From Bacteroidota bacterium (GTDB lineage Bacteria; Bacteroidota; Bacteroidia; Chitinophagales; LD1): a stretch of DNA of 64,000 bases. Under the pieces are notes generated by a model. The model had not been told where the DNA came from and did not search any database. It worked only from the letters and a program-made list of their open reading frames with translations. Positions 1 to 64,000 of this stretch are shown here, one piece after another. The position numbers were made by a program, and so were the translations under genes. The stretch lies in assembly GCA_947479455.1 (NCBI GenBank), contig CANJZE010000001.1:109106-173105 (forward strand), read 5' to 3'. Position 1 is the first letter of the stretch. The number at the start of each line of letters is the position of its first letter.

Positions 1-1
1 G

Positions 2-2272
2 TTCGGAATTTTCGGTGACGGAAAAGAGTTAGCACAAATCGCTCTTGCAAAATCTTTCGAGCATGGCGATTGGCGCAGCGGTTACTACCGCGACCAAACC
101 TGGATGATGGCTCTTGGTGAGTTAACCGTTGAACAATTCTTCGCACAACTTTACGCCAACCCTGACCAGAAAGAAGAACCGATGAGTGCAGGCAGACAAA
201 TGAACGGTCATTATGCAACTCGTATACAAGACGAAAATGGGAACTGGCTCGACCAAACTCAACGTTACAATTCATCGGCAGATGGTTCACCAACAGCGGC
301 ACAAATGCCTCGCTCGCTTGGCCTTGCCTTGGCTTCAAAACTTTATCGCGGTAACAATGACTTAGAAGACTACACCATCTTCAGTAACAAAGGCAACGAA
401 GTTTCTTTTGTTTCTATTGGCGATGCATCGACCAGCGAAGGTTTGTTTTGGGAAACGCTGAACGCTGCCGGTGTGCAGCGAGTGCCTCTAGCTATTTCTG
501 TTTGGGATGATGGCTACGGAATTTCTGTCCCAAAAAAATATCAGACTACCAAAGAAAGCATCAGCGAAATCACCAAGGGTTTTCAGGCAGATGAAGAAGG
601 ACGCGGCTTTGATATTTATGTGTGCGAAGGTTGGAACTATCCAAAACTTGTAGAAACTTACAAACGCGGAATTGAAAAAATTCGCAAGACACATATTCCC
701 GCGCTGTTTCACATTATTGAAGTGACTCAACCACAAGGACATTCCACTTCGGGTTCGCATGAGCGTTACAAAACAGCCGAGCGCATGCAGTGGGAAAAAG
801 ATTTTGACTGCATTAAGAAAATGAGCGAGTGGATCATTGAAAGTAAAATTGCCACCCAGGAAGAACTTACCGAAATTCAAAACGAAGCACGTCATCATGC
901 ACTTGGAAGTAAAACTGTTGCTTGGAAAAAATTTAGTCAGCCGCTGAAAGAAGAGATTAATGAGTTAATAGAGTTGATGAACAGATTAGTAGATGAAAGC
1001 GGAGAACAAGAAAATCTGCAATCGTTAATCTTAAATCTGCAATCTGCAATCGATCCGGTTCGTAAGGACATTCTCAAAACAGGTAAATCTGTTTTGAGAA
1101 AATTTAAAGGAGAAAACTTTTCGGCTCTTGATGAATTAAAATATTGGCTAAAAAACTTTAAGGGAAAATATCAGCAAACATATTCTTCACACTTACATAG
1201 TGAAACGAATTTGAACGCTTTGAAAGCAGAAGTAGTTCCTGCCGAGTATTCTAATGATTCAAAAACCATCAACGGTTTTGAAATTCTGAACCATGCTTTC
1301 GATGCCATCTTTACTAAGTATCCTAACGCAGTTGCTTTTGGTGAAGATGTTGGAAAGATTGGCGATGTGAATCAGGGCTTTGTTGGCATACAAGAAAAGT
1401 ATGGCGAGAACAGAATTTTTGACACCGGTATTCGTGAGGCCACCATTATGGGACAGGGAATTGGCTTGGCACTTCGCGGCTTCCGCCCCATTGCTGAAAT
1501 TCAATACCTGGATTATTTACTATATGGTTTGCAAACGTTAAGCGATGACTTAGCGTGTTTGCAATACCGCACCAAGGGTATTCAAAAAGCTCCACTAATT
1601 GTGCGCACGCGTGGTCATCGGCTCGAAGGCATCTGGCACACCGGTTCTCCAATGGGTATGATAATTAATTCGCTACGCGGAATGTATGTGTGTGTGCCGC
1701 GCAATATGGTGCAGGCTGCCGGAATGTATAACACACTACTGCAAAGTGATGAACCAGCCTTGGTTATTGAATGCCTGAACGGTTATCGGTTGAAAGAAAA
1801 ACTTCCTGATAATATTTCTGAGTTTACTGTGCCACTCGGTGTGCCCGAAGTTTTAAAACAAGGCGATGATGTTACGCTGGTTACGTACGGCAGTTGTGTG
1901 CGCATTGCTGAAGAAGCGATAATGCAGTTAGAAGAAACCGGAATTTCTGTAGAGTTGATTGACGTGCAAACGCTTTTGCCTTTCGATATTCATCACAGTA
2001 TTATTGAATCGGTGAAGAAAACCAACCGTGTGGTGTTCTTAGATGAAGATGTGCCCGGTGGTGCAAGTGCTTATATGTTTCAGAAAGTATTTGAAGAGCA
2101 ACAGGCTTTCCGCTGGTTAGATAGCGAACCTAAAACAATTACTGCAAAACCACACCGCACTGCTTACGGCACCGATGGCGATTATTTCGGCAAACCTAAT
2201 GCCGAAGAAATTTTCGAAGTCATTTACAAAATGATGAATGAGGTTGACCCTGGGACCTATCCGGAGCTTTGA
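2..2272 (+). CDS. 2-oxo acid dehydrogenase E1 component (branched-chain alpha-keto acid type), fused alpha+beta subunits; 5' end outside window
   Basis: Frame is open from base 2 (FGIFGDGKELAQIALAKSFEHGDWRSGYYRDQTW precedes the tracked Met at 104). TPP-binding alpha-like part (FVSIGDASTSEGLFWE) is followed by a transketolase-like beta part (ENRIFDTGIREATIMGQGIGLA, LIVRTRGHR) and a C-terminal domain (VTLVTYGS..LLPFD). Confidence 0.85.
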   Translation, partial: FGIFGDGKELAQIALAKSFEHGDWRSGYYRDQTWMMALGELTVEQFFAQLYANPDQKEEPMSAGRQMNGHYATRIQDENGNWLDQTQRYNSSADGSPTAAQMPRSLGLALASKLYRGNNDLEDYTIFSNKGNEVSFVSIGDASTSEGLFWETLNAAGVQRVPLAISVWDDGYGISVPKKYQTTKESISEITKGFQADEEGRGFDIYVCEGWNYPKLVETYKRGIEKIRKTHIPALFHIIEVTQPQGHSTSGSHERYKTAERMQWEKDFDCIKKMSEWIIESKIATQEELTEIQNEARHHALGSKTVAWKKFSQPLKEEINELIELMNRLVDESGEQENLQSLILNLQSAIDPVRKDILKTGKSVLRKFKGENFSALDELKYWLKNFKGKYQQTYSSHLHSETNLNALKAEVVPAEYSNDSKTINGFEILNHAFDAIFTKYPNAVAFGEDVGKIGDVNQGFVGIQEKYGENRIFDTGIREATIMGQGIGLALRGFRPIAEIQYLDYLLYGLQTLSDDLACLQYRTKGIQKAPLIVRTRGHRLEGIWHTGSPMGMIINSLRGMYVCVPRNMVQAAGMYNTLLQSDEPALVIECLNGYRLKEKLPDNISEFTVPLGVPEVLKQGDDVTLVTYGSCVRIAEEAIMQLEETGISVELIDVQTLLPFDIHHSIIESVKKTNRVVFLDEDVPGGASAYMFQKVFEEQQAFRWLDSEPKTITAKPHRTAYGTDGDYFGKPNAEEIFEVIYKMMNEVDPGTYPEL

Positions 2273-2277
2273 ATTAA

Positions 2278-3117
2278 CTAAATTTTCAACCGCTTAATTC
2301 TAAAATTTGCGCTAATACCGAGGTGGTCGCTCGGGTAATAAGTACCGTTGTTATCGGTGTGTAGTGTGTAACTATCTTTAATAAAATGGTTACTATAAAA
2401 GATATAATCTATCTGGCTGCAATCTTTATTGCTCACATCAAAACCACAATCAGTATAATCAGGTTCCGTAGAAGAATAAGAATCGATCAAAGTAACTTCG
2501 TGATTTCCGTTCGTCATTTCGGCATAACCTTTACTGTTCGGTTTAAAATTAAAATCACCTGTAACTATAACGGGTTTGCCTCCGGCAATAGAATCAATCA
2601 TTACTTTTAGCAATGCCGCGCTTTTAGTGCGCGCTATATTTCCACGATGATCGAAGTGTGTGTTGAATACATAAATTTCATCGTAAGTCTGTTTGTCTTT
2701 CAGTTTTACCCAAGTACAAATTCGAGTAATTGCAGCATCCCAACTTTTGCTGCCTGGCACAGTAGGTGTTTCGCTCAACCAAAAATTTCCACCGGTGACG
2801 AAATCATATTTCTCACGCTTATAAAAAATGGTACTGTGCTCGCCTGCGTGTTTGCCGTTGTTTCTTCCTGCACCAAACACATTATATGCAGGCATCATTT
2901 TCTTTAAATCTTTACGCTGATTTTCGATTACTTCTTGCGTGCCTAAAATATCGGGGTTTACTTTCAGCACTACGTGCACCAGTGACTGTTTGCGTTTGTT
3001 CCATTTGTTAACTCCGTCAGCCGCATTTGAATTTCGGATGTTATAAGACATTACGCTTACTTGCGCTGATGCAAACATGGTGCTCACTAAAAAATAAAAT
3101 AGAAAAGGCTGCTTCAT
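2278..3117 (-). CDS. endonuclease/exonuclease/phosphatase (EEP) family protein, secreted
   Basis: Internal Met gives signal peptide MKQPFLFYFLVSTMFASAQ; the 3141 start would overlap the upstream gene. EEP-like motifs SYNIRN, LGTQEV, TGDFNF, PSDHLGI. Confidence 0.75.
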   Translation of the reverse strand: MKQPFLFYFLVSTMFASAQVSVMSYNIRNSNAADGVNKWNKRKQSLVHVVLKVNPDILGTQEVIENQRKDLKKMMPAYNVFGAGRNNGKHAGEHSTIFYKREKYDFVTGGNFWLSETPTVPGSKSWDAAITRICTWVKLKDKQTYDEIYVFNTHFDHRGNIARTKSAALLKVMIDSIAGGKPVIVTGDFNFKPNSKGYAEMTNGNHEVTLIDSYSSTEPDYTDCGFDVSNKDCSQIDYIFYSNHFIKDSYTLHTDNNGTYYPSDHLGISANFRIKRLKI

Positions 3118-3137
3118 TTTGATGTATAAAACTATGT

Positions 3138-4805
3138 TCAAAAATTATAAAACGACCGAATGAGGATATGACTAAAATATAAATGGTAAACACCAGTGCG
3201 CCATTCCTTCGTTTTGATTTCCGTTTTTCCAATAACCGATAGGTTGGATACTATAGAACCGGCACTATCCTTTAACACAAAAACCAATGGTGAAACCCAA
3301 TTGCCCAAAGGAAGTAATGTTATACGTTGCGCATTTTTGTTCCAGTAAATATATACACTCTCTCGTTTTCCATCCACTTCAAAATTATGTAGTGCATGAC
3401 AAAATGCCGTATCAGTCATCAACTCCAAAGGCTCTTTGCCGCTCAAATCTTTTCCGCGAAAACCGGGAAAGTTCATCGGGTATCTCTCTACTTTAAAAAT
3501 TCGATTATCGCTTTGTGCAAGTTTAGTGCCTTGGGCAACCGGCACACCAAATTTTGTAGGAACTACATATTCCCACACTACGCGCTGCATGCTATCAATC
3601 TCGAACAGATAACCTTGTTTACCAACACATATGAGCTTATTACCATTAGGTAAAAGCTGAACGCCACTAGCAACAGGGGAAAACATTTTTCCTTTTTCGG
3701 GGGTTGTGTATGACCAAAGAAACGAATCGGGTAAAAACCTATAGTTGGTTTTGCCATGAGAAAAATTTTTCTTGTCGAGCACGGGTGCAAGCATGCTAAC
3801 TGAAGAAGCTGAATCAGGAAAAAAATTATTAAACAGCAAAATATTTTGGTTGCGGTTTTCATTGTCTTCAAGTTCATTTTTTAGCCAATGCGCATTGTGT
3901 TGAAAAAAAAGTTTTTTACCGCTGCTGTCACCCTTGCCGTAAGCTTCCGGATTACCCCATCGCCACCACAAATCTCCACCAACACGATTCTTTCCTCCAA
4001 TATGCAATGCAGCTTGCCCAGTGGAAGTGCTATGATCGATTATCCATATTTCGTTGAATGCAGGAACCGATAATAAAATCAAATTTAGTTTTTGGTTGAA
4101 ATCAATAGCATTGATGTGTAACCAATCATCCTTAGTACTGTAGGTCTTATAATTAATATTGATTAGTTCGGCATGTTCCTCTACGACACCAAAATTTATT
4201 TTTGTGGAGTCAAAATTTTGAACAAGATGGTCCCAGGCGCGCCACTTCCAAACGACCTCGCCTCCAGTTTTACCAATGGGTTTTATTTCAACAATTTGGT
4301 CTGACAACATACGGTGTCGTGGAATAAGTGCAGGGTTTCTTCCAGCCGCTATTGCTTCTTCGTATGGTATCAATTCCCAAGCAATGACCAATATATTTCC
4401 ATTGGGTAAAACTTTAAAATCGTGATGGGCTTTATGATGCGAATCGCTAACGCTATACGACCATAATAAATTATTATCCCAATCGCGGTGTTCAATTCTT
4501 TCGTTTCCTATTTCAAAATTAATTGTGTCTCCAGGCTCATTTCCTTTGGCTATGAATATACTTCCGTCCGGTTGAAGATAAGCAGCTTGATTGGGTACTA
4601 TAGCGCTTGAATCAACCCAAGTGTGCACTACCTCACCACAATTATTAATCAGGTAAACATGGCCGGCTCCGCGGGGAAAAAGAAGATTAAGTCCATCGAA
4701 CGATTTTTCTTTATCGTAATTCAATAGACCAACTGTTCTTGATTGTTGCGCTAAAAAACTACCGTGATACAGAATGAATAGAATGGTCCAAATTACTTTG
4801 CGCAT
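3138..4805 (-). CDS. arylsulfotransferase (ASST)-like beta-propeller protein with probable T9SS type A C-terminal domain
   Basis: Signal peptide MRKVIWTILFILYHGSFLAQ. ASST-type strings HHDFKVLPNGNILV, DWLHINAIDFN, LLPNGNKLI. The last ~80 aa (..LKDSAGSIVSNLSVIGKTEIKTKEWRTGVYHLYF..) resemble a T9SS sorting domain. Confidence 0.55.
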   Translation of the reverse strand: MRKVIWTILFILYHGSFLAQQSRTVGLLNYDKEKSFDGLNLLFPRGAGHVYLINNCGEVVHTWVDSSAIVPNQAAYLQPDGSIFIAKGNEPGDTINFEIGNERIEHRDWDNNLLWSYSVSDSHHKAHHDFKVLPNGNILVIAWELIPYEEAIAAGRNPALIPRHRMLSDQIVEIKPIGKTGGEVVWKWRAWDHLVQNFDSTKINFGVVEEHAELININYKTYSTKDDWLHINAIDFNQKLNLILLSVPAFNEIWIIDHSTSTGQAALHIGGKNRVGGDLWWRWGNPEAYGKGDSSGKKLFFQHNAHWLKNELEDNENRNQNILLFNNFFPDSASSVSMLAPVLDKKNFSHGKTNYRFLPDSFLWSYTTPEKGKMFSPVASGVQLLPNGNKLICVGKQGYLFEIDSMQRVVWEYVVPTKFGVPVAQGTKLAQSDNRIFKVERYPMNFPGFRGKDLSGKEPLELMTDTAFCHALHNFEVDGKRESVYIYWNKNAQRITLLPLGNWVSPLVFVLKDSAGSIVSNLSVIGKTEIKTKEWRTGVYHLYFSHILIRSFYNF

Positions 4806-4810
4806 AAATT

Positions 4811-5851
4811 TTACAGACGCTCGGTTTGTTCCATGCTCAAAATTCCGTTCGAAAGTTTTTGTCGAATGTTGAGCAATGTTTTTTCTTGTTCACTCCTCGA
4901 CTTTACATCGGTAGTATGTTGATTCCTAGCGTTAGTTTTCATTATCTCATTTTCTAGTTTGAAGAATTCTATTTCTGTTTCAGAGATATTTTTTTTGACA
5001 TTCGGTTCAACACCATATCCAAATTTAATCAAGGTATGTGCAGCAATAGTTTCATACAATTGAATTTCCGATTCACTCAATGTTTTAATAAACGTGTTTT
5101 TATTGTTTCGATCTACAGGGTTAACTACGTTGCTCCACATCGTACCCGAAGCAGCCGTAGACTTTGCTTCGTCTCCTTTGAAATATTCTAAAATGTTTTG
5201 GGTCCAAGCAATTCCCAGTCTATTTAAAACAGGTTCTAAAGTTGTCTGCGGATTATGAATGAAGTCTTCATATTTTATTTGCACATAACGTTCCGGTGCA
5301 AATTCATGACCGTATTCTTCGGCTAATTGTTGTTCCTTCTGCCACTGTTTGGCTAAAAAATAAACGTGCTTATCTCCTACTATCGCATTTTTAAACGAAG
5401 CCGCTACATCTCTTCCATCGCGAATGAGATGAATGTAAAACGGTTGCAAATTTTCGCGTTCAATTTCTGGAATGAAATATAAATTTGCCATGCTTTTACA
5501 GCACCAATATTTCGCTTGTTTTTGTTGTGCTTTCAAAGTATAGATGGCATTAAAAATTGCCACCACCGTTTCGGTTTTACAATGCTGAATAACTTCTGCA
5601 GAAACACAATTGAAATTTTGCCAACGAACAGGATTTACATTTACATAGTCGCATATATCGCGAACTAACTCGGTAAAAAAAATTTTGCCGAAAACCTGTT
5701 GGTAGGCTTGCATTAAAGGTTGAAAAATCTGAAGAATATGCGGAGGATGTGGTGCTTCAATCTCTTCACATTGGTTCAACATGAGTCGAAGCAGGTTAGA
5801 ACCTGAACGCTGGGTCCCAATAATCAAAATAGGTTTAGGTTGGAAGTTCAA
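4811..5851 (-). CDS. PAPS-dependent sulfotransferase family protein (cytoplasmic)
   Basis: 5'-PSB-like loop IIGTQRSGSNLLRLML and 3'-PB-like RDGRDVAASF. No signal peptide. Confidence 0.8.
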   Translation of the reverse strand: MNFQPKPILIIGTQRSGSNLLRLMLNQCEEIEAPHPPHILQIFQPLMQAYQQVFGKIFFTELVRDICDYVNVNPVRWQNFNCVSAEVIQHCKTETVVAIFNAIYTLKAQQKQAKYWCCKSMANLYFIPEIERENLQPFYIHLIRDGRDVAASFKNAIVGDKHVYFLAKQWQKEQQLAEEYGHEFAPERYVQIKYEDFIHNPQTTLEPVLNRLGIAWTQNILEYFKGDEAKSTAASGTMWSNVVNPVDRNNKNTFIKTLSESEIQLYETIAAHTLIKFGYGVEPNVKKNISETEIEFFKLENEIMKTNARNQHTTDVKSRSEQEKTLLNIRQKLSNGILSMEQTERL

Positions 5852-5893
5852 TGCTGCAAATATTAGAGTCTCTTCAGCAGTAGTGCGTGTTTC

Positions 5894-6397
5894 CTACGAT
5901 GCAGGATTCATTTCGGAAAGCGGATACCACGCTTGCTTGGTGCTCATTTCGGGCCTGCCGCTTACCTTTAATAATTTGAATAGTTCCATGCGGTAAGTGG
6001 CTAGCCAGCGAACAGGTCCTTGCATAATAGCCATGCCAAGCGGCATTTTTTCCTTCCAAAACAATTCCACTTCCACGTTCAACAAATCTTCATCCGAAAT
6101 TTTTTCAAAAAAACCGAGTATTGTTTTTTGTTGTCCATCCATTCGTTCACCAAAATTTTGAAGCGTAACCGATTTGTTTTTTTCGTCCACAGTTTTCCAA
6201 TCTTCATTGGTCATTCCTCCTGCATAATATTGCATCATACAAGAACCGATGGAACTTAAATATTGCATCAACTCTAAAGTGCTACGTGTTTTTTCAAACA
6301 TTCGATAATCGAGTTTAGTTTCATCGATGTAAGGAATGAGTTGTTTTGCTAATTGAATTTCGCGCCCTATGCAGCGTATTAAATGTTGCTTGTACAT
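5894..6397 (-). CDS. hypothetical protein (possibly DinB/YfiT-like helical bundle)
   Basis: 167-aa ORF in a same-strand gene run with no recognisable catalytic motif. The family guess rests on size and helical character only. Confidence 0.45.
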   Translation of the reverse strand: MYKQHLIRCIGREIQLAKQLIPYIDETKLDYRMFEKTRSTLELMQYLSSIGSCMMQYYAGGMTNEDWKTVDEKNKSVTLQNFGERMDGQQKTILGFFEKISDEDLLNVEVELFWKEKMPLGMAIMQGPVRWLATYRMELFKLLKVSGRPEMSTKQAWYPLSEMNPAS

Positions 6398-6414
6398 ATG
6401 GAAAGTTTTAGGTT

Positions 6415-7713
6415 TTACTTATTGCTCCATGTTTTTTTCTTACCACCACTCCACGAATTTCCTGAAGCAGGTTTATGGCCTGCAGGTTTATGTGAAGACG
6501 GTTTGTGAGAAGCATTACTGTTTCGCGAAAAAGAGCGGTTATCCTTCTTTGGCATGCTCACCGCCATCTCCGTTGCACTCATTGGATAAGGATGTTCTGT
6601 TACTAACGGAATTTGTTTGCCAATCAGTTTATGAATATCCTTCAACTCCCCTTTTTCTTCAGCATCGCAAAATGATATAGCAATACCACTGGCTCCTGCT
6701 CTACCCGTTCTGCCTATGCGATGAACATAGGTTTCAGGAACGTTCGGCAATTCGAAATTGATTACGTGTGAAAGGTCATCAATATCAATTCCGCGCGCAG
6801 CAATATCAGTAGCCACCAACACACGTGTGTTTCCTGCTTTAAAATCTTTGAGTGCATTTTGGCGCGCGTTCTGCGATTTGTTTCCGTGAATAGCCAATGC
6901 TTTAAATCCAACCTTCACTAATTCCTTTACTATTTTATCGGCACCGTGTTTAGTTCGTGTAAACACCAATGCTCTGTCCATTGACTTATCTTTCAATAGA
7001 TGAATAAGCAGATTTTTTTTATCGCCTTTAGAAACATAATAAAGCGATTGTTTTATGGCATCAACTGTTGTTGCTTGTGGGGTTACCGAAACTTCCACCG
7101 GCTCAAACAAAATAGTATTTGCCAGTTTCAAAATTTCAGGAGCCATGGTGGCCGAGAAAAAAAGTGTTTGTCTTTTCGTAGGCAATTTTGCTATGACTCT
7201 TTTTACATCGTTAATGAAACCCATGTCGAGCATTCTATCTGCTTCATCCAACACAAAAATTTTGATGTGCTGCAAATGCACAAAACGCTGGTTCATTAAA
7301 TCGAGCAAGCGACCGGGAGTTGCAATTAAAATATCAACTCCTTTTTTCAATGCTTCAGTTTGTGCAAATTGCGATACGCCACCAAACACTACCGTATGTC
7401 GTAATCCCGTGTTCCGTCCATAAGCAGTAAAGCTTTCAGCAATTTGAATAGCCAGCTCACGAGTAGGTGTAAGAATTAGCGATTTGATTTGTTTGGGCCC
7501 CGGAGAGTTTGCGGCTTCGGCAGTAAGTAATTGCAAAATAGGAATAGCAAACGCTGCCGTTTTTCCGGTACCGGTTTGCGCACATCCCAATAAATCTCTG
7601 TGTTTAAGAATTACCGGAATAGATTGCTCTTGAATAGGTGTTGGCTTGGTGTATCCTTCTGTTTTGAGAGCGTTAAGGATAGGCTCTATGAGGTTTAATT
7701 TTTCGAACGACAT
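6415..7713 (-). CDS. DEAD-box ATP-dependent RNA helicase (RhlE-like)
   Basis: Motifs AQTGTGKTAAF, VLDEADRMLDMGF, FFSATM, HRIGRTGRAG. Basic repetitive C-terminal tail (HKPSSHKPAGHKPAS). Confidence 0.93.
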   Translation of the reverse strand: MSFEKLNLIEPILNALKTEGYTKPTPIQEQSIPVILKHRDLLGCAQTGTGKTAAFAIPILQLLTAEAANSPGPKQIKSLILTPTRELAIQIAESFTAYGRNTGLRHTVVFGGVSQFAQTEALKKGVDILIATPGRLLDLMNQRFVHLQHIKIFVLDEADRMLDMGFINDVKRVIAKLPTKRQTLFFSATMAPEILKLANTILFEPVEVSVTPQATTVDAIKQSLYYVSKGDKKNLLIHLLKDKSMDRALVFTRTKHGADKIVKELVKVGFKALAIHGNKSQNARQNALKDFKAGNTRVLVATDIAARGIDIDDLSHVINFELPNVPETYVHRIGRTGRAGASGIAISFCDAEEKGELKDIHKLIGKQIPLVTEHPYPMSATEMAVSMPKKDNRSFSRNSNASHKPSSHKPAGHKPASGNSWSGGKKKTWSNK

Positions 7714-7822
7714 TCAATTGTTTAAGCGCGCAAGATAACAAAGGGAGATTGATAATTGACTAGTGATGGTTGAAATGCGAAGAATATATCCGTTGTAGAA
7801 CAACACAGATTTCCAATCTAAA

Positions 7823-8239
7823 CTACCACCCAAGCCATTTATAAAATTCCTTTTTCGAAAGCACCTCTACCTTAGGTTGCTTAAGTTTCTTTAGCGGAGC
7901 AAAACCAACATCATCGCTAACTAGTACACTTTTACTTTGCCAAGTTAGGTCAACCAAGTAATTGTCTTTATAATCATGAAGGAGTGAAAATCTTTTCTGG
8001 GTATGTTTTATTTCGGCAACACCTGAAATAAATTGCAAATAATTTTCTGGTGTTGAGGAGAGCATTTTACGTACTTGCTCCTTACTGGTAGCAATGTGGT
8101 TGAACTCCTTTAATTGTTCATGACAACTAATCAACAACAACCTTTTGAAGGAAATCGCATCGATTAAATCTTCTTCTCTATGCTTATGAAAAATAGAAAC
8201 CCATACATGAGTATCTAAAACCAATTTATTTTCTACCAT
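7823..8239 (-). CDS. PIN-family toxin of a toxin-antitoxin pair
   Basis: N-terminal LVLDTHVWVSIF (first acidic PIN residue context) and C-terminal YLVDLTWQSKSVLVSDDVGF. Overlaps the upstream small ORF by 14 nt. Confidence 0.65.
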   Translation of the reverse strand: MVENKLVLDTHVWVSIFHKHREEDLIDAISFKRLLLISCHEQLKEFNHIATSKEQVRKMLSSTPENYLQFISGVAEIKHTQKRFSLLHDYKDNYLVDLTWQSKSVLVSDDVGFAPLKKLKQPKVEVLSKKEFYKWLGW

Positions 8240-8456
8240 ACGCTTTTCGTGCAGCGTGAATAATGTCTGTTATCATTTCATCACTGAACTTTTCAGCTGG
8301 TTTCCCTTTCTGAAGTTTGCGAGCAAGCGTACGAGTTTTTTCCACTTTGAGCAAATACAACATTCTTTTTTGTTCTGCTCTGGTAGAAGATTCTACTACT
8401 TCATAAATCTCATTTGCAACCGGATTATTAGTATTAAACATAGTTTCAGATTTCAC
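8226..8456 (-). CDS. putative antitoxin partner of the PIN toxin
   Basis: 76-aa ORF immediately upstream of and overlapping the PIN gene on the same strand. No family recognised from sequence. Confidence 0.5.
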   Translation of the reverse strand: MKSETMFNTNNPVANEIYEVVESSTRAEQKRMLYLLKVEKTRTLARKLQKGKPAEKFSDEMITDIIHAARKAYGRK

Positions 8457-8479
8457 TCAAACTTAAATAATTTTTCCTT

Positions 8480-9385
8480 TTACTTCACCTGCACAGTCAT
8501 AGAATTTATTGCCGAACTCATGAAAATTCCGTAACCGTTGTTGATGTTGTTGTAAACATGCACCGGTTCAGCACCATAACCTGCGTGTTGATAGAGTTCA
8601 AGAGTGCGGTAGTATTCATAGTGGGCTTTTGAAATGTGTACCAACTCCACCGTTACAGTTTCGTGCTCGGCAAAACTGGAATCTACTCCACGAAATTGCA
8701 GTTGAATATCCTTATTTGTGCCGTTAAAATTTTTGTCACTGAACAAAAGAAAGTATCCGTTGTCGCGCACGGTGTCGTTTAGTGGGGTTATCAATTCGGG
8801 TTTTGCCGAAGAGCTAAATTCAACGTTTTGCCAAATAGAATCAACCAGAATGTGTTGTGTGCCCCATTGCCAAATATTAATGCGGTAGAAATCTTCGGTG
8901 GCTGCATCATCCTTCAATTGCATGTTGAACTTCACTAAATTTTCGGTGGTGAAAGTACCGTATGATTTTAATTCAAAACTGTTGACCACCGGCACCGTAA
9001 CCATCACATCTTCTGCATTAACAACACCATAAAGTGGATGCGTAATTTTCAAGCTGTATTTATTTTCCGGGCTCGGATAAATATGCGATTGATATGAACC
9101 AAAAGTATTAGCTGTGTCAGTAGGTATGTAAGACAAGATCTCAATGAGCGAATCGTTTTCAAATAACTCAACTAATGCATCGGCAATTGGTAACAACGAA
9201 GTATTACCCGATACTGAACTGCTTTGTGTTACGTATACAAAGAAGGTTTGATAATTATTAAAAGCGCAATTCACTGTCATTCGTTTTGAATGCTCTTGCT
9301 CTTTCACCACAAAATCTTTTTCGCACGATGAAATTTGAATCGTGAACACCACTACCAAAAATAATTGGAGCAACAACTTCATCAC
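8480..9385 (-). CDS. DUF4249-type lipoprotein (partner of TonB-dependent receptor)
   Basis: Lipoprotein signal MMKLLLQLFLVVVFTIQISSC. Overlaps the stop of the upstream TonB-dependent receptor, the usual Bacteroidota pairing. Confidence 0.6.
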   Translation of the reverse strand: MMKLLLQLFLVVVFTIQISSCEKDFVVKEQEHSKRMTVNCAFNNYQTFFVYVTQSSSVSGNTSLLPIADALVELFENDSLIEILSYIPTDTANTFGSYQSHIYPSPENKYSLKITHPLYGVVNAEDVMVTVPVVNSFELKSYGTFTTENLVKFNMQLKDDAATEDFYRINIWQWGTQHILVDSIWQNVEFSSSAKPELITPLNDTVRDNGYFLLFSDKNFNGTNKDIQLQFRGVDSSFAEHETVTVELVHISKAHYEYYRTLELYQHAGYGAEPVHVYNNINNGYGIFMSSAINSMTVQVK

Positions 9386-11901
9386 GAAAATTTTATGGTA
9401 TAAGAAAGTGAAGGCAATACCGGAAACAAACTCAACTGTTTAAACGTGGTGCTTCTGGTACCATCGGCATTGGTTCTTACATCGCTATAAACCGAAAACT
9501 GGTTAAAGCGATTGTACACATTATAAATACTGAAGTTAAACGCGTGTTCTAAATTTTTTACTCGCTTTCGATAAGTGAAAGAAATATCTAAGTGATGATA
9601 AGCAGGTAAGCGATAACTATTTTTGGGAGTATACAAGGTTATGTTTTCAGAGTAGCCATTAGGATTATACCCCTGTGAAATTAAATAGTCGTGATACCAC
9701 ACGCTTGGAAACGATTGGTAATTCTGCAAAGGCAAGGTGAACATATTTCCACTTCCATACACCCAGGCTACGCCTAATTCAAAATGTTTCCCTGCTAAAA
9801 CTACAACCTGCGTGGCAAAATTATGTCGTCTGTCATATTTGAAAGGATACCAATTCCCTTGGTTGAGTTCAGTAAATTTTCTTTCACTCCACGCAAGTGT
9901 GTAAGCAACTGAACCGGTTACTCTACCACCGCTGCGTGCCAAATAAAATTCAACACCATAACTTTTTCCTTTACCGCCAGTTATAATTTGTTCTTCCCAA
10001 GGTTTGTAAACCGAAGCTTTAGTGGCGCCTTCTTTGTATTCAATCACATTATTTATTATGCGATAGAATGCATCAATGCTCCATTCAAAATTCAGCGGTA
10101 GCTTTTGCATCATGCCTCCCGAAAAATTCCAACCGCCTTCGGGCTTAGCTTTGGCGGTAGCAGGCACCCAGTAATCGTTTAAAATATTGGAGGAAGCAGT
10201 AGCAAGCAAATGTAAATTTTGCGATAAACCCGATGCCGAAGCGCGCATATAAAATTTTGCGACAGGATTATAAACCACATTTACTCGTGGCAAAAAGCTG
10301 ACAAATGTTTTTTGCTGAACGTTGTAGATACGCAAATGAAATCCTCCATTAATCAACCAGTTTTCGCTGGGGTGATATTCATCTTCGGCATACACAAACG
10401 CATCGAGCGATTTAACCGGAGAACTTATTAATTCAAACTCTGTTTTACCAAAACTGGTATTGTCGTAACTCGATTTCCCTTTTCCTGTTTCAAAATTTAC
10501 ACCGGTAATTCCCGCACCAAACAAAAAAGTTTGCAACTCGGTTCCATATTCTACATCGCTGCGCCAGCTGTAATCGTTGATGTAAGTAATGTTGTTGGAG
10601 TTAAATTTAGAATGCCATTGATAATTTTGACCATTAAAACTTACTTCTTCATTGTAGTTGTCTTCATCTTTGCTTTCAATTTTGTAGCGGCTAAAAGAAA
10701 AGTGATGACTCATTTTCCAATGCTCATTCAATTGATATATCAATGCTGTAGAAGCCACATAATTTGCCCATCGTACATTTTGTTTGAACAAATTATCTAC
10801 TGAATAATTTTCTCCTTTCGCATGACCTTCTTTTGTAAACGAATAAAAATCGTTGTTCGTAAAAAAATTGAACTGCCATTTTAGTTTATCAGTAAAGTGG
10901 TGAACAATTTTTGCATTAACATCACCAAAGTAGTAGTAGATATTTCCGTTGTAACCCGCAGCTTTATATTGCTTTTTTGAAATGGGCGATGAATACAAAC
11001 CCGCGTAACAACCGCGAAGTGAAAGCGAAAAAGTGGTCTTCTTCTTTTTTGTAAACGGACCATCCAAATGAAAACGCGAAGTCACTAAGCCGAAAGAAAA
11101 AGTCCCTTTCACTTTGTTCGCGTTACCTTCTTCCATTTTAATATCCATTACTGAACAAAGCCTACCACCAAAGCGAGCAGGATATCGGTCTTTGAACAAA
11201 TCGATGCGTTCAATAGCATCGCCATTAAACACCGAAATAAAACCGTACACGTGCGAAGGATTGTAAACAGGTGCGCCATCTACCAACATTAAATTTTGAT
11301 CGGGGCTTCCACCGCGTACAAAAATTCCGTGCGAACCTTCGCCACCGCTTTGTACACCGGGCTGCATTTGCACTGCACGCATGGGGTCGTTTTCTCCCAT
11401 AAAAGCGGGTAGCGAATTGAAATTTTCTTTGCGCAGCATAATGGTTCCGTTGGCTTCGTGCAGCGCGTTGAGCAATTGCTTTTTATCTACAATGGTTACT
11501 TCGTGTAATTCCAGATTTGTACGCAACTGCATTTCAATTGTAGTGTCGCGCGAAATAAAAATGTTGCTACGTTCTGAATTGAAACCGATATAGGAAAACG
11601 AAACTTCGTTCCATCCTTCTTTTAAATTCAATTGAAATTTTCCCAGCGAATCAGAAAAAGTTCCCATTGAAAACTGCGATACATAAACACTTGCATTCGA
11701 CAGTGGATTCAAATCATCGGCAATAATTTTTCCGGAAAGCGTAAACTGTTTTTGTGCTTGAGTAAAAAAGCAACTCATGGAAAGAAAGAAAGTCAAGAAT
11801 AGTTTTTTGTTGTTGGTGACATCCCGCAGAAACTGCGGGACTAAACACCAACAACGGCTAGTATGGGAGAAGGAGAAAAATAATTTTCGACTGAAAACCA
11901 T
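9382..11901 (-). CDS. TonB-dependent receptor with N-terminal carboxypeptidase-regulatory-like domain
   Basis: FTLSGKIIADDLNPLSNASVYV (CarbopepD_reg-like), plug region GGSPDQNLMLVDGAPVYN, long beta-barrel. The true start is uncertain: the signal-like KKLFLTFFLSMSCFFTQAQ lies about 30 aa inside the ORF and a hairpin (11823..11840) sits in the apparent N-terminus. Confidence 0.85.
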   Translation of the reverse strand: MVFSRKLFFSFSHTSRCWCLVPQFLRDVTNNKKLFLTFFLSMSCFFTQAQKQFTLSGKIIADDLNPLSNASVYVSQFSMGTFSDSLGKFQLNLKEGWNEVSFSYIGFNSERSNIFISRDTTIEMQLRTNLELHEVTIVDKKQLLNALHEANGTIMLRKENFNSLPAFMGENDPMRAVQMQPGVQSGGEGSHGIFVRGGSPDQNLMLVDGAPVYNPSHVYGFISVFNGDAIERIDLFKDRYPARFGGRLCSVMDIKMEEGNANKVKGTFSFGLVTSRFHLDGPFTKKKKTTFSLSLRGCYAGLYSSPISKKQYKAAGYNGNIYYYFGDVNAKIVHHFTDKLKWQFNFFTNNDFYSFTKEGHAKGENYSVDNLFKQNVRWANYVASTALIYQLNEHWKMSHHFSFSRYKIESKDEDNYNEEVSFNGQNYQWHSKFNSNNITYINDYSWRSDVEYGTELQTFLFGAGITGVNFETGKGKSSYDNTSFGKTEFELISSPVKSLDAFVYAEDEYHPSENWLINGGFHLRIYNVQQKTFVSFLPRVNVVYNPVAKFYMRASASGLSQNLHLLATASSNILNDYWVPATAKAKPEGGWNFSGGMMQKLPLNFEWSIDAFYRIINNVIEYKEGATKASVYKPWEEQIITGGKGKSYGVEFYLARSGGRVTGSVAYTLAWSERKFTELNQGNWYPFKYDRRHNFATQVVVLAGKHFELGVAWVYGSGNMFTLPLQNYQSFPSVWYHDYLISQGYNPNGYSENITLYTPKNSYRLPAYHHLDISFTYRKRVKNLEHAFNFSIYNVYNRFNQFSVYSDVRTNADGTRSTTFKQLSLFPVLPSLSYTIKFS

Positions 11902-11985
11902 TTCTCAAACTAAACCAAAATTATGGTTAGATAAAAAGCAATTGTAGTGTGAAGCAAAAAATAAACTGAGGGTGTAGCTCTATTC

Positions 11986-12783
11986 TTAGAAGCTAATTTT
12001 TTCCAAACCTTGACCAGCCGCAAGTAACTCGGCTATATCAAACACTTTTACTTCCTGTTGTTTGTCTTTTGATTTAACTCCATCGGTCAACATAGTATTG
12101 CAGAAAGGGCAAGCTGCGGCTACAATTGTTGCTTCGGTTTCAAATGCTTCTTCGGTGCGGGCAATGTTGATTCTCTTTTTGCCAGGCTCATCTTCTTTAA
12201 ACATTTGTGCTCCGCCTGCTCCGCAGCACAAACCTTTGGTTCGGCAGCTCTTCATTTCCACTAATTCGGCATCCAGTTCTTCGAGCACTTTGCGTGGTGC
12301 TTCGTAAATTTCATTTGCTCTTCCCAAGTAACATGAATCGTGATAAGTGATTTTCTTTCCTTTAAACGAAGCGGCATCCGTAATTTTTATTCTTCCCTCA
12401 TCAATCAAATGTTGCAGGTAAGTAGAGTGGTGAATTACCTCATAATTTCCACCAAGCGATGGATACTCATTCTTCAAAATATTGAAGCAATGCGGACAGG
12501 TAGTTACAATTTTCTTAACTCCGTAATTATTCATCACTTCAATATTCTGCAATGCCAGCATTTGAAAAACAAATTCATTGCCTGCGCGTTTTGCCGGGTC
12601 ACCTGTACAACTTTCTTCGGTGCCCAGCACCGCAAATTTTATGTTGAGGTGGTTGAGAATTTTCACAAACGAGCGCGTTACTTTTTGCGCGCGTTGGTCA
12701 AAACTTCCTGCACATCCCACCCAAAAAAGAACTTCGGGGGTTTCGTTGGCGGTTGAGTATTCTGCGTAGGTTTTGACGTTCAT
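11986..12783 (-). CDS. (Fe-S)-binding protein with two CCG (cysteine-rich) domains, HdrD/GlcF-like
   Basis: CPHC..., CCGAGG and CPFC motifs typical of CCG domains. Same strand as the membrane 4Fe-4S partner. Confidence 0.8.
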   Translation of the reverse strand: MNVKTYAEYSTANETPEVLFWVGCAGSFDQRAQKVTRSFVKILNHLNIKFAVLGTEESCTGDPAKRAGNEFVFQMLALQNIEVMNNYGVKKIVTTCPHCFNILKNEYPSLGGNYEVIHHSTYLQHLIDEGRIKITDAASFKGKKITYHDSCYLGRANEIYEAPRKVLEELDAELVEMKSCRTKGLCCGAGGAQMFKEDEPGKKRINIARTEEAFETEATIVAAACPFCNTMLTDGVKSKDKQQEVKVFDIAELLAAGQGLEKISF

Positions 12784-12813
12784 GATTTAATATTTAAGAA
12801 TTAAGATTTAAGA
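12784..12813. repeat. left imperfect inverted repeat flanking the four-helix-bundle gene
   Basis: gatttaatatttaagaattaagatttaaga matches the reverse complement of 13185..13214 at 23 of 30 positions, ungapped. AT-rich, so chance similarity is not negligible. Confidence 0.5.
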
Positions 12814-13184
12814 TTTTTTGCGTTGGGTTTCGGATGCTTTTTATTTAGGGTAATTCGTGACGCACCGAATATGTTACAAAGTTCAATTGCTTCATTCAAT
12901 AGATTCGTCACCTTGTTTCGCTTAACCAAGTTTTCTTCGATTGCAAATTCAATCCAAAAGGCAGATTCATCGGCCTCTTCGAAGACGATACTAAGTTTGG
13001 CTACAAATGCAGCATCGGATTGCGCAATACATACCGCCCGATAATTTGCGGCCACCGAAGTGGAACAGCGAATAAGTTGACCACAAATATGTCTTCCTAA
13101 TTTATTTTCAGGTAATGAAGTAGCCAACTTCACGCACCTGTGCGCAAATTCGTTAGTTCGCTTCTTGAGTTCCCGGCTGTTCAT
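12801..13184 (-). CDS. four-helix-bundle protein (23S rRNA intervening sequence protein / Avd-like family)
   Basis: 127 aa with the family pattern FAHRCVKLATSLP...GQLIRCSTSVAANYRAV...DAAFVAKLSIVFEEADESAFWIEF. Confidence 0.85.
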   Translation of the reverse strand: MNSRELKKRTNEFAHRCVKLATSLPENKLGRHICGQLIRCSTSVAANYRAVCIAQSDAAFVAKLSIVFEEADESAFWIEFAIEENLVKRNKVTNLLNEAIELCNIFGASRITLNKKHPKPNAKNLKS

Positions 13185-13214
13185 TCTTCAATATTCAATT
13201 TTAAATCTTCAATC
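13185..13214. repeat. right imperfect inverted repeat flanking the four-helix-bundle gene
   Basis: tcttcaatattcaattttaaatcttcaatc; see the left copy at 12784..12813. Confidence 0.5.
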
Positions 13215-13217
13215 CCG

Positions 13218-14540
13218 TCACTCCTTCGCCCAGTTCAATCTGTCCTGCTGACTAAACTGCCAAGGAGCTCCGTTGTTTTCCATAGCGGTGAACATGCCAT
13301 TCCATTCTGCCGGAGCGTTTGATTCTTCCATAACTAAATTTCTGCGCAGCTGCACAATGATATCGAGCGGAGAAATCATTACCGGACATTCTTCCACACA
13401 AGCATTACAAGTGGTACAAGCACGCAATTCTTCTACACTTATAAAATTGTTTTCGATTAAACTTTTGCCATCGTCTTTCCAAACACCATTGTTTTGCGCA
13501 ACTATACTTCCTACTTCTTCTAAGCGGTCGCGAGTGTCCATCATAATTTTTCGTGGAGAAAGAAGTTTGCCGGTTTGATTGGCTGGGCAAGCATCCGTGC
13601 ATCTTCCGCACTCAGTGCAGGTATAAGCGTCCAACAAATTTTTCCAACTCAAATCAAAAACATCTTTAGCTCCAAATTTCACCGGGGCAGCATTTGCATC
13701 AACAGGTGGATGAGTGGCGATAGGGTCCATCATCAACTTAATCTCCTTGGTTATTTCGGGCATGTTGCTGATGTAGCCTTTCGGATTTAACCGAGCAAAA
13801 TAAACATTGAAGAACGCTAGAATTATGTGCAGGTGTTTTGAATACGGAAGGTAAACAAGAAGTGCCAACACACCTACCATATGACCCCACCAACCTAGAC
13901 GTTCAACATAATGCAACGAGGTATAATCCCATCCGGAAAATAAATGCATGAGCATTCCACTCACTGCAAATCCATATTCACCGTGGTGCATAGCCATATC
14001 AGCTGTGTTCATACTAAAAATACAGATGAGCAAATAAATTTCGGAAAGAAGAATGGTAGCCGCATCCTGAACCGGAAAACCTTTTAGCTCGGGTTTGTTG
14101 AGGCGCGGCACTTTGATTAAAAATCTTCGGGAAAGAAAAGCGACTGTTGCAATGAAAACAAAAACAGAAACAATTTCAATAAACGAAATAGTGCCTACAT
14201 AAATGAAACGAAGCACTGCTATATTTTCAACCGCATGAAAAATAATGCGGTGCGTGCCAAGCACTCCATCAGTAAAAATTTCAAGCAATTCAATTTGCGT
14301 TACGATGAATCCGAAATAAATAAAGAAGTGAAGCACTGCCGGTGTCATGTTCTTGAACATCTTTTTTTGCCCGAAAGCAACAAGCAGAACATTCTTGATA
14401 CGCTCCGATTGATTATCGCTCAGTTCTTCTTTTTTGCCGAGCATAATGTTTTTGTAAACTCTTCGATAACCCCGGTAAGCATAGAAGGCTGCCATGGTGG
14501 TGAAAGAGATAAAGAGATAAATTTGAAAGTATGTTATCAT
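13218..14540 (-). CDS. membrane (Fe-S)-binding oxidoreductase subunit: multi-TM N-terminus + two 4Fe-4S motifs
   Basis: CTECGRCTDACP and CTTCNACVEECP ferredoxin-type motifs follow a hydrophobic N-terminal half. ATG at 14540 is preferred over the TTG at 14594. Confidence 0.8.
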   Translation of the reverse strand: MITYFQIYLFISFTTMAAFYAYRGYRRVYKNIMLGKKEELSDNQSERIKNVLLVAFGQKKMFKNMTPAVLHFFIYFGFIVTQIELLEIFTDGVLGTHRIIFHAVENIAVLRFIYVGTISFIEIVSVFVFIATVAFLSRRFLIKVPRLNKPELKGFPVQDAATILLSEIYLLICIFSMNTADMAMHHGEYGFAVSGMLMHLFSGWDYTSLHYVERLGWWGHMVGVLALLVYLPYSKHLHIILAFFNVYFARLNPKGYISNMPEITKEIKLMMDPIATHPPVDANAAPVKFGAKDVFDLSWKNLLDAYTCTECGRCTDACPANQTGKLLSPRKIMMDTRDRLEEVGSIVAQNNGVWKDDGKSLIENNFISVEELRACTTCNACVEECPVMISPLDIIVQLRRNLVMEESNAPAEWNGMFTAMENNGAPWQFSQQDRLNWAKE

Positions 14541-14654
14541 AAAATTTTGTGAGCGGTACGAAAATAGAAAAGCCGTTGGAAGTTTTGAATACAAGCAACA
14601 CCTTGCTCAAAAAAAACAAAAACCATTTTGAATAAAATGCCTGTACCATCAAAC

Positions 14655-14685
14655 AAAAAAAGTCCTGCGCATTGCTGCACAAGAC
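14655..14685 (-). terminator. intrinsic terminator after the T9SS repeat protein gene
   Basis: Minus-sense gtcttgtgc-agcaat-gcgcaggac (9 bp including 2 GU) followed by T7. Confidence 0.65.
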
Positions 14686-14727
14686 TTTTGTATTTCTATT
14701 CGAATCCTTTCCTTTCGGAAGGGAGGA
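14686..14727 (-). repeat. junction hairpin element, copy H
   Basis: Minus-sense tcc-TCCCTTCC-gaaa-GGAAAGGA-ttcgaatagaaatacaaaa, lying between the stop codon (14738) and the terminator. Confidence 0.6.
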
Positions 14728-14737
14728 CGATTTGTTT

Positions 14738-16345
14738 TTACATCTTCACCAATCTTTTCTTCATATTGATATTGCCGGCTATAATTTCAGCTACATAAAC
14801 ACCATTTGGCATTTGGCTCATATCTATAGTTTTGTTTTGCACTTGGTTGATTTCGCTTACCAAACTTCCGTTAGCGTTGTAAATGTTTACTCGGTCAATA
14901 GTGGAACCATTGGCTTCAATAAACAATTTATTTGAAGTTGGATTTGGATATACATCCATTGTTATGCTATGGTTTGTTTCTTCAACCCCTGCAACAGTAG
15001 CTGCATCTAATTTCACCATCCAGTAATCAGAACTTCCAGCCGAACCGTGGTGATTGGTTACATCGCCATCAAACGAATAACTTCTTCCGGCTAAAGCATA
15101 TCCTCCATCCGCAGTTTTTACAATAGCGTTACCCAAATCTTGGCTGGTTCCGCCAAAGGTTTTTGAATATTCCAATGCACCATGCTGACGCAACTTAACT
15201 ACTAAGAAATCATATAGCCCGTGATTACCTGTTACATCGCCATCATTAGAGTTAGAGTAACCGGCAACCATATAACCACCATCTGCGCACTGCACGATTG
15301 ATGAAGACTCATCGCCACCGCTTCCGCCTACAGATTTTTGCCATTCAAGAATTCCCGTTCTATCCATTTTTACTGCCCAAAAATCGCGTGCACCGTGGTT
15401 TACGGTTACATCGCCATCCATAGAACTTGATTGACCAGTCATGGCATAACCGCCTTCTGCTGTTTGAATAATACAAGCTGCATTGTCGTAGTTGCTTCCA
15501 CCAAATGTTTTCTCAAATTCCATTACCCCAACATCGCTTAGTTTTACTACCCAGGCATCTACATTCCAAGTTATACCATGATGACTACTTACATCACCAT
15601 CGGTAGAAGAAGTAGTTCCTGCAATTATGTATCCACCATCGGTAGATTGGGCAATTGAATAACCTTCGTCAATATCGCTACCGCCCAAAGATTTTTGCCA
15701 ATCAATTAAACCAATGCTGTTTAATTTCACCATCCAGCAATCGTTTTCGCCATGCGCTGCAGTAATGTCGCCATCACTTGAGCGCGATAGCCCTACAATA
15801 GCATATCCTCCATCATTGGTTTGAATAATAGAGTATGCCTGGTCAACACCGGAGCCACCTAAAGAACGTTGCCATTCTAAAGTTCCTGTGCTGCTTAGTT
15901 TCACAATCCAATAATCGCTTTCGCCATTATTACCGGTTACATCACCGGTTTGAGAATCTGAATTACCCGCAAGTACATAACCACCATCGGCAGTTTGAAC
16001 AATTGCATAAGCCAAATCATTGCCTTCGCCACCAAATGACTTTTGCCATTCCATAGTACCTGCGCTGTTACGCTTGGTTACCCAGTAGTCGCTTCCACCG
16101 TGGTTGCCGGTTACTTCGCCACTGGTTTCATCGCTGCTGCCAACAAGGGCATAACCCCCATCGGTAGTTTGAATGATTGAATACGCATCATCGCTACCAT
16201 TTCCACCCATAGCTTTTTGCCATTGTGTTGCCGGTACCTGTGCGGTTGCTGCAACGGTAGTTGCACATGCTACAATAAAAGGAAGCAGTTTTTTGCTGAA
16301 GCCTTTTTCTGTTGCTTTGAAAAATTGTTTAAAATTCGTTTTCAT
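14738..16345 (-). CDS. secreted repeat (propeller-like) protein with T9SS type A C-terminal sorting domain
   Basis: Signal peptide. Seven to eight ~50-aa repeats (WQKSxGG..D.AYSIIQT.DGGY...G.S.S.DGDVT..HG..D.W.VKL). C-terminus VYPNPTSNKLFIE...PNGVYVAEII... Confidence 0.85.
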   Translation of the reverse strand: MKTNFKQFFKATEKGFSKKLLPFIVACATTVAATAQVPATQWQKAMGGNGSDDAYSIIQTTDGGYALVGSSDETSGEVTGNHGGSDYWVTKRNSAGTMEWQKSFGGEGNDLAYAIVQTADGGYVLAGNSDSQTGDVTGNNGESDYWIVKLSSTGTLEWQRSLGGSGVDQAYSIIQTNDGGYAIVGLSRSSDGDITAAHGENDCWMVKLNSIGLIDWQKSLGGSDIDEGYSIAQSTDGGYIIAGTTSSTDGDVSSHHGITWNVDAWVVKLSDVGVMEFEKTFGGSNYDNAACIIQTAEGGYAMTGQSSSMDGDVTVNHGARDFWAVKMDRTGILEWQKSVGGSGGDESSSIVQCADGGYMVAGYSNSNDGDVTGNHGLYDFLVVKLRQHGALEYSKTFGGTSQDLGNAIVKTADGGYALAGRSYSFDGDVTNHHGSAGSSDYWMVKLDAATVAGVEETNHSITMDVYPNPTSNKLFIEANGSTIDRVNIYNANGSLVSEINQVQNKTIDMSQMPNGVYVAEIIAGNINMKKRLVKM

Positions 16346-16676
16346 GATGTTTGTTTTTTGTTACCTACTCGTGTTCCAGCTTTTCGGTTTCCGCTGTTTG
16401 TGCTTCTTATTCTGCTTTTTGCTCTTTCAAGTTTCAATTCAAACCGTCTATTGAACAGGTAATAACTTGTTAGATAAAACACAATGCGTGTATTGTAAGA
16501 AAAGTGATGTATTCTGTGTACATCTTGTGTAGTGATACGAGGTATTGTGCAGGCGCGATAATCTGTTTGTTAAGTCGCGGAACTTTACCATTCGCAGGTT
16601 TAGAGGCGAAACCCTGCGGAGACAATAGGGGGTAAAAGAAAATCTGGGCTACTTAGTCGAAGTCATCATTATGCTC

Positions 16677-17843
16677 CTAATCTGTAATCACCTTCACCTT
16701 CTTCGCCAAATCAATGGCTTTTTGTTTCACAACATTTACATCGCTGCCAATTTCGTCATAGGCAAGCACCACCGCCATTCTGCGGTAAGGGCGGGTTGTA
16801 GGTTTTCCGAAAATGCGAATATCGGTTCGAGGGTCTTTGATGGCTTCTTCCACTCCTCTATAGATAGGATGCTTTCCTTCCTTATCTGCAAGCACCACCG
16901 CGCTTGCTCCTACTTTTAGCAAAACAATTTCGGGAATAGGAAAACCAAGAACAGCACGTGCATGCAATTCAAACTCTGAAAGATTTTGTGTGCCGGCAAG
17001 AGTAACCATGCCGGTATCGTGCGGACGAGGAGAAAGCTCACTGAAATAAACGCCATCATCGGCTAAGAAAAATTCAACGCCCCATATTCCCGCACCCGTT
17101 AAAGCAAGGGTAACCTGCGCGGCAATTTGCTGCGCTTCCTGTAAATGCGCAGAGCTCATTTCACAAGGCTGCCAGCTTTCCTGATAGTCGCCTCGCTCCT
17201 GTCGGTGACCTATAGGGGGGCAGAAAAGGGTTTCGCCCTTCTTCTGCGTAACCGTAAGCAATGTAATTTCAGTATGAAATTTTACAAATGCTTCTACAAT
17301 TACTTCGACAATATCACCCCGTTTCCCGCTTTGCGAATAGTTCCATGCCTTTTCAATTTCATCTTCGGTCTTTATAGTTGATTGTCCTTTGCCGCTCGAG
17401 CTCATAAGGGGTTTTACTACACAAGGAATGCCCACTTCTTTCACTGCGGTTTTCAATTCTTCGAGTGTAGTAGCGTAACGGTAGTTGGCGGTTTTTAATC
17501 CGAGTTCTTTTGCCGCTAAATCTCGAATGGCTTTTCGGTTCATGGTAAAGTTTGCAGCGCGGGCAGAAGGCACTACCTGAATGCCGTCCTTTTCATAGTC
17601 ATAAAAACGCTCGGTGCGTATAGCTTCTATTTCAGGAACAATAATATCGGGTTGGTGTTTGGCAACTATTGCATCGAGCGCGTTGCCATCGAGCATATTA
17701 ATGACTTCGCGTTCATCGGCTACTTGTTGTGCAGGTGCATCGTTATAGGAGTCAACGGCTATTACATATTGCCCTAGTCGCTTGGCGGCAATTACAAATT
17801 CCTTTCCCAGTTCTCCGCTGCCCAGCAGCATAATTTTTTTCAT
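16677..17843 (-). CDS. purT: formate-dependent phosphoribosylglycinamide formyltransferase (GAR transformylase 2)
   Basis: [34 protein letters not shown]-terminus, ATP-grasp core, 388 aa. Confidence 0.9.
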
Positions 17844-17904
17844 GTTCTGAATTTATAAGCTTGAATAAAAAATTATTACTTCGTGCTGCAAAATAAAAAA
17901 GCAC

Positions 17905-18228
17905 ATGCAAGACGACAAAGTGTTGTTTACCGAAAAAGTTCCCGCAGGAAAAAGAACCTACTTTTTAGATGTAGTAGAAAATTTCAAAGGTCACAAGTAT
18001 TTAAAATTTACCGAAAGCCGCGCCAATGACGGGCAATACATTCGTCAAAGCGTGCGCATTTTTCAAGAAGATTTTGATAAAATCTTCACCGCATTCGACA
18101 GCATAAAAGGATTCTTAGCTGCTAATCATGTTCCTGTAGCTCCACCAGTGAGAGAAGAAAAGAAGGAAGAAAGAGATGATAGCGGTGCAGAAAAGAAGAA
18201 TGAAGACTACGGTGACCTTAGTTTTTAG
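17905..18228 (+). CDS. DUF3276 / PUR-alpha-like nucleic-acid-binding protein
   Basis: VLFTEKVPAGKRTYFLDVVENFKGHKYLKFTESR pattern with a charged C-terminal tail. Confidence 0.75.
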   Translation: MQDDKVLFTEKVPAGKRTYFLDVVENFKGHKYLKFTESRANDGQYIRQSVRIFQEDFDKIFTAFDSIKGFLAANHVPVAPPVREEKKEERDDSGAEKKNEDYGDLSF

Positions 18229-18775
18229 CCGTTAACCAACTGGGCACTGTAATGCGAATGTTGGTCATTCGCCCTTTCACCGTTACATCCTTCTTTCCAT
18301 CCGAAGGATATCCCCAACTGCGTAATTTGCAATCATAATCACCCGAGAGGCGAAAATGTTTCTTGTCCGTTTCCCAATCAAATTGAGTAATGTTCAACTT
18401 GCTTTGCTCTTTAATAATATAGTAGTTAGTGCTTTGATACTGCAATGCCACAGCAAAAAGTTGAGGCGCACCTAATTTTTCAGGCTCATAAGAAATTTCA
18501 AACTGAACAGACTCAGAAAACATTTTTCCATCGGGCAAATCATAATTTAATCCATTGAAAGTAGTACTGATAACGGTGCGCGGTGTACTTCTACCATCCA
18601 TAGATCCGGCTTTGTTCATAGCCAAACCACGAAACAATTGGTCATCGCGCAGCTTAAACATTTTACCATCAACGGTGGCAAAAAAGGTACCCTTGTCTTT
18701 ATCGTCATCTTCCAAACCAGAACCCGGCAAAGAAGCAAAAGCAAAGAATAAAATAGTTGCTGTAAGTAATTTCAT
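18218..18775 (-). CDS. hypothetical secreted protein
   Basis: Internal Met gives signal peptide MKLLTATILFFAFASLPGSG. No recognisable domain. Confidence 0.55.
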   Translation of the reverse strand: MKLLTATILFFAFASLPGSGLEDDDKDKGTFFATVDGKMFKLRDDQLFRGLAMNKAGSMDGRSTPRTVISTTFNGLNYDLPDGKMFSESVQFEISYEPEKLGAPQLFAVALQYQSTNYYIIKEQSKLNITQFDWETDKKHFRLSGDYDCKLRSWGYPSDGKKDVTVKGRMTNIRITVPSWLTAKN

Positions 18776-18997
18776 AGCGGGCGCGAATTTAGCCGAATGT
18801 GCCAAAACATCAAGCCTTGCCTGATGAAGGACCGAGTCAATATAGAAGCGGATACATGGTTTGTCAAGTGCTCAGCAAATCTTTTTTTCATTTCAGTTCA
18901 TTATTAAACCGTTTCAGTTTGCAAGGCGAACGGGTGGCTACTAAATAATTGCGCGGCATGGTTTCTCTTCTTTCATTTGCCCCGCAAACAAATTCGT

Positions 18998-20116
18998 ATG
19001 AACAAGAAATTTTTTTTCGCCATTCCAGTAACAGCCGTTGTCATTGCCGCAGTTGGTTTTGCTTCGTGCAACAAAACAAAAACCATAAAGCCCGAGCGCA
19101 AAGCCATTACCGAAGCTGTTTATGCTTCCGGCTTTTTAGTGCCAAAGAATGAGTACAAAGTTTTTTCGCTTAGCGATGGTTACATCGTTTCAAAAACCAA
19201 AGAAGGTGGCGATGATGTAAAACGCGGTGAAGAGATTTACAAAATTCAGAACGATGCCAGCGGAGCAAAGCTCGGTGCCAGCACATCGGCTTATGATTTA
19301 GCAAAGTTGAACGCCTCCGATAATTCTCCGGTGCTGCTCGATTTGAAAAACAAAATAAAAAGTGCCGAAGCCAAATTCAAAAACGACTCAACAAATTTTG
19401 TCCGCTACAAAAACATGTTCGATGCACAGGCAGTAACCAAAGGACAGTTCGATCAAATTGCCCTGGCTTATGATATTTCTTCGAACGATTTAAAATCATT
19501 GAACGAAAATTTCAGAAGAACGAAAGACCAATTGCAAGTGGAGATGAAGAATGCGCAAAGCGTGGTAGCAGCTTCTAATCTCGACTTCGGAAATTATTCT
19601 ATACGCAGTGTAATGGATGGAATGGTTTATGAAACCTATAAAGATTTAGGTGAAGCGGTACGCAGAACAGAACTCGTTGCAGTTGTTGGCGCGAAAGGCG
19701 CAAAGCTTTTAGAACTAAGCGTTGACCAGCAGGATATTGACAAAGTAAAAATTGGTCAGGAAGTAATTGTAAAAATGGATGTGAGCGGAAGCAAAACCTA
19801 CAGCGCAAAAGTGAGCAAGATTTATCCGAACATGAATCAACAAGACCAAAGCTTTAAAGTAGAAGCAGAGTTTTCAGAGAACTGCGAAATGAATTTTGTG
19901 CATACATCGGTTGAGGCGAACATCATTATTGCGCATAAAGATAGCGCGCTCATTATTCCTAAAAATGTTATTCAGGCAAACGATGAAGTGGAAATAAAAT
20001 CATTGGGCATGAACCAAAAAGTAAAAATCAAAAGGGGCTTAGAAAATCTGGAGTATGTAGAAGTAGTGGAAGGTATTAAGGCAGAAGATGAAGTAGTGAT
20101 TCCTAAACTGAAATAA
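18998..20116 (+). CDS. HlyD/MacA-type periplasmic adaptor (membrane fusion) lipoprotein
   Basis: ATG at 18998 gives MNKKFFFAIPVTAVVIAAVGFASC (lipobox). Coiled-coil middle and beta-barrel C-terminus. First gene of the ABC operon. Confidence 0.75.
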   Translation: MNKKFFFAIPVTAVVIAAVGFASCNKTKTIKPERKAITEAVYASGFLVPKNEYKVFSLSDGYIVSKTKEGGDDVKRGEEIYKIQNDASGAKLGASTSAYDLAKLNASDNSPVLLDLKNKIKSAEAKFKNDSTNFVRYKNMFDAQAVTKGQFDQIALAYDISSNDLKSLNENFRRTKDQLQVEMKNAQSVVAASNLDFGNYSIRSVMDGMVYETYKDLGEAVRRTELVAVVGAKGAKLLELSVDQQDIDKVKIGQEVIVKMDVSGSKTYSAKVSKIYPNMNQQDQSFKVEAEFSENCEMNFVHTSVEANIIIAHKDSALIIPKNVIQANDEVEIKSLGMNQKVKIKRGLENLEYVEVVEGIKAEDEVVIPKLK

Positions 20117-20122
20117 ACAAGT

Positions 20123-20161
20123 CCCCTAACATACGTGGGGGAACTAAACTCAAATACTAAA
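20123..20161 (+). repeat. junction hairpin element, copy A (proximal arm decayed)
   Basis: CCCCtaa-catacgt-GGGGG-aactaaactcaaatactaaa, followed directly by ATG 20162. Confidence 0.6.
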
Positions 20162-21037
20162 ATGGGAAACACAATAAGTAAATTCGATTGGCTAGATAGA
20201 AACGAGTATCCGTTTAACCATAACTATCTGACGGTTGATGGAAAGCGGATGCATTACATTGATGAAGGCTCTGGCGAAGTTGTTTTATTTGTGCACGGTA
20301 CTCCATCATGGAGTTTCGATTTTAGAGAACAGATAAAAACTATTAGTAAAACTCATCGTTGTATTGCTGCTGACCATATTGGTTTTGGTTTAAGCGACAA
20401 GCCTGAAAATTATGGTTACTCTACAAAGCAACATTCCAAAAATTTAGAGTCTTTTATTAATCATCTTCAACTTGATAATATTACACTGGTAGTGCACGAT
20501 TTTGGCGGACCAATAGGTTTAAACTATGCCATTTATCATCCGCAAAAAATTAAACAACTGGTAGTTTTAAATACCTGGCTTTGGTCAACACGCAACGAAT
20601 CGGAATACAAACAGGCGGAGATGATTTTGAAATCTCCTTTGCTTCCGGTGTTATATAAATATTTCAATTTCTCTGCAAGGTTTTTAGTGACACAGAGTTG
20701 GGGAAACAAAAAAACATTAACAAAAGAAATTCATAAGCACTATTTAAAACCGTTTTCGAAACCAAGCGAAAGAATGGGAACAATAGCTTTTGCAAAATCG
20801 CTGTTAAACGATCAGGATTGGTTCGAAGAATTGTGGAGCAAGGTTGATGTTCTTACTGGTAAGCCCACGCTATTTATCTGGGGGAAGCTCGATAAATTTA
20901 TGCCTCTGAAATTTTTGGAAAAGTTTCTCACTAAATTTAAGCATGCACAAACAGCTCAAGTAAGCGCAGGCCATTTTTTGCAGGATGAAGCAGCGGCTGA
21001 AGTTACAGCTCAACTCAATTTATTTCTCACCCAATGA
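20162..21037 (+). CDS. alpha/beta hydrolase, haloalkane dehalogenase/epoxide hydrolase-like (Asp nucleophile)
   Basis: VLFVHGTPSWSFDF and VVHDFGGPIG motifs. ATG 20162 is preferred because the tracked GTG 20135 lies inside repeat A. Confidence 0.75.
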   Translation: MGNTISKFDWLDRNEYPFNHNYLTVDGKRMHYIDEGSGEVVLFVHGTPSWSFDFREQIKTISKTHRCIAADHIGFGLSDKPENYGYSTKQHSKNLESFINHLQLDNITLVVHDFGGPIGLNYAIYHPQKIKQLVVLNTWLWSTRNESEYKQAEMILKSPLLPVLYKYFNFSARFLVTQSWGNKKTLTKEIHKHYLKPFSKPSERMGTIAFAKSLLNDQDWFEELWSKVDVLTGKPTLFIWGKLDKFMPLKFLEKFLTKFKHAQTAQVSAGHFLQDEAAAEVTAQLNLFLTQ

Positions 21038-22290
21038 TGAATGTAAACTTCGAAATAGCCAAAACGCATTTGCTTGCTAAACCAAGGCAAACTCTTATAG
21101 CCATGTTGGGTGTAACCTTCGGCATAGGCATGTATATTCTCATGATTAGTTTCATGCAGGGTTTCAACGAATTTTTGGAGGATACACTTCTTTCTTCTAC
21201 ACCTGATGTGCGCATTTACAATGATATTAAAACAGATTTCTCTCATTCCATTCTCGATGAAATTTCGGACACCGGAAAAGTGATGAACGTAATTCATCAT
21301 CCCAAACCGAAAGATATAACACCCAACCTAAAGAGTTCGAGTCGTATAATTGAAGATTTAAAAAAAGATGAGCGCGTACTTGCAGTTTCTCCTCAATTAG
21401 CAACACAGGTTTTCTATGTAAGTGGACCAGTGCAAATAAACGGAACACTTAGCGGTGTAAATATTTTGGAAGAAGCACGACTCACCGGTTTGCAACCAAA
21501 AATGAAAACAGGTAAAATTGAAAATCTATTGACTATTGATAACGGAATTTTGATGGGTCACGGTCTAGCTAACAAATTAAATGTGCATGTAGGCGATATG
21601 ATTTCCCTAGCTACACCAAAGGGAACCGCCATGCGTTTTCGTATTGTGGGAACGTTTCAATTCGGTATCGGTTCGCTTGACAATATCAAAAGCTATGTAA
21701 ATCTTTCGAAGGTGCAGCAGCTCGTGGGCAAAGACAATCAGTATGTAACAGACATTGGTATTAAGTTGAAAAATTACGATAACGCCACCGATGTGGCAAA
21801 AGAATTTTCAGCCCGCTACAGTTATAAAGCAGACGATTGGAAAACTACCAACGCTAGTGCCATGGTTTCTATTCTCATTCGCAACGTAATGACGTTCGTG
21901 GTTTCGTTTACACTTCTTGTAGTTGCGGGTTTCGGCATCTATAATATCATGAGCATGACTATTCAGAATAAACTAAAAGACATTGCGATTTTAAAAGCCG
22001 AAGGATTTTCGAGCGGAGATATTCGACAAATATTTTTGACAGAAAGCGTGACCATTGGCGTTTTCGGTGCGCTCAGCGGTTTAATGCTTGGTTTTGTTTT
22101 GAGTAGTGGTGTTTATAGTCTGCCGTTTCCGAAAAATGATTTTATCAGCATCACGCATTTTCCTGTGGTATTTCATTTGAAGCATTACGCCTTCGGTATG
22201 GGTTTCGGAATTATCACCACTTTTATTGCGGGTTTAATGCCGAGTATAAAAGCAGGTAAAATTGACCCTGTGGCAATATTGAGAGGATAA
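21034..22290 (+). CDS. ABC transporter permease, FtsX/MacB/LolE-like
   Basis: N-terminal TM, large periplasmic domain and C-terminal FtsX-type TM bundle. ATGA overlap with the upstream gene. Confidence 0.85.
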   Translation: MMNVNFEIAKTHLLAKPRQTLIAMLGVTFGIGMYILMISFMQGFNEFLEDTLLSSTPDVRIYNDIKTDFSHSILDEISDTGKVMNVIHHPKPKDITPNLKSSSRIIEDLKKDERVLAVSPQLATQVFYVSGPVQINGTLSGVNILEEARLTGLQPKMKTGKIENLLTIDNGILMGHGLANKLNVHVGDMISLATPKGTAMRFRIVGTFQFGIGSLDNIKSYVNLSKVQQLVGKDNQYVTDIGIKLKNYDNATDVAKEFSARYSYKADDWKTTNASAMVSILIRNVMTFVVSFTLLVVAGFGIYNIMSMTIQNKLKDIAILKAEGFSSGDIRQIFLTESVTIGVFGALSGLMLGFVLSSGVYSLPFPKNDFISITHFPVVFHLKHYAFGMGFGIITTFIAGLMPSIKAGKIDPVAILRG

Positions 22291-22297
22291 AAACCAA

Positions 22298-22337
22298 GCC
22301 CCCTAACCCCCGAAGGGGGAACTAAAGACAAATACAT
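22298..22337 (+). repeat. junction hairpin element, copy B1
   Basis: gCCCCCtaa-CCCCCgaa-GGGGG-aactaaagacaaatacat. Its first 24 nt are identical to copy D. Confidence 0.75.
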
Positions 22338-22343
22338 ATCTGT

Positions 22344-23084
22344 ATGGACGATTCAAATAAATATGACAAAACTAAAGCCTCCCTTTCGGGGAGGTTTGGA
22401 GGGGCTACTGTTTTATCTGCCCGTAATCTTTCTAAATCATTTTACGAGCCAGAAGAGTTTCAGGTGCTTAAGAATGTTTCGTTCGATGTGCAGAAAGGAG
22501 AGTTTGTTTCTATCGTTGGTAAAAGCGGTTGCGGTAAATCTACCTTACTCTATTTGATTTCTACACTCGACACCGAATACAAAGGAGAAATTTTTATGAA
22601 CGAAAAGAAGGTAACCGGGCTTTCGCAAAATGAACTTGCACACTTTCGCAACGAACACATCGGTTTCGTTTTTCAATTTCATTTTCTTCTTCCTGAATTT
22701 TCGGCACTTAAAAACGTAATGTTGCCCGCTGAAAAACTGGGCAAGTATTCAAAGAGTGAATGCGAAGACCGCGCTTATGAAAAACTGAAATGGCTCAACA
22801 TGGATAAGTTTGCATTGAAACTTTCTTCTAAACTTTCGGGCGGTCAACAACAGCGCGTGGCTATTGCACGTGCACTAATTAACGACCCTACCATTATGAT
22901 GGGCGATGAACCCACAGGTAACCTAGATTCCACTAACACCGATATTGTTTTTGATATTCTGAAAGATTTATGCAAGAGCAAAGGACAAACAATTATTTCG
23001 GTAACCCACGATACCGAGTTTGCTCAAAAGAGCGATAGAATTATTGAAATGAAAGACGGTGAAATTGTAAAGCATGAAGGTTAA
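22344..23084 (+). CDS. ABC transporter ATP-binding protein (MacB/LolD-like)
   Basis: Walker A GKSGCGKST, signature LSGGQQQRVAIARAL, Walker B IMMGDEPT. The N-terminal ~22 aa are encoded by repeat sequence. Confidence 0.9.
   Translation: MDDSNKYDKTKASLSGRFGGATVLSARNLSKSFYEPEEFQVLKNVSFDVQKGEFVSIVGKSGCGKSTLLYLISTLDTEYKGEIFMNEKKVTGLSQNELAHFRNEHIGFVFQFHFLLPEFSALKNVMLPAEKLGKYSKSECEDRAYEKLKWLNMDKFALKLSSKLSGGQQQRVAIARALINDPTIMMGDEPTGNLDSTNTDIVFDILKDLCKSKGQTIISVTHDTEFAQKSDRIIEMKDGEIVKHEG
22371..22404 (-). repeat. junction hairpin element, copy B2 (inverted orientation, inside the ABC ATPase ORF)
   Basis: Plus strand actaaag-CCTCCC-tttcg-GGGAGG-ttt-GGAGGGG. The reverse complement has the family architecture CCCCTCCaaa-CCTCCCcgaaa-GGGAGG. 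Confidence 0.55.
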
Positions 23085-24081
23085 AGAAGAAACAAAAATT
23101 GCTATCGGCATTATCGGTATTATCTATGTGGTATTTACGGTGGTAAAAACATTTTTCTTTCTTGACCAAAGTCTGGAGTTTCATTTACTGACCAGCGTGG
23201 TGGCACTATTTGCTATTGGTTTTTTTGGTTACATCGTTCGCGCCATTGACATTTACCTCGATAAAATCTATCCCTTTGAACGAAACGTTTTAAAAAGGTT
23301 AGCCATTCAGTTTGCAGTAACTCTAACCGTGCTACTCTTAATTCGCACGGTGCCTTACGTTTTGTTTTATGACCAATTTCCTTTTCATCCATCTCCCGAT
23401 ATTCTAGTAGCTACTTATGCCCTGAACATTTTCATGGTGCTCAGTGTTATCCTTTCCATTTTCGGTTATCACTTTTTTGTTAGGTGGAAACAAGAAAAAA
23501 TTACAGCCGCAGAATTGGAAAAAGAAAAAGCTCTAGTGCAGTACGACAACCTGAAGAATCAATTGAATCCGCATTTTCTTTTCAATGCACTTTCATCGCT
23601 CAACTCTTTAATTTTTGAAAACCCGCAATTGGCTTCTGATTTTTTACAGCAACTATCGAAAGTGTATCGCTATGTTTTAGAAAACAAAGAGAAGAGCACA
23701 GTGAGTTTGCAAACCGAAATAAATTTTGTTAACCACTACATCAAATTGCTGAAGACCAGATTTGATGGTGGATTGAAAGTAATTTTCGAAATAAGCGATG
23801 AAACAAAAGAGAAAATGATTGTGCCGGTAACTCTTCAAATTTTAATTGAGAACGCGGCAAAGCACAACACCACCTCCAAAGATTCACCATTGGTCATCTG
23901 CATTAAAACAGTTGGTGATTATCTTTCAGTAGAAAATAATTTACAGAAGAAGAACGCCATTGAAATTTCAAACAAACATGGATTAGAGAATTTGAAAAAC
24001 CTTTATCGCTTTATTTCAGACAAAGACGTATTGGTTACTGAAACAAGTAATTCTTTCACCGTAAAAATTCCGCTAACATGA
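23074..24081 (+). CDS. LytS-type sensor histidine kinase (membrane)
   Basis: Multi-TM N-terminus, NPHFLFNALSSLN histidine-kinase motif and an ATPase C-terminus. Overlaps the ATPase gene end. Confidence 0.85.
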   Translation: MKVKEETKIAIGIIGIIYVVFTVVKTFFFLDQSLEFHLLTSVVALFAIGFFGYIVRAIDIYLDKIYPFERNVLKRLAIQFAVTLTVLLLIRTVPYVLFYDQFPFHPSPDILVATYALNIFMVLSVILSIFGYHFFVRWKQEKITAAELEKEKALVQYDNLKNQLNPHFLFNALSSLNSLIFENPQLASDFLQQLSKVYRYVLENKEKSTVSLQTEINFVNHYIKLLKTRFDGGLKVIFEISDETKEKMIVPVTLQILIENAAKHNTTSKDSPLVICIKTVGDYLSVENNLQKKNAIEISNKHGLENLKNLYRFISDKDVLVTETSNSFTVKIPLT

Positions 24082-24845
24082 AAGTTGTAATCATAGAAGA
24101 TGAACCGTTGATTGCAAAAAATCTTCAGCGAATGCTGAAGCAGATGGATGCTACAATTGAAGTTCTAACAGTTCTTGATTCGGTTTCTTCATCGGTAAAC
24201 TGGCTGAAGGAAAACGAACAACCCGATTTGTTTTTCATGGATATTCAGCTTTCAGACGGAGTGAGCTTCGACATTTTTAATAAAACAGAAATTGAAAGCC
24301 CGGTGATTTTCACCACAGCTTATAATGAATATGCTATTCGTGCTTTCAAAGTAAACAGCGTTGATTATTTGCTGAAACCTATTGACAGGGAACAACTGCA
24401 ACTGGCTATTGAGAAATTCAAAAAATATTTTGGTGTAAAGAATGATGCGGTCAGCGACCAGTTTAAATCACTTTTAGAAAATCTTCAAAACAAAAGCACT
24501 CCTAAATTTAAGGAGCGTTTTCTGGCACATTATAAAGGTGGTATTGTCCCTGTGCCTGAAAGCAAAACCGCTTATTTTATTAAAGACACAATCATTTACC
24601 TTGGCAACAACGACAATGAAAAGTTAGTGACTGACTACAACACGATTGATGAAATTGAAGAAGTGATGAACCCTTCTAACTTCTTTCGTGCTAACCGACA
24701 AATGATAATTCATATTGAGCAAGTAGATACTTACAAAAAGCATGATACAGGAAAAATAGAAGTGCATTTAAAGTGCGATAAAAATCTGCGAGTTGATGTA
24801 AGTCGCGAAAAAGCAAATGAGTTTGTAAATTGGCTCGACCGTTAA
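24078..24845 (+). CDS. LytR/AlgR-family response regulator (receiver + LytTR DNA-binding domain)
   Basis: Receiver VVIIEDEPL...FMDIQLSDG and a C-terminal LytTR-like domain. ATGA overlap with the kinase gene. Confidence 0.88.
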   Translation: MKVVIIEDEPLIAKNLQRMLKQMDATIEVLTVLDSVSSSVNWLKENEQPDLFFMDIQLSDGVSFDIFNKTEIESPVIFTTAYNEYAIRAFKVNSVDYLLKPIDREQLQLAIEKFKKYFGVKNDAVSDQFKSLLENLQNKSTPKFKERFLAHYKGGIVPVPESKTAYFIKDTIIYLGNNDNEKLVTDYNTIDEIEEVMNPSNFFRANRQMIIHIEQVDTYKKHDTGKIEVHLKCDKNLRVDVSREKANEFVNWLDR

Positions 24846-24922
24846 CTGCGGTCTGCACCGAAGGTAAGACCAAAAGAAAAATTTAAGCGCGCTAAGAGCA
24901 ATAAATTATCTTCGCCCGAATT

Positions 24923-25198
24923 ATGACAGCAGATGCTTACAAACAAGCCGTAAAGGACTTAATGGAAATTCCGGGAGTGGGTCGTTCGGTAGCCGATGAT
25001 TTAATTCAAATGGGAATTACTAAAGTGGGTGATTTGAAAAATAAAGATGCAGAGCGCCTTTACACAAAATCGAATCGCCAGGCAGGCGCCACACAAGATA
25101 GATGTTTGCTTTATACCTTTCGTTGTGCTGTGTATTTTGCTTCGAACGAAAAGCACGATGAAGAAAAACTGAAGTGGTGGAACTGGAAGGATAAATAG
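24923..25198 (+). CDS. helix-hairpin-helix domain protein (Cdd1/'pathogenicity locus'-like)
   Basis: LMEIPGVGRSVADDLIQMGITKVGDL HhH motif and the conserved DRCLLYTFRCAVYFAS segment. Confidence 0.65.
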   Translation: MTADAYKQAVKDLMEIPGVGRSVADDLIQMGITKVGDLKNKDAERLYTKSNRQAGATQDRCLLYTFRCAVYFASNEKHDEEKLKWWNWKDK

Positions 25199-25262
25199 TC
25201 AGCGGCAGCAGCAGTATACAGTTGCGGTCAACAGCCGAAATACAAGTAAACACGAATTAGAA

Positions 25263-25829
25263 ATGAGTGGTGTAATTGAAAATACAGTTGCAGAATTTGA
25301 TAAAGTAACTGCCGAAGCAAAATCTCTTTTCGGCAATCTCACTTCTACACAACTAAACTGGAAACCTTCTGCTGAAAAATGGAGTATTGCTCAATGCCTC
25401 GACCATTTAATTGTTTCCAACTCTACCTATTACCAGCAGTTTGAAAAGGTGTCATCGGGCAATCACAAAAATTCGTTTTATCAAAACATCAAATTCATTT
25501 CAAAGTTCTTTGGCGATTATTTGATTAAGGAAACGGGTGCAGTTGTTGCAAAGCCAATGCAAAGTCCTGCGGCATTCGTTCCATCACAAAGCGAAATTGC
25601 AGGGACAATAGTTTCGGATTTTGAAAAACACCAAAAGGAATTTTCTGTTGCCATTCAGCAGTTGGAGAATGCAGACTTGGACAAAACCATTATCTCCTCT
25701 CCTGCCTTGAAAATTATTACTTACAGTTTTACAGATGTGCTTACCGTTCTGGTTGGTCATGAGCAACGCCACTTAACACAGGCTAAAAATGTGTTGAAGG
25801 ATGAAAGCTTCCCAAAGAAATTGGAATAA
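25263..25829 (+). CDS. DinB-family protein
   Basis: WSIAQCLDHLI ... VLVGHEQRHLTQA histidine pattern of the DinB_2-type bundle. Confidence 0.7.
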   Translation: MSGVIENTVAEFDKVTAEAKSLFGNLTSTQLNWKPSAEKWSIAQCLDHLIVSNSTYYQQFEKVSSGNHKNSFYQNIKFISKFFGDYLIKETGAVVAKPMQSPAAFVPSQSEIAGTIVSDFEKHQKEFSVAIQQLENADLDKTIISSPALKIITYSFTDVLTVLVGHEQRHLTQAKNVLKDESFPKKLE

Positions 25830-26552
25830 TTATTTGCTAAACTCTTTCAGCTTGGCTTCCAGGTCATCTTCGGCTACCACGCCTACGTTACGCCAAACTT
25901 CTTTGCCTTGTTTATAGAGAATTAGAAGTGGAATTGCGTTTGCGTTCATGGTATTGGCTACAATATTATTTTGATCAACATCAATATCTAACAAAGAAAC
26001 CTGTGTTGAATATTTCTTTACCAATTTTAAAACTATTGGTTTTAAAATCTTGCAAGGTCCGCACCACACGGCATTAAAATCAACCAGCACCAATTTATCG
26101 CTAACCTTTATATGTCGCAGGTAATCATCAAAACTCATTCCTGTGTTTCCATTTATTTTTTCCCCATTGGCATTTACAACGGTCTTTCCTTCTTTAAGCC
26201 ACGAATTAATTCCTTCCTCCAAATTATATACCTGTGTAAAACCATTTGCTGATGCCCATTCAGCCGCTTTTTTACTTCTGCTTCCAGCTAAGCAATAAAT
26301 ATAAACTGGTCGCTTTTTATCCAACAGATTCATATTGGTTTCAAACTTATCATCGTTAATATTGAAGTTGTGCGCTTCTAAAATATGTTTCTCATTATAC
26401 TCTTCGGGCGTTCGTACATCTACCAACTGAGAACCGGTTTGTGTAATTCCTACACCAAAATCAGCCACTCCAATATTTTTAAAAGAACTCTGGCTATTAC
26501 AAGAAGTAAAAGCAAAAAGCAAAAATAGAACGGCAGACAAAATATTTTTCAT
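25830..26552 (-). CDS. exported rhodanese-thioredoxin fusion protein
   Basis: Lipoprotein-like signal LFAFTSC. Rhodanese active-site loop CLAGSRS. C-terminal thioredoxin WCGPCK. Confidence 0.8.
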   Translation of the reverse strand: MKNILSAVLFLLFAFTSCNSQSSFKNIGVADFGVGITQTGSQLVDVRTPEEYNEKHILEAHNFNINDDKFETNMNLLDKKRPVYIYCLAGSRSKKAAEWASANGFTQVYNLEEGINSWLKEGKTVVNANGEKINGNTGMSFDDYLRHIKVSDKLVLVDFNAVWCGPCKILKPIVLKLVKKYSTQVSLLDIDVDQNNIVANTMNANAIPLLILYKQGKEVWRNVGVVAEDDLEAKLKEFSK

Positions 26553-26556
26553 GGTG

Positions 26557-27954
26557 TTATTTTAATTCAGTTATCAAATTTGTTTTAGAAATGTTTGTTT
26601 TTGCTAAGGCTGCGTAGCCACCCGCAACTTCGATTAAATTATTGAAACCTCTTGCTTTTAAGATAGAAACTGCGACCATAGAACGATAGCCACCAGCGCA
26701 ATGAATAAAATACGTTTTGTTTTTATCAATTTCGCTTGTCCAATCGTTGATAAAATCTAGTGGTCTGCTTTCAGCTTCTGTAACATGTTCGTCTTCGAAT
26801 TCATTAACACGTCTCACATCCAGCACATTCGTTTCGTTGTTGTATTGCGAAGAAAATTCATTGGCAGAAATAGATAGAATAGTTTCCGCGTTTCTACCCG
26901 ACTTTTTCCATTCTTCCATTCCACCATTTAAATAGCCGAGCGTATTATCGTACCCCACACGTGCCAATCGCATTACACACTCTTCTTCTTTTCCTTCATC
27001 GCACACCAACAATATAGGTTGGTTCAAATCAGTAATGAGCGTTCCTACCCAAACCGCAAACTGTCCGCTCAATCCAATATTTACCGAACCGGGAACAAAT
27101 CCTTTACAGAAAACCTGCGCCTCGCGCGTGTCAAGAATGAGAGCAGAAGTTTCTTCTGCTGCAGTTTCAAATTCAGCAGGCGAAAGCTTTTTTAAGCCGT
27201 GCGAATAGACTTCATCTAATTTACCTGCGCCTTGTTTATTCATCATGGCATTTTTCGAAAAATATTGCGGAGCAGATGCAATTCCTTCGGTGAGTTGTTT
27301 TACAAATTCTTCTTTCGAAATATTTTGTAAAGCATAGTTTACTTGTTTTTGATGACCCAGCGTATCGAAAGTTTCTTTGCTCATGTTTTTTCCACAAGCA
27401 GAACCCGCACCATGAGCAGGATAAACAATCACCTCATCGGGCAGAGGCATAATTTTATTTCGCAGCGAATCGAAAAGCATTCCCGCTAAATCTTCCTTAG
27501 TAACATTTCCGGCAATTGCCAAATCAGGACGACCAACATCGCCAATAAACAATGTATCGCCTGTAAAAATGCAATGCTCTTTTCCGTTTTCGTCAATCAA
27601 TAAATAAGTAGCTGATTCGGGCGTGTGACCGGGCGTGTGTAGCACACGGAGTTTAATTTTTCCAATTGAAAATTCGTCTCCGTCTTTTGCGCTAATGCAA
27701 TCGAAATGACAATCAGCATTTGGTCCATAAACAATTTTTGCTCCTGTTTTTTGCGAAAGTTCTAAATGTCCCGAAACAAAATCAGCATGAAAGTGAGTCT
27801 CGAAAACGTATTTAATTTTTGCGTTGTTCTTTTCCGCACGGCTGATGTAGGGTAATGTTTCGCGAAGAGGGTCAATAATGGCACACTCCCCATTACTCTC
27901 AACGTAATATGCCGCCTCTGCCAAACATCCGGTATAGATTTGTTCAATCTTCAT
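26557..27954 (-). CDS. persulfide dioxygenase (MBL fold) fused to rhodanese domains, CstB-like
   Basis: Start at internal MKIEQIYTG. HFHADFVSGH metal motif and HTPGHTPES. Two rhodanese-like domains, the last with a CAGGYRS active-site loop. Confidence 0.8.
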   Translation of the reverse strand: MKIEQIYTGCLAEAAYYVESNGECAIIDPLRETLPYISRAEKNNAKIKYVFETHFHADFVSGHLELSQKTGAKIVYGPNADCHFDCISAKDGDEFSIGKIKLRVLHTPGHTPESATYLLIDENGKEHCIFTGDTLFIGDVGRPDLAIAGNVTKEDLAGMLFDSLRNKIMPLPDEVIVYPAHGAGSACGKNMSKETFDTLGHQKQVNYALQNISKEEFVKQLTEGIASAPQYFSKNAMMNKQGAGKLDEVYSHGLKKLSPAEFETAAEETSALILDTREAQVFCKGFVPGSVNIGLSGQFAVWVGTLITDLNQPILLVCDEGKEEECVMRLARVGYDNTLGYLNGGMEEWKKSGRNAETILSISANEFSSQYNNETNVLDVRRVNEFEDEHVTEAESRPLDFINDWTSEIDKNKTYFIHCAGGYRSMVAVSILKARGFNNLIEVAGGYAALAKTNISKTNLITELK

Positions 27955-28101
27955 ACAACGAAAATGCGCATTTATACCCGTAGAAAAAACTTTTTCCTGG
28001 GAATAGAAATCAATTGCTGAAAGCAGCAAAAATTATTCTTGAATAATTTGAACAATTAACCTTCGCTCGTAAATTCGTTGCCTCTTTCAAAAAATACATT
28101 T

Positions 28102-28386
28102 ATGGATTTTTCTTTTCAAACAGACCACGACCAACAGATTGATTTAGAAGATGAGGTTGAACTGCAACACAAACTCATTTTACATAACGACAACCACAAC
28201 ACTTTTGAATGGGTGATTGAAACGCTGGTGGATGTGTGCAAACATAATCCTGTGCAGGCAGAACAGTGTTCTCTACTCATTCACAACAAGGGCAAATATG
28301 CCGTGCAACATGGTCCTTTTGAAACGCTTAAGCAGATGAAAGACGCGATAACCGAGAGGGGGATAAACGCTACTATAGAACAGTAG
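28102..28386 (+). CDS. clpS: ATP-dependent Clp protease adaptor ClpS
   Basis: LILHNDNHNTFEWVIETLVDVCKHNPVQAEQCSLLIHNKGKYAV core. ATG 28102 is preferred over TTG 28078. Confidence 0.85.
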   Translation: MDFSFQTDHDQQIDLEDEVELQHKLILHNDNHNTFEWVIETLVDVCKHNPVQAEQCSLLIHNKGKYAVQHGPFETLKQMKDAITERGINATIEQ

Positions 28387-28435
28387 CATTAGGCATCGGC
28401 AGGATTCAGAAATGAACAACAAAAATCAGTAGCTA

Positions 28436-28466
28436 ATTTTTCAATTTTCAATCTTAATTTTTAAAT
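28436..28466 (+). repeat. solo copy of the AT-rich motif that forms the four-helix-bundle inverted repeats
   Basis: atttttcaattttcaatcttaatttttaaatc, compared with 13185 tcttcaatattcaattttaaatcttcaatc. Lies directly upstream of ATG 28470. Confidence 0.4.
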
Positions 28467-28469
28467 CTC

Positions 28470-30104
28470 ATGGGACAGTACTTTAACCAAGACCACGAAA
28501 TGTTTCGCCAAACGGTGAGGGATTTTGTGCAGAAAGAAGTTGCTCCCTTCATTAATAAATGGGAGGAAGAAGAAAAAATTCCTCGCGAAATATTTTTGCG
28601 CATGGGCGAACTTGGTTTGCTTGGCATTAACTTTCCCGAAGAATATGGCGGAACCAATAATGACTTTTGGCACACGGTAGTTTATCTTGAGGAACTGGCG
28701 AATAATACCTGTGCAGGTTATGCAGGAGCAGTGAGTGTTCATCAATTTATGGCTACCAATCACATTCTTTTAGCAGGAAGTCCCGAGTTGAAAGAAAAAT
28801 ATTTGCGCCCTTCTATTGAAGGAAAATGGGTGGGCAGCATTGCAATTAGTGAACCCGGAGCAGGAAGCGATGTAGCAGCTTTGCGCTGCACCGCAAAACG
28901 CGAAGGCGATTACTACATTATTAACGGCAATAAAACTTTTATCACCAACGGTGTTTATGGAAATTTTGTAACCGTTGCCTGTAAAACAGACCCGGCTGCG
29001 GGTTTGGCAGGGGTAAGTTTAATAGTGGTTGACCAAGGCACCCCGGGTTTTACTACGAACAAGTTGAAGAAGATGGGTTGGAAAAGTAGCGACACAGGTG
29101 AATTGTTTTTCGATAATGTAAAAGTTCCTGTTTCGAATTTGGTAGGAAAAGAAGGACAAGGATTTTTCTACATTATGGAAAGTTTTCAGTTGGAAAGATT
29201 GGTAGCTGCCATTATGGGAGTGGCGGGTTGCGAACGCGGTATTGATTACACGCTTAAGTATATGCACGAGCGCAGTGTGTTCGGCAAGCCGATTGAAAAA
29301 TATCAGGTGCTGCGCCATAAAATGGCCGACATGATTACCGAGGTGGAAATCACCAAGCGCTTTGTTTACTATTGTTGCGATTTATTTTCGAAAGGAATTT
29401 TTGCAGTGAAAGAATGTAGCATGGCGAAGATGAAAGCAACTGAATTAGGCAAGCGCGTTGCCGATGAATGTTTGCAAATGTTTGGCGGCTATGGTTACAT
29501 GAGCGAGTATCCAATTGAGCGCGGTTACCGTGATGCACGAGTGGGAACAATTGTAGGTGGCACTACTGAAATTATGAAAGAGATAATTTCGAAAATGGTG
29601 ATTGATGGAGTAAATTATGAAAGCGCGTATAAGAATATGAAGGCGCAGGAGAAGTCCGAGGTCGGAAGTCCTGTGTCCGAAGTAAAGGCAGAAACAAAAC
29701 CTCGGACATCCGACAACGGACATCCGATATCTAAAAATATTTCTTCACTAAACACAAATGGAAAAATGGAATCAGTTCCACAAACAGCAAAGGAGATTGT
29801 CTACTCTCTCCCGCAGCGATTAAAACTTGATAAGGTAGACGACAGCACAAACTCAACTTTTCACTTTAAACTAGATGGGCCAACAGGCGGTGAGTTTACC
29901 GCGGTTATCAAAGACAAAGCGGTTACTGTAAGTGACGGATTGGTTGGCGATGCAAGTTGCGTTATCACCGCTAAAGCAACCGACTACGAAGATTTGGAAT
30001 TAGGACGCGGCAATCCGCAAATGATGTTTATGATGGGTAAAATAAAAGTTACCAATTTGGGTGAGGTAATGAAGTTCATTACTTTTTTCCAACGATTGGC
30101 CTAA
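28470..30104 (+). CDS. acyl-CoA dehydrogenase fused to a C-terminal SCP2 (sterol carrier protein 2-like) domain
   Basis: The ACAD fold runs to ..GGTTEIMKEIISKMV. A ~40-aa repeat-encoded linker follows. The SCP2 domain starts at M433 (..GNPQMMFMMGKIKVTNLGEVMKF). Confidence 0.85.
   Translation: MGQYFNQDHEMFRQTVRDFVQKEVAPFINKWEEEEKIPREIFLRMGELGLLGINFPEEYGGTNNDFWHTVVYLEELANNTCAGYAGAVSVHQFMATNHILLAGSPELKEKYLRPSIEGKWVGSIAISEPGAGSDVAALRCTAKREGDYYIINGNKTFITNGVYGNFVTVACKTDPAAGLAGVSLIVVDQGTPGFTTNKLKKMGWKSSDTGELFFDNVKVPVSNLVGKEGQGFFYIMESFQLERLVAAIMGVAGCERGIDYTLKYMHERSVFGKPIEKYQVLRHKMADMITEVEITKRFVYYCCDLFSKGIFAVKECSMAKMKATELGKRVADECLQMFGGYGYMSEYPIERGYRDARVGTIVGGTTEIMKEIISKMVIDGVNYESAYKNMKAQEKSEVGSPVSEVKAETKPRTSDNGHPISKNISSLNTNGKMESVPQTAKEIVYSLPQRLKLDKVDDSTNSTFHFKLDGPTGGEFTAVIKDKAVTVSDGLVGDASCVITAKATDYEDLELGRGNPQMMFMMGKIKVTNLGEVMKFITFFQRLA
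29654..29765 (+). repeat. palindromic junction element, copy J (different palindrome, same A-rich tail), in frame inside the ACAD-SCP2 ORF
   Basis: 9-bp inverted repeat gtccgaggt (29654..29662) / acctcggac (29699..29707), flanked by degenerate heptamer-like repeats. The tail cactaaacacaaatggaaaa is followed by in-frame ATG 29766. Confidence 0.55.
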
Positions 30105-30120
30105 GTTGTTTCGTCCTCAT

Positions 30121-30154
30121 AAAAAAGCATCTCGAAATTCGGGATGCTTTTTTT
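30121..30154. terminator. bidirectional intrinsic terminator between convergent genes
   Basis: aaaaaa-GCATCTCGA-aat-TCGGGATGC-ttttttt (9-bp stem including one GU, with A and T runs on either side). Confidence 0.8.
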
Positions 30155-30174
30155 GTTAACCCAAGCTGTCAAAA

Positions 30175-31257
30175 TTATTTACTCAACATAATTGCAAGCG
30201 AAGTGAGCAGAGCAAAATTGTTTTTACTTGATTTTTGATTCCATGTAAAAATTTCGTCTTTACTGCGAAACAACCGGGTTTCTGCACGCCAAACCACTTT
30301 AGACGAAATCACATAATCGAGATTTAACGAAACACCATGCGTTTGAAAACCGTTAGGTGTGCCACTGTATATCATCACTCCGTTTTTATCGCTGTAAAAT
30401 TCGTAGCGCACCGCCATGGCAAATTTGCTTATTGGGTTATATCGCATAATAAATACTGGGCCAAACCAGAGGTTGTACTGCAAACGATTTTTTACCTTTT
30501 GTTCGGTGCCTAAATCAAATCCGAAAGTAAATGTGAGTTGAGCTAGCGGGGAATAGATTGCATAGAGATTATGAAAGTAGCGCATCTTGCGAATGTTGTC
30601 TAGGTAATCAGTTCCAATAAAAGTGCTGTAGTTGAGCAATAACTTTGCGTTGGGCTGAAAAATAATTTGAGTACCGAACGAAGGAAGCGATTTGCCTTTT
30701 GTCCAATTAATTTTTTGCCAGCCGTTTAAAACCAATACAACAAATGTCCACTTCGATCCGTGCTGATAGGTAAGTTTTACTCCGGTTTCAAAATAGGGTG
30801 TGTTCTCTGCAAGAATACTTCGCGAGAGTGTGGCGCAATCTTTACTGATGGCTGATTCAAAACCAATGTGCGAAGGGAAAATTCCCGCATCTAGCCACAA
30901 CTCTTTTGTCTTGAGAAGTTTGCCACCAATATTGGCTTCAAAAATTTGTCGCAGATAAAATGGCTCTCCTGAAAGATTGGCTTGCGAATAAGTGCCAAGC
31001 ATAGGTGCCATATTAAAACGCAAACGATTTTTTGCGTAAGCAAATTTCAGGAATACAAGATTTGCGTTTACCTGGTTATGATGCGAGTAATTGTAAAGAA
31101 AAGAAGGGCGAGTTCGCGATTCAGGGTTGCTAAAATCGTATCCGTAATAAATATCGGAATAACCATAAAAGGTAAAGGCACGTGTGCTGTCCTGTGCTTT
31201 TAGCCCGGTGGCAATCAGTAAAACAAAGAGAGTTAAAAGTGCGTTCACCGTTTTCAA
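30175..31257 (-). CDS. outer-membrane porin-like beta-barrel protein
   Basis: Signal peptide, alternating beta-strand pattern, aromatic-rich N-terminal YGYSDIYYGYDF. Typical Bacteroidota porin family layout. Confidence 0.65.
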   Translation of the reverse strand: MKTVNALLTLFVLLIATGLKAQDSTRAFTFYGYSDIYYGYDFSNPESRTRPSFLYNYSHHNQVNANLVFLKFAYAKNRLRFNMAPMLGTYSQANLSGEPFYLRQIFEANIGGKLLKTKELWLDAGIFPSHIGFESAISKDCATLSRSILAENTPYFETGVKLTYQHGSKWTFVVLVLNGWQKINWTKGKSLPSFGTQIIFQPNAKLLLNYSTFIGTDYLDNIRKMRYFHNLYAIYSPLAQLTFTFGFDLGTEQKVKNRLQYNLWFGPVFIMRYNPISKFAMAVRYEFYSDKNGVMIYSGTPNGFQTHGVSLNLDYVISSKVVWRAETRLFRSKDEIFTWNQKSSKNNFALLTSLAIMLSK

Positions 31258-31339
31258 CTATAACTGACTAATTCCGTTCTCAAATTACTGTTCATGGTGC
31301 GTAACGAAATGCAAAAGAATAAAAAGCATGAGATGAACT

Positions 31340-32236
31340 CTAGTTCTTCGCCAGCTTAAATTTTTGCTTCAACGAACCCTTTTCAAATAAAACACTTTTG
31401 TTGGATGGAGTAGATTGTTGGCTTTGATTATCATCACTAAAACCCTCCATGGGTTGATTGTTGCCCAAAGGATTATTCATTGAATTGTTGTTCATCGGAT
31501 TGTTTGGATTCATTCCTCCTGCACGGTTCTCCTCTCCTGCCATTCTTCCTCCGGCACTTCCACTTCCCCAACCAGTGCTACCTGCACCACGGGAATCACT
31601 GCTACCGGGAGGCGCCTCCAATGGATTAACTTCTACATTCAAACTGAGTTGTTCATTGTATTGAAGAACATTAGCATCGTAAAGTTCCTTCAACGGAATA
31701 GAAACTTCGTAAACGATTCCGTCTGTGCTGTCAACTCCTACGGCAATATTAATTCCGTTTTCGTTTGTCCAGGGCATTGTTCCGTTTTTTGTTTTGAAAC
31801 CGGAAGCAGTGATGGTAGTGAGTTGCAGTTTGTAGTTGTTTACAATATCTATGAATGCACCATGTTTTCGCCAGTTACCTTCCCTATTTGTTTTGTTTTC
31901 GCCTTCCATCATTTGTCGCTTTGGAAAAACAACAGAGGCATTAACTTTTTTGTTTTTCTCTTTTGAAGAAAGTGAAATGCTCCAACCAGCACGCATCATC
32001 TTGCGAGCTTTGGTTTCGTCATTAGCAGTGAAACAGAAATAAAGTTTGGTGCTGTCGTTAGCAATGGTAAATAGCAAACCCGTAGAACCATCGTAAAGGT
32101 TGAAGGGTTTTTGCCATTCGCGGTTGATGCCGTCAATGCTTACCGTTTTAGTTTGAATGAACGCCTGCGTCACATCCTGCTGGGCAGTGGCCTGAAGTAT
32201 GATTGCGAAAAGAGGAATGAAAATATTTTTCTTCAT
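31340..32236 (-). CDS. hypothetical secreted protein with G/N/P-rich low-complexity C-terminal region
   Basis: Signal peptide MKKNIFIPLFAIILQATAQ, a globular N-terminal ~200 aa, then GSTGWGSGSAGG...NPNNPMNNNSMNNPLGNNQP. Confidence 0.55.
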   Translation of the reverse strand: MKKNIFIPLFAIILQATAQQDVTQAFIQTKTVSIDGINREWQKPFNLYDGSTGLLFTIANDSTKLYFCFTANDETKARKMMRAGWSISLSSKEKNKKVNASVVFPKRQMMEGENKTNREGNWRKHGAFIDIVNNYKLQLTTITASGFKTKNGTMPWTNENGINIAVGVDSTDGIVYEVSIPLKELYDANVLQYNEQLSLNVEVNPLEAPPGSSDSRGAGSTGWGSGSAGGRMAGEENRAGGMNPNNPMNNNSMNNPLGNNQPMEGFSDDNQSQQSTPSNKSVLFEKGSLKQKFKLAKN

Positions 32237-32443
32237 GCGGCAAATGGAACAAATTGTTTAAAGGAAACCGAGTTCAGCAACGATTTTATTTCTTTTTCAC
32301 TTTCTGTGTTCGTTTGTTACTCTTACTCAAAGGCCCAAAGTCACAAAGGAAAGACCAAGTCAAACCAATCTTTGAGCCTTCGTGTATTCGTGTAAATTTT
32401 TGATTCACTTTTGAGATACTTTCCTTTTTCCTAATTACGCGCT

Positions 32444-34021
32444 ATGAACATTACAGCCCTACAAATTCTCGAATCTATTCCATCGCGCTTTCGTGCAGAG
32501 AAAGCGCAGAACTATTCTGCTGTTTTTCATTTTGAAATTAGCGGAGAAGAAACTCTTCAATACACGGTTACCATTCAGAATGCGAAATGCGATTTGCAGA
32601 AAGGGCTAAACGGCAAAGCCGATTGCACGATTAAAACCCGCGCCAGTGTTTATGTGGATTTAGAAACCGGAAAAACAAATCCGCAAATGGCTTTGATGAT
32701 GGGGAAAATAAAGGTTAGCAACCTCGCTGCCATGATGCAGTTTGCAAAGTGTTTTAGAAAGTGCAGCCCCACCCAAACCCTCCCCGAAGGGAAGGGCTTT
32801 AAAAACAGCCAAACACAAGTGGTAAACAGGGCAACAAAAACTGGTCCGCTGGCGGGAGTAAAGATTATTGATTTCACACGTTTGCTTCCGGGGCCTATTG
32901 CTACTATGTTTTTGGCAGATATGGGTGCCGATGTGATTAAAGTAGAAGACCCCGATAACCCTGATTACATCCGCAGTTTTGAGCCCCGCATCAATGGCAT
33001 TAGTATGCTTTATCTTGCGTTGAATAGAAACAAAAGAAGCCTGGCGCTCAATTATCTTTCTGCCGAAGGCAAGCAAATTATTTATGATTTAATAAAGACA
33101 GCCGATGTGGTGATTGAACAATACCGCCCCGGTGTGATGAAGGATTTGGGATTTGGTTATGAAGAACTGGCGAAGCTGAATTCGAAACTGATTTATGTTT
33201 CGGTGACGGGTTATGGACAACATTCGAGCAAGGCGATGGATGCGGGGCACGATTTGAATTACATAGCTATTGCGGGTGCACTAGGCATAACGGGTAACGC
33301 AAATGAAATTACGATACCGGGTTTTCAACTGGCGGATATTGCAGGTGGTGGTTATATGGCTATGAACGCGGTGACGGCTGCGCTTTACCAACGCGAGCGA
33401 ACAGGCAAGGGCGAGTGGATAGATGTGAGCATGACCGATGCGGCTGTGCCTTTTACCGCTTTGCAGTTTGCGTATCATCAAGGCACAAAGAATAATTTGA
33501 CGCGGGGCACATTTGAATTGAGCGGGGCGATGCCGAATTACAATGTGTATAAATGCAGTGATGAGAAGTTTGTAGCACTTGGAAGTTTGGAGCCAAAGTT
33601 CTGGGGAAAGTTTTGCGCTAAAGTTGGAAAGGCTGTATGGAACGATATGTTCTTATCGCAAGGTGAGGCATTGGAGAAACTCAAAAAAGAAGTAGCAGAA
33701 TTATTTTTGACGAAGACGAGAAGCCAGTGGCTCGAGGAATTTAAGCACGAAGATTTTTGTTTTACTACGATTAACGATTTGAGTGAAATAGAGCAGGATG
33801 TTTTTTTGAATGAGCGCCAGATGTTTAGTGAAAATGAGCACCCCGCAGCCGGTAAATACAAAACGATTAATCAGCCGCTCAAGTTTTTGCAAAATGATTT
33901 TTACAATAATGAAAGCGCGCCCGATTTAGGTGATGATACGGCCGCTATACTTGGGGAGTTAAATTATGATTCAGACAGAATAAGTGGACTGAAGAACAAA
34001 AATGTGGTGAAGATTAACTAA
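32444..34021 (+). CDS. SCP2 domain fused to a family III (CaiB/BaiF/AMACR-type) CoA-transferase
   Basis: N-terminal SCP2 (..KTNPQMALMMGKIKVSNLAAMMQFAKCF), a repeat-encoded linker, then LAGVKIIDFTRLLPGPIATMFLADMGADVIKVE and the rest of a CoA-transferase III fold. Confidence 0.85.
   Translation: MNITALQILESIPSRFRAEKAQNYSAVFHFEISGEETLQYTVTIQNAKCDLQKGLNGKADCTIKTRASVYVDLETGKTNPQMALMMGKIKVSNLAAMMQFAKCFRKCSPTQTLPEGKGFKNSQTQVVNRATKTGPLAGVKIIDFTRLLPGPIATMFLADMGADVIKVEDPDNPDYIRSFEPRINGISMLYLALNRNKRSLALNYLSAEGKQIIYDLIKTADVVIEQYRPGVMKDLGFGYEELAKLNSKLIYVSVTGYGQHSSKAMDAGHDLNYIAIAGALGITGNANEITIPGFQLADIAGGGYMAMNAVTAALYQRERTGKGEWIDVSMTDAAVPFTALQFAYHQGTKNNLTRGTFELSGAMPNYNVYKCSDEKFVALGSLEPKFWGKFCAKVGKAVWNDMFLSQGEALEKLKKEVAELFLTKTRSQWLEEFKHEDFCFTTINDLSEIEQDVFLNERQMFSENEHPAAGKYKTINQPLKFLQNDFYNNESAPDLGDDTAAILGELNYDSDRISGLKNKNVVKIN
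32767..32818 (+). repeat. junction hairpin element, copy G, in frame inside the SCP2-CoA-transferase ORF
   Basis: CCCCACCCaaa-CCCTCCCCgaa-GGGAAGGG-ctttaaaaacagccaaacacaa, followed by in-frame GTG 32819. Confidence 0.7.
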
Positions 34022-34156
34022 GCAATTTTTCATTCTCTATTTTGCATTTTCAGTTACTAAGATTTTCTCTTTCCCAAAAATTCTCCGAATCGGTATAAAA
34101 CCATATTTTGCCGCTTCCTTTAACTGACACACAGTTTTCTCTTTTAAAAACTCACT

Positions 34157-37100
34157 ATGAAAAGAATTTACGTTCTGTTTCTTTTGGCTGTTGCCTTGTA
34201 TAGCAGTGCGCAGCAAACCACTTTCCGCATTCAATATAATCTAGGCGAGTTCGACATACCCAGCGGAATGGTGCAGGCACCTTCGCGCAATTATGTTTTT
34301 TCGGCTTTGGTAACACGAAATTTTTCGGGTTTGCCGCTTGGCGTTCAAGGTGGCTTAACCGAAGTGGATACGAATGGTAATCATATTCGAAGCACACTTT
34401 ACCGCAACGGTTCGTTTACCAGCGATGTGAGTTTGAACGATGTAAAAAATGCAACAGGCGGAGGTTATATAGTTACAGGTGATGCGGGCGGTCAATGTTT
34501 GGTGATGCGATTAACTACAGCAGGGGCTGTTACTTGGCAGTATCGCTATTTGCCTGTGTCAGGAGCCAGTGCAAGTGGTGCGCGGGTATTACAAGCTAGT
34601 GATGGCGGTTTTGTAATTGCCGGCAGTGCATCGGGTGTTGACCCGGATGGTGCGGGAACAATTGCGCGACAGGATTCATCAAAGATGTTTTGTTTTAAAG
34701 TTGATGCCGGTGGTAATTTGTTGTGGATGAAAACATTTTTTTCGACAACAGGTTTTGACGATGACGATTATTTAAATGGATTGGCAGAAACTACCGATGG
34801 TTATGTTTTTGTAGGTCAGGCAACGATGGTAGCCGGTGACGGACAAAATGATGCAACGGTTTTAAAAACTGATTTAAACGGAAATTTTCAGTGGGCACGT
34901 AGATTTGGAAACAGCAATGATGAAGATGTGCAATCGGTGATTCAGGATGCGGGAAATAATATTGTGATGTCGGGCTTAGATAATTTGGGCGGCTACATTT
35001 ATAACTGGAGTGCTGCTAATGCAGGCCCTTCGGTAACAGGCACTAACACTCGATACTATGCGGCAGGTTTGCCCGTTAGTGCGGGCAATTTGACTAAAAC
35101 TTTCGACAACAATTTTGCAGTTTTTGCTTCGGGAGCATCGCTGTTTAATTTCACCTCCATATTGTTAAAGTCGAATCGATCAACCGGTGCGGTGATGTTT
35201 GCAAAATCTTACAACAGTTTTATTTCTATTCTGCCAACAGGAATTCAAACGGTTGATTCCGGATTTTTGATTAACAGTTTAAGTGCCGATACCACTGGAG
35301 GAATTGGGTATTATGATTTTGGTGTTACCAAAACTGATGTAAACGGAAATCAAGGTGGTTCAGGTTGTGCGCCAACCACACCACCTATTGTAACGCAAGC
35401 TTATAGCCCTACGGTAAATACACTAGTGCCTACCATTGTAACTACCAGTGTAAGAAATAGCGGAGGTATTACTACAGCTAGTATAACAGCCGGTACAGTG
35501 ATTAATTGTATTAGCGTGGTGTGCAATGCACCACCTACTCCCACAGCTTCGGCTTTGCCTAGCTCTATTTGCAATGGTTCTTCAACTGTTATTTCGGGAA
35601 GCGGTTCAGGTGCAAACGTTACTTACTCGGTTTACAATGCGCTAACCAATGGAACTTTACTAGGTGCCGCACCACTTACCGTTTCGCCAACTACAACTAC
35701 TACTTATTATGTTCAGGCAAACAGCACAACAACACCTGGCTGTGTAAGTGCACGTAGTAGTGTAACCGTAGCAGTGACTAATCCACCAAGTGCAGTAGGA
35801 AGTATTTCGGGGCTTACATCAGTATGTGTTGGTGCTCAAACGTATTCTATTTCGGCAGTGGGTGGTGCTACCTCATACGCATGGAGCGTAAGTGGGGGCG
35901 GAACAATTCAATCGGGACAAGGCACTACTTCTATCAGTGTAAACTGGACAACAGTTGGCGGACCTTATACGGTTTCGATTACTGCAACAAATACTTGTGG
36001 CTCTACTTCAAATACGAAACAAGTAACGGTCTTAGGTTCTGTTTCGGGTGTTACAGCAAGTGCTTCACCAAATCCTGCATGTGCAGGAAATAATGTGGTG
36101 CTTACAGGAGGAGGAACAAATGTTACTACGTGGACATGGAGCGGACCCGGAGGTTATTCTTCTTCTACACAAAGTCCTACTCTCGGAAATATACAAACAG
36201 TAGCAGCGGGAACTTACACGCTTAGCGCAAGTGGTGCATGTGGTAGTGGAACGGCTACAGTTAGTGTTGCAGTGAATGCGCCACCAACAGCAGTAGGGGC
36301 GAGTGCAAATCCAAATCCTGCCTGTGCAAATAACACAGTGAACTTAATAGGCAGTGGAACCAATGCAACATCATGGAGCTGGAGCGGACCAAACAGTTTT
36401 AGCGCAGCAACGCAAAATGCTTCGGTACTCAACGCGCAATCAAACGCAACAGGAACTTACACCGTTACTGCTACCAACACTTGCGGAAATACAACAGCAA
36501 CGGTGAACGTTACGGTGAATGACATTCCCTTGAGTGTTACAGCTACTGCAAATCCAACAGCGGTTTGTCCGGGTGCTGCGTTAAGTTTAGGTGGAAGCGC
36601 CACAGGTGCGACTTCTTATTCGTGGACAGGACCAAGTTTTACTTCTTCGCAGTTGAATAATTCCATCACCAACTTTCAGGCGGCAAATGCAGGAACGTAC
36701 ACACTCACTGCAACTAATCTTTGCGGAAGTGCATCGAGTCCTGTATCAGTTACTATTTCATCGGGACCAATCAATCCGACAGCTAATGCTAACCTCACCA
36801 ACATTTGCAGCAATTCGAATTTAAGTTTAACGAGCAGCGCCACAGGTGCAACTTCGTATCAATGGAGCGGACCGAATGGTTTTTCTTCTGCTTTGCAAAA
36901 TCCTTCTGTCAATAATATAACCGTTGCTGATAGCGGAACGTATACAGTAGTTTTCACCAATATTTGCGGAACGGCTTCTGCTTTTGTAAATATAGATGTA
37001 GATAATCCGATTCAAAACATAACAGTTAATGCAGCACCAAACGATAGTGTTTGCACAGGCAGCAATATCAATTTATCGGCAAGCGGAAGTAATGTAAACA

Positions 37101-39772
37101 CCTGGAGCTGGACGGGACCAAACAGCTTTACTTCATCGGCACAAAACCCGAGCATTTCAAATTCAACTGCTGCTAACAGCGGAACCTATACAGTAACTGC
37201 AAGCAATGCCTGCGGAACTTCACAAGCAAGTTTAGATGTGGTAGTGAGTGGTACTGCATCAAGTGTTACAGCAACTGCCTCATCCAACGGACTTGTTTGT
37301 AACGGTGCGACTGTAAATTTATCGGCAAGCGGTTTGAACATCAGTTCATATACATGGAGCGGACCAAATGGATTTACTTCAACTCAACAAAATCCTGCAA
37401 TCAATAATGCAACAGTAGCGGCTACAGGAATTTACACGGTAACCGGTTACAATACCTGCGCAAATGTAACGGCAACTGTTTCGGTAGAAGTAGATACACT
37501 GATTCAAAATCTTTCTTCATCAGCTTCACCAAACGATACAGTTTGTGCAAACGCTACTATCAATTTAACTGCAAGTGCCAGTGGAACTACTCTGACAACT
37601 TCATGGACTTGGACAGGGCCAAACAGTTTTAGTGCGGCCACGCAAAATGCTTCGGTGCCAAATGCACAGGCAAATGCGAGTGGCACTTATACGATTACCG
37701 CAACCAATGCTTGTAACACTTCTTCGTCAACGATTAATGTCTTGGTGAACGATGCTATTCAAAACTTAACCGCTACTGCATCGTCAAGCGGAGTTGTTTG
37801 CAGCGGACAAACAGTAAATCTTTCTGCCACAGGAACAAACGTAAACTCATACACCTGGAGCGGACCAAATAATTTTTCATCGTCTTTTCAAAATACTTCT
37901 ATTGACCCTGCATATACTTACAACAGCGGAACCTACACCGTGAGTGCATCGAATGCCTGTGGCAATGTAAGTGCTACGGTTTCTGTGCAAGTAGATACCG
38001 TGATTCAGAACTTTACCGCAGTGGCTGGCGGTGCAGGTGATACAGTTTGTGCAGGTGCAAATATTCAACTCAATGCAAGTGGCACAGGCGTTACATCGTG
38101 GAGTTGGAATGGACCGGGATTTAATTCGGCACAACAAAATGTTTCACTTACGAATGTGCAGGCAGCTAACAGCGGTGCTTACATAGTTACAGGAACTAAC
38201 GCTTGCGGAAGTGCGACTGACACCATTACTGTTTTGGTTAATACTGTTCCTATTACTCCTTCTACAATTATTGGTTCGCTTACTACATGCGGAAACGATA
38301 CAGCAACGTATTCGGTTTCTCCAATTGCCAATGCAACATCATATACATGGACCATCAGCAGCGGTGGAACAATTACTACCGGTCAAGGAACGAATGTAAT
38401 TGTTGTGACTTGGTCAACTGCGGGTAGTTATACGGTTTCGGTTGTTGCTTCGAATAATTGTGGTGGAAGTACAGCTTCTTCTATCAATGTAACAGTGAAT
38501 GCACCTGCACCTGTAATGAGTTCAATCATTGTTGGCGATACGAGTGTTTGCCCCGGAGTATTTCCCTACAGCATCAGCAATATTCCAAATGCAATGAGTT
38601 ATACCTGGACTGTAAATGGAGGAGGAGCTATTGCAAGCGGACAAGGGACAAATGCAGTTACCGTTAACTGGACTACCGCGGGAGTTCACACTGTTTCTGT
38701 TATTGCATCAAACACCTGTGGAAATTCTTCTGCTGAATTGCTCAATGTAAATGTGCATACATCGCCCACTCCTGCAACAGTTACGGTTGATGCAATAAGC
38801 AATACGATTTGCGAAGGAACTACTGCCACACTCACTGCTACAAATTCAGTTGGCGGTATTATCACTTACAACTTTTACGATGCTGCAACGGGAGGAAATT
38901 TTGTAGGCATAAGTCCGCTTACTGTTTCACCAGCTAACACAACTGTTTATTATCTCGAAGTAGTCAATGATTTTGGTTGTACCAATAGCGGTGGAAGAAT
39001 TCCAACAACTATTACCGTGATTCATGCACCTGAAGTTTTAGGAATAAGTACATCGCGCGATTCTGTTTGTTATGGAAACACAACCACACTTACTGCTAAT
39101 GTTTCTCCAACAGGAGCAAGTATAACTTGGTGGGATAGTCCGATTCTCGGAAATCAAATAAGTACAGATAATCCATTCACAACTTCAGTGCTTACACAGT
39201 CGACTATTTTTTATGTTGATGTAACAGTTTCGGGAGTTTGTCATACTTTGTCTGGACGATTTGCAGTTCCTGTTACGGTGATTCCATTGCCGGTAGTTAC
39301 ATTATCTAGCGACAAAGAAGACAACACTGTTTTCCAAAACGAAGTGCTCACGTTTACTGCACTGCCTGATTCATTTGATAATTATGAGTTCTTCTGGAAT
39401 ACTCCACCATCTGTTCAAAGCGAAAGCAAGAACACTTTTGCATCGAGCAGCTTCATCGACAAAGATTCTGTTTGGGTAATTGCCACCGATAACGGTTGTG
39501 CGAGTTTAGAGAGTTATGGAATTGTTCGCGTAGTTGATTTCCCTAACGTATTTACTCCGAACGGTGATGGCAAGAATGATTTCTTCCTTAAAGGATATGA
39601 TTTGGTAATTCTGAATCGTTGGGGACAAGAACTGTATCGCGGCATTGATGGATGGAACGGCACATACAAAGGCGATAAGGTTTCACCAGGCACTTACTAC
39701 TATGTGGTGCAGCTGCAAAACATTACCGACCGCACCACCACAGTAAAAGGAAACGTATTGTTGATTGAATAA
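34157..39772 (+). CDS. giant cell-surface adhesin-like protein with T9SS type B (gliding motility-associated) C-terminal domain
   Basis: Signal peptide MKRIYVLFLLAVALYSSAQ, propeller-like N-terminus and more than 15 Ig/PKD-like modules. C-terminus FPNVFTPNGDGKNDFF...GTYYYVV.... Confidence 0.9.
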   Translation: MKRIYVLFLLAVALYSSAQQTTFRIQYNLGEFDIPSGMVQAPSRNYVFSALVTRNFSGLPLGVQGGLTEVDTNGNHIRSTLYRNGSFTSDVSLNDVKNATGGGYIVTGDAGGQCLVMRLTTAGAVTWQYRYLPVSGASASGARVLQASDGGFVIAGSASGVDPDGAGTIARQDSSKMFCFKVDAGGNLLWMKTFFSTTGFDDDDYLNGLAETTDGYVFVGQATMVAGDGQNDATVLKTDLNGNFQWARRFGNSNDEDVQSVIQDAGNNIVMSGLDNLGGYIYNWSAANAGPSVTGTNTRYYAAGLPVSAGNLTKTFDNNFAVFASGASLFNFTSILLKSNRSTGAVMFAKSYNSFISILPTGIQTVDSGFLINSLSADTTGGIGYYDFGVTKTDVNGNQGGSGCAPTTPPIVTQAYSPTVNTLVPTIVTTSVRNSGGITTASITAGTVINCISVVCNAPPTPTASALPSSICNGSSTVISGSGSGANVTYSVYNALTNGTLLGAAPLTVSPTTTTTYYVQANSTTTPGCVSARSSVTVAVTNPPSAVGSISGLTSVCVGAQTYSISAVGGATSYAWSVSGGGTIQSGQGTTSISVNWTTVGGPYTVSITATNTCGSTSNTKQVTVLGSVSGVTASASPNPACAGNNVVLTGGGTNVTTWTWSGPGGYSSSTQSPTLGNIQTVAAGTYTLSASGACGSGTATVSVAVNAPPTAVGASANPNPACANNTVNLIGSGTNATSWSWSGPNSFSAATQNASVLNAQSNATGTYTVTATNTCGNTTATVNVTVNDIPLSVTATANPTAVCPGAALSLGGSATGATSYSWTGPSFTSSQLNNSITNFQAANAGTYTLTATNLCGSASSPVSVTISSGPINPTANANLTNICSNSNLSLTSSATGATSYQWSGPNGFSSALQNPSVNNITVADSGTYTVVFTNICGTASAFVNIDVDNPIQNITVNAAPNDSVCTGSNINLSASGSNVNTWSWTGPNSFTSSAQNPSISNSTAANSGTYTVTASNACGTSQASLDVVVSGTASSVTATASSNGLVCNGATVNLSASGLNISSYTWSGPNGFTSTQQNPAINNATVAATGIYTVTGYNTCANVTATVSVEVDTLIQNLSSSASPNDTVCANATINLTASASGTTLTTSWTWTGPNSFSAATQNASVPNAQANASGTYTITATNACNTSSSTINVLVNDAIQNLTATASSSGVVCSGQTVNLSATGTNVNSYTWSGPNNFSSSFQNTSIDPAYTYNSGTYTVSASNACGNVSATVSVQVDTVIQNFTAVAGGAGDTVCAGANIQLNASGTGVTSWSWNGPGFNSAQQNVSLTNVQAANSGAYIVTGTNACGSATDTITVLVNTVPITPSTIIGSLTTCGNDTATYSVSPIANATSYTWTISSGGTITTGQGTNVIVVTWSTAGSYTVSVVASNNCGGSTASSINVTVNAPAPVMSSIIVGDTSVCPGVFPYSISNIPNAMSYTWTVNGGGAIASGQGTNAVTVNWTTAGVHTVSVIASNTCGNSSAELLNVNVHTSPTPATVTVDAISNTICEGTTATLTATNSVGGIITYNFYDAATGGNFVGISPLTVSPANTTVYYLEVVNDFGCTNSGGRIPTTITVIHAPEVLGISTSRDSVCYGNTTTLTANVSPTGASITWWDSPILGNQISTDNPFTTSVLTQSTIFYVDVTVSGVCHTLSGRFAVPVTVIPLPVVTLSSDKEDNTVFQNEVLTFTALPDSFDNYEFFWNTPPSVQSESKNTFASSSFIDKDSVWVIATDNGCASLESYGIVRVVDFPNVFTPNGDGKNDFFLKGYDLVILNRWGQELYRGIDGWNGTYKGDKVSPGTYYYVVQLQNITDRTTTVKGNVLLIE
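36031..38243 (+). repeat. coding tandem array: ten ~72-77-aa Ig-like modules
   Basis: Each module has C..G..(L/N)..SG....(S/T)W(S/T)W(S/T)GPN.F(S/T)S..QN.S..N...A.SGTYTV.A.N.CG. Some nucleotide segments are near-identical (36386..36426 vs 37616..37656, 37 of 41). Confidence 0.85.
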
Positions 39773-39782
39773 AAAACTACAA

Positions 39783-39827
39783 CCTCTCCCAACCCTCTCC
39801 GAAGGAGAGGGCTTTAAAGACAAATAC
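39783..39827 (+). repeat. junction hairpin element, copy C
   Basis: CCTCTCCCaa-CCCTCTCCgaa-GGAGAGGG-ctttaaagacaaatac, followed directly by ATG 39828. Confidence 0.75.
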
Positions 39828-41768
39828 ATGAAAAGAATAAAGAACAAAACAATAATTACTACTGCATCAAAGTTTATTTCGTTGCGAGTACTCTGTTTAA
39901 TTTTTATCGGACTAGGAATTGCAATTACATCGTTTGCACAAACCAATCTTGAATTGGCTACTGATGCATTCAACAATAAGCAATACACGGCTGCATTGGA
40001 CTTGTATCAAAAAGTTTTAAAGAAACCCGAGAAGAAAATTGATTTGGCGCAAATCAATTTCAATGTAGCTGAGTGCTATCGCTACACGGGCAAATGGGAT
40101 GATGCAATAAAAGGTTACGACCGCGCGAAAGGCGAAGGTTATCCGAATCCAAATTATCTTTTTCATCAGGGAAATATTTTGATGAAGCAGGCGAAGTATG
40201 ATGAAGCGCAAAAAAAGTTTGAAAGTTTTTTGGCTTCTCAACCGAATGATAAAGATGCAACACGCTTACTCAACAATTGCAAATTTGCTACGAGCGCAGC
40301 ACCCGATGAGTGGCTTTATACTTTCAAAAACGAGAAAGAATTAAACACTACTTACAACGACTACGCTGTTGCCCTAGTAAAATATTTATTGGTTTTTACA
40401 TCATCGAGAATGGATGATAAAGACGAAAAGGTTTACTCGTATGACGGGCAGGGCTTCGCTGATTTTTATCAAACTGCTTATTTCAAAGAAGATAAAACAT
40501 GGAGCAAGGCGAAGAAGATTGAATCGCTGAGTTCTATTGCCAACGATGAATTTCTTTCGTACTGCGAAAAAACAAAGACAGGATATTTTACCCGTTGCAA
40601 CGATGGAAAAACGAAAGATAATTTCTGCAAAATTTATCAGGCAGATTATGATGATGCCGCAAATCTTTGGAGCAATGTGAAAGCTGTTTCGCTTTCTTCT
40701 GCACAGAAATCGGATATGGAACAGCCCGCAATTTCTGCCGATGGCAATCAACTTTTTTTCGTCACCAAAATGGAAGGTGGCAGTGGCGGAGCCGATATCT
40801 GGTATATGCGCAGAAGCGGTGATAGCTGGGGCGATGCAGTGAACGCAGGGAATATTATCAATACAGAATTTGATGAAATGTTTCCGGTGATGCACGATTC
40901 TGTTTTGTGTTTTTCGAGTGATGGACACACAGGTTTTGGTGGATTGGATTTGTTCAGCTCTGTTTATGCAAACGGTGCATGGAGCAAACCAGCCAATTTG
41001 AAATCGCCTTTCAACAGCAGTGCCGATGATTTTTCATTGGTATTTAAAGCCGATGGCAAGAGCGGATATTTTTGTTCGAACAGAAAAGAGGGTGTGGGTG
41101 GTGATGATATTTATTCCTTCTTCCTTACTCCTGTAAATCTTACGGTGAAAGGAAGAATTACCGATGACCCGAACAACACACCAGTTGCAGGAGCAACAGT
41201 TATACTCACCGCTGCTGATGGAACTACCGATACAACAACCACAAACGCGAACGGTGAATACAGTTTCACGCTCGACCAGGATAAAGACTATAAAATAAAT
41301 GTGCTTAGCCCCGGCTACTTTGGTGACTCGCGCAAATTGACAACACAAGGCGAAAAGTATTCGAAAGAATTTTCGAAAGCCAACGGACACAATTACGATT
41401 TCTCGATCAAGCGAATTCCGAAAACAGAAATTAAGATTGACAACATCTATTACGACCTCGACAGTTTTGTATTGCGCGAAACTTCGAAACCCGAACTGGA
41501 TAAACTCGTGAAAATTCTGGAAGACACTCCTGATGCATTTGTGCAAATCAATTCACATACCGATGAGCGCGGTAAACCGGAATACAACAATCTGCTTTCA
41601 GAAAACAGAGCGAAGAGTGTGGTTGACTATTTAATTTTAAAAGGAATAAGCGGAGGAAGATTATCGGCAAAAGGTTTCGGGTTTTCGCAACCCGTAATTA
41701 AAGGTGCAAAAACTGAAGAAGAACATCAGCAAAACAGACGTACAGCGTTTCAGGTAATACAAAAATAA
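39828..41768 (+). CDS. OmpA-family outer-membrane protein (TPR + TolB-like propeller + carboxypeptidase-regulatory-like + OmpA C-terminal domain)
   Basis: Start at MKRIKNK...SFAQ (signal). TPR segment, WD40-like PD40 repeats, GRITDDPNNTPVAGATVIL, and an OmpA motif INSHTDERGKPEYNNLLSENRAKSV. Confidence 0.85.
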   Translation: MKRIKNKTIITTASKFISLRVLCLIFIGLGIAITSFAQTNLELATDAFNNKQYTAALDLYQKVLKKPEKKIDLAQINFNVAECYRYTGKWDDAIKGYDRAKGEGYPNPNYLFHQGNILMKQAKYDEAQKKFESFLASQPNDKDATRLLNNCKFATSAAPDEWLYTFKNEKELNTTYNDYAVALVKYLLVFTSSRMDDKDEKVYSYDGQGFADFYQTAYFKEDKTWSKAKKIESLSSIANDEFLSYCEKTKTGYFTRCNDGKTKDNFCKIYQADYDDAANLWSNVKAVSLSSAQKSDMEQPAISADGNQLFFVTKMEGGSGGADIWYMRRSGDSWGDAVNAGNIINTEFDEMFPVMHDSVLCFSSDGHTGFGGLDLFSSVYANGAWSKPANLKSPFNSSADDFSLVFKADGKSGYFCSNRKEGVGGDDIYSFFLTPVNLTVKGRITDDPNNTPVAGATVILTAADGTTDTTTTNANGEYSFTLDQDKDYKINVLSPGYFGDSRKLTTQGEKYSKEFSKANGHNYDFSIKRIPKTEIKIDNIYYDLDSFVLRETSKPELDKLVKILEDTPDAFVQINSHTDERGKPEYNNLLSENRAKSVVDYLILKGISGGRLSAKGFGFSQPVIKGAKTEEEHQQNRRTAFQVIQK

Positions 41769-41770
41769 CA

Positions 41771-41814
41771 GCCCCCTAACCCCCGAAGGGGGAATAAAGG
41801 CGAATACAAAATAC
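41771..41814 (+). repeat. junction hairpin element, copy D
   Basis: gCCCCCtaa-CCCCCgaa-GGGGG-aataaaggcgaatacaaaatac, followed directly by ATG 41815. Confidence 0.75.
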
Positions 41815-42732
41815 ATGAGTATGAAAAAACTTTTGACATTTTTTGCAGTGGCGCTAACAACTTTAAATCTAAAGGGGCAGAATGAACCTGTGATTGCACA
41901 TTTTGCATATCACACCAATGTGTTTAACCCCGCAGTAAGCGGTAACACGCGCGATATTTATGCGGGTGTTTTGTATCGTCAGCAGTGGGTGGGTTTTAAA
42001 GAAGCGCCCGGCACACTTTTGATTAATGCCTATGGTTTTGTTCCAAAAATAAAAGGCGGAGTTGGTTTGGTGATTAGTAATGATATGCTCGGCAAACAAA
42101 GATTCACTACTGCGAAAGTTTCTTATGCGTATTCACAAAGATTAAATGACCGTTCGCGTTTATCAATTGGTTTAAGTATTGGTTTGCTCAATAGTTTTGT
42201 AAAAGGAGAAGAATTAATTTATCAGCAGAGTGCAGACCAAAGCGGCATCTATTCTAACACGAATCGCTTCAAAGCTTTTCTTGCTGCGGGCGTTGAGTTC
42301 AGCGGTTACAACACTACAATTGGTTTTTCAGTTTCAAATCTCGATCAAGGTTTAAAAAAGGCAACACCGTTTCGTGTGCCGCGCCATTACTTTGGATACG
42401 CTAAATACGATTGGAAGATTAACGACAAGTTGAGTATGACTCCAGCCTTGTTTGTTCGCTCTATTGATTTTATTGCACAAGCCGAAGTGAATGTGAATTT
42501 CACGATTAGAAAACGTGTGGTGGTAGGTGTTCTTTATCGCTCTAACGATGCTGCAGGTTTAATGCTGGGTGTGCACATCACTAAACATCTTCTCGCAAGT
42601 TACGCTTATGATTTTGGTTTTGGTGAATTGCGCAAACATCAAACAGGTTCGCATGAAGTGCAGCTCATTTATCGTTTCGATGGTGTGAAACCGAGAACTG
42701 TTTTTCTAAAAAGTGCGCGCTATTTCAATTGA
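41815..42732 (+). CDS. PorP/SprF-family type IX secretion system membrane protein
   Basis: Signal peptide, then the QNEPVIAHFAYHTNVFNPAVSG family N-terminus. ~300-aa beta-barrel. Lies adjacent to the type B CTD cargo gene. Confidence 0.85.
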   Translation: MSMKKLLTFFAVALTTLNLKGQNEPVIAHFAYHTNVFNPAVSGNTRDIYAGVLYRQQWVGFKEAPGTLLINAYGFVPKIKGGVGLVISNDMLGKQRFTTAKVSYAYSQRLNDRSRLSIGLSIGLLNSFVKGEELIYQQSADQSGIYSNTNRFKAFLAAGVEFSGYNTTIGFSVSNLDQGLKKATPFRVPRHYFGYAKYDWKINDKLSMTPALFVRSIDFIAQAEVNVNFTIRKRVVVGVLYRSNDAAGLMLGVHITKHLLASYAYDFGFGELRKHQTGSHEVQLIYRFDGVKPRTVFLKSARYFN

Positions 42733-42765
42733 TTCTAACTTTCATTTTCAAACCAAAAATTTCTT

Positions 42766-43605
42766 ATGATGAAGAAACTTCAACTCGCTTTTCTATTCGC
42801 AATTATTTCAATTACGGTTTTTGCTCAGTTGGATACCGTATCGAGCCGCTTTGCCAAAATAAACGATGTAAAAATTCACTACAAAATTTACGGAACAGGA
42901 AGCGATGCGCTTTTTCTGTTGCACGGCTCTATGGAATGCATGACCGAATGGGATAGACAGTTGGTTGATCTTTCGAAACGTTATAAAGTGATTGCGATGG
43001 ATAATCGAGGTCACGGCAAGTCCACTTTTACCGATAGAAAAATGGATTACTTTTTAATGAGTCAAGATGTGCTTGCTTTAATGAGTGTTTTGAAAATTGA
43101 TAGTGCACACATCGTTGGTTTTGGCGATGGAGGAATTATCGGCTTGTATCTGGCTATCACCCATCCCGAAAAAGTAAGAAAGTTGGTTGCCATTGGTGCA
43201 AACTACAAAGTAGATACAAGTGTGGTGTATCACGAAGTGTTGGAGAAAGTAAAAGCCTGGGATGATGATAAAGTTTATTCGTTTGTGCGAAATAATTTTC
43301 GCGGTTGGCCAAACGACAACTTGCTTACACAGTTTACATCGCGCATGAAAACCATGTTACTTACCGAACCAAATTTGACCATAACAGATTTGAATAAAAT
43401 AAAGTGCCCTGCACTTTTTATGACAGGCGACCACGACATCATCAAGATGTCGCACACGAGCGAAATGTTTGAAAGCGTTCAGCGGGGATATCTTGCGGTA
43501 ATTCCCGGTGCAAAACATTATCCTCAAAAAGACAAACCCGCTGTAGTCAACTCTATCATTCTTGATTTTTTGAGCAAGAAGTTTATAAAACTTGCGCGAT
43601 TCTAA
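42766..43605 (+). CDS. secreted alpha/beta hydrolase
   Basis: Signal peptide, LFLLHGSMEC, HIVGFGDGG nucleophile-elbow region and a C-terminal GAKHYP histidine region. Confidence 0.7.
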   Translation: MMKKLQLAFLFAIISITVFAQLDTVSSRFAKINDVKIHYKIYGTGSDALFLLHGSMECMTEWDRQLVDLSKRYKVIAMDNRGHGKSTFTDRKMDYFLMSQDVLALMSVLKIDSAHIVGFGDGGIIGLYLAITHPEKVRKLVAIGANYKVDTSVVYHEVLEKVKAWDDDKVYSFVRNNFRGWPNDNLLTQFTSRMKTMLLTEPNLTITDLNKIKCPALFMTGDHDIIKMSHTSEMFESVQRGYLAVIPGAKHYPQKDKPAVVNSIILDFLSKKFIKLARF

Positions 43606-43614
43606 AAATGAGAA

Positions 43615-43680
43615 GTTTGTCCTGCTGGGCTTGTCGAAGCATTTTTTGTGTGTCACCCTTCGACCCGCTCAGGGTGACAT
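43615..43680. repeat. palindromic intergenic element of the 'MLRQAQ.D / VTLS.SKG'-encoding type
   Basis: 8-bp perfect stem gtcaccct (43652..43659) / agggtgac (43671..43678). Longer imperfect arms: gtcctgctgggcttgtcgaagc vs ccttcgacccgctcagggtgac. Confidence 0.6.
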
Positions 43681-43709
43681 AATGTTTTATAACCAATAAA
43701 ATAACGCGC

Positions 43710-45029
43710 ATGTCAGGATGGTCAACCACCACAAGTAATTTTTTCAATCGCTCCGTTGTTCCTCTTTTACTCATGACGCTTACTCCGCCATTCGCTATGT
43801 TGATGTGGCATACGAATGTTGAACTCAACGGTTCATTCATTTCGTTAGGCAATGAAATTTTAGAAAAAGGAATTATTCAAATCATCAAAGATGTTTGGTT
43901 GTCGCGCTTCTTTGGTTCAGTAATGGCGTGGAAGATGATTGGAATTTTTGCTGTGTTTCAATTGTTGCTGATGAAAATTTTGCCCGGCAAAAAATACAAA
44001 GGCAACATTACCGCTATGGGCAACGTGCCCGAATACATCGACAACGGACTTTTTTCTTACCTGCTTACGTTCGCTATCTATTTTTTCTGCTCGCTGTATC
44101 TTCAACTTTTTCCTGCAGGAATTATCTATCACCAGTTTGGCGATTTATTAGGCGCACTCAATTTCACCGCTTTGATTTTTTGTTTGTTCCTGTATGTGAA
44201 AGGAAGATTTTTTCCTTCATCAACCGATAACTCGCACACCGGCAATTTCATTTTCGATTACTACTGGGGCACCGAATTATACCCGCGCATTTTGGATTGG
44301 GATATAAAGCAGTTTACCAATTGCCGCTTTGGTATGACAGGCTGGTCGCTCGCTGTGGTATCGTTTGCCTTTGCTCAAAAAGAAATTTACGGCTCGGCAG
44401 ATTGGAGCATTATTATTTCTGCTGCCTTGCTCTTCATTTATCTGTTCAAGTTTTTTGTGTGGGAAAGCGGCTACATGAAATCAATGGATATTCAGGTTGA
44501 CCGCGCGGGTTATTATATCTGCTGGGGCTGTTTGGTTTGGGTGCCCGCCATTTATACTTCGCCCATCATGTTCATGGTCAATCATCCCATCGGTTTGAAC
44601 ATATTTTTTGCGGCATTAATTTTTATTCTTGGTTTCGTTTCTATCTGGTTGAACTATTGGGCCGATTATCAGCGGCAGGAAGTGCGCGCTAGCAATGGCA
44701 AAACAAAAATTTGGGGAAAAGAACCTGTGCTTATCAATGCAAGCTATGTTACCGAAACAGGAGAAAAGAAATCTAATTTACTATTGGCTTCCGGCTTTTG
44801 GGGCGTGGCTCGGCACTTTCATTACGTGCCCGAAATACTTGCTGCATTTTTCTGGAGTTGCGCAACAGGCTTCACCTTCTTCGCTCCTTTCTTTTATGTT
44901 CTATTTCTTACTGTTCTTCTCACTCACCGCGCGTTTAGAGATGACACCAAATGCAGAAATAAATATGGCGAAGACTGGAACAAGTACTGCGCCATCGTTC
45001 GTTACAAAATTATTCCGGGTATAGTGTAA
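43710..45029 (+). CDS. ERG4/ERG24-family sterol reductase homologue (7-dehydrocholesterol / C-14 / C-24(28) reductase-like), polytopic membrane protein
   Basis: LLASGFWGVARHFHYVPEILAAFFWS and C-terminal LLTHRAFRDDTKCRNKYGEDWNKYCAIVRYKIIPGIV family signatures. 439 aa, many TM segments. Confidence 0.75.
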   Translation: MSGWSTTTSNFFNRSVVPLLLMTLTPPFAMLMWHTNVELNGSFISLGNEILEKGIIQIIKDVWLSRFFGSVMAWKMIGIFAVFQLLLMKILPGKKYKGNITAMGNVPEYIDNGLFSYLLTFAIYFFCSLYLQLFPAGIIYHQFGDLLGALNFTALIFCLFLYVKGRFFPSSTDNSHTGNFIFDYYWGTELYPRILDWDIKQFTNCRFGMTGWSLAVVSFAFAQKEIYGSADWSIIISAALLFIYLFKFFVWESGYMKSMDIQVDRAGYYICWGCLVWVPAIYTSPIMFMVNHPIGLNIFFAALIFILGFVSIWLNYWADYQRQEVRASNGKTKIWGKEPVLINASYVTETGEKKSNLLLASGFWGVARHFHYVPEILAAFFWSCATGFTFFAPFFYVLFLTVLLTHRAFRDDTKCRNKYGEDWNKYCAIVRYKIIPGIV

Positions 45030-45035
45030 GAGCAA

Positions 45036-45917
45036 ATGAAAAAGAAACTCCTCATCACAGGTGCATCAGGCTTTCTCGGTTATCATGTATTGCGAGCCGC
45101 TGAAAACGATTGGGAAATATACGGCATCACCCACTCTAAAAATTTCAATTGCAAAAACGCCATTCCCATTTCCTGCGACATTCGCAACTACATTGAACTC
45201 GGCAACTTCATTGACGATATTGAACCCGATGCTATCATCCACACCGCGGCAATTGCCGATGCCAATTTTTGCGAACAGAACAAAGACTTGAGTTATGAAG
45301 TAAATGTAGAAGCCACCAAAAACTTAGCGGGCATTGGTGCCGATTACAATATTCCCTTTGCGTTTACTTCCACCGATTTAGCTTTTGATGGCGCGCAGGG
45401 CATGTATAAAGAAGACGCTCAAAAAAATCCTCTGAATGTTTATGGCGAACAAAAATCAATTGCCGAAGAAGAAGTGTTGCGCATTTATCCAAACGCCACA
45501 GTGTTTCGTTTACCGTTGATGTTCGGTGAACTCGAAGCAAGCCCGTCTAATTACTTGCAGAAATTTATTTCGCAAATAAAGAACGGAGAAAAAATCTCGC
45601 TCTTCCACGATGAATACAGAAGCGTATGCGGAGCAAAAAGTATAGCTAAAGGCATTTTGAAATTGCTGAACGAAAAAGGAATTATTCATTTAGCAGGAAA
45701 AGAAAAACTATCGCGTTATGAATTTGGTTTGAAAGCAGCCAAAGCATTTCAATTGAATGAAACACTACTACACTCCTGTTCGCAAAAAGATGTGAAGATG
45801 GCAGCCCCAAGACCTGCCGATGTATCGCTCGACATTTCAAAAGCAGTAAGTTTGGGCTTTGCTCCCTTGAACGCAGATGAAGAGTTGAAACTAATTGCCG
45901 ATAAAAAAATTATCTGA
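45036..45917 (+). CDS. extended SDR, RmlD (dTDP-4-dehydrorhamnose reductase)-like NAD(P)-dependent oxidoreductase
   Basis: ITGASGFLGYHV Rossmann motif, catalytic YGEQK. ~290 aa. Confidence 0.7.
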   Translation: MKKKLLITGASGFLGYHVLRAAENDWEIYGITHSKNFNCKNAIPISCDIRNYIELGNFIDDIEPDAIIHTAAIADANFCEQNKDLSYEVNVEATKNLAGIGADYNIPFAFTSTDLAFDGAQGMYKEDAQKNPLNVYGEQKSIAEEEVLRIYPNATVFRLPLMFGELEASPSNYLQKFISQIKNGEKISLFHDEYRSVCGAKSIAKGILKLLNEKGIIHLAGKEKLSRYEFGLKAAKAFQLNETLLHSCSQKDVKMAAPRPADVSLDISKAVSLGFAPLNADEELKLIADKKII

Positions 45918-46949
45918 GTGAAACATTCCCTTTCTATTTTCTGCCTGTTGTTCTTCTGCCTGCTAAATGCACAAAGTCAACACCAACCCTTCGATCGAAT
46001 TTTAAATCCGAGCCGTGTTATTTTTTACAACGTAGAAAATTTGTTCGATACGATTGATAATCCTGAAACGAATGATGCCGAATATCTTCCTACTTCAAAG
46101 AGTGAATGGAATACAAAGAAGTATCAGATAAAACTAAAACACACAGCAAAAACGCTTGCGGCTTTGCTCGATACCATTCAACCATTAGTAATTGGCTTAA
46201 GCGAAATTGAAAACAAAAAAGTGTTGGAAGATTTACTGGGGCAGCCGGATCTAAAGAAATTTAACTTTGGTATAGTACATCGCGACTCGCCCGATGAAAG
46301 AGGAATTGATTGCGCCATTCTTTACAACAAAGATGCGCTCAACGAATCATTCTCTGCTTTTATTCCAATCAATTTCCCCTTCGACCCGGGTGATGGGACC
46401 CGTGAAATTGTTTACCTCAAAGGTTATATCAACGAAGGTGAGCCTATTTGGTTTTTTGTAAATCACTGGCCCAGCCGCTTAGGAGGAAAAGAAAAAAGTG
46501 ATGCGAAGCGCGCGTATGTAGCGCAAGTGCTCAAAGACAAAATCGAAAATATTTACCTCGGTGAAAAGTATGCACGCATAGTAGTGATGGGCGATTTCAA
46601 CGATAATCCAAACGATTCTAGTTTATCAATTCTTTCGGTGGTGAAGAAAAAATCAAGAGCGGAGTTGATGATCAATTTGATGAAACCGCTTACAGGGCGA
46701 AATGAATTCTCACTTCGTTATAAAGCAGAGAATGACATCTTCGACCAGTTTATTGTTTCGCAAAATTTGCTCGACAGGAAGAATCCATATTACATGCGAT
46801 TAGATGGTGCACACATTTTCAATCCGCCTTTCCTTTTGTATAATGATCCTAAGTATGGCTTAGTCCCCAGTCGCACTTTTGCAAGAGGTAGATGGGTGGG
46901 CGGTTACAGCGACCACTTGCCAGTATATTTTGACATTACTTTTAGATAA
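45918..46949 (+). CDS. endonuclease/exonuclease/phosphatase (EEP) family protein, secreted
   Basis: GTG start overlapping the upstream stop. Signal peptide. FYNVENLFD, GLSEIEN, MGDFNDNP, YSDHLPV motifs. Confidence 0.75.
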   Translation: MKHSLSIFCLLFFCLLNAQSQHQPFDRILNPSRVIFYNVENLFDTIDNPETNDAEYLPTSKSEWNTKKYQIKLKHTAKTLAALLDTIQPLVIGLSEIENKKVLEDLLGQPDLKKFNFGIVHRDSPDERGIDCAILYNKDALNESFSAFIPINFPFDPGDGTREIVYLKGYINEGEPIWFFVNHWPSRLGGKEKSDAKRAYVAQVLKDKIENIYLGEKYARIVVMGDFNDNPNDSSLSILSVVKKKSRAELMINLMKPLTGRNEFSLRYKAENDIFDQFIVSQNLLDRKNPYYMRLDGAHIFNPPFLLYNDPKYGLVPSRTFARGRWVGGYSDHLPVYFDITFR

Positions 46950-46976
46950 GTAAACCTCATACCTATGAGATTCTTT

Positions 46977-47393
46977 TTAAGCCGGATACTCAAAATAATT
47001 TCTCTCAGTTTCCCAAAGGCGAACCTGTAAATCGTATTTCGCATCAATTTTTGCTCGAAGCAGATTATAGATGACTACCACAATATTTTCTCCGGTGGGA
47101 TTGAGGTCTTTGAATTCAGGGCAATCTAAGTTGAGGTTCCTATGATCAAAGCGTTTGTGCACTTGGTGCTGAATAATTGTTTTGACTTCATTCAAATCAA
47201 TCACGTATCCTGTTTCAGGATTTATTTCACCGGTAATTTTTACATCTAAACGATAGTTGTGACCGTGGAAATTTTCATTGGCACACAATCCGAACACTTC
47301 TTTGTTTTTTTCATCGCTCCAGTCTTTGCGAAAAAGTTTGTGAGCGGCATTGAAAGTTACTTTGCGAAAGACAGAAACTCTTGGGTGGGACAT
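46977..47393 (-). CDS. queD: 6-carboxy-5,6,7,8-tetrahydropterin synthase
   Basis: 138 aa with FNAAHKL and CANENFHGHNY (Cys/His zinc and catalytic motif). Confidence 0.85.
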   Translation of the reverse strand: MSHPRVSVFRKVTFNAAHKLFRKDWSDEKNKEVFGLCANENFHGHNYRLDVKITGEINPETGYVIDLNEVKTIIQHQVHKRFDHRNLNLDCPEFKDLNPTGENIVVVIYNLLRAKIDAKYDLQVRLWETERNYFEYPA

Positions 47394-47431
47394 AATTATT
47401 TAGATGATGAAGGTTGAAGGGCAAAGGTGTG

Positions 47432-47451
47432 AAAAAAATCTGCAAGCAGAT
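47432..47451 (-). terminator. weak intrinsic terminator after the methyltransferase gene
   Basis: Minus-sense atctgc-tt-gcagat followed by T7. The stem is short, so confidence is low. Confidence 0.4.
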
Positions 47452-47515
47452 AATATAAGGAAGCCGCTATCCAACCTACTAACTTGCTGAAATGGATTTC
47501 AACAGCAACAACAAA

Positions 47516-47558
47516 TTAGAAGCTTGTATTAAATTCCCCTTTAGGGGATTTAGGGGTC
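47516..47558 (-). repeat. junction hairpin element, copy F (forms the last 13 codons and stop of the methyltransferase ORF)
   Basis: Minus-sense aCCCCTaaat-CCCCTaaa-GGGG-aatttaatacaagcttcTAA. The 22-nt core is identical to copy E. Confidence 0.75.
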
Positions 47559-48721
47559 ATCAATCTTTCCAACTCATGCTGTTCAATACCGAAAAGCATT
47601 TTTAAACTTTTTACTTGTTCCAAAATTTCTTGCCGAAGAACTTTTTCTGTGCTTGTTTTTACACCAACTATCAAAATATTTTTTGGCGTGTGTTCCGTTG
47701 AAATAAATTCAAACACTTTTGTTTTGTAGCCGTGCGCTTCTAAAATAAGGGCGCGAATAGTATCGGTAAGAATTTCAGCTTGCCGCTCTTCGAGAATTCC
47801 AAATTGCGTAATAGCTTTTAAATCATTAGCCGGCTGAATTTGTTTGCGAATTTGTTTATGGCAACAAGGCGCGCAGATAATCACTCTGGCTTCCGCTTTT
47901 ATTCCGCGGTAAATTGCCTGGTCTGTGGCAGTGTCGCAGGCGTGCAATGCAATCAGCATATCTGTAACTGGCAATTCAGCGGTATCAATAGAACCGGTTT
48001 GGAAATTCAGTTTTACGAAGCCTGCTTTCTGCGCAATTTGATTGCAGGTATCCACCAAATTCTGTCGCATTTCAATGCCAGTAATTTGCGGACTAAGATT
48101 TAAAACATTAGTGAGGTAATCATACAAAGCAAAAGTGAGATAACCTTTCCCCGCACCCATGTCGGCAATTTGAAAATTAGCGGGCAACGCAGCCGATTCA
48201 ACAATGCTCTCCACAATTTCTACATACTTATTTATTTGCCGAAACTTATCCTGCTTATCGCTCTTTACTTTTCCTTCGGCAGAAGCAATACCAAGTTCAC
48301 GCAAATAAATATTGTTCTCCGTTTTTACATATCGCTTCCTGGCTTTGTCGTGCTCGGTAGAAGGCGGCTCAGTGATTCCTGCCGACTTTTGTGTGAGAAT
48401 TGTTTTACCGCTTTTCATAATCGTTAGATGAAAATCTTTTGCAGTAGTAAACAAGTCAGCTTTAAAAAAATCTTTGTCGAGCATGTGTTGAAGCGTGGTG
48501 ATTGCTTCGGCCACCCCATAGTTTTTGGTAACGTCCTTAGTGGGATAACGATACACAAACGAAAGATTGAATCCAGATTTTAGTTGAACAGGTTTTACAA
48601 AAACATTTTTGAGTTCGTTGCTTTTGTAGCGTCTGTCGCTAAGCGTAAGTTTTATGAATTGATTTTGAGAAACACTTTCCCGCAGAGAAGAGAAAAATAT
48701 TTCTGTATCATTTATTTGCAT
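47516..48721 (-). CDS. class I SAM-dependent methyltransferase (large, N-terminal extension domain)
   Basis: IADMGAGKGYLTFAL SAM-binding motif I. 401 aa. The C-terminal TPKSPKGEFNTSF is repeat-encoded. Confidence 0.75.
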   Translation of the reverse strand: MQINDTEIFFSSLRESVSQNQFIKLTLSDRRYKSNELKNVFVKPVQLKSGFNLSFVYRYPTKDVTKNYGVAEAITTLQHMLDKDFFKADLFTTAKDFHLTIMKSGKTILTQKSAGITEPPSTEHDKARKRYVKTENNIYLRELGIASAEGKVKSDKQDKFRQINKYVEIVESIVESAALPANFQIADMGAGKGYLTFALYDYLTNVLNLSPQITGIEMRQNLVDTCNQIAQKAGFVKLNFQTGSIDTAELPVTDMLIALHACDTATDQAIYRGIKAEARVIICAPCCHKQIRKQIQPANDLKAITQFGILEERQAEILTDTIRALILEAHGYKTKVFEFISTEHTPKNILIVGVKTSTEKVLRQEILEQVKSLKMLFGIEQHELERLMTPKSPKGEFNTSF

Positions 48722-48843
48722 GCGGCAATTTTAGGGAAGTTAAAATGGAAAGCAGAAAAAACTCTGTTGCAACTCTTTTATGTATGGATTAAACTTATTT
48801 CTTTAGTGCCTGACACACATTAATGAAATAAATTTTACCGCTT

Positions 48844-49713
48844 ATGCGCCAGCTTAAGATTACTAAGAGCATCACCAATCGTGAGAGTGCTTCACTAGAA
48901 AGGTATTTACAGGAAATTAGTCGTGTTGAATTGATTACTGCCGAAGAGGAAGTTCAATTAGCGCGAAAAATTAAAACAGGCGACACCAACGCACTTGAAA
49001 AATTGACGAAAGCAAATTTGCGTTTCGTGGTTTCAGTAGCCAAGCAATATCAAAACCAAGGGCTCACACTTCCCGATTTAATTAACGAAGGAAATTTGGG
49101 TTTAATAAAAGCTGCTGAACGATTTGATGAAACACGCGGCTTCAAGTTTATTTCTTACGCGGTGTGGTGGATTCGTCAAGCTATTATGCAAGAGTTAGCA
49201 GAACAATCGCGCATTATTCGTTTGCCATTAAACAAAGTAGGCGCATTGAATAAAATCAACAAAGCATTTGTGCAGCTTGAACAGGAGTTTGAACGCGAAC
49301 CAACGCCAGAAGAATTAGCAAGCTTGTTGAATATTGAAATAGATGAAGTGCGCGCCACTATTGGTGTTGCAGGCAGGCATGTGTCAATGGATGCGCCATT
49401 TGTAAAAGGTGAAGAAAATTCGTTACTCGATGTGTTGGAAAATTCTCATGCAGAAGCTACAGATAAGCAAGTAACGTTCAGCGAATCATTGCGCTGCGAA
49501 ATTGAACGAACCCTTACTACCCTAAGCGGGCGGCAAGCCGAAGTAGTAAAACTTTTTTTCGGTATTGGGTTGGAAGAGCCCATGAGTTTAGATGATATAG
49601 GCAATCGTTTTGACCTCACACGCGAACGTGTTCGGCAAATAAAAGACAAGGCCTTACTACGATTGAAATCATCTTCGCGTTGCAAGCATTTAAAGTCTTA
49701 CCTCGGCACTTAA
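48844..49713 (+). CDS. rpoD: primary RNA polymerase sigma factor (short Bacteroidota RpoD/SigA)
   Basis: Region 2 [27 protein letters not shown] and region 4.2 [15 protein letters not shown]. 289 aa. Confidence 0.92.
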
Positions 49714-49724
49714 ATCTGTAGCAG

Positions 49725-50078
49725 CTAAAAGGTAAATTCCTTAGGCGCGAGTTTTATTTTTCTATCACCTTTGCTCAACATTATTTCGTCAAAAACAAGT
49801 TTGTCCCCTTTAGCAGCTCGCGAAATAAACGAACGAAGTTGAGGCGAGAAAAGCACATCGGGTCTTCCGCCCATCTTAAAAATTTCTCCCTTTGTAGTAA
49901 AAACAACTTCATAAGAAATCACTTTGTATGCAGTAGGCAATGCAAGTGCTTCTTCAATCGTTTTAAATTTTAAAAAAGAAGTATCAATCGGTAAATTTTT
50001 CGTATCCGCTTTAGCAACCTGCGCAACAGAAATAAAATAGAAGAAACAGAAAGCAACAAGAGTGATAGCTTTTTTCAT
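49725..50078 (-). CDS. hypothetical small secreted protein
   Basis: Signal peptide MKKAITLVAFCFFYFISVAQ. No recognised domain. Confidence 0.5.
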   Translation of the reverse strand: MKKAITLVAFCFFYFISVAQVAKADTKNLPIDTSFLKFKTIEEALALPTAYKVISYEVVFTTKGEIFKMGGRPDVLFSPQLRSFISRAAKGDKLVFDEIMLSKGDRKIKLAPKEFTF

Positions 50079-50166
50079 TGCACTAAATTTTAGTAATTAC
50101 CTAAAATTAAAAGATTGAAGTCGGTTTTGCCTGAAAAATTATTTTCGCAGTACTAAAAAATGAATC

Positions 50167-51387
50167 ATGAGTTTGAAAACAGTAGAACACTTCAACTTTG
50201 CAGGAAAGCGCGCTTTAGTTCGAGTAGACTTTAATATTCCGCTCGATAAACAGTACAACATTACAGATGATAGCCGTATTCGCGGAGCAGTTCCTACCAT
50301 TCAAAAAATTTTGAAAGATGGCGGAAGCGTTGTGCTGATGAGTCACCTTGGAAGACCGTTGAAAAAGCTGAAAGAAGATGGCACGGTTGACTTTGCAAAG
50401 CACACCCTGAAACATGCCGTAAAGAGAAGTTCGGAACTACTTGGTGTGGATGTAAAATTTGTGGCTGATTGTATGAGCGATGAAGCGTTTGCACTTTCGT
50501 CTTCAATAAAAGCGGGAGAAGTTTTGTTGCTGGAGAATCTTCGCTTTTATAAGGAAGAAGAAAAAGGTGATGCCACATTTGCAGAAAAACTTTCGAAGCA
50601 TGGTGATGTTTATGTGAACGATGCTTTTGGAACTGCGCATCGTGCACATGCTTCTACCACCATTGTTGCCAATTATTTTTCGGAGCAGAATAAAATGTTC
50701 GGTTACCTGATGGCCAATGAAGTAACAAGTGCTGAAAAAGTTTTGAAGAGCGGAGATGTGCCCTTCACGGCCATTCTTGGCGGAGCAAAGGTGAGTGACA
50801 AAATTCTAATCATCGAAAACCTGTTAGACAAAGCCAACAATATTTTGATTGGAGGCGGCATGGCTTATACTTTTTTTAAAGCGATGGGAGGTAAAATCGG
50901 AAACAGTTTAGTGGAAGAAGACAAACTCGAACTCGCGCTTCAGCTCATTGAAAAAGCAAAGTCGAAAAATGTAAATCTACTTTTACCGGTTGACAGTGTG
51001 ATTGCCGACAAGTTTGATGCTACTGCAAATACTTCTACAGCAAACAGCAATGAAATTGCTGATGGCTGGATGGGATTAGACATTGCAAACAATGCGATTT
51101 ATGATTTCACGCAAGTCATTCTTTCTTCCAAAATAATTTTGTGGAATGGTCCCATGGGTGTTTTTGAAATGGAGAAATTTCAACACGGCACAAAAGCAAT
51201 TGCAGAAGCAGTAGCATTGGCTACTTCAAAAGGTGCTTTTAGTTTAGTTGGTGGTGGCGATAGTGTTGCAGCCGTTCATAAATTTAATTTGGCTGATAAA
51301 GTGAGTTACGTTTCTACAGGTGGTGGTGCTATGCTCGAATATTTTGAAGGGAAAGAATTGCCGGGGATTAAAGCGATTAACCCCTAA
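50167..51387 (+). CDS. pgk: phosphoglycerate kinase
   Basis: [25 protein letters not shown] and GGGDS motifs. The stop codon lies inside repeat E. Confidence 0.95.
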
Positions 51388-51426
51388 ATCCCCTAAAGGG
51401 GACTTGAATACAAAATACAAGTAAAC
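51381..51426 (+). repeat. junction hairpin element, copy E
   Basis: CCCCTaaat-CCCCTaaa-GGGG-acttgaatacaaaatacaagtaaac. The first TAA is the pgk stop codon. Confidence 0.75.
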
Positions 51427-51866
51427 TACATCAACCTTCTGTGATAATTAATTTGCCCAATATGATAATTGAGATGAGACAACAAATGAAGAAGCATTTC
51501 TTCGGTGCTTACTCGTTTATCGTGTTTTAAAAGTGGAAACTCTTTTGCAAAATCCTCTTCCTTCATTTGGCTTAAAGTGTTTCTAATCATTTCAATTGTC
51601 TTATCAATTTCGGCTAAAAGATTTTCGCGCGAAATATTTTTAAAGGTGAATTCGTTTTCGCGATGACGCACATAACCTGTGTTACCCAAGGTTGCCCCAA
51701 TAAAATGATTGAGGTTGCCAATTAAATGCAAACACAAATTTCCGGCAGAGTTGCTGACCTGTCCGCGCACCGACCACAACGCCTTTTCATCGTTATACAA
51801 ATTGATTTCAGCCTTCAGTTGAAGCAAATTTCTATCATAAATTTCAGTGAGCGATTGATGGAGCAT
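51426..51866 (-). CDS. DinB-family / DUF1572-like protein
   Basis: 146-aa four-helix pattern with LCLHLIGNLNHFIG ... LLHLLSHLNYHIGQI histidines. Confidence 0.65.
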   Translation of the reverse strand: MLHQSLTEIYDRNLLQLKAEINLYNDEKALWSVRGQVSNSAGNLCLHLIGNLNHFIGATLGNTGYVRHRENEFTFKNISRENLLAEIDKTIEMIRNTLSQMKEEDFAKEFPLLKHDKRVSTEEMLLHLLSHLNYHIGQINYHRRLM

Positions 51867-52005
51867 AGTTTCAGTTTATATCTCAAAAATAAGAACGAAT
51901 TGTTACGTGTTATACCAGTTTATGCACTTTGAACACCCGATAACTCGCCCTCTTTTGACTTGACAAGGTTTTTCCGTGAATATATCTTAGCGGAAACTTT
52001 TAAAG

Positions 52006-52761
52006 ATGAAACCTCTATTCACACGACTACTTAGTTTCGTATTTACCACATCATTTTCGCAAATGGCTTCGGTAACTAAGCGCACCGATTTCACCGTTTC
52101 CATTGATGAAAATACAGTCGTAAAGGATAAGAACGGTCAGCGCTTGCCTTATGCGCTTGTGATGAAATTGATGGCAACCGGTCAATACACTATTGACTTA
52201 GTAAAAGACAATCACGGCAATGCGATTGAATGCAAACTGCGCGAGGCGAAAAAAGAAGATGCTGGCAAACGCGAAACATATATGCGCACACCAGGTACCG
52301 AAAACCTTCCTAAACCGTTGGTGGGTCAAATGCTTCCGAATTTTGAAATGGGAACTTTAGATGGCAAGTTGATTACTACTGATGAGATTAAAGGAAAAGT
52401 AACAGTGCTTTGCTTTTGGTATAGCAACTGCAAAACGTGCATCAACGAAATTCCTTTGCTCAATGAGCTGAACAATAAATATGCATCAACATCCGATGTA
52501 GTTTTTCTTGCACCTACCATTGATTACCGCGATTCAGTTTCGCAGTTCATCAACTCGCATCCTTTCAACTATACCGTTTGTCCTTATGCAACAGCATTGA
52601 CTGATGCATTGAAAGTTGAAATCTATCCAACTCACTTAGTAGTTGGTCGCGATGGAAGAATTATCAGTTCTTATTCGGGTGGTTTGCCCGGTGTAGATGA
52701 TTTAATCAAGCGCGACATTGATACTGCGCTTAAAAAATCACTTTCAATGGTGGGGAACTAA
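52006..52761 (+). CDS. TlpA/redoxin-family thiol:disulfide oxidoreductase, exported
   Basis: Signal-like N-terminus and a thioredoxin fold with WYSNCKTC (CxxC). Confidence 0.75.
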   Translation: MKPLFTRLLSFVFTTSFSQMASVTKRTDFTVSIDENTVVKDKNGQRLPYALVMKLMATGQYTIDLVKDNHGNAIECKLREAKKEDAGKRETYMRTPGTENLPKPLVGQMLPNFEMGTLDGKLITTDEIKGKVTVLCFWYSNCKTCINEIPLLNELNNKYASTSDVVFLAPTIDYRDSVSQFINSHPFNYTVCPYATALTDALKVEIYPTHLVVGRDGRIISSYSGGLPGVDDLIKRDIDTALKKSLSMVGN

Positions 52762-52792
52762 TTGTTGGGATACCTTTTCATTTCATAAGGAA

Positions 52793-53311
52793 TCACGGAA
52801 AATATTTATTCATCAAAATATTATCAATGTTATCCTCCTGTTGATGACAACTGATACAGTCTTTCCCTTTCTTAGCAGCTGATATTTCTACATTTCCATC
52901 TGCTGAAACAGCATTCCAAATCCATCCATTTTCATCGGCATCAGTAGCCCCTGTTTTTTTGTAAAGCATGGTATAAACCTTTATCGCTCCATTTTTGTCA
53001 CACATTTCTTTCACAATCAACGAACCTTCATCGAAGGATGCTCCTTTTCTTACTTTACCATACACCGTAAGTCTGCTAGCTGCAATAGAGTTAAAGCGGG
53101 TTTTTATGAACGGCAACTTGTGCGCGCTCCCCGGGCTTTTCGGTAATAAAGTATCTGAAAATTTATACCAGATAAAGCCGGTAGTGTCTTTCGCCATTTT
53201 GTAAAGCTGGCGGTCGGTGCCGGTAGCCGGCTTTTTTTTGCACGAATGAATGAGAAGCACACATGCCATGCAAAAAAACAAATAGATGATGGTTCTTAGC
53301 TTAGATTGCAT
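52793..53311 (-). CDS. cytochrome P460-like haem-binding lipoprotein
   Basis: Lipobox LLIHSC. Single CxxCH (CISCH) near the C-terminus of a ~170-aa protein, as in the P460 family. Confidence 0.55.
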   Translation of the reverse strand: MQSKLRTIIYLFFCMACVLLIHSCKKKPATGTDRQLYKMAKDTTGFIWYKFSDTLLPKSPGSAHKLPFIKTRFNSIAASRLTVYGKVRKGASFDEGSLIVKEMCDKNGAIKVYTMLYKKTGATDADENGWIWNAVSADGNVEISAAKKGKDCISCHQQEDNIDNILMNKYFP

Positions 53312-53329
53312 TCTGTTTATTTTCTGTTT

Positions 53330-54517
53330 CTATTCCACGTAATACATCCTCAACTTCCCTTTATTTTTCGCTTCAATCTCTCCACGGTATTCGCAAGCGA
53401 ATTTATCATTCACCAATTCATATGTGGTTTGCGAAATATTAATTTTCCCACCTTCACTATTTTGTTCCATGCGGGCTGCCGTGTTTACCGTATCGCCCCA
53501 GATGTCATAGGCGAATTTCTTTACCCCTACAATGCCAGCAACTACATGACCGGAGTGAATTCCTATTCGCACTTCAAAAGAATCGGGATTTTGTTTTCTG
53601 CGTTTCAACATAAAATCTCTGATTTCAATAGCTGCATTCACCGTGTCTTTTGCGTGGTTAGGATTAAGCACCGGTAAACCACTTGCGGCTAAGTAAGCAT
53701 CGCCCACCGTTTTTATTTTTTCGATGTTGTGTTTTTCAAGAATATGGTCGAAAGCACTGAAACATTCGTTAATCTCTTTTACTAAATCATGTGCCGATAG
53801 ATTTTCGGCATGAGTGGTGAAGCCTTTGAAATCTGTAAACAACACAGTTACTTCATCAAACTGTTTAGCATCGGAGTATCCTTTTACTTTCAACTCTTCA
53901 GCTACTTCAGCAGGAAGAATATCTAACAACAAACTATCGGAACGTTTCTTTTCCTGCTGTATACTATTCATGAACCATGCAGAAGCGGCAAAAACAACGG
54001 TTAAAGAGGTGCCTATATTCATAATATAGAACAGCGTTCTAACACCATCTGAAACTTGAGATTTGGTTCCCAGTAAAGCCGGTTCAATTACCGCTGAAAC
54101 AACAAGGATGAAGAGAAACATCAGCATCCAAACAATGGCAAACCTATTTGATAGAAATATGACCGCACCCAACGGAGCAAGAAAAGCCCAGGCAATTACC
54201 AAACCGCTTTCGTCCATACTGCCAATGGTCCATTGTATAAATGCAGTAACCCACATGATACAAGTTAGCTGGGCGTAAACCAGAATTTTATAGTTGCGGG
54301 TATAATGCGATACCAGAATTGCCGAGCCAACAATAAGGGTAAATGAAATAGGCAAAAAAGCAATTACACCAAAACCAAAAATAAAATAGTACATCGCTGA
54401 CCACACCACACCGCACATACTGCAGATAGATGCTATCAACAGAATCAGAAATTTGCGAAAAGCTAATTCCTGAGAATCGCCTTCTTCTTTTGCAAATGAT
54501 TTGAGTTTATTAATCAT
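53330..54517 (-). CDS. membrane-anchored class III adenylate/guanylate cyclase
   Basis: Six to seven TM segments, then VLFTDFKGFT, GDAYLAASGLP, IGIHSGHVVAGIVG, YDIWGDTVNTAARME. Confidence 0.88.
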   Translation of the reverse strand: MINKLKSFAKEEGDSQELAFRKFLILLIASICSMCGVVWSAMYYFIFGFGVIAFLPISFTLIVGSAILVSHYTRNYKILVYAQLTCIMWVTAFIQWTIGSMDESGLVIAWAFLAPLGAVIFLSNRFAIVWMLMFLFILVVSAVIEPALLGTKSQVSDGVRTLFYIMNIGTSLTVVFAASAWFMNSIQQEKKRSDSLLLDILPAEVAEELKVKGYSDAKQFDEVTVLFTDFKGFTTHAENLSAHDLVKEINECFSAFDHILEKHNIEKIKTVGDAYLAASGLPVLNPNHAKDTVNAAIEIRDFMLKRRKQNPDSFEVRIGIHSGHVVAGIVGVKKFAYDIWGDTVNTAARMEQNSEGGKINISQTTYELVNDKFACEYRGEIEAKNKGKLRMYYVE

Positions 54518-54547
54518 GCAGTAGTTGTATCATGCGAATAGTATAAA

Positions 54548-56382
54548 TCAACTTACAAAATACATTTTCAACTTCCCTTTATTCTTGGCTTCAATTTCTC
54601 CACGGTATTCAAAAGTAAATGGAGAAGTTCCACTTCTTAAAGAAATGGAACTTCTATTAAGTATCTCATAAGTAGTTTCCGAAATATTGATTTTACCCGC
54701 CTCGCTGTTTTGTTCCATGCGGGCGGCTGTGTTTACAGTATCGCCCCAAATATCATAAGCGAATTTTTTTACGCCAACTATTCCCGCAACAACATGTCCG
54801 CTGTGAATTCCGATTCGTGCATCAAAAGTTTCAGGATTCGTTTTTTTTCGATTGAGCATAAACTCGCGTATCTCGATAGCCGCTTTCACCATTTCCTCAG
54901 CATGGTTGGGGTTGGCAGTTGGCAAACCAGAAACAGCCATATACGAATCGCCTACCGACTTTATTTTTTCGATGTTGTATTTAGCGATGATATTATCGAA
55001 ACCCGAAAAGCATTCGTGTAATTCATTAACTAGTTGTTTTGCGGTTAGCTTTTCGCTGATGCCAGTAAAATTTTTGAAATCGGTAAACAGCACGCTAACA
55101 TCTTCAAACAGTCTGGCTTCAGCACTTCCTTTTTCTTTCAGTTCTTCTGCTACTTCTTCGGGCAGAATATTGAGAAGTAATTCATCACTACGTTTTTTCT
55201 CTCTGCCAATTTTATTACGCTGACGAAAAAATACTCCAGCAAACAAAACCATTACGCTAAAGCCACCCAGTAAAGCCATCTTCTGAACTTTCTGCCGCCT
55301 TAATTCTGCTTTTGCAATACCGTCTTTCTTTTCTTGTTCGGCTTTAGCGATAGCTTCCTTTACATCGTACTCGTACTTAAACTGATGCTGAATTACAGCT
55401 TTCTGATTTTCTTTACCAGCTATACTATCGCGGCTTGCAATTTCCAACTGATACATTTCCAGCGCATCTTTAAACTTACCTTGTTTAGTATAAATCTGTT
55501 TCAATAAACCGGCCGATTTCAGCGTAAGATTTACCGTGTTTGTATTAATGGCGAGCACTATAGCCTGCTTAGCGCAATCTTCGGCTTGTGCAGTTTCACC
55601 TTTGTTTAGGTAAACATTAGCTAAGCCATTTAGCCCTCTGGCCTTACCCAATTTATCTCCTATTTCGCCTGACATTTGAACGGCCCGCTGATAATATTCG
55701 ATAGCTTTATCTGTACGGTCTACTTGCTCCATTAAGTCACCTATATTGCAAAACAAGTAGGTTGAATTGTGGTTCCTGTAGTTGTTACGCTCAAAAATAT
55801 CTAATGCTTTTGTATAAAAAATCATGGCGCTATCCCAGAGTCTATTTTTAAAATAGAGAACACCTATGTTATCCAAAGTAGCTACCACATCTTTAGCATT
55901 GCCGATTTCTTCCTGTAATTGTAAAGCGAGTTTGTATTTTTTTCCGCGTTTACTGCATCGTTCTGCCGCTCGTAAATAGCCCCTATACTGCTTAACACTA
56001 CACCCGAATTAATCTTATTACCGGTTTCCTGATTTAATTTTAAGCAACGTTCGTAATAGTCGAAAGCGCTTCTATAATCTCCCATTTCGGCAAAACCGTA
56101 GGCCTTATTATTTAGATAAACCGAATAATATTTTTTCCCGGCCAGTTTAATGGCAGGGTTAACGTTGGTCATAAATTTCTCGGCCAATTTACCGAGCGTA
56201 TTGCTGTATTTCTGCCATTCGCCATCAGGGGCAATATCGGATATGTCCTCCAAAAGTTTTAGCTTATTAGTATCCTCCGGCGCTGTTTTTAAAATTTTTA
56301 GAAGCGAATCTAACTCTGAACTTTGCGCATGAGAGAAAAAAACCAAACCCGAAAGCATAATAAAGAGAAATTGTTTTTTCAT
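54548..56382 (-). pseudogene. TPR-repeat sensor + TM + class III adenylate/guanylate cyclase, frame broken at an A7 homopolymer (ORFs 55882..56382 and 54548..55888)
   Basis: A one-base shift inside the minus-sense A7 run (plus 55937..55943) joins ..IGAIYERQNDAVNAEK to KYKLALQLQEEIGNAKDVVATLDNIGVLYF. This restores a canonical TPR register (G8, Y11, A20, Y24, A27). The cyclase domain is paralogous to 53330..54517. Confidence 0.75.
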
Positions 56383-56435
56383 GCGCAGTAGTTAAATATG
56401 GGTTTTTATCTTCACCCCCTCAAAACTAAAATACT

Positions 56436-58565
56436 ATGTCACAGATTGCCACTATCGAAAAAAGAAATAACGGAGTAGCCATTGTTTGGCTCGACCAGCA
56501 GAACGAAAAAATAAATAAAGTATCACTCGAATTTGTGGAGGGCATTGATAAAATATTTCAGGAACTCGAAAACGATAACAGTGTAAAAGCCGCGGTTATT
56601 ATCAGCAAGAAGAAAGACTGGATTGCCGGTGCTGATATAGACATGTTCGGCAAGGTGAAACAGAAGGGCGATTTTATTCAGTTTACGCGCAACGGTCACG
56701 TGTCGCTAAATAAATTAGAGAAAGGAAAGAAACCGGTTGTAGCTGCAATCAATGGTGCATGCCTTGGTGCAGGAACAGAGATTGCACTTGCATGTCACGG
56801 AAGAATTGTATCGGATGATAAGTCAACACACTTTGCACTACCCGAAGTAATGCTCGGCTTATTGCCCGGTGGTGGTGGAACGCAACGTCTTCCACGATTG
56901 ATTGGAATACAAAAAGCACTCGACATGATGCTTACGGGAAAAAAGATTTACGGCAAAAAAGCAAAGAGCATTGGTCTTGCCCATAAAGTAACGAACAAAG
57001 AAAGTTTACTGAATGCTGCTATTGATTTCGCTTTGCAACTTGCCGCTAAACCTTTAGTGCGCGAAGACAAAAGAACTTTTGTAGAAAAATTATTGGAGAG
57101 CAATCCGCTTACGCGCAGAATAATTTATACCAAGGCTAAGGAGATGGTGATGAAACAAACGCAGGGAAATTATCCTGCACCTCTTCGTATTCTTGAATGT
57201 GTGCAGATAGGAATGGAAGAAGGAATGGAGCGCGGGCTCGATGCCGAAGCCGTGAAGTTTGAAGAATTGATTTTGACGAATGAGAGCCGTCAGTTGATTC
57301 GCATTTTCTTCAACATGACCGAGAAGAAAAAGAACCCGTATGCAGCAGACTTAATTAAATCTACCGATAACATTGCGATGATTGGCGCGGGATTTATGGG
57401 AGCGGGTATTGCGCAGGTGAGTGCTGTTGACGGAATAAATGTTTTGCTCAAAGACATAAAAGAAGAAACGCTTCAACAAGCCAAACAAACTATATGGAGC
57501 GATTTAGCCAAGAAGATTAAACGCAAAACCATGAGCGCGCCTGAAGCAGAGCAAATAGTTAATCGCGTTCAAAGCAAATTAGATTACAGCGGCTTCGATA
57601 AAGTTGACATTATAGTTGAAGCGGTGTTTGAAGAAATAAAATTGAAGCAGCGCATAGTAGCCGATTGCGAAGCAGCTTCTTCACCCAACACTATTTTTGC
57701 GAGCAATACTTCTGCTTTACCAATTAGCCATGTAGCAGAAAAAGCAGCGCGACCGGAGAATGTAATTGGTATGCACTACTTCAGCCCAGTACCAAAAATG
57801 CCTTTGCTCGAAATTATTAAAACGCCAAAAACTGCCGATTGGGTAACAGCTACTTGTTTCGAACTCGGTATTCGCCAAGGTAAAACATGTATTGTGGCAA
57901 ATGATGGTCCCGGTTTTTATACCACGCGCATTCTCGCTCCTTACATGAACGAATGTTATTTGCTGATTGAAGAAGGTTGCGAAGCCGGCTTTATTGACAA
58001 GGCCATGAAGCAATGGGGTTTCCCGGTTGGGCCGGTTACTTTGCAAGATGAAGTGGGCATTGATGTAGGCGCACACATTATGAAAGGCGAACTTGCACAA
58101 ATGGCGAAACTGCGCGAAGGCGCGCGCACCAGCGATGCCATTATAAAAATGTTTGCCGATGGTTACCACGGCAAGAAGAATAAGAAGGGCATGTACAAAT
58201 ACGATGAGAAAGGAAAGAAGCAAGGCATTAACGAAGACATCTACAAATACTTCGGCAATCCTAAACGCAAGGAGTTCACGAAAGAGACTATACAGAATAG
58301 AATGGGTATGATGTTTCTGAATGAATGCCTTCACTGCCTCGAAGAAAAAATTTTAGAAAGCCCTACTGATGGTGATGTAGGTGCAATTTTCGGTTTGGGC
58401 TTTCCTCCGTTTACCGGTGGACCTTTCCGGTTTATTGATACCATGGGCGCTGATAAAGTAGTAGCGCTTATGGACGATTTAACGGCTAAGTATGGTGCGC
58501 GTTTTAAGCCGGCAAATATTTTGAAGGAGTATGCGAAGGAGGGAAAGAAGTTTCATAAGGAATAA
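56436..58565 (+). CDS. bifunctional enoyl-CoA hydratase / 3-hydroxyacyl-CoA dehydrogenase (FadB/FadJ type)
   Basis: N-terminal crotonase fold (AGADIDMF, INGACLGAGTEIALA), NAD-binding IGAGFMGAGIA and a C-terminal 3HCDH domain. 709 aa. Confidence 0.9.
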   Translation: MSQIATIEKRNNGVAIVWLDQQNEKINKVSLEFVEGIDKIFQELENDNSVKAAVIISKKKDWIAGADIDMFGKVKQKGDFIQFTRNGHVSLNKLEKGKKPVVAAINGACLGAGTEIALACHGRIVSDDKSTHFALPEVMLGLLPGGGGTQRLPRLIGIQKALDMMLTGKKIYGKKAKSIGLAHKVTNKESLLNAAIDFALQLAAKPLVREDKRTFVEKLLESNPLTRRIIYTKAKEMVMKQTQGNYPAPLRILECVQIGMEEGMERGLDAEAVKFEELILTNESRQLIRIFFNMTEKKKNPYAADLIKSTDNIAMIGAGFMGAGIAQVSAVDGINVLLKDIKEETLQQAKQTIWSDLAKKIKRKTMSAPEAEQIVNRVQSKLDYSGFDKVDIIVEAVFEEIKLKQRIVADCEAASSPNTIFASNTSALPISHVAEKAARPENVIGMHYFSPVPKMPLLEIIKTPKTADWVTATCFELGIRQGKTCIVANDGPGFYTTRILAPYMNECYLLIEEGCEAGFIDKAMKQWGFPVGPVTLQDEVGIDVGAHIMKGELAQMAKLREGARTSDAIIKMFADGYHGKKNKKGMYKYDEKGKKQGINEDIYKYFGNPKRKEFTKETIQNRMGMMFLNECLHCLEEKILESPTDGDVGAIFGLGFPPFTGGPFRFIDTMGADKVVALMDDLTAKYGARFKPANILKEYAKEGKKFHKE

Positions 58566-58566
58566 C

Positions 58567-58590
58567 GAATGTTGAAGTAAAGCAGTTCGA
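58567..58590 (+). repeat. direct repeat, left copy, flanking the 177-aa membrane protein gene
   Basis: gaatgttGAAGTAAAGCAGTTCGA. The 17-nt core is identical to 59224..59240. Confidence 0.7.
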
Positions 58591-58639
58591 TTTTAACTTT
58601 GTTCTTGGTAATAATTTCAGCAAATGCAAATACCACGCA

Positions 58640-59173
58640 ATGAATAAAGCCGACTTAGAAAACAAGAGTCTAGTTTTTATTGTCCTCATTTCTTATGTGC
58701 TTAATCTACTTTTCAGCGGTATAGGTGTTTTGTGCGAATACAGTTCGAACGAGCAAATGCTGGTTTATCAAATAAGCAATGCCTTCGCTATTACAGCATC
58801 TGTAATGGCAGCACGCTACACAGGTTTGCGCGGGCAACACGTTGCCGCATCTGCATATATTTTAATGGGTATTACACACGGTATTTCGCTAGCAGCCCTT
58901 AGCCGTACGGGCATTAATATTGACCGCGGCATGACTATGGTTATGCCAATGATTCCTGCTTTGGCGGCTATATTTTGGTGTAATTTTTACCCAATTTGGC
59001 TTCGGGTAGCAGGTATAGTTCCCATCATATTATTTACGTTGGTTTACGTAAATGTTCTGCTAGGTAATTCGTATTTCGATTGGCCATTAACTTGGGGCTA
59101 TGGAACACTGCAAATAATTGAAGTGCTATGGGGTGTTTACCTGATTAAAGATTGGCAAGAGAGTAAAAAGTAG
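58640..59173 (+). CDS. hypothetical integral membrane protein
   Basis: 177 aa with five to six hydrophobic segments. No recognised family. Confidence 0.55.
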   Translation: MNKADLENKSLVFIVLISYVLNLLFSGIGVLCEYSSNEQMLVYQISNAFAITASVMAARYTGLRGQHVAASAYILMGITHGISLAALSRTGINIDRGMTMVMPMIPALAAIFWCNFYPIWLRVAGIVPIILFTLVYVNVLLGNSYFDWPLTWGYGTLQIIEVLWGVYLIKDWQESKK

Positions 59174-59216
59174 AATTAATTTGTTGGAGAGGATAATAGC
59201 AGCAACAGCAAATAGT

Positions 59217-59240
59217 GAATACCGAAGTAAAGCAGTTCGA
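59217..59240 (+). repeat. direct repeat, right copy
   Basis: gaataccGAAGTAAAGCAGTTCGA. 21 of 24 positions are identical to 58567..58590. Confidence 0.7.
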
Positions 59241-59437
59241 AGTATTTACAAGTATCTTAAATCGCTCCGCCACGTAACAAACGAAACAGGTTCATACGTA
59301 CAAAAAAATGCAGGTGCTTAAGTTTGCTACACTTCCTCTACGCATGGTTTCCGCCTCGGGACCATGCGAACTTATCTTTAAGTGCATTTTTCATGTTTCC
59401 AAAAACTTTTAGCTTTACTCATCTAAACCAAAAACCT

Positions 59438-59710
59438 ATGCCTAAGTACATCATTGAAAGAAATATTCCGGATGCTGGTAAAATGACACCGGAACAATTA
59501 AAATCTATTTCCCAAACTTCCTGCACCGTGTTGGGTGGAATGGGTCCGCAAATACAGTGGAAACACAGTTACGTAGCGGGCGATAAAATTTATTGCGTTT
59601 ACATAGCGCCTAACGAAGAAGCAATACGCGAGCACGCTGCACAGGGCGGATTTCCGGCAAACCTGGTTACCGAAATTTCATATGTAATTGATCCAACCAC
59701 CGCTGAGTAA
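59438..59710 (+). CDS. DUF4242-type small protein
   Basis: MPKYIIERNIPDAGKMTPEQLKSISQ... is the typical N-terminus. The tracked upstream TTG extension (59324) spans a strong hairpin and is rejected. Confidence 0.65.
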   Translation: MPKYIIERNIPDAGKMTPEQLKSISQTSCTVLGGMGPQIQWKHSYVAGDKIYCVYIAPNEEAIREHAAQGGFPANLVTEISYVIDPTTAE

Positions 59711-59722
59711 TAAAAATACTTC

Positions 59723-60499
59723 ATGAAAAAAATACTGAGTTCATTTTTCTGCGTGTTTGCGCTGCTAACAATTCATGCACAGGGCTTGTATATTGAAATG
59801 AAAATTTCTACCAATGGTGAAAAGGAAATTATTAATGGCTTAATGAAAGCGTATTCACAAGATGGTAACAGCCGCACCGAAATGAATATGAATATGCCGG
59901 GTGCACCGGCCGGAATGGGCAACATCACTATGCTCACGCTGAAAAGCAATGCGAACACAGTTTACATGATTAACGAAAAAAATAAAACATACAGTGAGTT
60001 TACATCAGCTTCAGAACCTGAAGACATGAAAGATTATCCGCAAAGCGAGTATGAAGTTACTTTGCTTGGAATGGAGAAGGTGAATAATTACGTCTGTAAA
60101 CATGTAAGCGTAAAACGAAAAGGAAATAACCACGAAACCGAAATGTGGACGACTACGGAAATTGATGGGTATGCTGACTTTGCAAAAGTGAAAACAAAGT
60201 ATACCGGCAAAGCAAACATGTATAAAGCGCTTGAAGCAAAAGGTGCTGTTGGTTTTCCGGTGAGAATAAAATCTATAGACCATGGACACGAAGTTCGAAT
60301 TGACTTAGTTAAAGCAGAGAAGAGAAATAATCCTGCTGTTTTATTTAGTTTATCGGGTTACACAAAACAGGAAGGCGCAGCAATGCCCGGTGGAGCCGAA
60401 ATGCAGGAAATGATGAAGCAACTTCAAAACATGACTCCATCAGAACGCGAAGCATGGATAAAGAGAATGCAAGAACAACATGGTCACGACCCGCACTAA
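59723..60499 (+). CDS. DUF4412-like secreted protein
   Basis: Signal peptide MKKILSSFFCVFALLTIHAQ, beta-rich core and a Met/Gln-rich C-terminal tail. Confidence 0.5.
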   Translation: MKKILSSFFCVFALLTIHAQGLYIEMKISTNGEKEIINGLMKAYSQDGNSRTEMNMNMPGAPAGMGNITMLTLKSNANTVYMINEKNKTYSEFTSASEPEDMKDYPQSEYEVTLLGMEKVNNYVCKHVSVKRKGNNHETEMWTTTEIDGYADFAKVKTKYTGKANMYKALEAKGAVGFPVRIKSIDHGHEVRIDLVKAEKRNNPAVLFSLSGYTKQEGAAMPGGAEMQEMMKQLQNMTPSEREAWIKRMQEQHGHDPH

Positions 60500-60534
60500 A
60501 TAAAAGTCTCAGTTTTTTTGGGCTTATTAATTTC

Positions 60535-61434
60535 TCAGGAACAAAGCATTTGTACAGCTGACGGCACAACCGAAATTTTCAAAGGTGTATAGCCTACAAA
60601 TTCTCCGTCCATATCTATGGGTTGGTTTTCGGTTTCAATAAAAATTTCTTGAGCGCGCAGGTAATTCATTTTAGGATGTTCAACTTTTGTGCAAGCCCGA
60701 ATCTTATTCAGGTTCTTCAAATAATCCCACAACGAAATTTCAGAAGCCATAATAATTTCAAGCATACCGTCATCGGGTTTTGCATCGGGTGCAATGCCTA
60801 ATCCGGCACCAAAATATTTTCCGTTAGCAATAATATAGCTGAGTATTTTTCCTTCATACAAAAAATCACCCGTTCGTATTTTCATTACCTGATGCTTGTA
60901 GGTAAGAAACGTGCTTACAATTGCCCACTGAAAAGTAAGCGTTGCCCCCATCCATTTAGAAGAACCTGAAAGCTTTTGCGCAATAAAACCACCTAAGCCC
61001 ACATCAGAAATATTGATGAAATAGCGCGAAGAATTTTCTCCTTTTAAGTCTTTGAAATTTGCTAAGCCGACATCAACATTTTTTATGGAATCATTTTGAA
61101 TTAATTTTTTCAACGCATAAATATCATTGATCAAACCAAGCATTCTTGCAAAATCATTTCCTGTACCGTGCGGTAGTAAACCAAGTTTAACTTTTTTGTT
61201 TTGCGAAAGCAGAACTCCATTAACAACTTCATTGAAAGTGCCATCGCCCGTTACCGCTATAATGTAATCTGCATTTGAGTTCGCTATGTTTTTTGCGAGT
61301 TCAATTCCGTGACCGGAATATTCGGTGTAAGAAAAACTCAACTCATAATCAGCTGAAAAAGCAGAACTAATTTTTGAAACAAGTTGCTTGTTTGTGCGCA
61401 GTTTACCGTGTAGAATAAAAGCAATGTGACTCAT
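60535..61434 (-). CDS. diacylglycerol/lipid kinase family protein (YegS/BmrU-like)
   Basis: AVTGDGTFNEVVNG and LPHGTGNDFAR motifs. 299 aa. Confidence 0.85.
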   Translation of the reverse strand: MSHIAFILHGKLRTNKQLVSKISSAFSADYELSFSYTEYSGHGIELAKNIANSNADYIIAVTGDGTFNEVVNGVLLSQNKKVKLGLLPHGTGNDFARMLGLINDIYALKKLIQNDSIKNVDVGLANFKDLKGENSSRYFINISDVGLGGFIAQKLSGSSKWMGATLTFQWAIVSTFLTYKHQVMKIRTGDFLYEGKILSYIIANGKYFGAGLGIAPDAKPDDGMLEIIMASEISLWDYLKNLNKIRACTKVEHPKMNYLRAQEIFIETENQPIDMDGEFVGYTPLKISVVPSAVQMLCS

Positions 61435-61461
61435 ACTGCACTAATGAAAATGGAGAAAATA

Positions 61462-62232
61462 TTACACGTCAAAAAACCTTGCCGCACCCGGCACCACTAT
61501 ACTATTGGGAAAAAGATGAGCAGCCACTTTTCCGGCTTTGTTTACAAAACCGGGAACAACAACTGCCTTATTTTCCATTAAGCCATTCATCCCGATTTTC
61601 GCCACATCTTCTGCCTTCATCATAAACCGAGAATTTTTTTCAATTACTTTTTCCATTCCTGCGGGGCGAAAAAAATCACTTTCTGTTCCACCCGGGCAAA
61701 GTGCAGTTACGTTTACATTTTGTTTTCGCAACTCAAAACGTATTGCCTCAGAAAATGAAAGCATAAAAGATTTGGAAGCGCAGTAAACCGCCATGTAAGG
61801 TGTAGGTTGAAACGCACCTGTGCTTGATGTGTTGAGCAAATATCTTTTTTGCTTTGGGTCGCTGGCATTCAAAAATTCGTGCGCCATACGAATCATTGAA
61901 TCCATATTCAAGTGCATGACTTCTAAATGTTTCTCCAATGGCTTTTCATCGAACTTACCGAAGTAACCCATGCCTGCATTATTGATTAACATGTTTACGT
62001 TCCATCCGTTTGTTTTTATCCAATCAAAAATTTTCTTGTGTACCGAATGGTCAAGTAAGTCAGCGGTGTGTGTATGAACGTTGATATTTTTTTTCGAAAG
62101 CTCTGCGGCTAACTCTTCAAGCAAATGTTGTGAACGGGCTACGAGAATTAAATTCATTCCTCTGCTGGCGCATTCCTGGGCAAACGCTTTTCCTATTCCT
62201 TTGCTTGCTCCGGTTATGAGTGTGTAATTCAT
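61462..62232 (-). CDS. classical short-chain dehydrogenase/reductase
   Basis: ITGASKGIGKAFA, NNAG, catalytic YCASK. Confidence 0.88.
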   Translation of the reverse strand: MNYTLITGASKGIGKAFAQECASRGMNLILVARSQHLLEELAAELSKKNINVHTHTADLLDHSVHKKIFDWIKTNGWNVNMLINNAGMGYFGKFDEKPLEKHLEVMHLNMDSMIRMAHEFLNASDPKQKRYLLNTSSTGAFQPTPYMAVYCASKSFMLSFSEAIRFELRKQNVNVTALCPGGTESDFFRPAGMEKVIEKNSRFMMKAEDVAKIGMNGLMENKAVVVPGFVNKAGKVAAHLFPNSIVVPGAARFFDV

Positions 62233-62240
62233 GCTTAAAT

Positions 62241-62639
62241 TTACTTGCTTCCTTGAAAAGTATAGTAGAGTGTGGTCGCTCCCGTTTGCGTAGCCATGCC
62301 GTTAAGCGTAAGATTATTTCCACTCAAAGAACCGCCTCCTGTAATGTGGTATAGGCCTAAATACCCGTATACCGTTCCGTCCTCATTAATAGTTACAGCT
62401 GTTGACGAATTTAGTTTGCCGCTTCCAATTGTAGCAAACGTGTAGTATCCTCCACCTACCGAAGCCTGCAATTCAATTTTGATAGTGCTGTCATCTACTT
62501 TTGAAACGACTACTCGATTAACGGTACTGCTGCCCGCAACGCCAATGTAAGTACCCACCCAAGCTGTAGCTAAATCTTTTTTGCATGATGGAAGAAAGGT
62601 GATTAGAACAAGAGTAACAAAAAGTAATTTGGTTTTCAT
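62241..62639 (-). CDS. hypothetical lipoprotein
   Basis: Internal Met gives MKTKLLFVTLVLITFLPSC (lipobox). The longer 62714 start would overlap the upstream gene. Confidence 0.5.
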   Translation of the reverse strand: MKTKLLFVTLVLITFLPSCKKDLATAWVGTYIGVAGSSTVNRVVVSKVDDSTIKIELQASVGGGYYTFATIGSGKLNSSTAVTINEDGTVYGYLGLYHITGGGSLSGNNLTLNGMATQTGATTLYYTFQGSK

Positions 62640-62685
62640 GGTTTCAATTTTTAGTAAAAATAAAAGAATGATTGAATGCAAATTT

Positions 62686-63828
62686 TTAGCAATTATCTGC
62701 TTCGTAAAACTCAAGCACGTTTGATGCTACATGATTTAGCTCCGCATCGGTCATATTGTAAAAGAGAGGCAAACGCAAAAGCCGTTTGCTTTCGGTTGAA
62801 GTAAATTCATCGTTGCCATTAAACCTTCCTGCTGTTAAACCAAACTCACTATTATGCAATGGTGTGTAGTGAAATTGTGCGCTAACTTCTTTTGCAGTTA
62901 AAAAACAAATAAGGGCATCACGCTCTTCTTCGTTTTTTGCCTTCATAAAAAAACAATGAGCGTTGTGGTGAGAATCAGTTGAAAGTTTTGGCAAGCGGAT
63001 ATTATTCTGCGTTTGTAACACGCTTAGTTTTTCGAAATACAAATTCCAAAGCTGAACAAAGCGACCGTTAATCTTCGCTATATTTTCTAATTGCGAGAAA
63101 AGCATAGCTGCATTCAATTCTGAAAGCGGAAAATTAGAGCCCAGGTTTTTCCATTCGTATCGATTCTCTTTTCCTTTGAAAAAATTTCTGCGATTAGTCC
63201 CAAATTCATAATGCACAAAGAAGTTTTCAAGAAGCTTTTCGTTATTAATAGCAATTCCACCACCTTGACCGCAACTGATATTTTTTAAATGGTCGAAACT
63301 AAAAGTGGAAATATCGCCAAAGCTGCCGAGAGAATTTTCACCCTGCTTAGCTCCTGTGCCATGCGCATTATCTTCAATAACAAATAGCTGATGTTTCTGA
63401 GCAATGTTTTTAATGGCTGTGTAATCACAAGCAACACCGGAATAATTGATGGTGAGTATTGCTTTTGTTTTGGGAGTTACTGCTGCTTCAATTTTTGCCG
63501 CATCAATATTCATCGTGTTCGGTTCAACATCTACAAACACACAAGTAGCACCGCGCAAAGCGATGGAATTAGCACAAGCTACAAAGGCAAACGAGGGCAT
63601 AATTACTTCATCCCCTGTTTCAATTCCTAATGTAAGCGCAGCAAGTTCTAAAGAATGTGTGCATGATTTGGTTAGAAAAAAATTATTTAGTCCATGGTTT
63701 TCTGCAAACCAATTTTCACATTTTGAAATAAAATTTTTTTCGGCAAAAGAATTTCCATCGTGCAACACCTGATGCACATATTGCTCTTCATCACCGGTAA
63801 TAGCTGTTCTAAAAAAGGGAACCTTCAT
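62686..63828 (-). CDS. DegT/DnrJ/EryC1/StrS-family PLP aminotransferase (WecE-like sugar aminotransferase)
   Basis: 380 aa. N-terminus MKVPFFRTAITGDEEQYVHQVL, family-typical DNAHG. and FSFDHLKNISCGQGG (PLP lysine region). Confidence 0.75.
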   Translation of the reverse strand: MKVPFFRTAITGDEEQYVHQVLHDGNSFAEKNFISKCENWFAENHGLNNFFLTKSCTHSLELAALTLGIETGDEVIMPSFAFVACANSIALRGATCVFVDVEPNTMNIDAAKIEAAVTPKTKAILTINYSGVACDYTAIKNIAQKHQLFVIEDNAHGTGAKQGENSLGSFGDISTFSFDHLKNISCGQGGGIAINNEKLLENFFVHYEFGTNRRNFFKGKENRYEWKNLGSNFPLSELNAAMLFSQLENIAKINGRFVQLWNLYFEKLSVLQTQNNIRLPKLSTDSHHNAHCFFMKAKNEEERDALICFLTAKEVSAQFHYTPLHNSEFGLTAGRFNGNDEFTSTESKRLLRLPLFYNMTDAELNHVASNVLEFYEADNC

Positions 63829-64000
63829 GCGGCAAAGTTGAAATTACAAACCGAAAACAAAAACAGCCCACGTTTTAAGTGAGCCGCTTTAGTTTAAAGG
63901 TAAAATTTCTTATTCGTTTGTAGAAGAATTCATGCTGGTTCCCATCTCGAGCGATTGACGAATGACTTTCGAATTGGTGCAGCCTGTTTTGTTATATCCT

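Follow-up and report, generated by a model that had tools for sequence, protein, structure and literature searches.

The BoxC repeat of E. coli, also described as the PIT element, is the intrastrand triplex motif TM_ECO (Hoyne/Maher 2000; Holder et al. 2015, PMC4666352), a G/C-rich single strand with a pyrimidine arm, a purine arm and a mirroring purine third strand, found as single copies or inverted pairs which are gained, lost or mutated between close relatives. REP, BIME and REPIN elements are short extragenic palindromes, often located just past stop codons and in inverted doublets, strain-variable and at times in frame in genes. H-DNA follows the same base-triple rules on a mirror-symmetric pyrimidine tract, but needs the mirror repeat only, in duplex DNA under supercoiling. 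RNA triple helices of the ENE/MALAT1 type are 3'-proximal, with a third strand in the major groove of a hairpin and U.A-U triples clamping an A-rich 3' end. We know of no bacterial stability element of this last type.

A 64-kb stretch of Bacteroidota DNA, analysed as a whole and hereafter referred to as the window, contains seven full copies and two decayed ones (A and H) of an element sharing the above properties of TM_ECO, including the TTA of its second loop (TAA on the C strand) and the existence of CCG/CGG variants. The first-pass annotation of this DNA had assigned the element to no named family; judged from its sequence, the core is an intrastrand triple-helix motif with the architecture of BoxC/PIT/TM_ECO (PMC4666352) and the element is the Bacteroidota counterpart of these repeats. 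A Pedobacter copy (L180), CCTCACCC-taa-CCCTCTCC-tcaa-GGAGAGGG, closely approaches the complement of TM_ECO no. 2. In the window, nothing matches the TM_ECO pattern itself, and no Rfam family matches the element. The arms are of 9 nt in TM_ECO and 5-8 nt in the Bacteroidota element, the commonest core type of which, C5, is too short for the ITxF search, which starts at 6 nt, and comprises five triplets, shorter than any arm tested for triplex formation.

Architecture of the element and its copies in the window

On the gene-sense strand, the core (21-30 nt) is composed of a pyrimidine third-strand block (Y1), a spacer of 2-3 nt (TAA, AA or AAA), a block Y2 that is the mirror image of Y1, a loop (GAA, GAAA or TAAA) and a purine block (R) complementary to Y2, so that the opposite strand reads as a hairpin plus a purine third strand. 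Contrary to H-DNA, this third complementary block on the same strand would allow a self-contained single-strand fold. The three arms had been proposed to change in step between copies, and they do so according to a mirror rule that holds for 51 core types. The upstream block, initially taken for a direct duplicate of the 5' arm, is actually the mirror image of that arm: among copies with asymmetric arms, 34 are perfect mirrors and 3 perfect direct repeats. Over 3.0 Mb, the three-block architecture had 362 matches, against 9 in the reversed-sequence control. In the window, the loose pattern CCCNNNNNNCCCNGAARGG with at most one mismatch had 8 matches against 0.19 expected, and a strict three-block finder retrieved 7 elements against 0.0 in 50 shuffles, an enrichment that supports the earlier view of a dispersed family distinct from low complexity. 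In the source clade, about 20 A-rich nucleotides including AATAC(A) follow the core as a tail. This tail had also been noticed, and counting downstream from the element start, 7 of the 9 copies have AATAC at 15-70 nt, against 0.07 expected per site; it is a clade-specific part of the unit, differing in this from TM_ECO.

All nine annotated copies were found at their positions. Copy B1 with its tail spans 22299..22337 (+), 8 nt past the stop of an FtsX-like gene (22290) and 24 nt ahead of the ATG at 22344. Its core (22299-22319), CCCCC-TAA-CCCCC-GAA-GGGGG, contains Y1 (22299-22303), the spacer TAA, Y2 (22307-22311), the loop GAA and R (22315-22319), and its tail, AACTAAAGACAAATACAT, ends at 22337. 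B2 (22378..22404, -), the inverted partner of B1, reads CCTCCC-tttcg-GGGAGG-ttt-GGAGGG(G) on the + strand, i.e. a hairpin and a purine third strand, and lies within the 5' end of an ABC ATPase ORF, where it is translated as ..ASLSGRFGGA... Copy D (41772..41814, +) has the core CCCCC-taa-CCCCC-gaa-GGGGG (41772-41792) and the tail AATAAAGGCGAATACAAAATAC up to 41814, directly followed by the ATG (41815) of a PorP/SprF gene. In copy C (39783..39827, +; core 39783-39811), Y1 CCTCTCCC (39783-39790), AA, Y2 CCCTCTCC (39793-39800), GAA and R GGAGAGGG (39804-39811) precede the tail CTTTAAAGACAAATAC, which ends at 39827 with an ATG next at 39828. Copies E and F share the core CCCCT-aaa-TCCCC-taaa-GGGGA. 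E (51381..51421, +; core 51381-51402; tail CTTGAATACAAAATACAAG) includes the PGK stop codon (51385-51387), and the 3' end of a methyltransferase ORF (47516-48721, -) reads across F (47523..47556, -; core from 47556 down to 47535; tail ATTTAATACAAG); a consensus terminator scan did not recover the terminator announced some 65 nt beyond F. Copy G (32767..32796, +), CCCCACCC-aaa-CCCTCCCC-gaa-GGGAAGGG, has an A in Y1 facing a T-A pair, includes one C.A among its stem pairs, and stands in frame in the variable linker between the SCP2 and CoA-transferase domains of an ORF that is an ancestral fusion. The claim that all copies occupy gene boundaries fails for G, and the location of G, B2 and F inside ORFs is confirmed. 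In the degenerate copy A (20123..20161, +; core 20123-20141, CCCC-taa-CATACGT-GGGGG), the Y2 block, i.e. the proximal arm, is lost as previously recognised; its tail, AACTAAACTCAAATACTAAA, closely matches that of B1 and an ATG is next at 20162. The partial copy H (14685..14727, -) is reduced to a hairpin, TCCCTTCC-gaaa-GGAAAGGA (14705-14727, one C.A), and a tail, TTCGAATAGAAATACAAAAG, without the third-strand block, and is followed, in agreement with the annotation, by a canonical intrinsic terminator (14689-14658).

The probable folding strand

Of 39 departures of Y1 from the mirror rule, 28 are T to A, which on the G strand corresponds to a third-strand T opposite an A-T pair, a canonical purine-motif triplet also present in TM_ECO (GGGTGAGGG). 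Among the stem pairs that are not Watson-Crick, C.A occurs six times and T.G never; C.A becomes a G.T wobble when read on the G strand, but these small counts (6 to 0) weaken the strand argument. Together, these signals point to the G-rich DNA strand as the one more likely to fold. As single-stranded DNA, TM_ECO forms a triplex in vitro by CD and NMR (PMC4666352), and RNA triple helices lose stability in cells when two or more C.G-C triples adjoin (PMC7583470).

Placement and turnover

The exact core CCCCCTAACCCCCGAAGGGGG was retrieved in over 120 contigs of Bacteroidota and in 45 viral ones, and a 28-nt unit is identical across classes of Bacteroidota. This core usually starts 0-7 nt past a stop codon in sense (distances of -8 or 0-7 nt), the peak at 0-7 nt being common to TAA, TAG and TGA, including in compact phage genomes. 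Sense copies outnumber antisense ones 87 to 12 (40 to 5 in a recount limited to non-ascertained copies) and 34 to 1 in viral contigs, and compact viral genomes can have as many as 3 per 10 kb, each of them in sense. In the window, 8 of the 9 copies follow local transcription as judged by the ORF map, with B2 as the exception already signalled, and since copies on both strands follow their genes, orientation tracks transcription and not replication. TM_ECO, by comparison, is always intergenic, without strand bias and 10-310 nt from ORFs (PMC4666352; spot check here), and was not found on phages or plasmids (PMC4666352), whereas the Bacteroidota element combines a strong sense bias, a start directly past stop codons, some copies within ORFs and a presence in viral contigs. 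Moreover, its inverted pairs have their third-strand blocks outward (70 to 2), while most E. coli pairs of Table 1 have them inward (PMC4666352).

Orthologous junctions in relatives at 93-99% aa identity reveal copies gained, lost and swapped. In relative L203, the junction of copy C is empty (TAAgacaaaacATG) and that of copy D has CCTCTCCC-aa-CCCTCTCC-gaa-GGAGAGGG between homologous flanks, all three arms being changed. The linker hosting G is present without the element in relatives at 93-94% aa identity. The B1 site is empty in the closest relatives (L241 and L242) and filled in L244, L248 and L253; the B1/B2 module is absent at 97-98% aa identity and present with co-varying cores at 85-92%. 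After PGK (site E), the element is missing in all of 80 relatives. At the junction of A, relatives show remnant, hairpin-only and full copies, decayed copies are seen after HlyD, and the sequence of H is identical in L242. Gain, loss and core swaps between close relatives fit the templated copying mechanism evoked in the annotation. The role suggested in the annotation, a hairpin for processing or stability beside an unstructured start region, may apply; most orthologous junctions are without the element and copies decay at old sites, which disfavours a site-specific role. Direct repeats flank G (CAG..CAG), B1 (AAG..AAG) and C (ACAA..ACAA); they are too short to count.

Proposed spread and possible role

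We favour, with a probability of roughly 55%, a short interspersed repeat with an intrastrand triple-helix-motif core, the turnover of which is driven by a fold of the G strand as DNA. The relevant fold would be that of the single-stranded G-rich strand in the purine motif, which is pH-independent; a polymerase stalling at this fold would, through template switching or gene conversion there, multiply cores, exchange them or remove them, a mechanism already suggested for TM_ECO. Against this reading, triplex formation in vivo was not detected in E. coli (PMC4666352) and is put forward here by analogy, the G-rich strand singled out by these signals serves as template in transcription, the sharp peak 0-7 nt past stop codons would be explained at least equally well by an RNA function tied to translation, selection acting on individual copies, instead of conversion, could explain why cores at orthologous sites change without loss of structure, and no enzyme is known to mobilise the element.

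Such a function in RNA is the next, less probable possibility, which we retain tentatively: an mRNA hairpin directly after the stop codon, perhaps with a C+.G-C / U.A-U third strand on top, would block 3' exonucleases or else insulate or couple adjacent cistrons, its A-rich tail leaving the next start codon unstructured. This would suit the sense orientation, the only one chemically allowing an RNA triplex, in the pyrimidine motif (PMC4666352), the start 0-7 nt past any of the three stop codons, the tail of 16-24 nt leading to the next ATG in A, B1, C, D and clade relatives, the sense copies of compact viral genomes and the triple architecture preserved at orthologous sites despite changed cores. 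It is at odds with the majority of orthologous junctions lacking the element, the decay of old copies, those located within ORFs or antisense (B2, G, F), the instability in RNA of C.G-C runs at cellular pH, the Y1 T to A changes, which are mismatches for an RNA motif, the lack of an Rfam match and the lack of terminator or promoter activity of E. coli PIT elements (PMC4666352). An ENE-like structure, a possible reading only, would require runs of C+.G-C, disfavoured at neutral pH, where ENEs have U.A-U triples.

Mobilisation as single-stranded DNA by a RAYT (HUH tyrosine transposase), as for REP/REPIN elements, appears improbable. The copies are dispersed, short sequences with a hairpin and often form inverted pairs of fixed geometry, they are gained and lost between relatives, those within ORFs can be in frame as reported for REPs (PMC6006769), and Bacteroidetes possess their own RAYT subclass 2.6. 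The element however has no GT[AG]G foot, its mirror block has no counterpart in the REP model, the REPs catalogued for Bacteroidetes RAYTs bear no relation to it in sequence, and REPs are species-specific whereas this unit is shared between classes of the phylum.

Still less credit can be given to the switch initially envisaged, in which one 3' arm toggles between two 5' arms to form two hairpins. C5 copies do allow both pairings, the distal one being the predicted minimum-energy fold, but distal pairing with R is formally possible in these homopolymeric copies only. In cores with asymmetric arms, the distal block reads as the proximal arm backwards and is hence complementary to the 3' arm in parallel, which precludes an alternative antiparallel Watson-Crick hairpin, and the predicted fold of copy C uses the proximal arm only. 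Lastly, a chance low-complexity C/G run or an ordinary intrinsic terminator is hardly credible: the arms are simple sequence and, in antisense, T-rich DNA follows some copies, which the terminator scan picked up, but the shuffles (0.0-0.2 copies against 7 in the window) and the reversed-sequence control contradict it, the consensus of 135 copies has no T run past the hairpin and copies are sited between cistrons of operons.

If turnover is indeed driven by the G-strand DNA fold, copies would survive only at sites where they are nearly harmless, in the interval from a stop codon to the A-rich region at which translation of the following gene starts. When the C-rich strand is the non-template one, neither the mRNA nor the displaced strand would contain G runs and the transcribed element would be a mere short GC hairpin; the orientation bias may thus be due to the avoidance of G runs on the non-template strand. 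Compared with the BoxC/PIT repeats of E. coli, this sense placement directly past stop codons sets the Bacteroidota element apart.

Architecture of the repeat and its copies in the window

The dispersed element reported in the first-pass annotation was confirmed, all nine of its copies (A, B1, B2 and C to H) being located where they had been placed, and a loose pattern (CCCNNNNNNCCCNGAARGG, with at most one mismatch) gave 8 matches in the window against 0.19 expected. The search relied on a purpose-written, triplex-aware finder with shuffled and reversed-sequence controls, chosen because a covariance model cannot encode a parallel third-strand relation. In the 64 kb of the window, which derives from the metagenome-assembled genome of an uncultured Bacteroidota, the strict three-block finder recovered 7 elements (B1, B2, G, C, D, F and E) against 0.0 in shuffles, and every hairpin made of a pyrimidine arm and a purine arm falls in one of the listed copies. 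The two other copies are incomplete: A has lost its proximal arm, as previously described, and H consists of a hairpin and a tail with the upstream block missing. The A-rich tail is a real feature, AATAC occurring 15-70 nt 3' of the element start in 7 of the 9 copies (0.07 expected per site), and its presence in both decayed copies indicates that the tail is part of the repeat. Eight of the nine copies lie in the sense of the local ORFs, the exception being B2, the inverted partner of B1, and the location of G, F and B2 within ORFs was borne out. A canonical terminator is present downstream of H; the one claimed after F was not found by the scan.

The core is composed of a pyrimidine third-strand block (Y1), a spacer, a pyrimidine arm (Y2), a loop and a purine arm (R). 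In seven window copies, the order of these blocks on one strand matches the ITxF definition of an intrastrand triplex by Holder et al. 2015 (pyrimidine arm, purine arm and (reverse-)Hoogsteen arm or, on the complement, Hoogsteen arm, pyrimidine arm and purine arm), and the third block obeys the triplet rules of this definition, as a mirror of the adjoining arm and not a direct copy of it. Over 3.0 Mb, the architecture was matched 362 times, against 9 when the same sequences were read backwards, and for asymmetric arms perfect mirrors were found 34 times versus 3 perfect direct repeats. The 51 distinct core types include arms of the C5 (CCCCC/GGGGG), CCTCTCCC and CCCCACCC types, and the mirror relation is apparent in ACCTCTCCCC-ctg-CCCCTCTCCA-ttc-TGGAGAGGGG (mirror 10/10, direct 7/10), ACCTCCCCC / CCCCCTCCA, CCTCCCCC / CCCCCTCC, CCCCCTC / CTCCCCC and, in window copy C, CCTCTCCC / CCCTCTCC. 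The block formerly regarded as an upstream duplicate of the 5' arm is thus the reverse of this arm. Being parallel-complementary to the purine arm, the mirror block is unable to form an alternative Watson-Crick hairpin, and has precisely the form required of a third strand in the major groove. The earlier interpretation therefore stands in part, without its two alternative hairpins, which are ruled out for asymmetric arms and formally possible in the homopolymeric C5 copies only. ViennaRNA fold predictions cover the hairpin alone. The ITxF definition sets the stem at 6-15 nt, tolerates a single mismatch in stems exceeding 7 nt and restricts loops to 1-6 nt. The arms of C (8 nt) and B2 (6 nt) are within the range; those of B1, D, E and F, at 5 nt, are below the length floor, and G carries one third-strand mismatch and one stem mismatch.

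Orientation, distribution and turnover

Hairpins with an upstream block that follow closely on a stop-to-stop ORF (100 aa or more) are in sense in 87 cases versus 12 in antisense. The bias is 40 versus 5 for copies not used for fetching the loci, and 34 versus 1 in the 45 viral contigs sharing an exact core with Bacteroidota. The element starts 0-7 nt 3' of the stop codon, or its own TAA constitutes the stop; in viral copies a single T separates the core from the stop codon, which may be any of the three. Since window copies on both strands follow their genes, orientation tracks transcription and not replication. Inverted pairs within 200 nt have their third-strand blocks outward 70 times and inward twice. 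A recoding-like signal, with a fixed distance from stop codon to hairpin base, was rejected, this distance being 11, 16 and 20 nt in D, B1 and C.

The exact core in question, CCCCCTAACCCCCGAAGGGGG, was retrieved from a species-level genome collection on more than 120 contigs among the matches listed, nearly all of them from Bacteroidota (Flavobacterium, Lutibacter, Cytophagales, Sphingobacterium, Pedobacter, Prevotella and others). These loci also hold many copies with other arms, and the conserved unit over 135 copies is wAG-core-AAyT, i.e. wAG-CCCCC...GGGGG-AAyT. The density is about 1 copy per 9 kb in the window, 1 per 55 kb in related Chitinophagales-like genomes and 1 per 84 kb in an unbiased Bacteroidota sample. 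Queried with the 32-nt unit, cultured phage records gave weak, unrelated BLAST matches only, and PHROG annotation of the genes adjoining the viral copies (recombinase, primase, methyltransferase, portal) revealed no pattern. Tandem repeats surround elements in several places, of the GGTTAGT type in the IMG/VR viral contigs L276, L283, L298, L301 and L316 and of the GGATTTAC[AG]GATTTAC type in the Prevotellaceae loci L011 and L019. Around the 21-mer in five loci of Flavobacterium spp. (L001, L005, L013, L084 and L111), the C5 core is joined to another hairpin, CCTATTAGGGGTAAATAGG, with a GGGG loop that might pair with the first C5 block; this composite lies in antisense directly upstream of a nucleotidyltransferase ATG in five species, and at unrelated sites too.

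Contigs with an identical protein came from the same genome (99.995-100% identity) and were left out of the comparison of presence and absence among relatives. The site of E, after PGK, holds the element in 0 of 80 relatives, and at the site of C the junction is empty (TAAgacaaaacATG) in L203, a relative at 93-99% protein identity. At the site of D, between homologous flanks, L203 has CCTCTCCC-aa-CCCTCTCC-gaa-GGAGAGGG versus C5-taa-C5-gaa-G5 in the window, the three arms having changed together. Copy G lies in the hypervariable in-frame linker of an ancestral SCP2 and CoA-transferase fusion, and is found in the window lineage only. The low-complexity linker of this SCP2-CoA-transferase III gene (window 32444-34021, +) differs in every relative, and consists of cagacaacagac-type repeats in the closest ones. 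The module formed by B1, the ATG and B2 is missing in the two closest relatives, in which the ABC ATPase starts MSIVLSAKNL, and present in three more distant relatives (L244, L248 and L253) with cores that differ in all three arms (B1 CCCCT/TCCCC/GGGGA; B2 TCTCCCC/GGGGAGA/AGAGGGG). The G-rich strand of B2 is translated as ..TKASLSGRFGGA.., a new N-terminal extension of the ABC ATPase (window 22344-22410, +), in frame in these four genomes and absent in the closest relatives. At the site of A, after HlyD, relatives show a full copy, hairpin-only copies or bare remnants. The alpha/beta-hydrolase gene between the HlyD-like and FtsX-like genes (window 20135-21037, +) is also found in some relatives, and is absent in the two closest ones, where FtsX directly follows HlyD. 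This turnover by birth, conversion and decay is as expected of a self-propagating or recombinogenic repeat, and unlike that of a site-specific regulatory element.

Comparison with known repeat classes

The first-pass annotation could place the element in no named family; its architecture is that of the E. coli intrastrand triplex motif known as BoxC, PIT and then TM_ECO (PMC4666352). The TM_ECO pattern, CCCTCNCCC-N3-6-GGGNGAGGG-N3-GGGNGAGGG[GTC-] (PMC4666352), is not matched in the window, where copy C (CCCTCTCC/GGAGAGGG) comes near to it but is shorter. Both elements share the second loop TTA (TAA on the C strand), CCG/CGG variants, a third-strand T opposite an A-T pair, inverted pairs and variation between strains. 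In a Pedobacter sp. (L180, around 700-760), CCTCACCC-taa-CCCTCTCC-tcaa-GGAGAGGG is nearly identical to the complement of TM_ECO no. 2, both loops included; the same repeat is therefore present in two phyla. The Bacteroidota element is a variant of a known, functionally unexplained kind of repeat. To our knowledge, in the some 25 years since BoxC/PIT/TM elements were first described, neither a function nor, in E. coli, a positional rule has been assigned to them. TM_ECO oligonucleotides form a triplex in vitro by CD and NMR, not seen in vivo by DMS footprinting, and PIT elements display neither promoter nor terminator activity (PMC4666352). Unlike TM_ECO, which is always intergenic, without strand bias or preferred ORF distance (PMC4666352), the Bacteroidota element displays a sense bias, a peak just after stop codons and copies within ORFs (G, F, B2). 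A spot check of four single TM_ECO copies in MG1655 (one following the sense rule, one opposite, one convergent and one divergent intergenic) agrees with PMC4666352 on the absence of a strand rule. In the literature searched, no paper links such motifs to Bacteroidetes, full-text searches for literal sequences gave no relevant paper, and no report of the positional and evolutionary properties described here was found.

Rfam gave no match at gathering scores on any copy (window and 16 loci), and nothing on the elements at E up to 5 (38 kb). A REP/RAYT origin is improbable, the consensus of the 135 copies having no conserved 5' GT[AG]G at the hairpin foot, and the published REPs of Bacteroidetes RAYT subclass 2.6 (supplementary table) are unrelated sequences. 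An intrinsic terminator was rejected, as the downstream consensus AAyT has no T run (135 copies) and copies lie between operon cistrons; the terminator consensus scan picks up some copies in antisense only, via A-rich upstream DNA. As regards the MITE criteria of terminal inverted repeats and target-site duplication, inverted pairs have a fixed geometry; filled versus empty sites show flanking repeats of 3-4 nt only (G, B1, C), lengths that chance could give and that are too small to be relied on.

Two other features of the window are reported here. The Rfam DUF805b RNA at 16362-16397 (-) scores 37.7 bits versus a gathering score of 35.6, 17 nt upstream of an ORF (14738-16345, -) whose product has a type IX secretion sorting domain and is not a DUF805 protein. 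Genes for an ERG4/ERG24-type sterol reductase and a 3-beta-HSD/epimerase (43710-45917, +) are in the same operon as a PorP/SprF gene; enzymes of the sterol type are uncommon in bacteria.

Proposed folding strand and significance

Where Y1 departs from the mirror, the change is T to A in 28 of 39 cases, and the stem pairs outside the Watson-Crick rules comprise six C.A and no T.G. On the G-rich strand these substitutions are sensible, T.A-T being one of the canonical purine-motif triplets and G.T a wobble; on the C-rich strand they are defects. Moreover, purine-motif triplexes do not form in RNA (PMC4666352), and in cells a run of at least two C.G-C triples lowers the stability of RNA triple helices (PMC7583470). 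Taken together, the substitutions and the RNA triplex literature lead us to favour the G-rich DNA strand as the one whose fold would matter. In transcription of the upstream gene, this strand serves as the template. The orientation rule could then reflect selection against G runs in mRNA and on the non-template strand, and the position rule could stem from the compactness of the junctions, where the stretch from the stop codon to the A-rich initiation region may be the only harmless one.

An action of the hairpin, or of a true RNA triplex, at the stop codon appears less likely, and is retained since there is otherwise no good explanation for the sharp peak that follows any stop codon, in phage-like contigs too. 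Its most specific form, in which third-strand block, pyrimidine arm and purine arm of the mRNA would form an RNA triple helix right 3' of stops across Bacteroidota and phages, acting on translation termination, reinitiation or 3'-end protection, is considerably more doubtful still. If true, bacterial mRNAs would have their first widespread triple-helix cis element, and the BoxC/PIT class, long unexplained, would acquire a function.

The three-way covariation, including changes at orthologous sites, provides strong comparative evidence for a maintained triple-helix geometry. Three properties are new in the Bacteroidota version: this covariation, the relation to transcription and stops, and the rapid turnover. 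The strict tie to transcription direction and stop codons, also in phage-like contigs, makes an RNA barrier, an avoidance of G-rich non-template strands and a targeted insertion testable explanations. The elements also account for odd gene ends met in annotation, such as repeat-supplied stops, in-frame peptide insertions and new N-termini. Between genomes at 93-99% protein identity, copies are rapidly gained and lost and their cores swapped, which offers a natural system for studying how such a repeat propagates without a known transposase.
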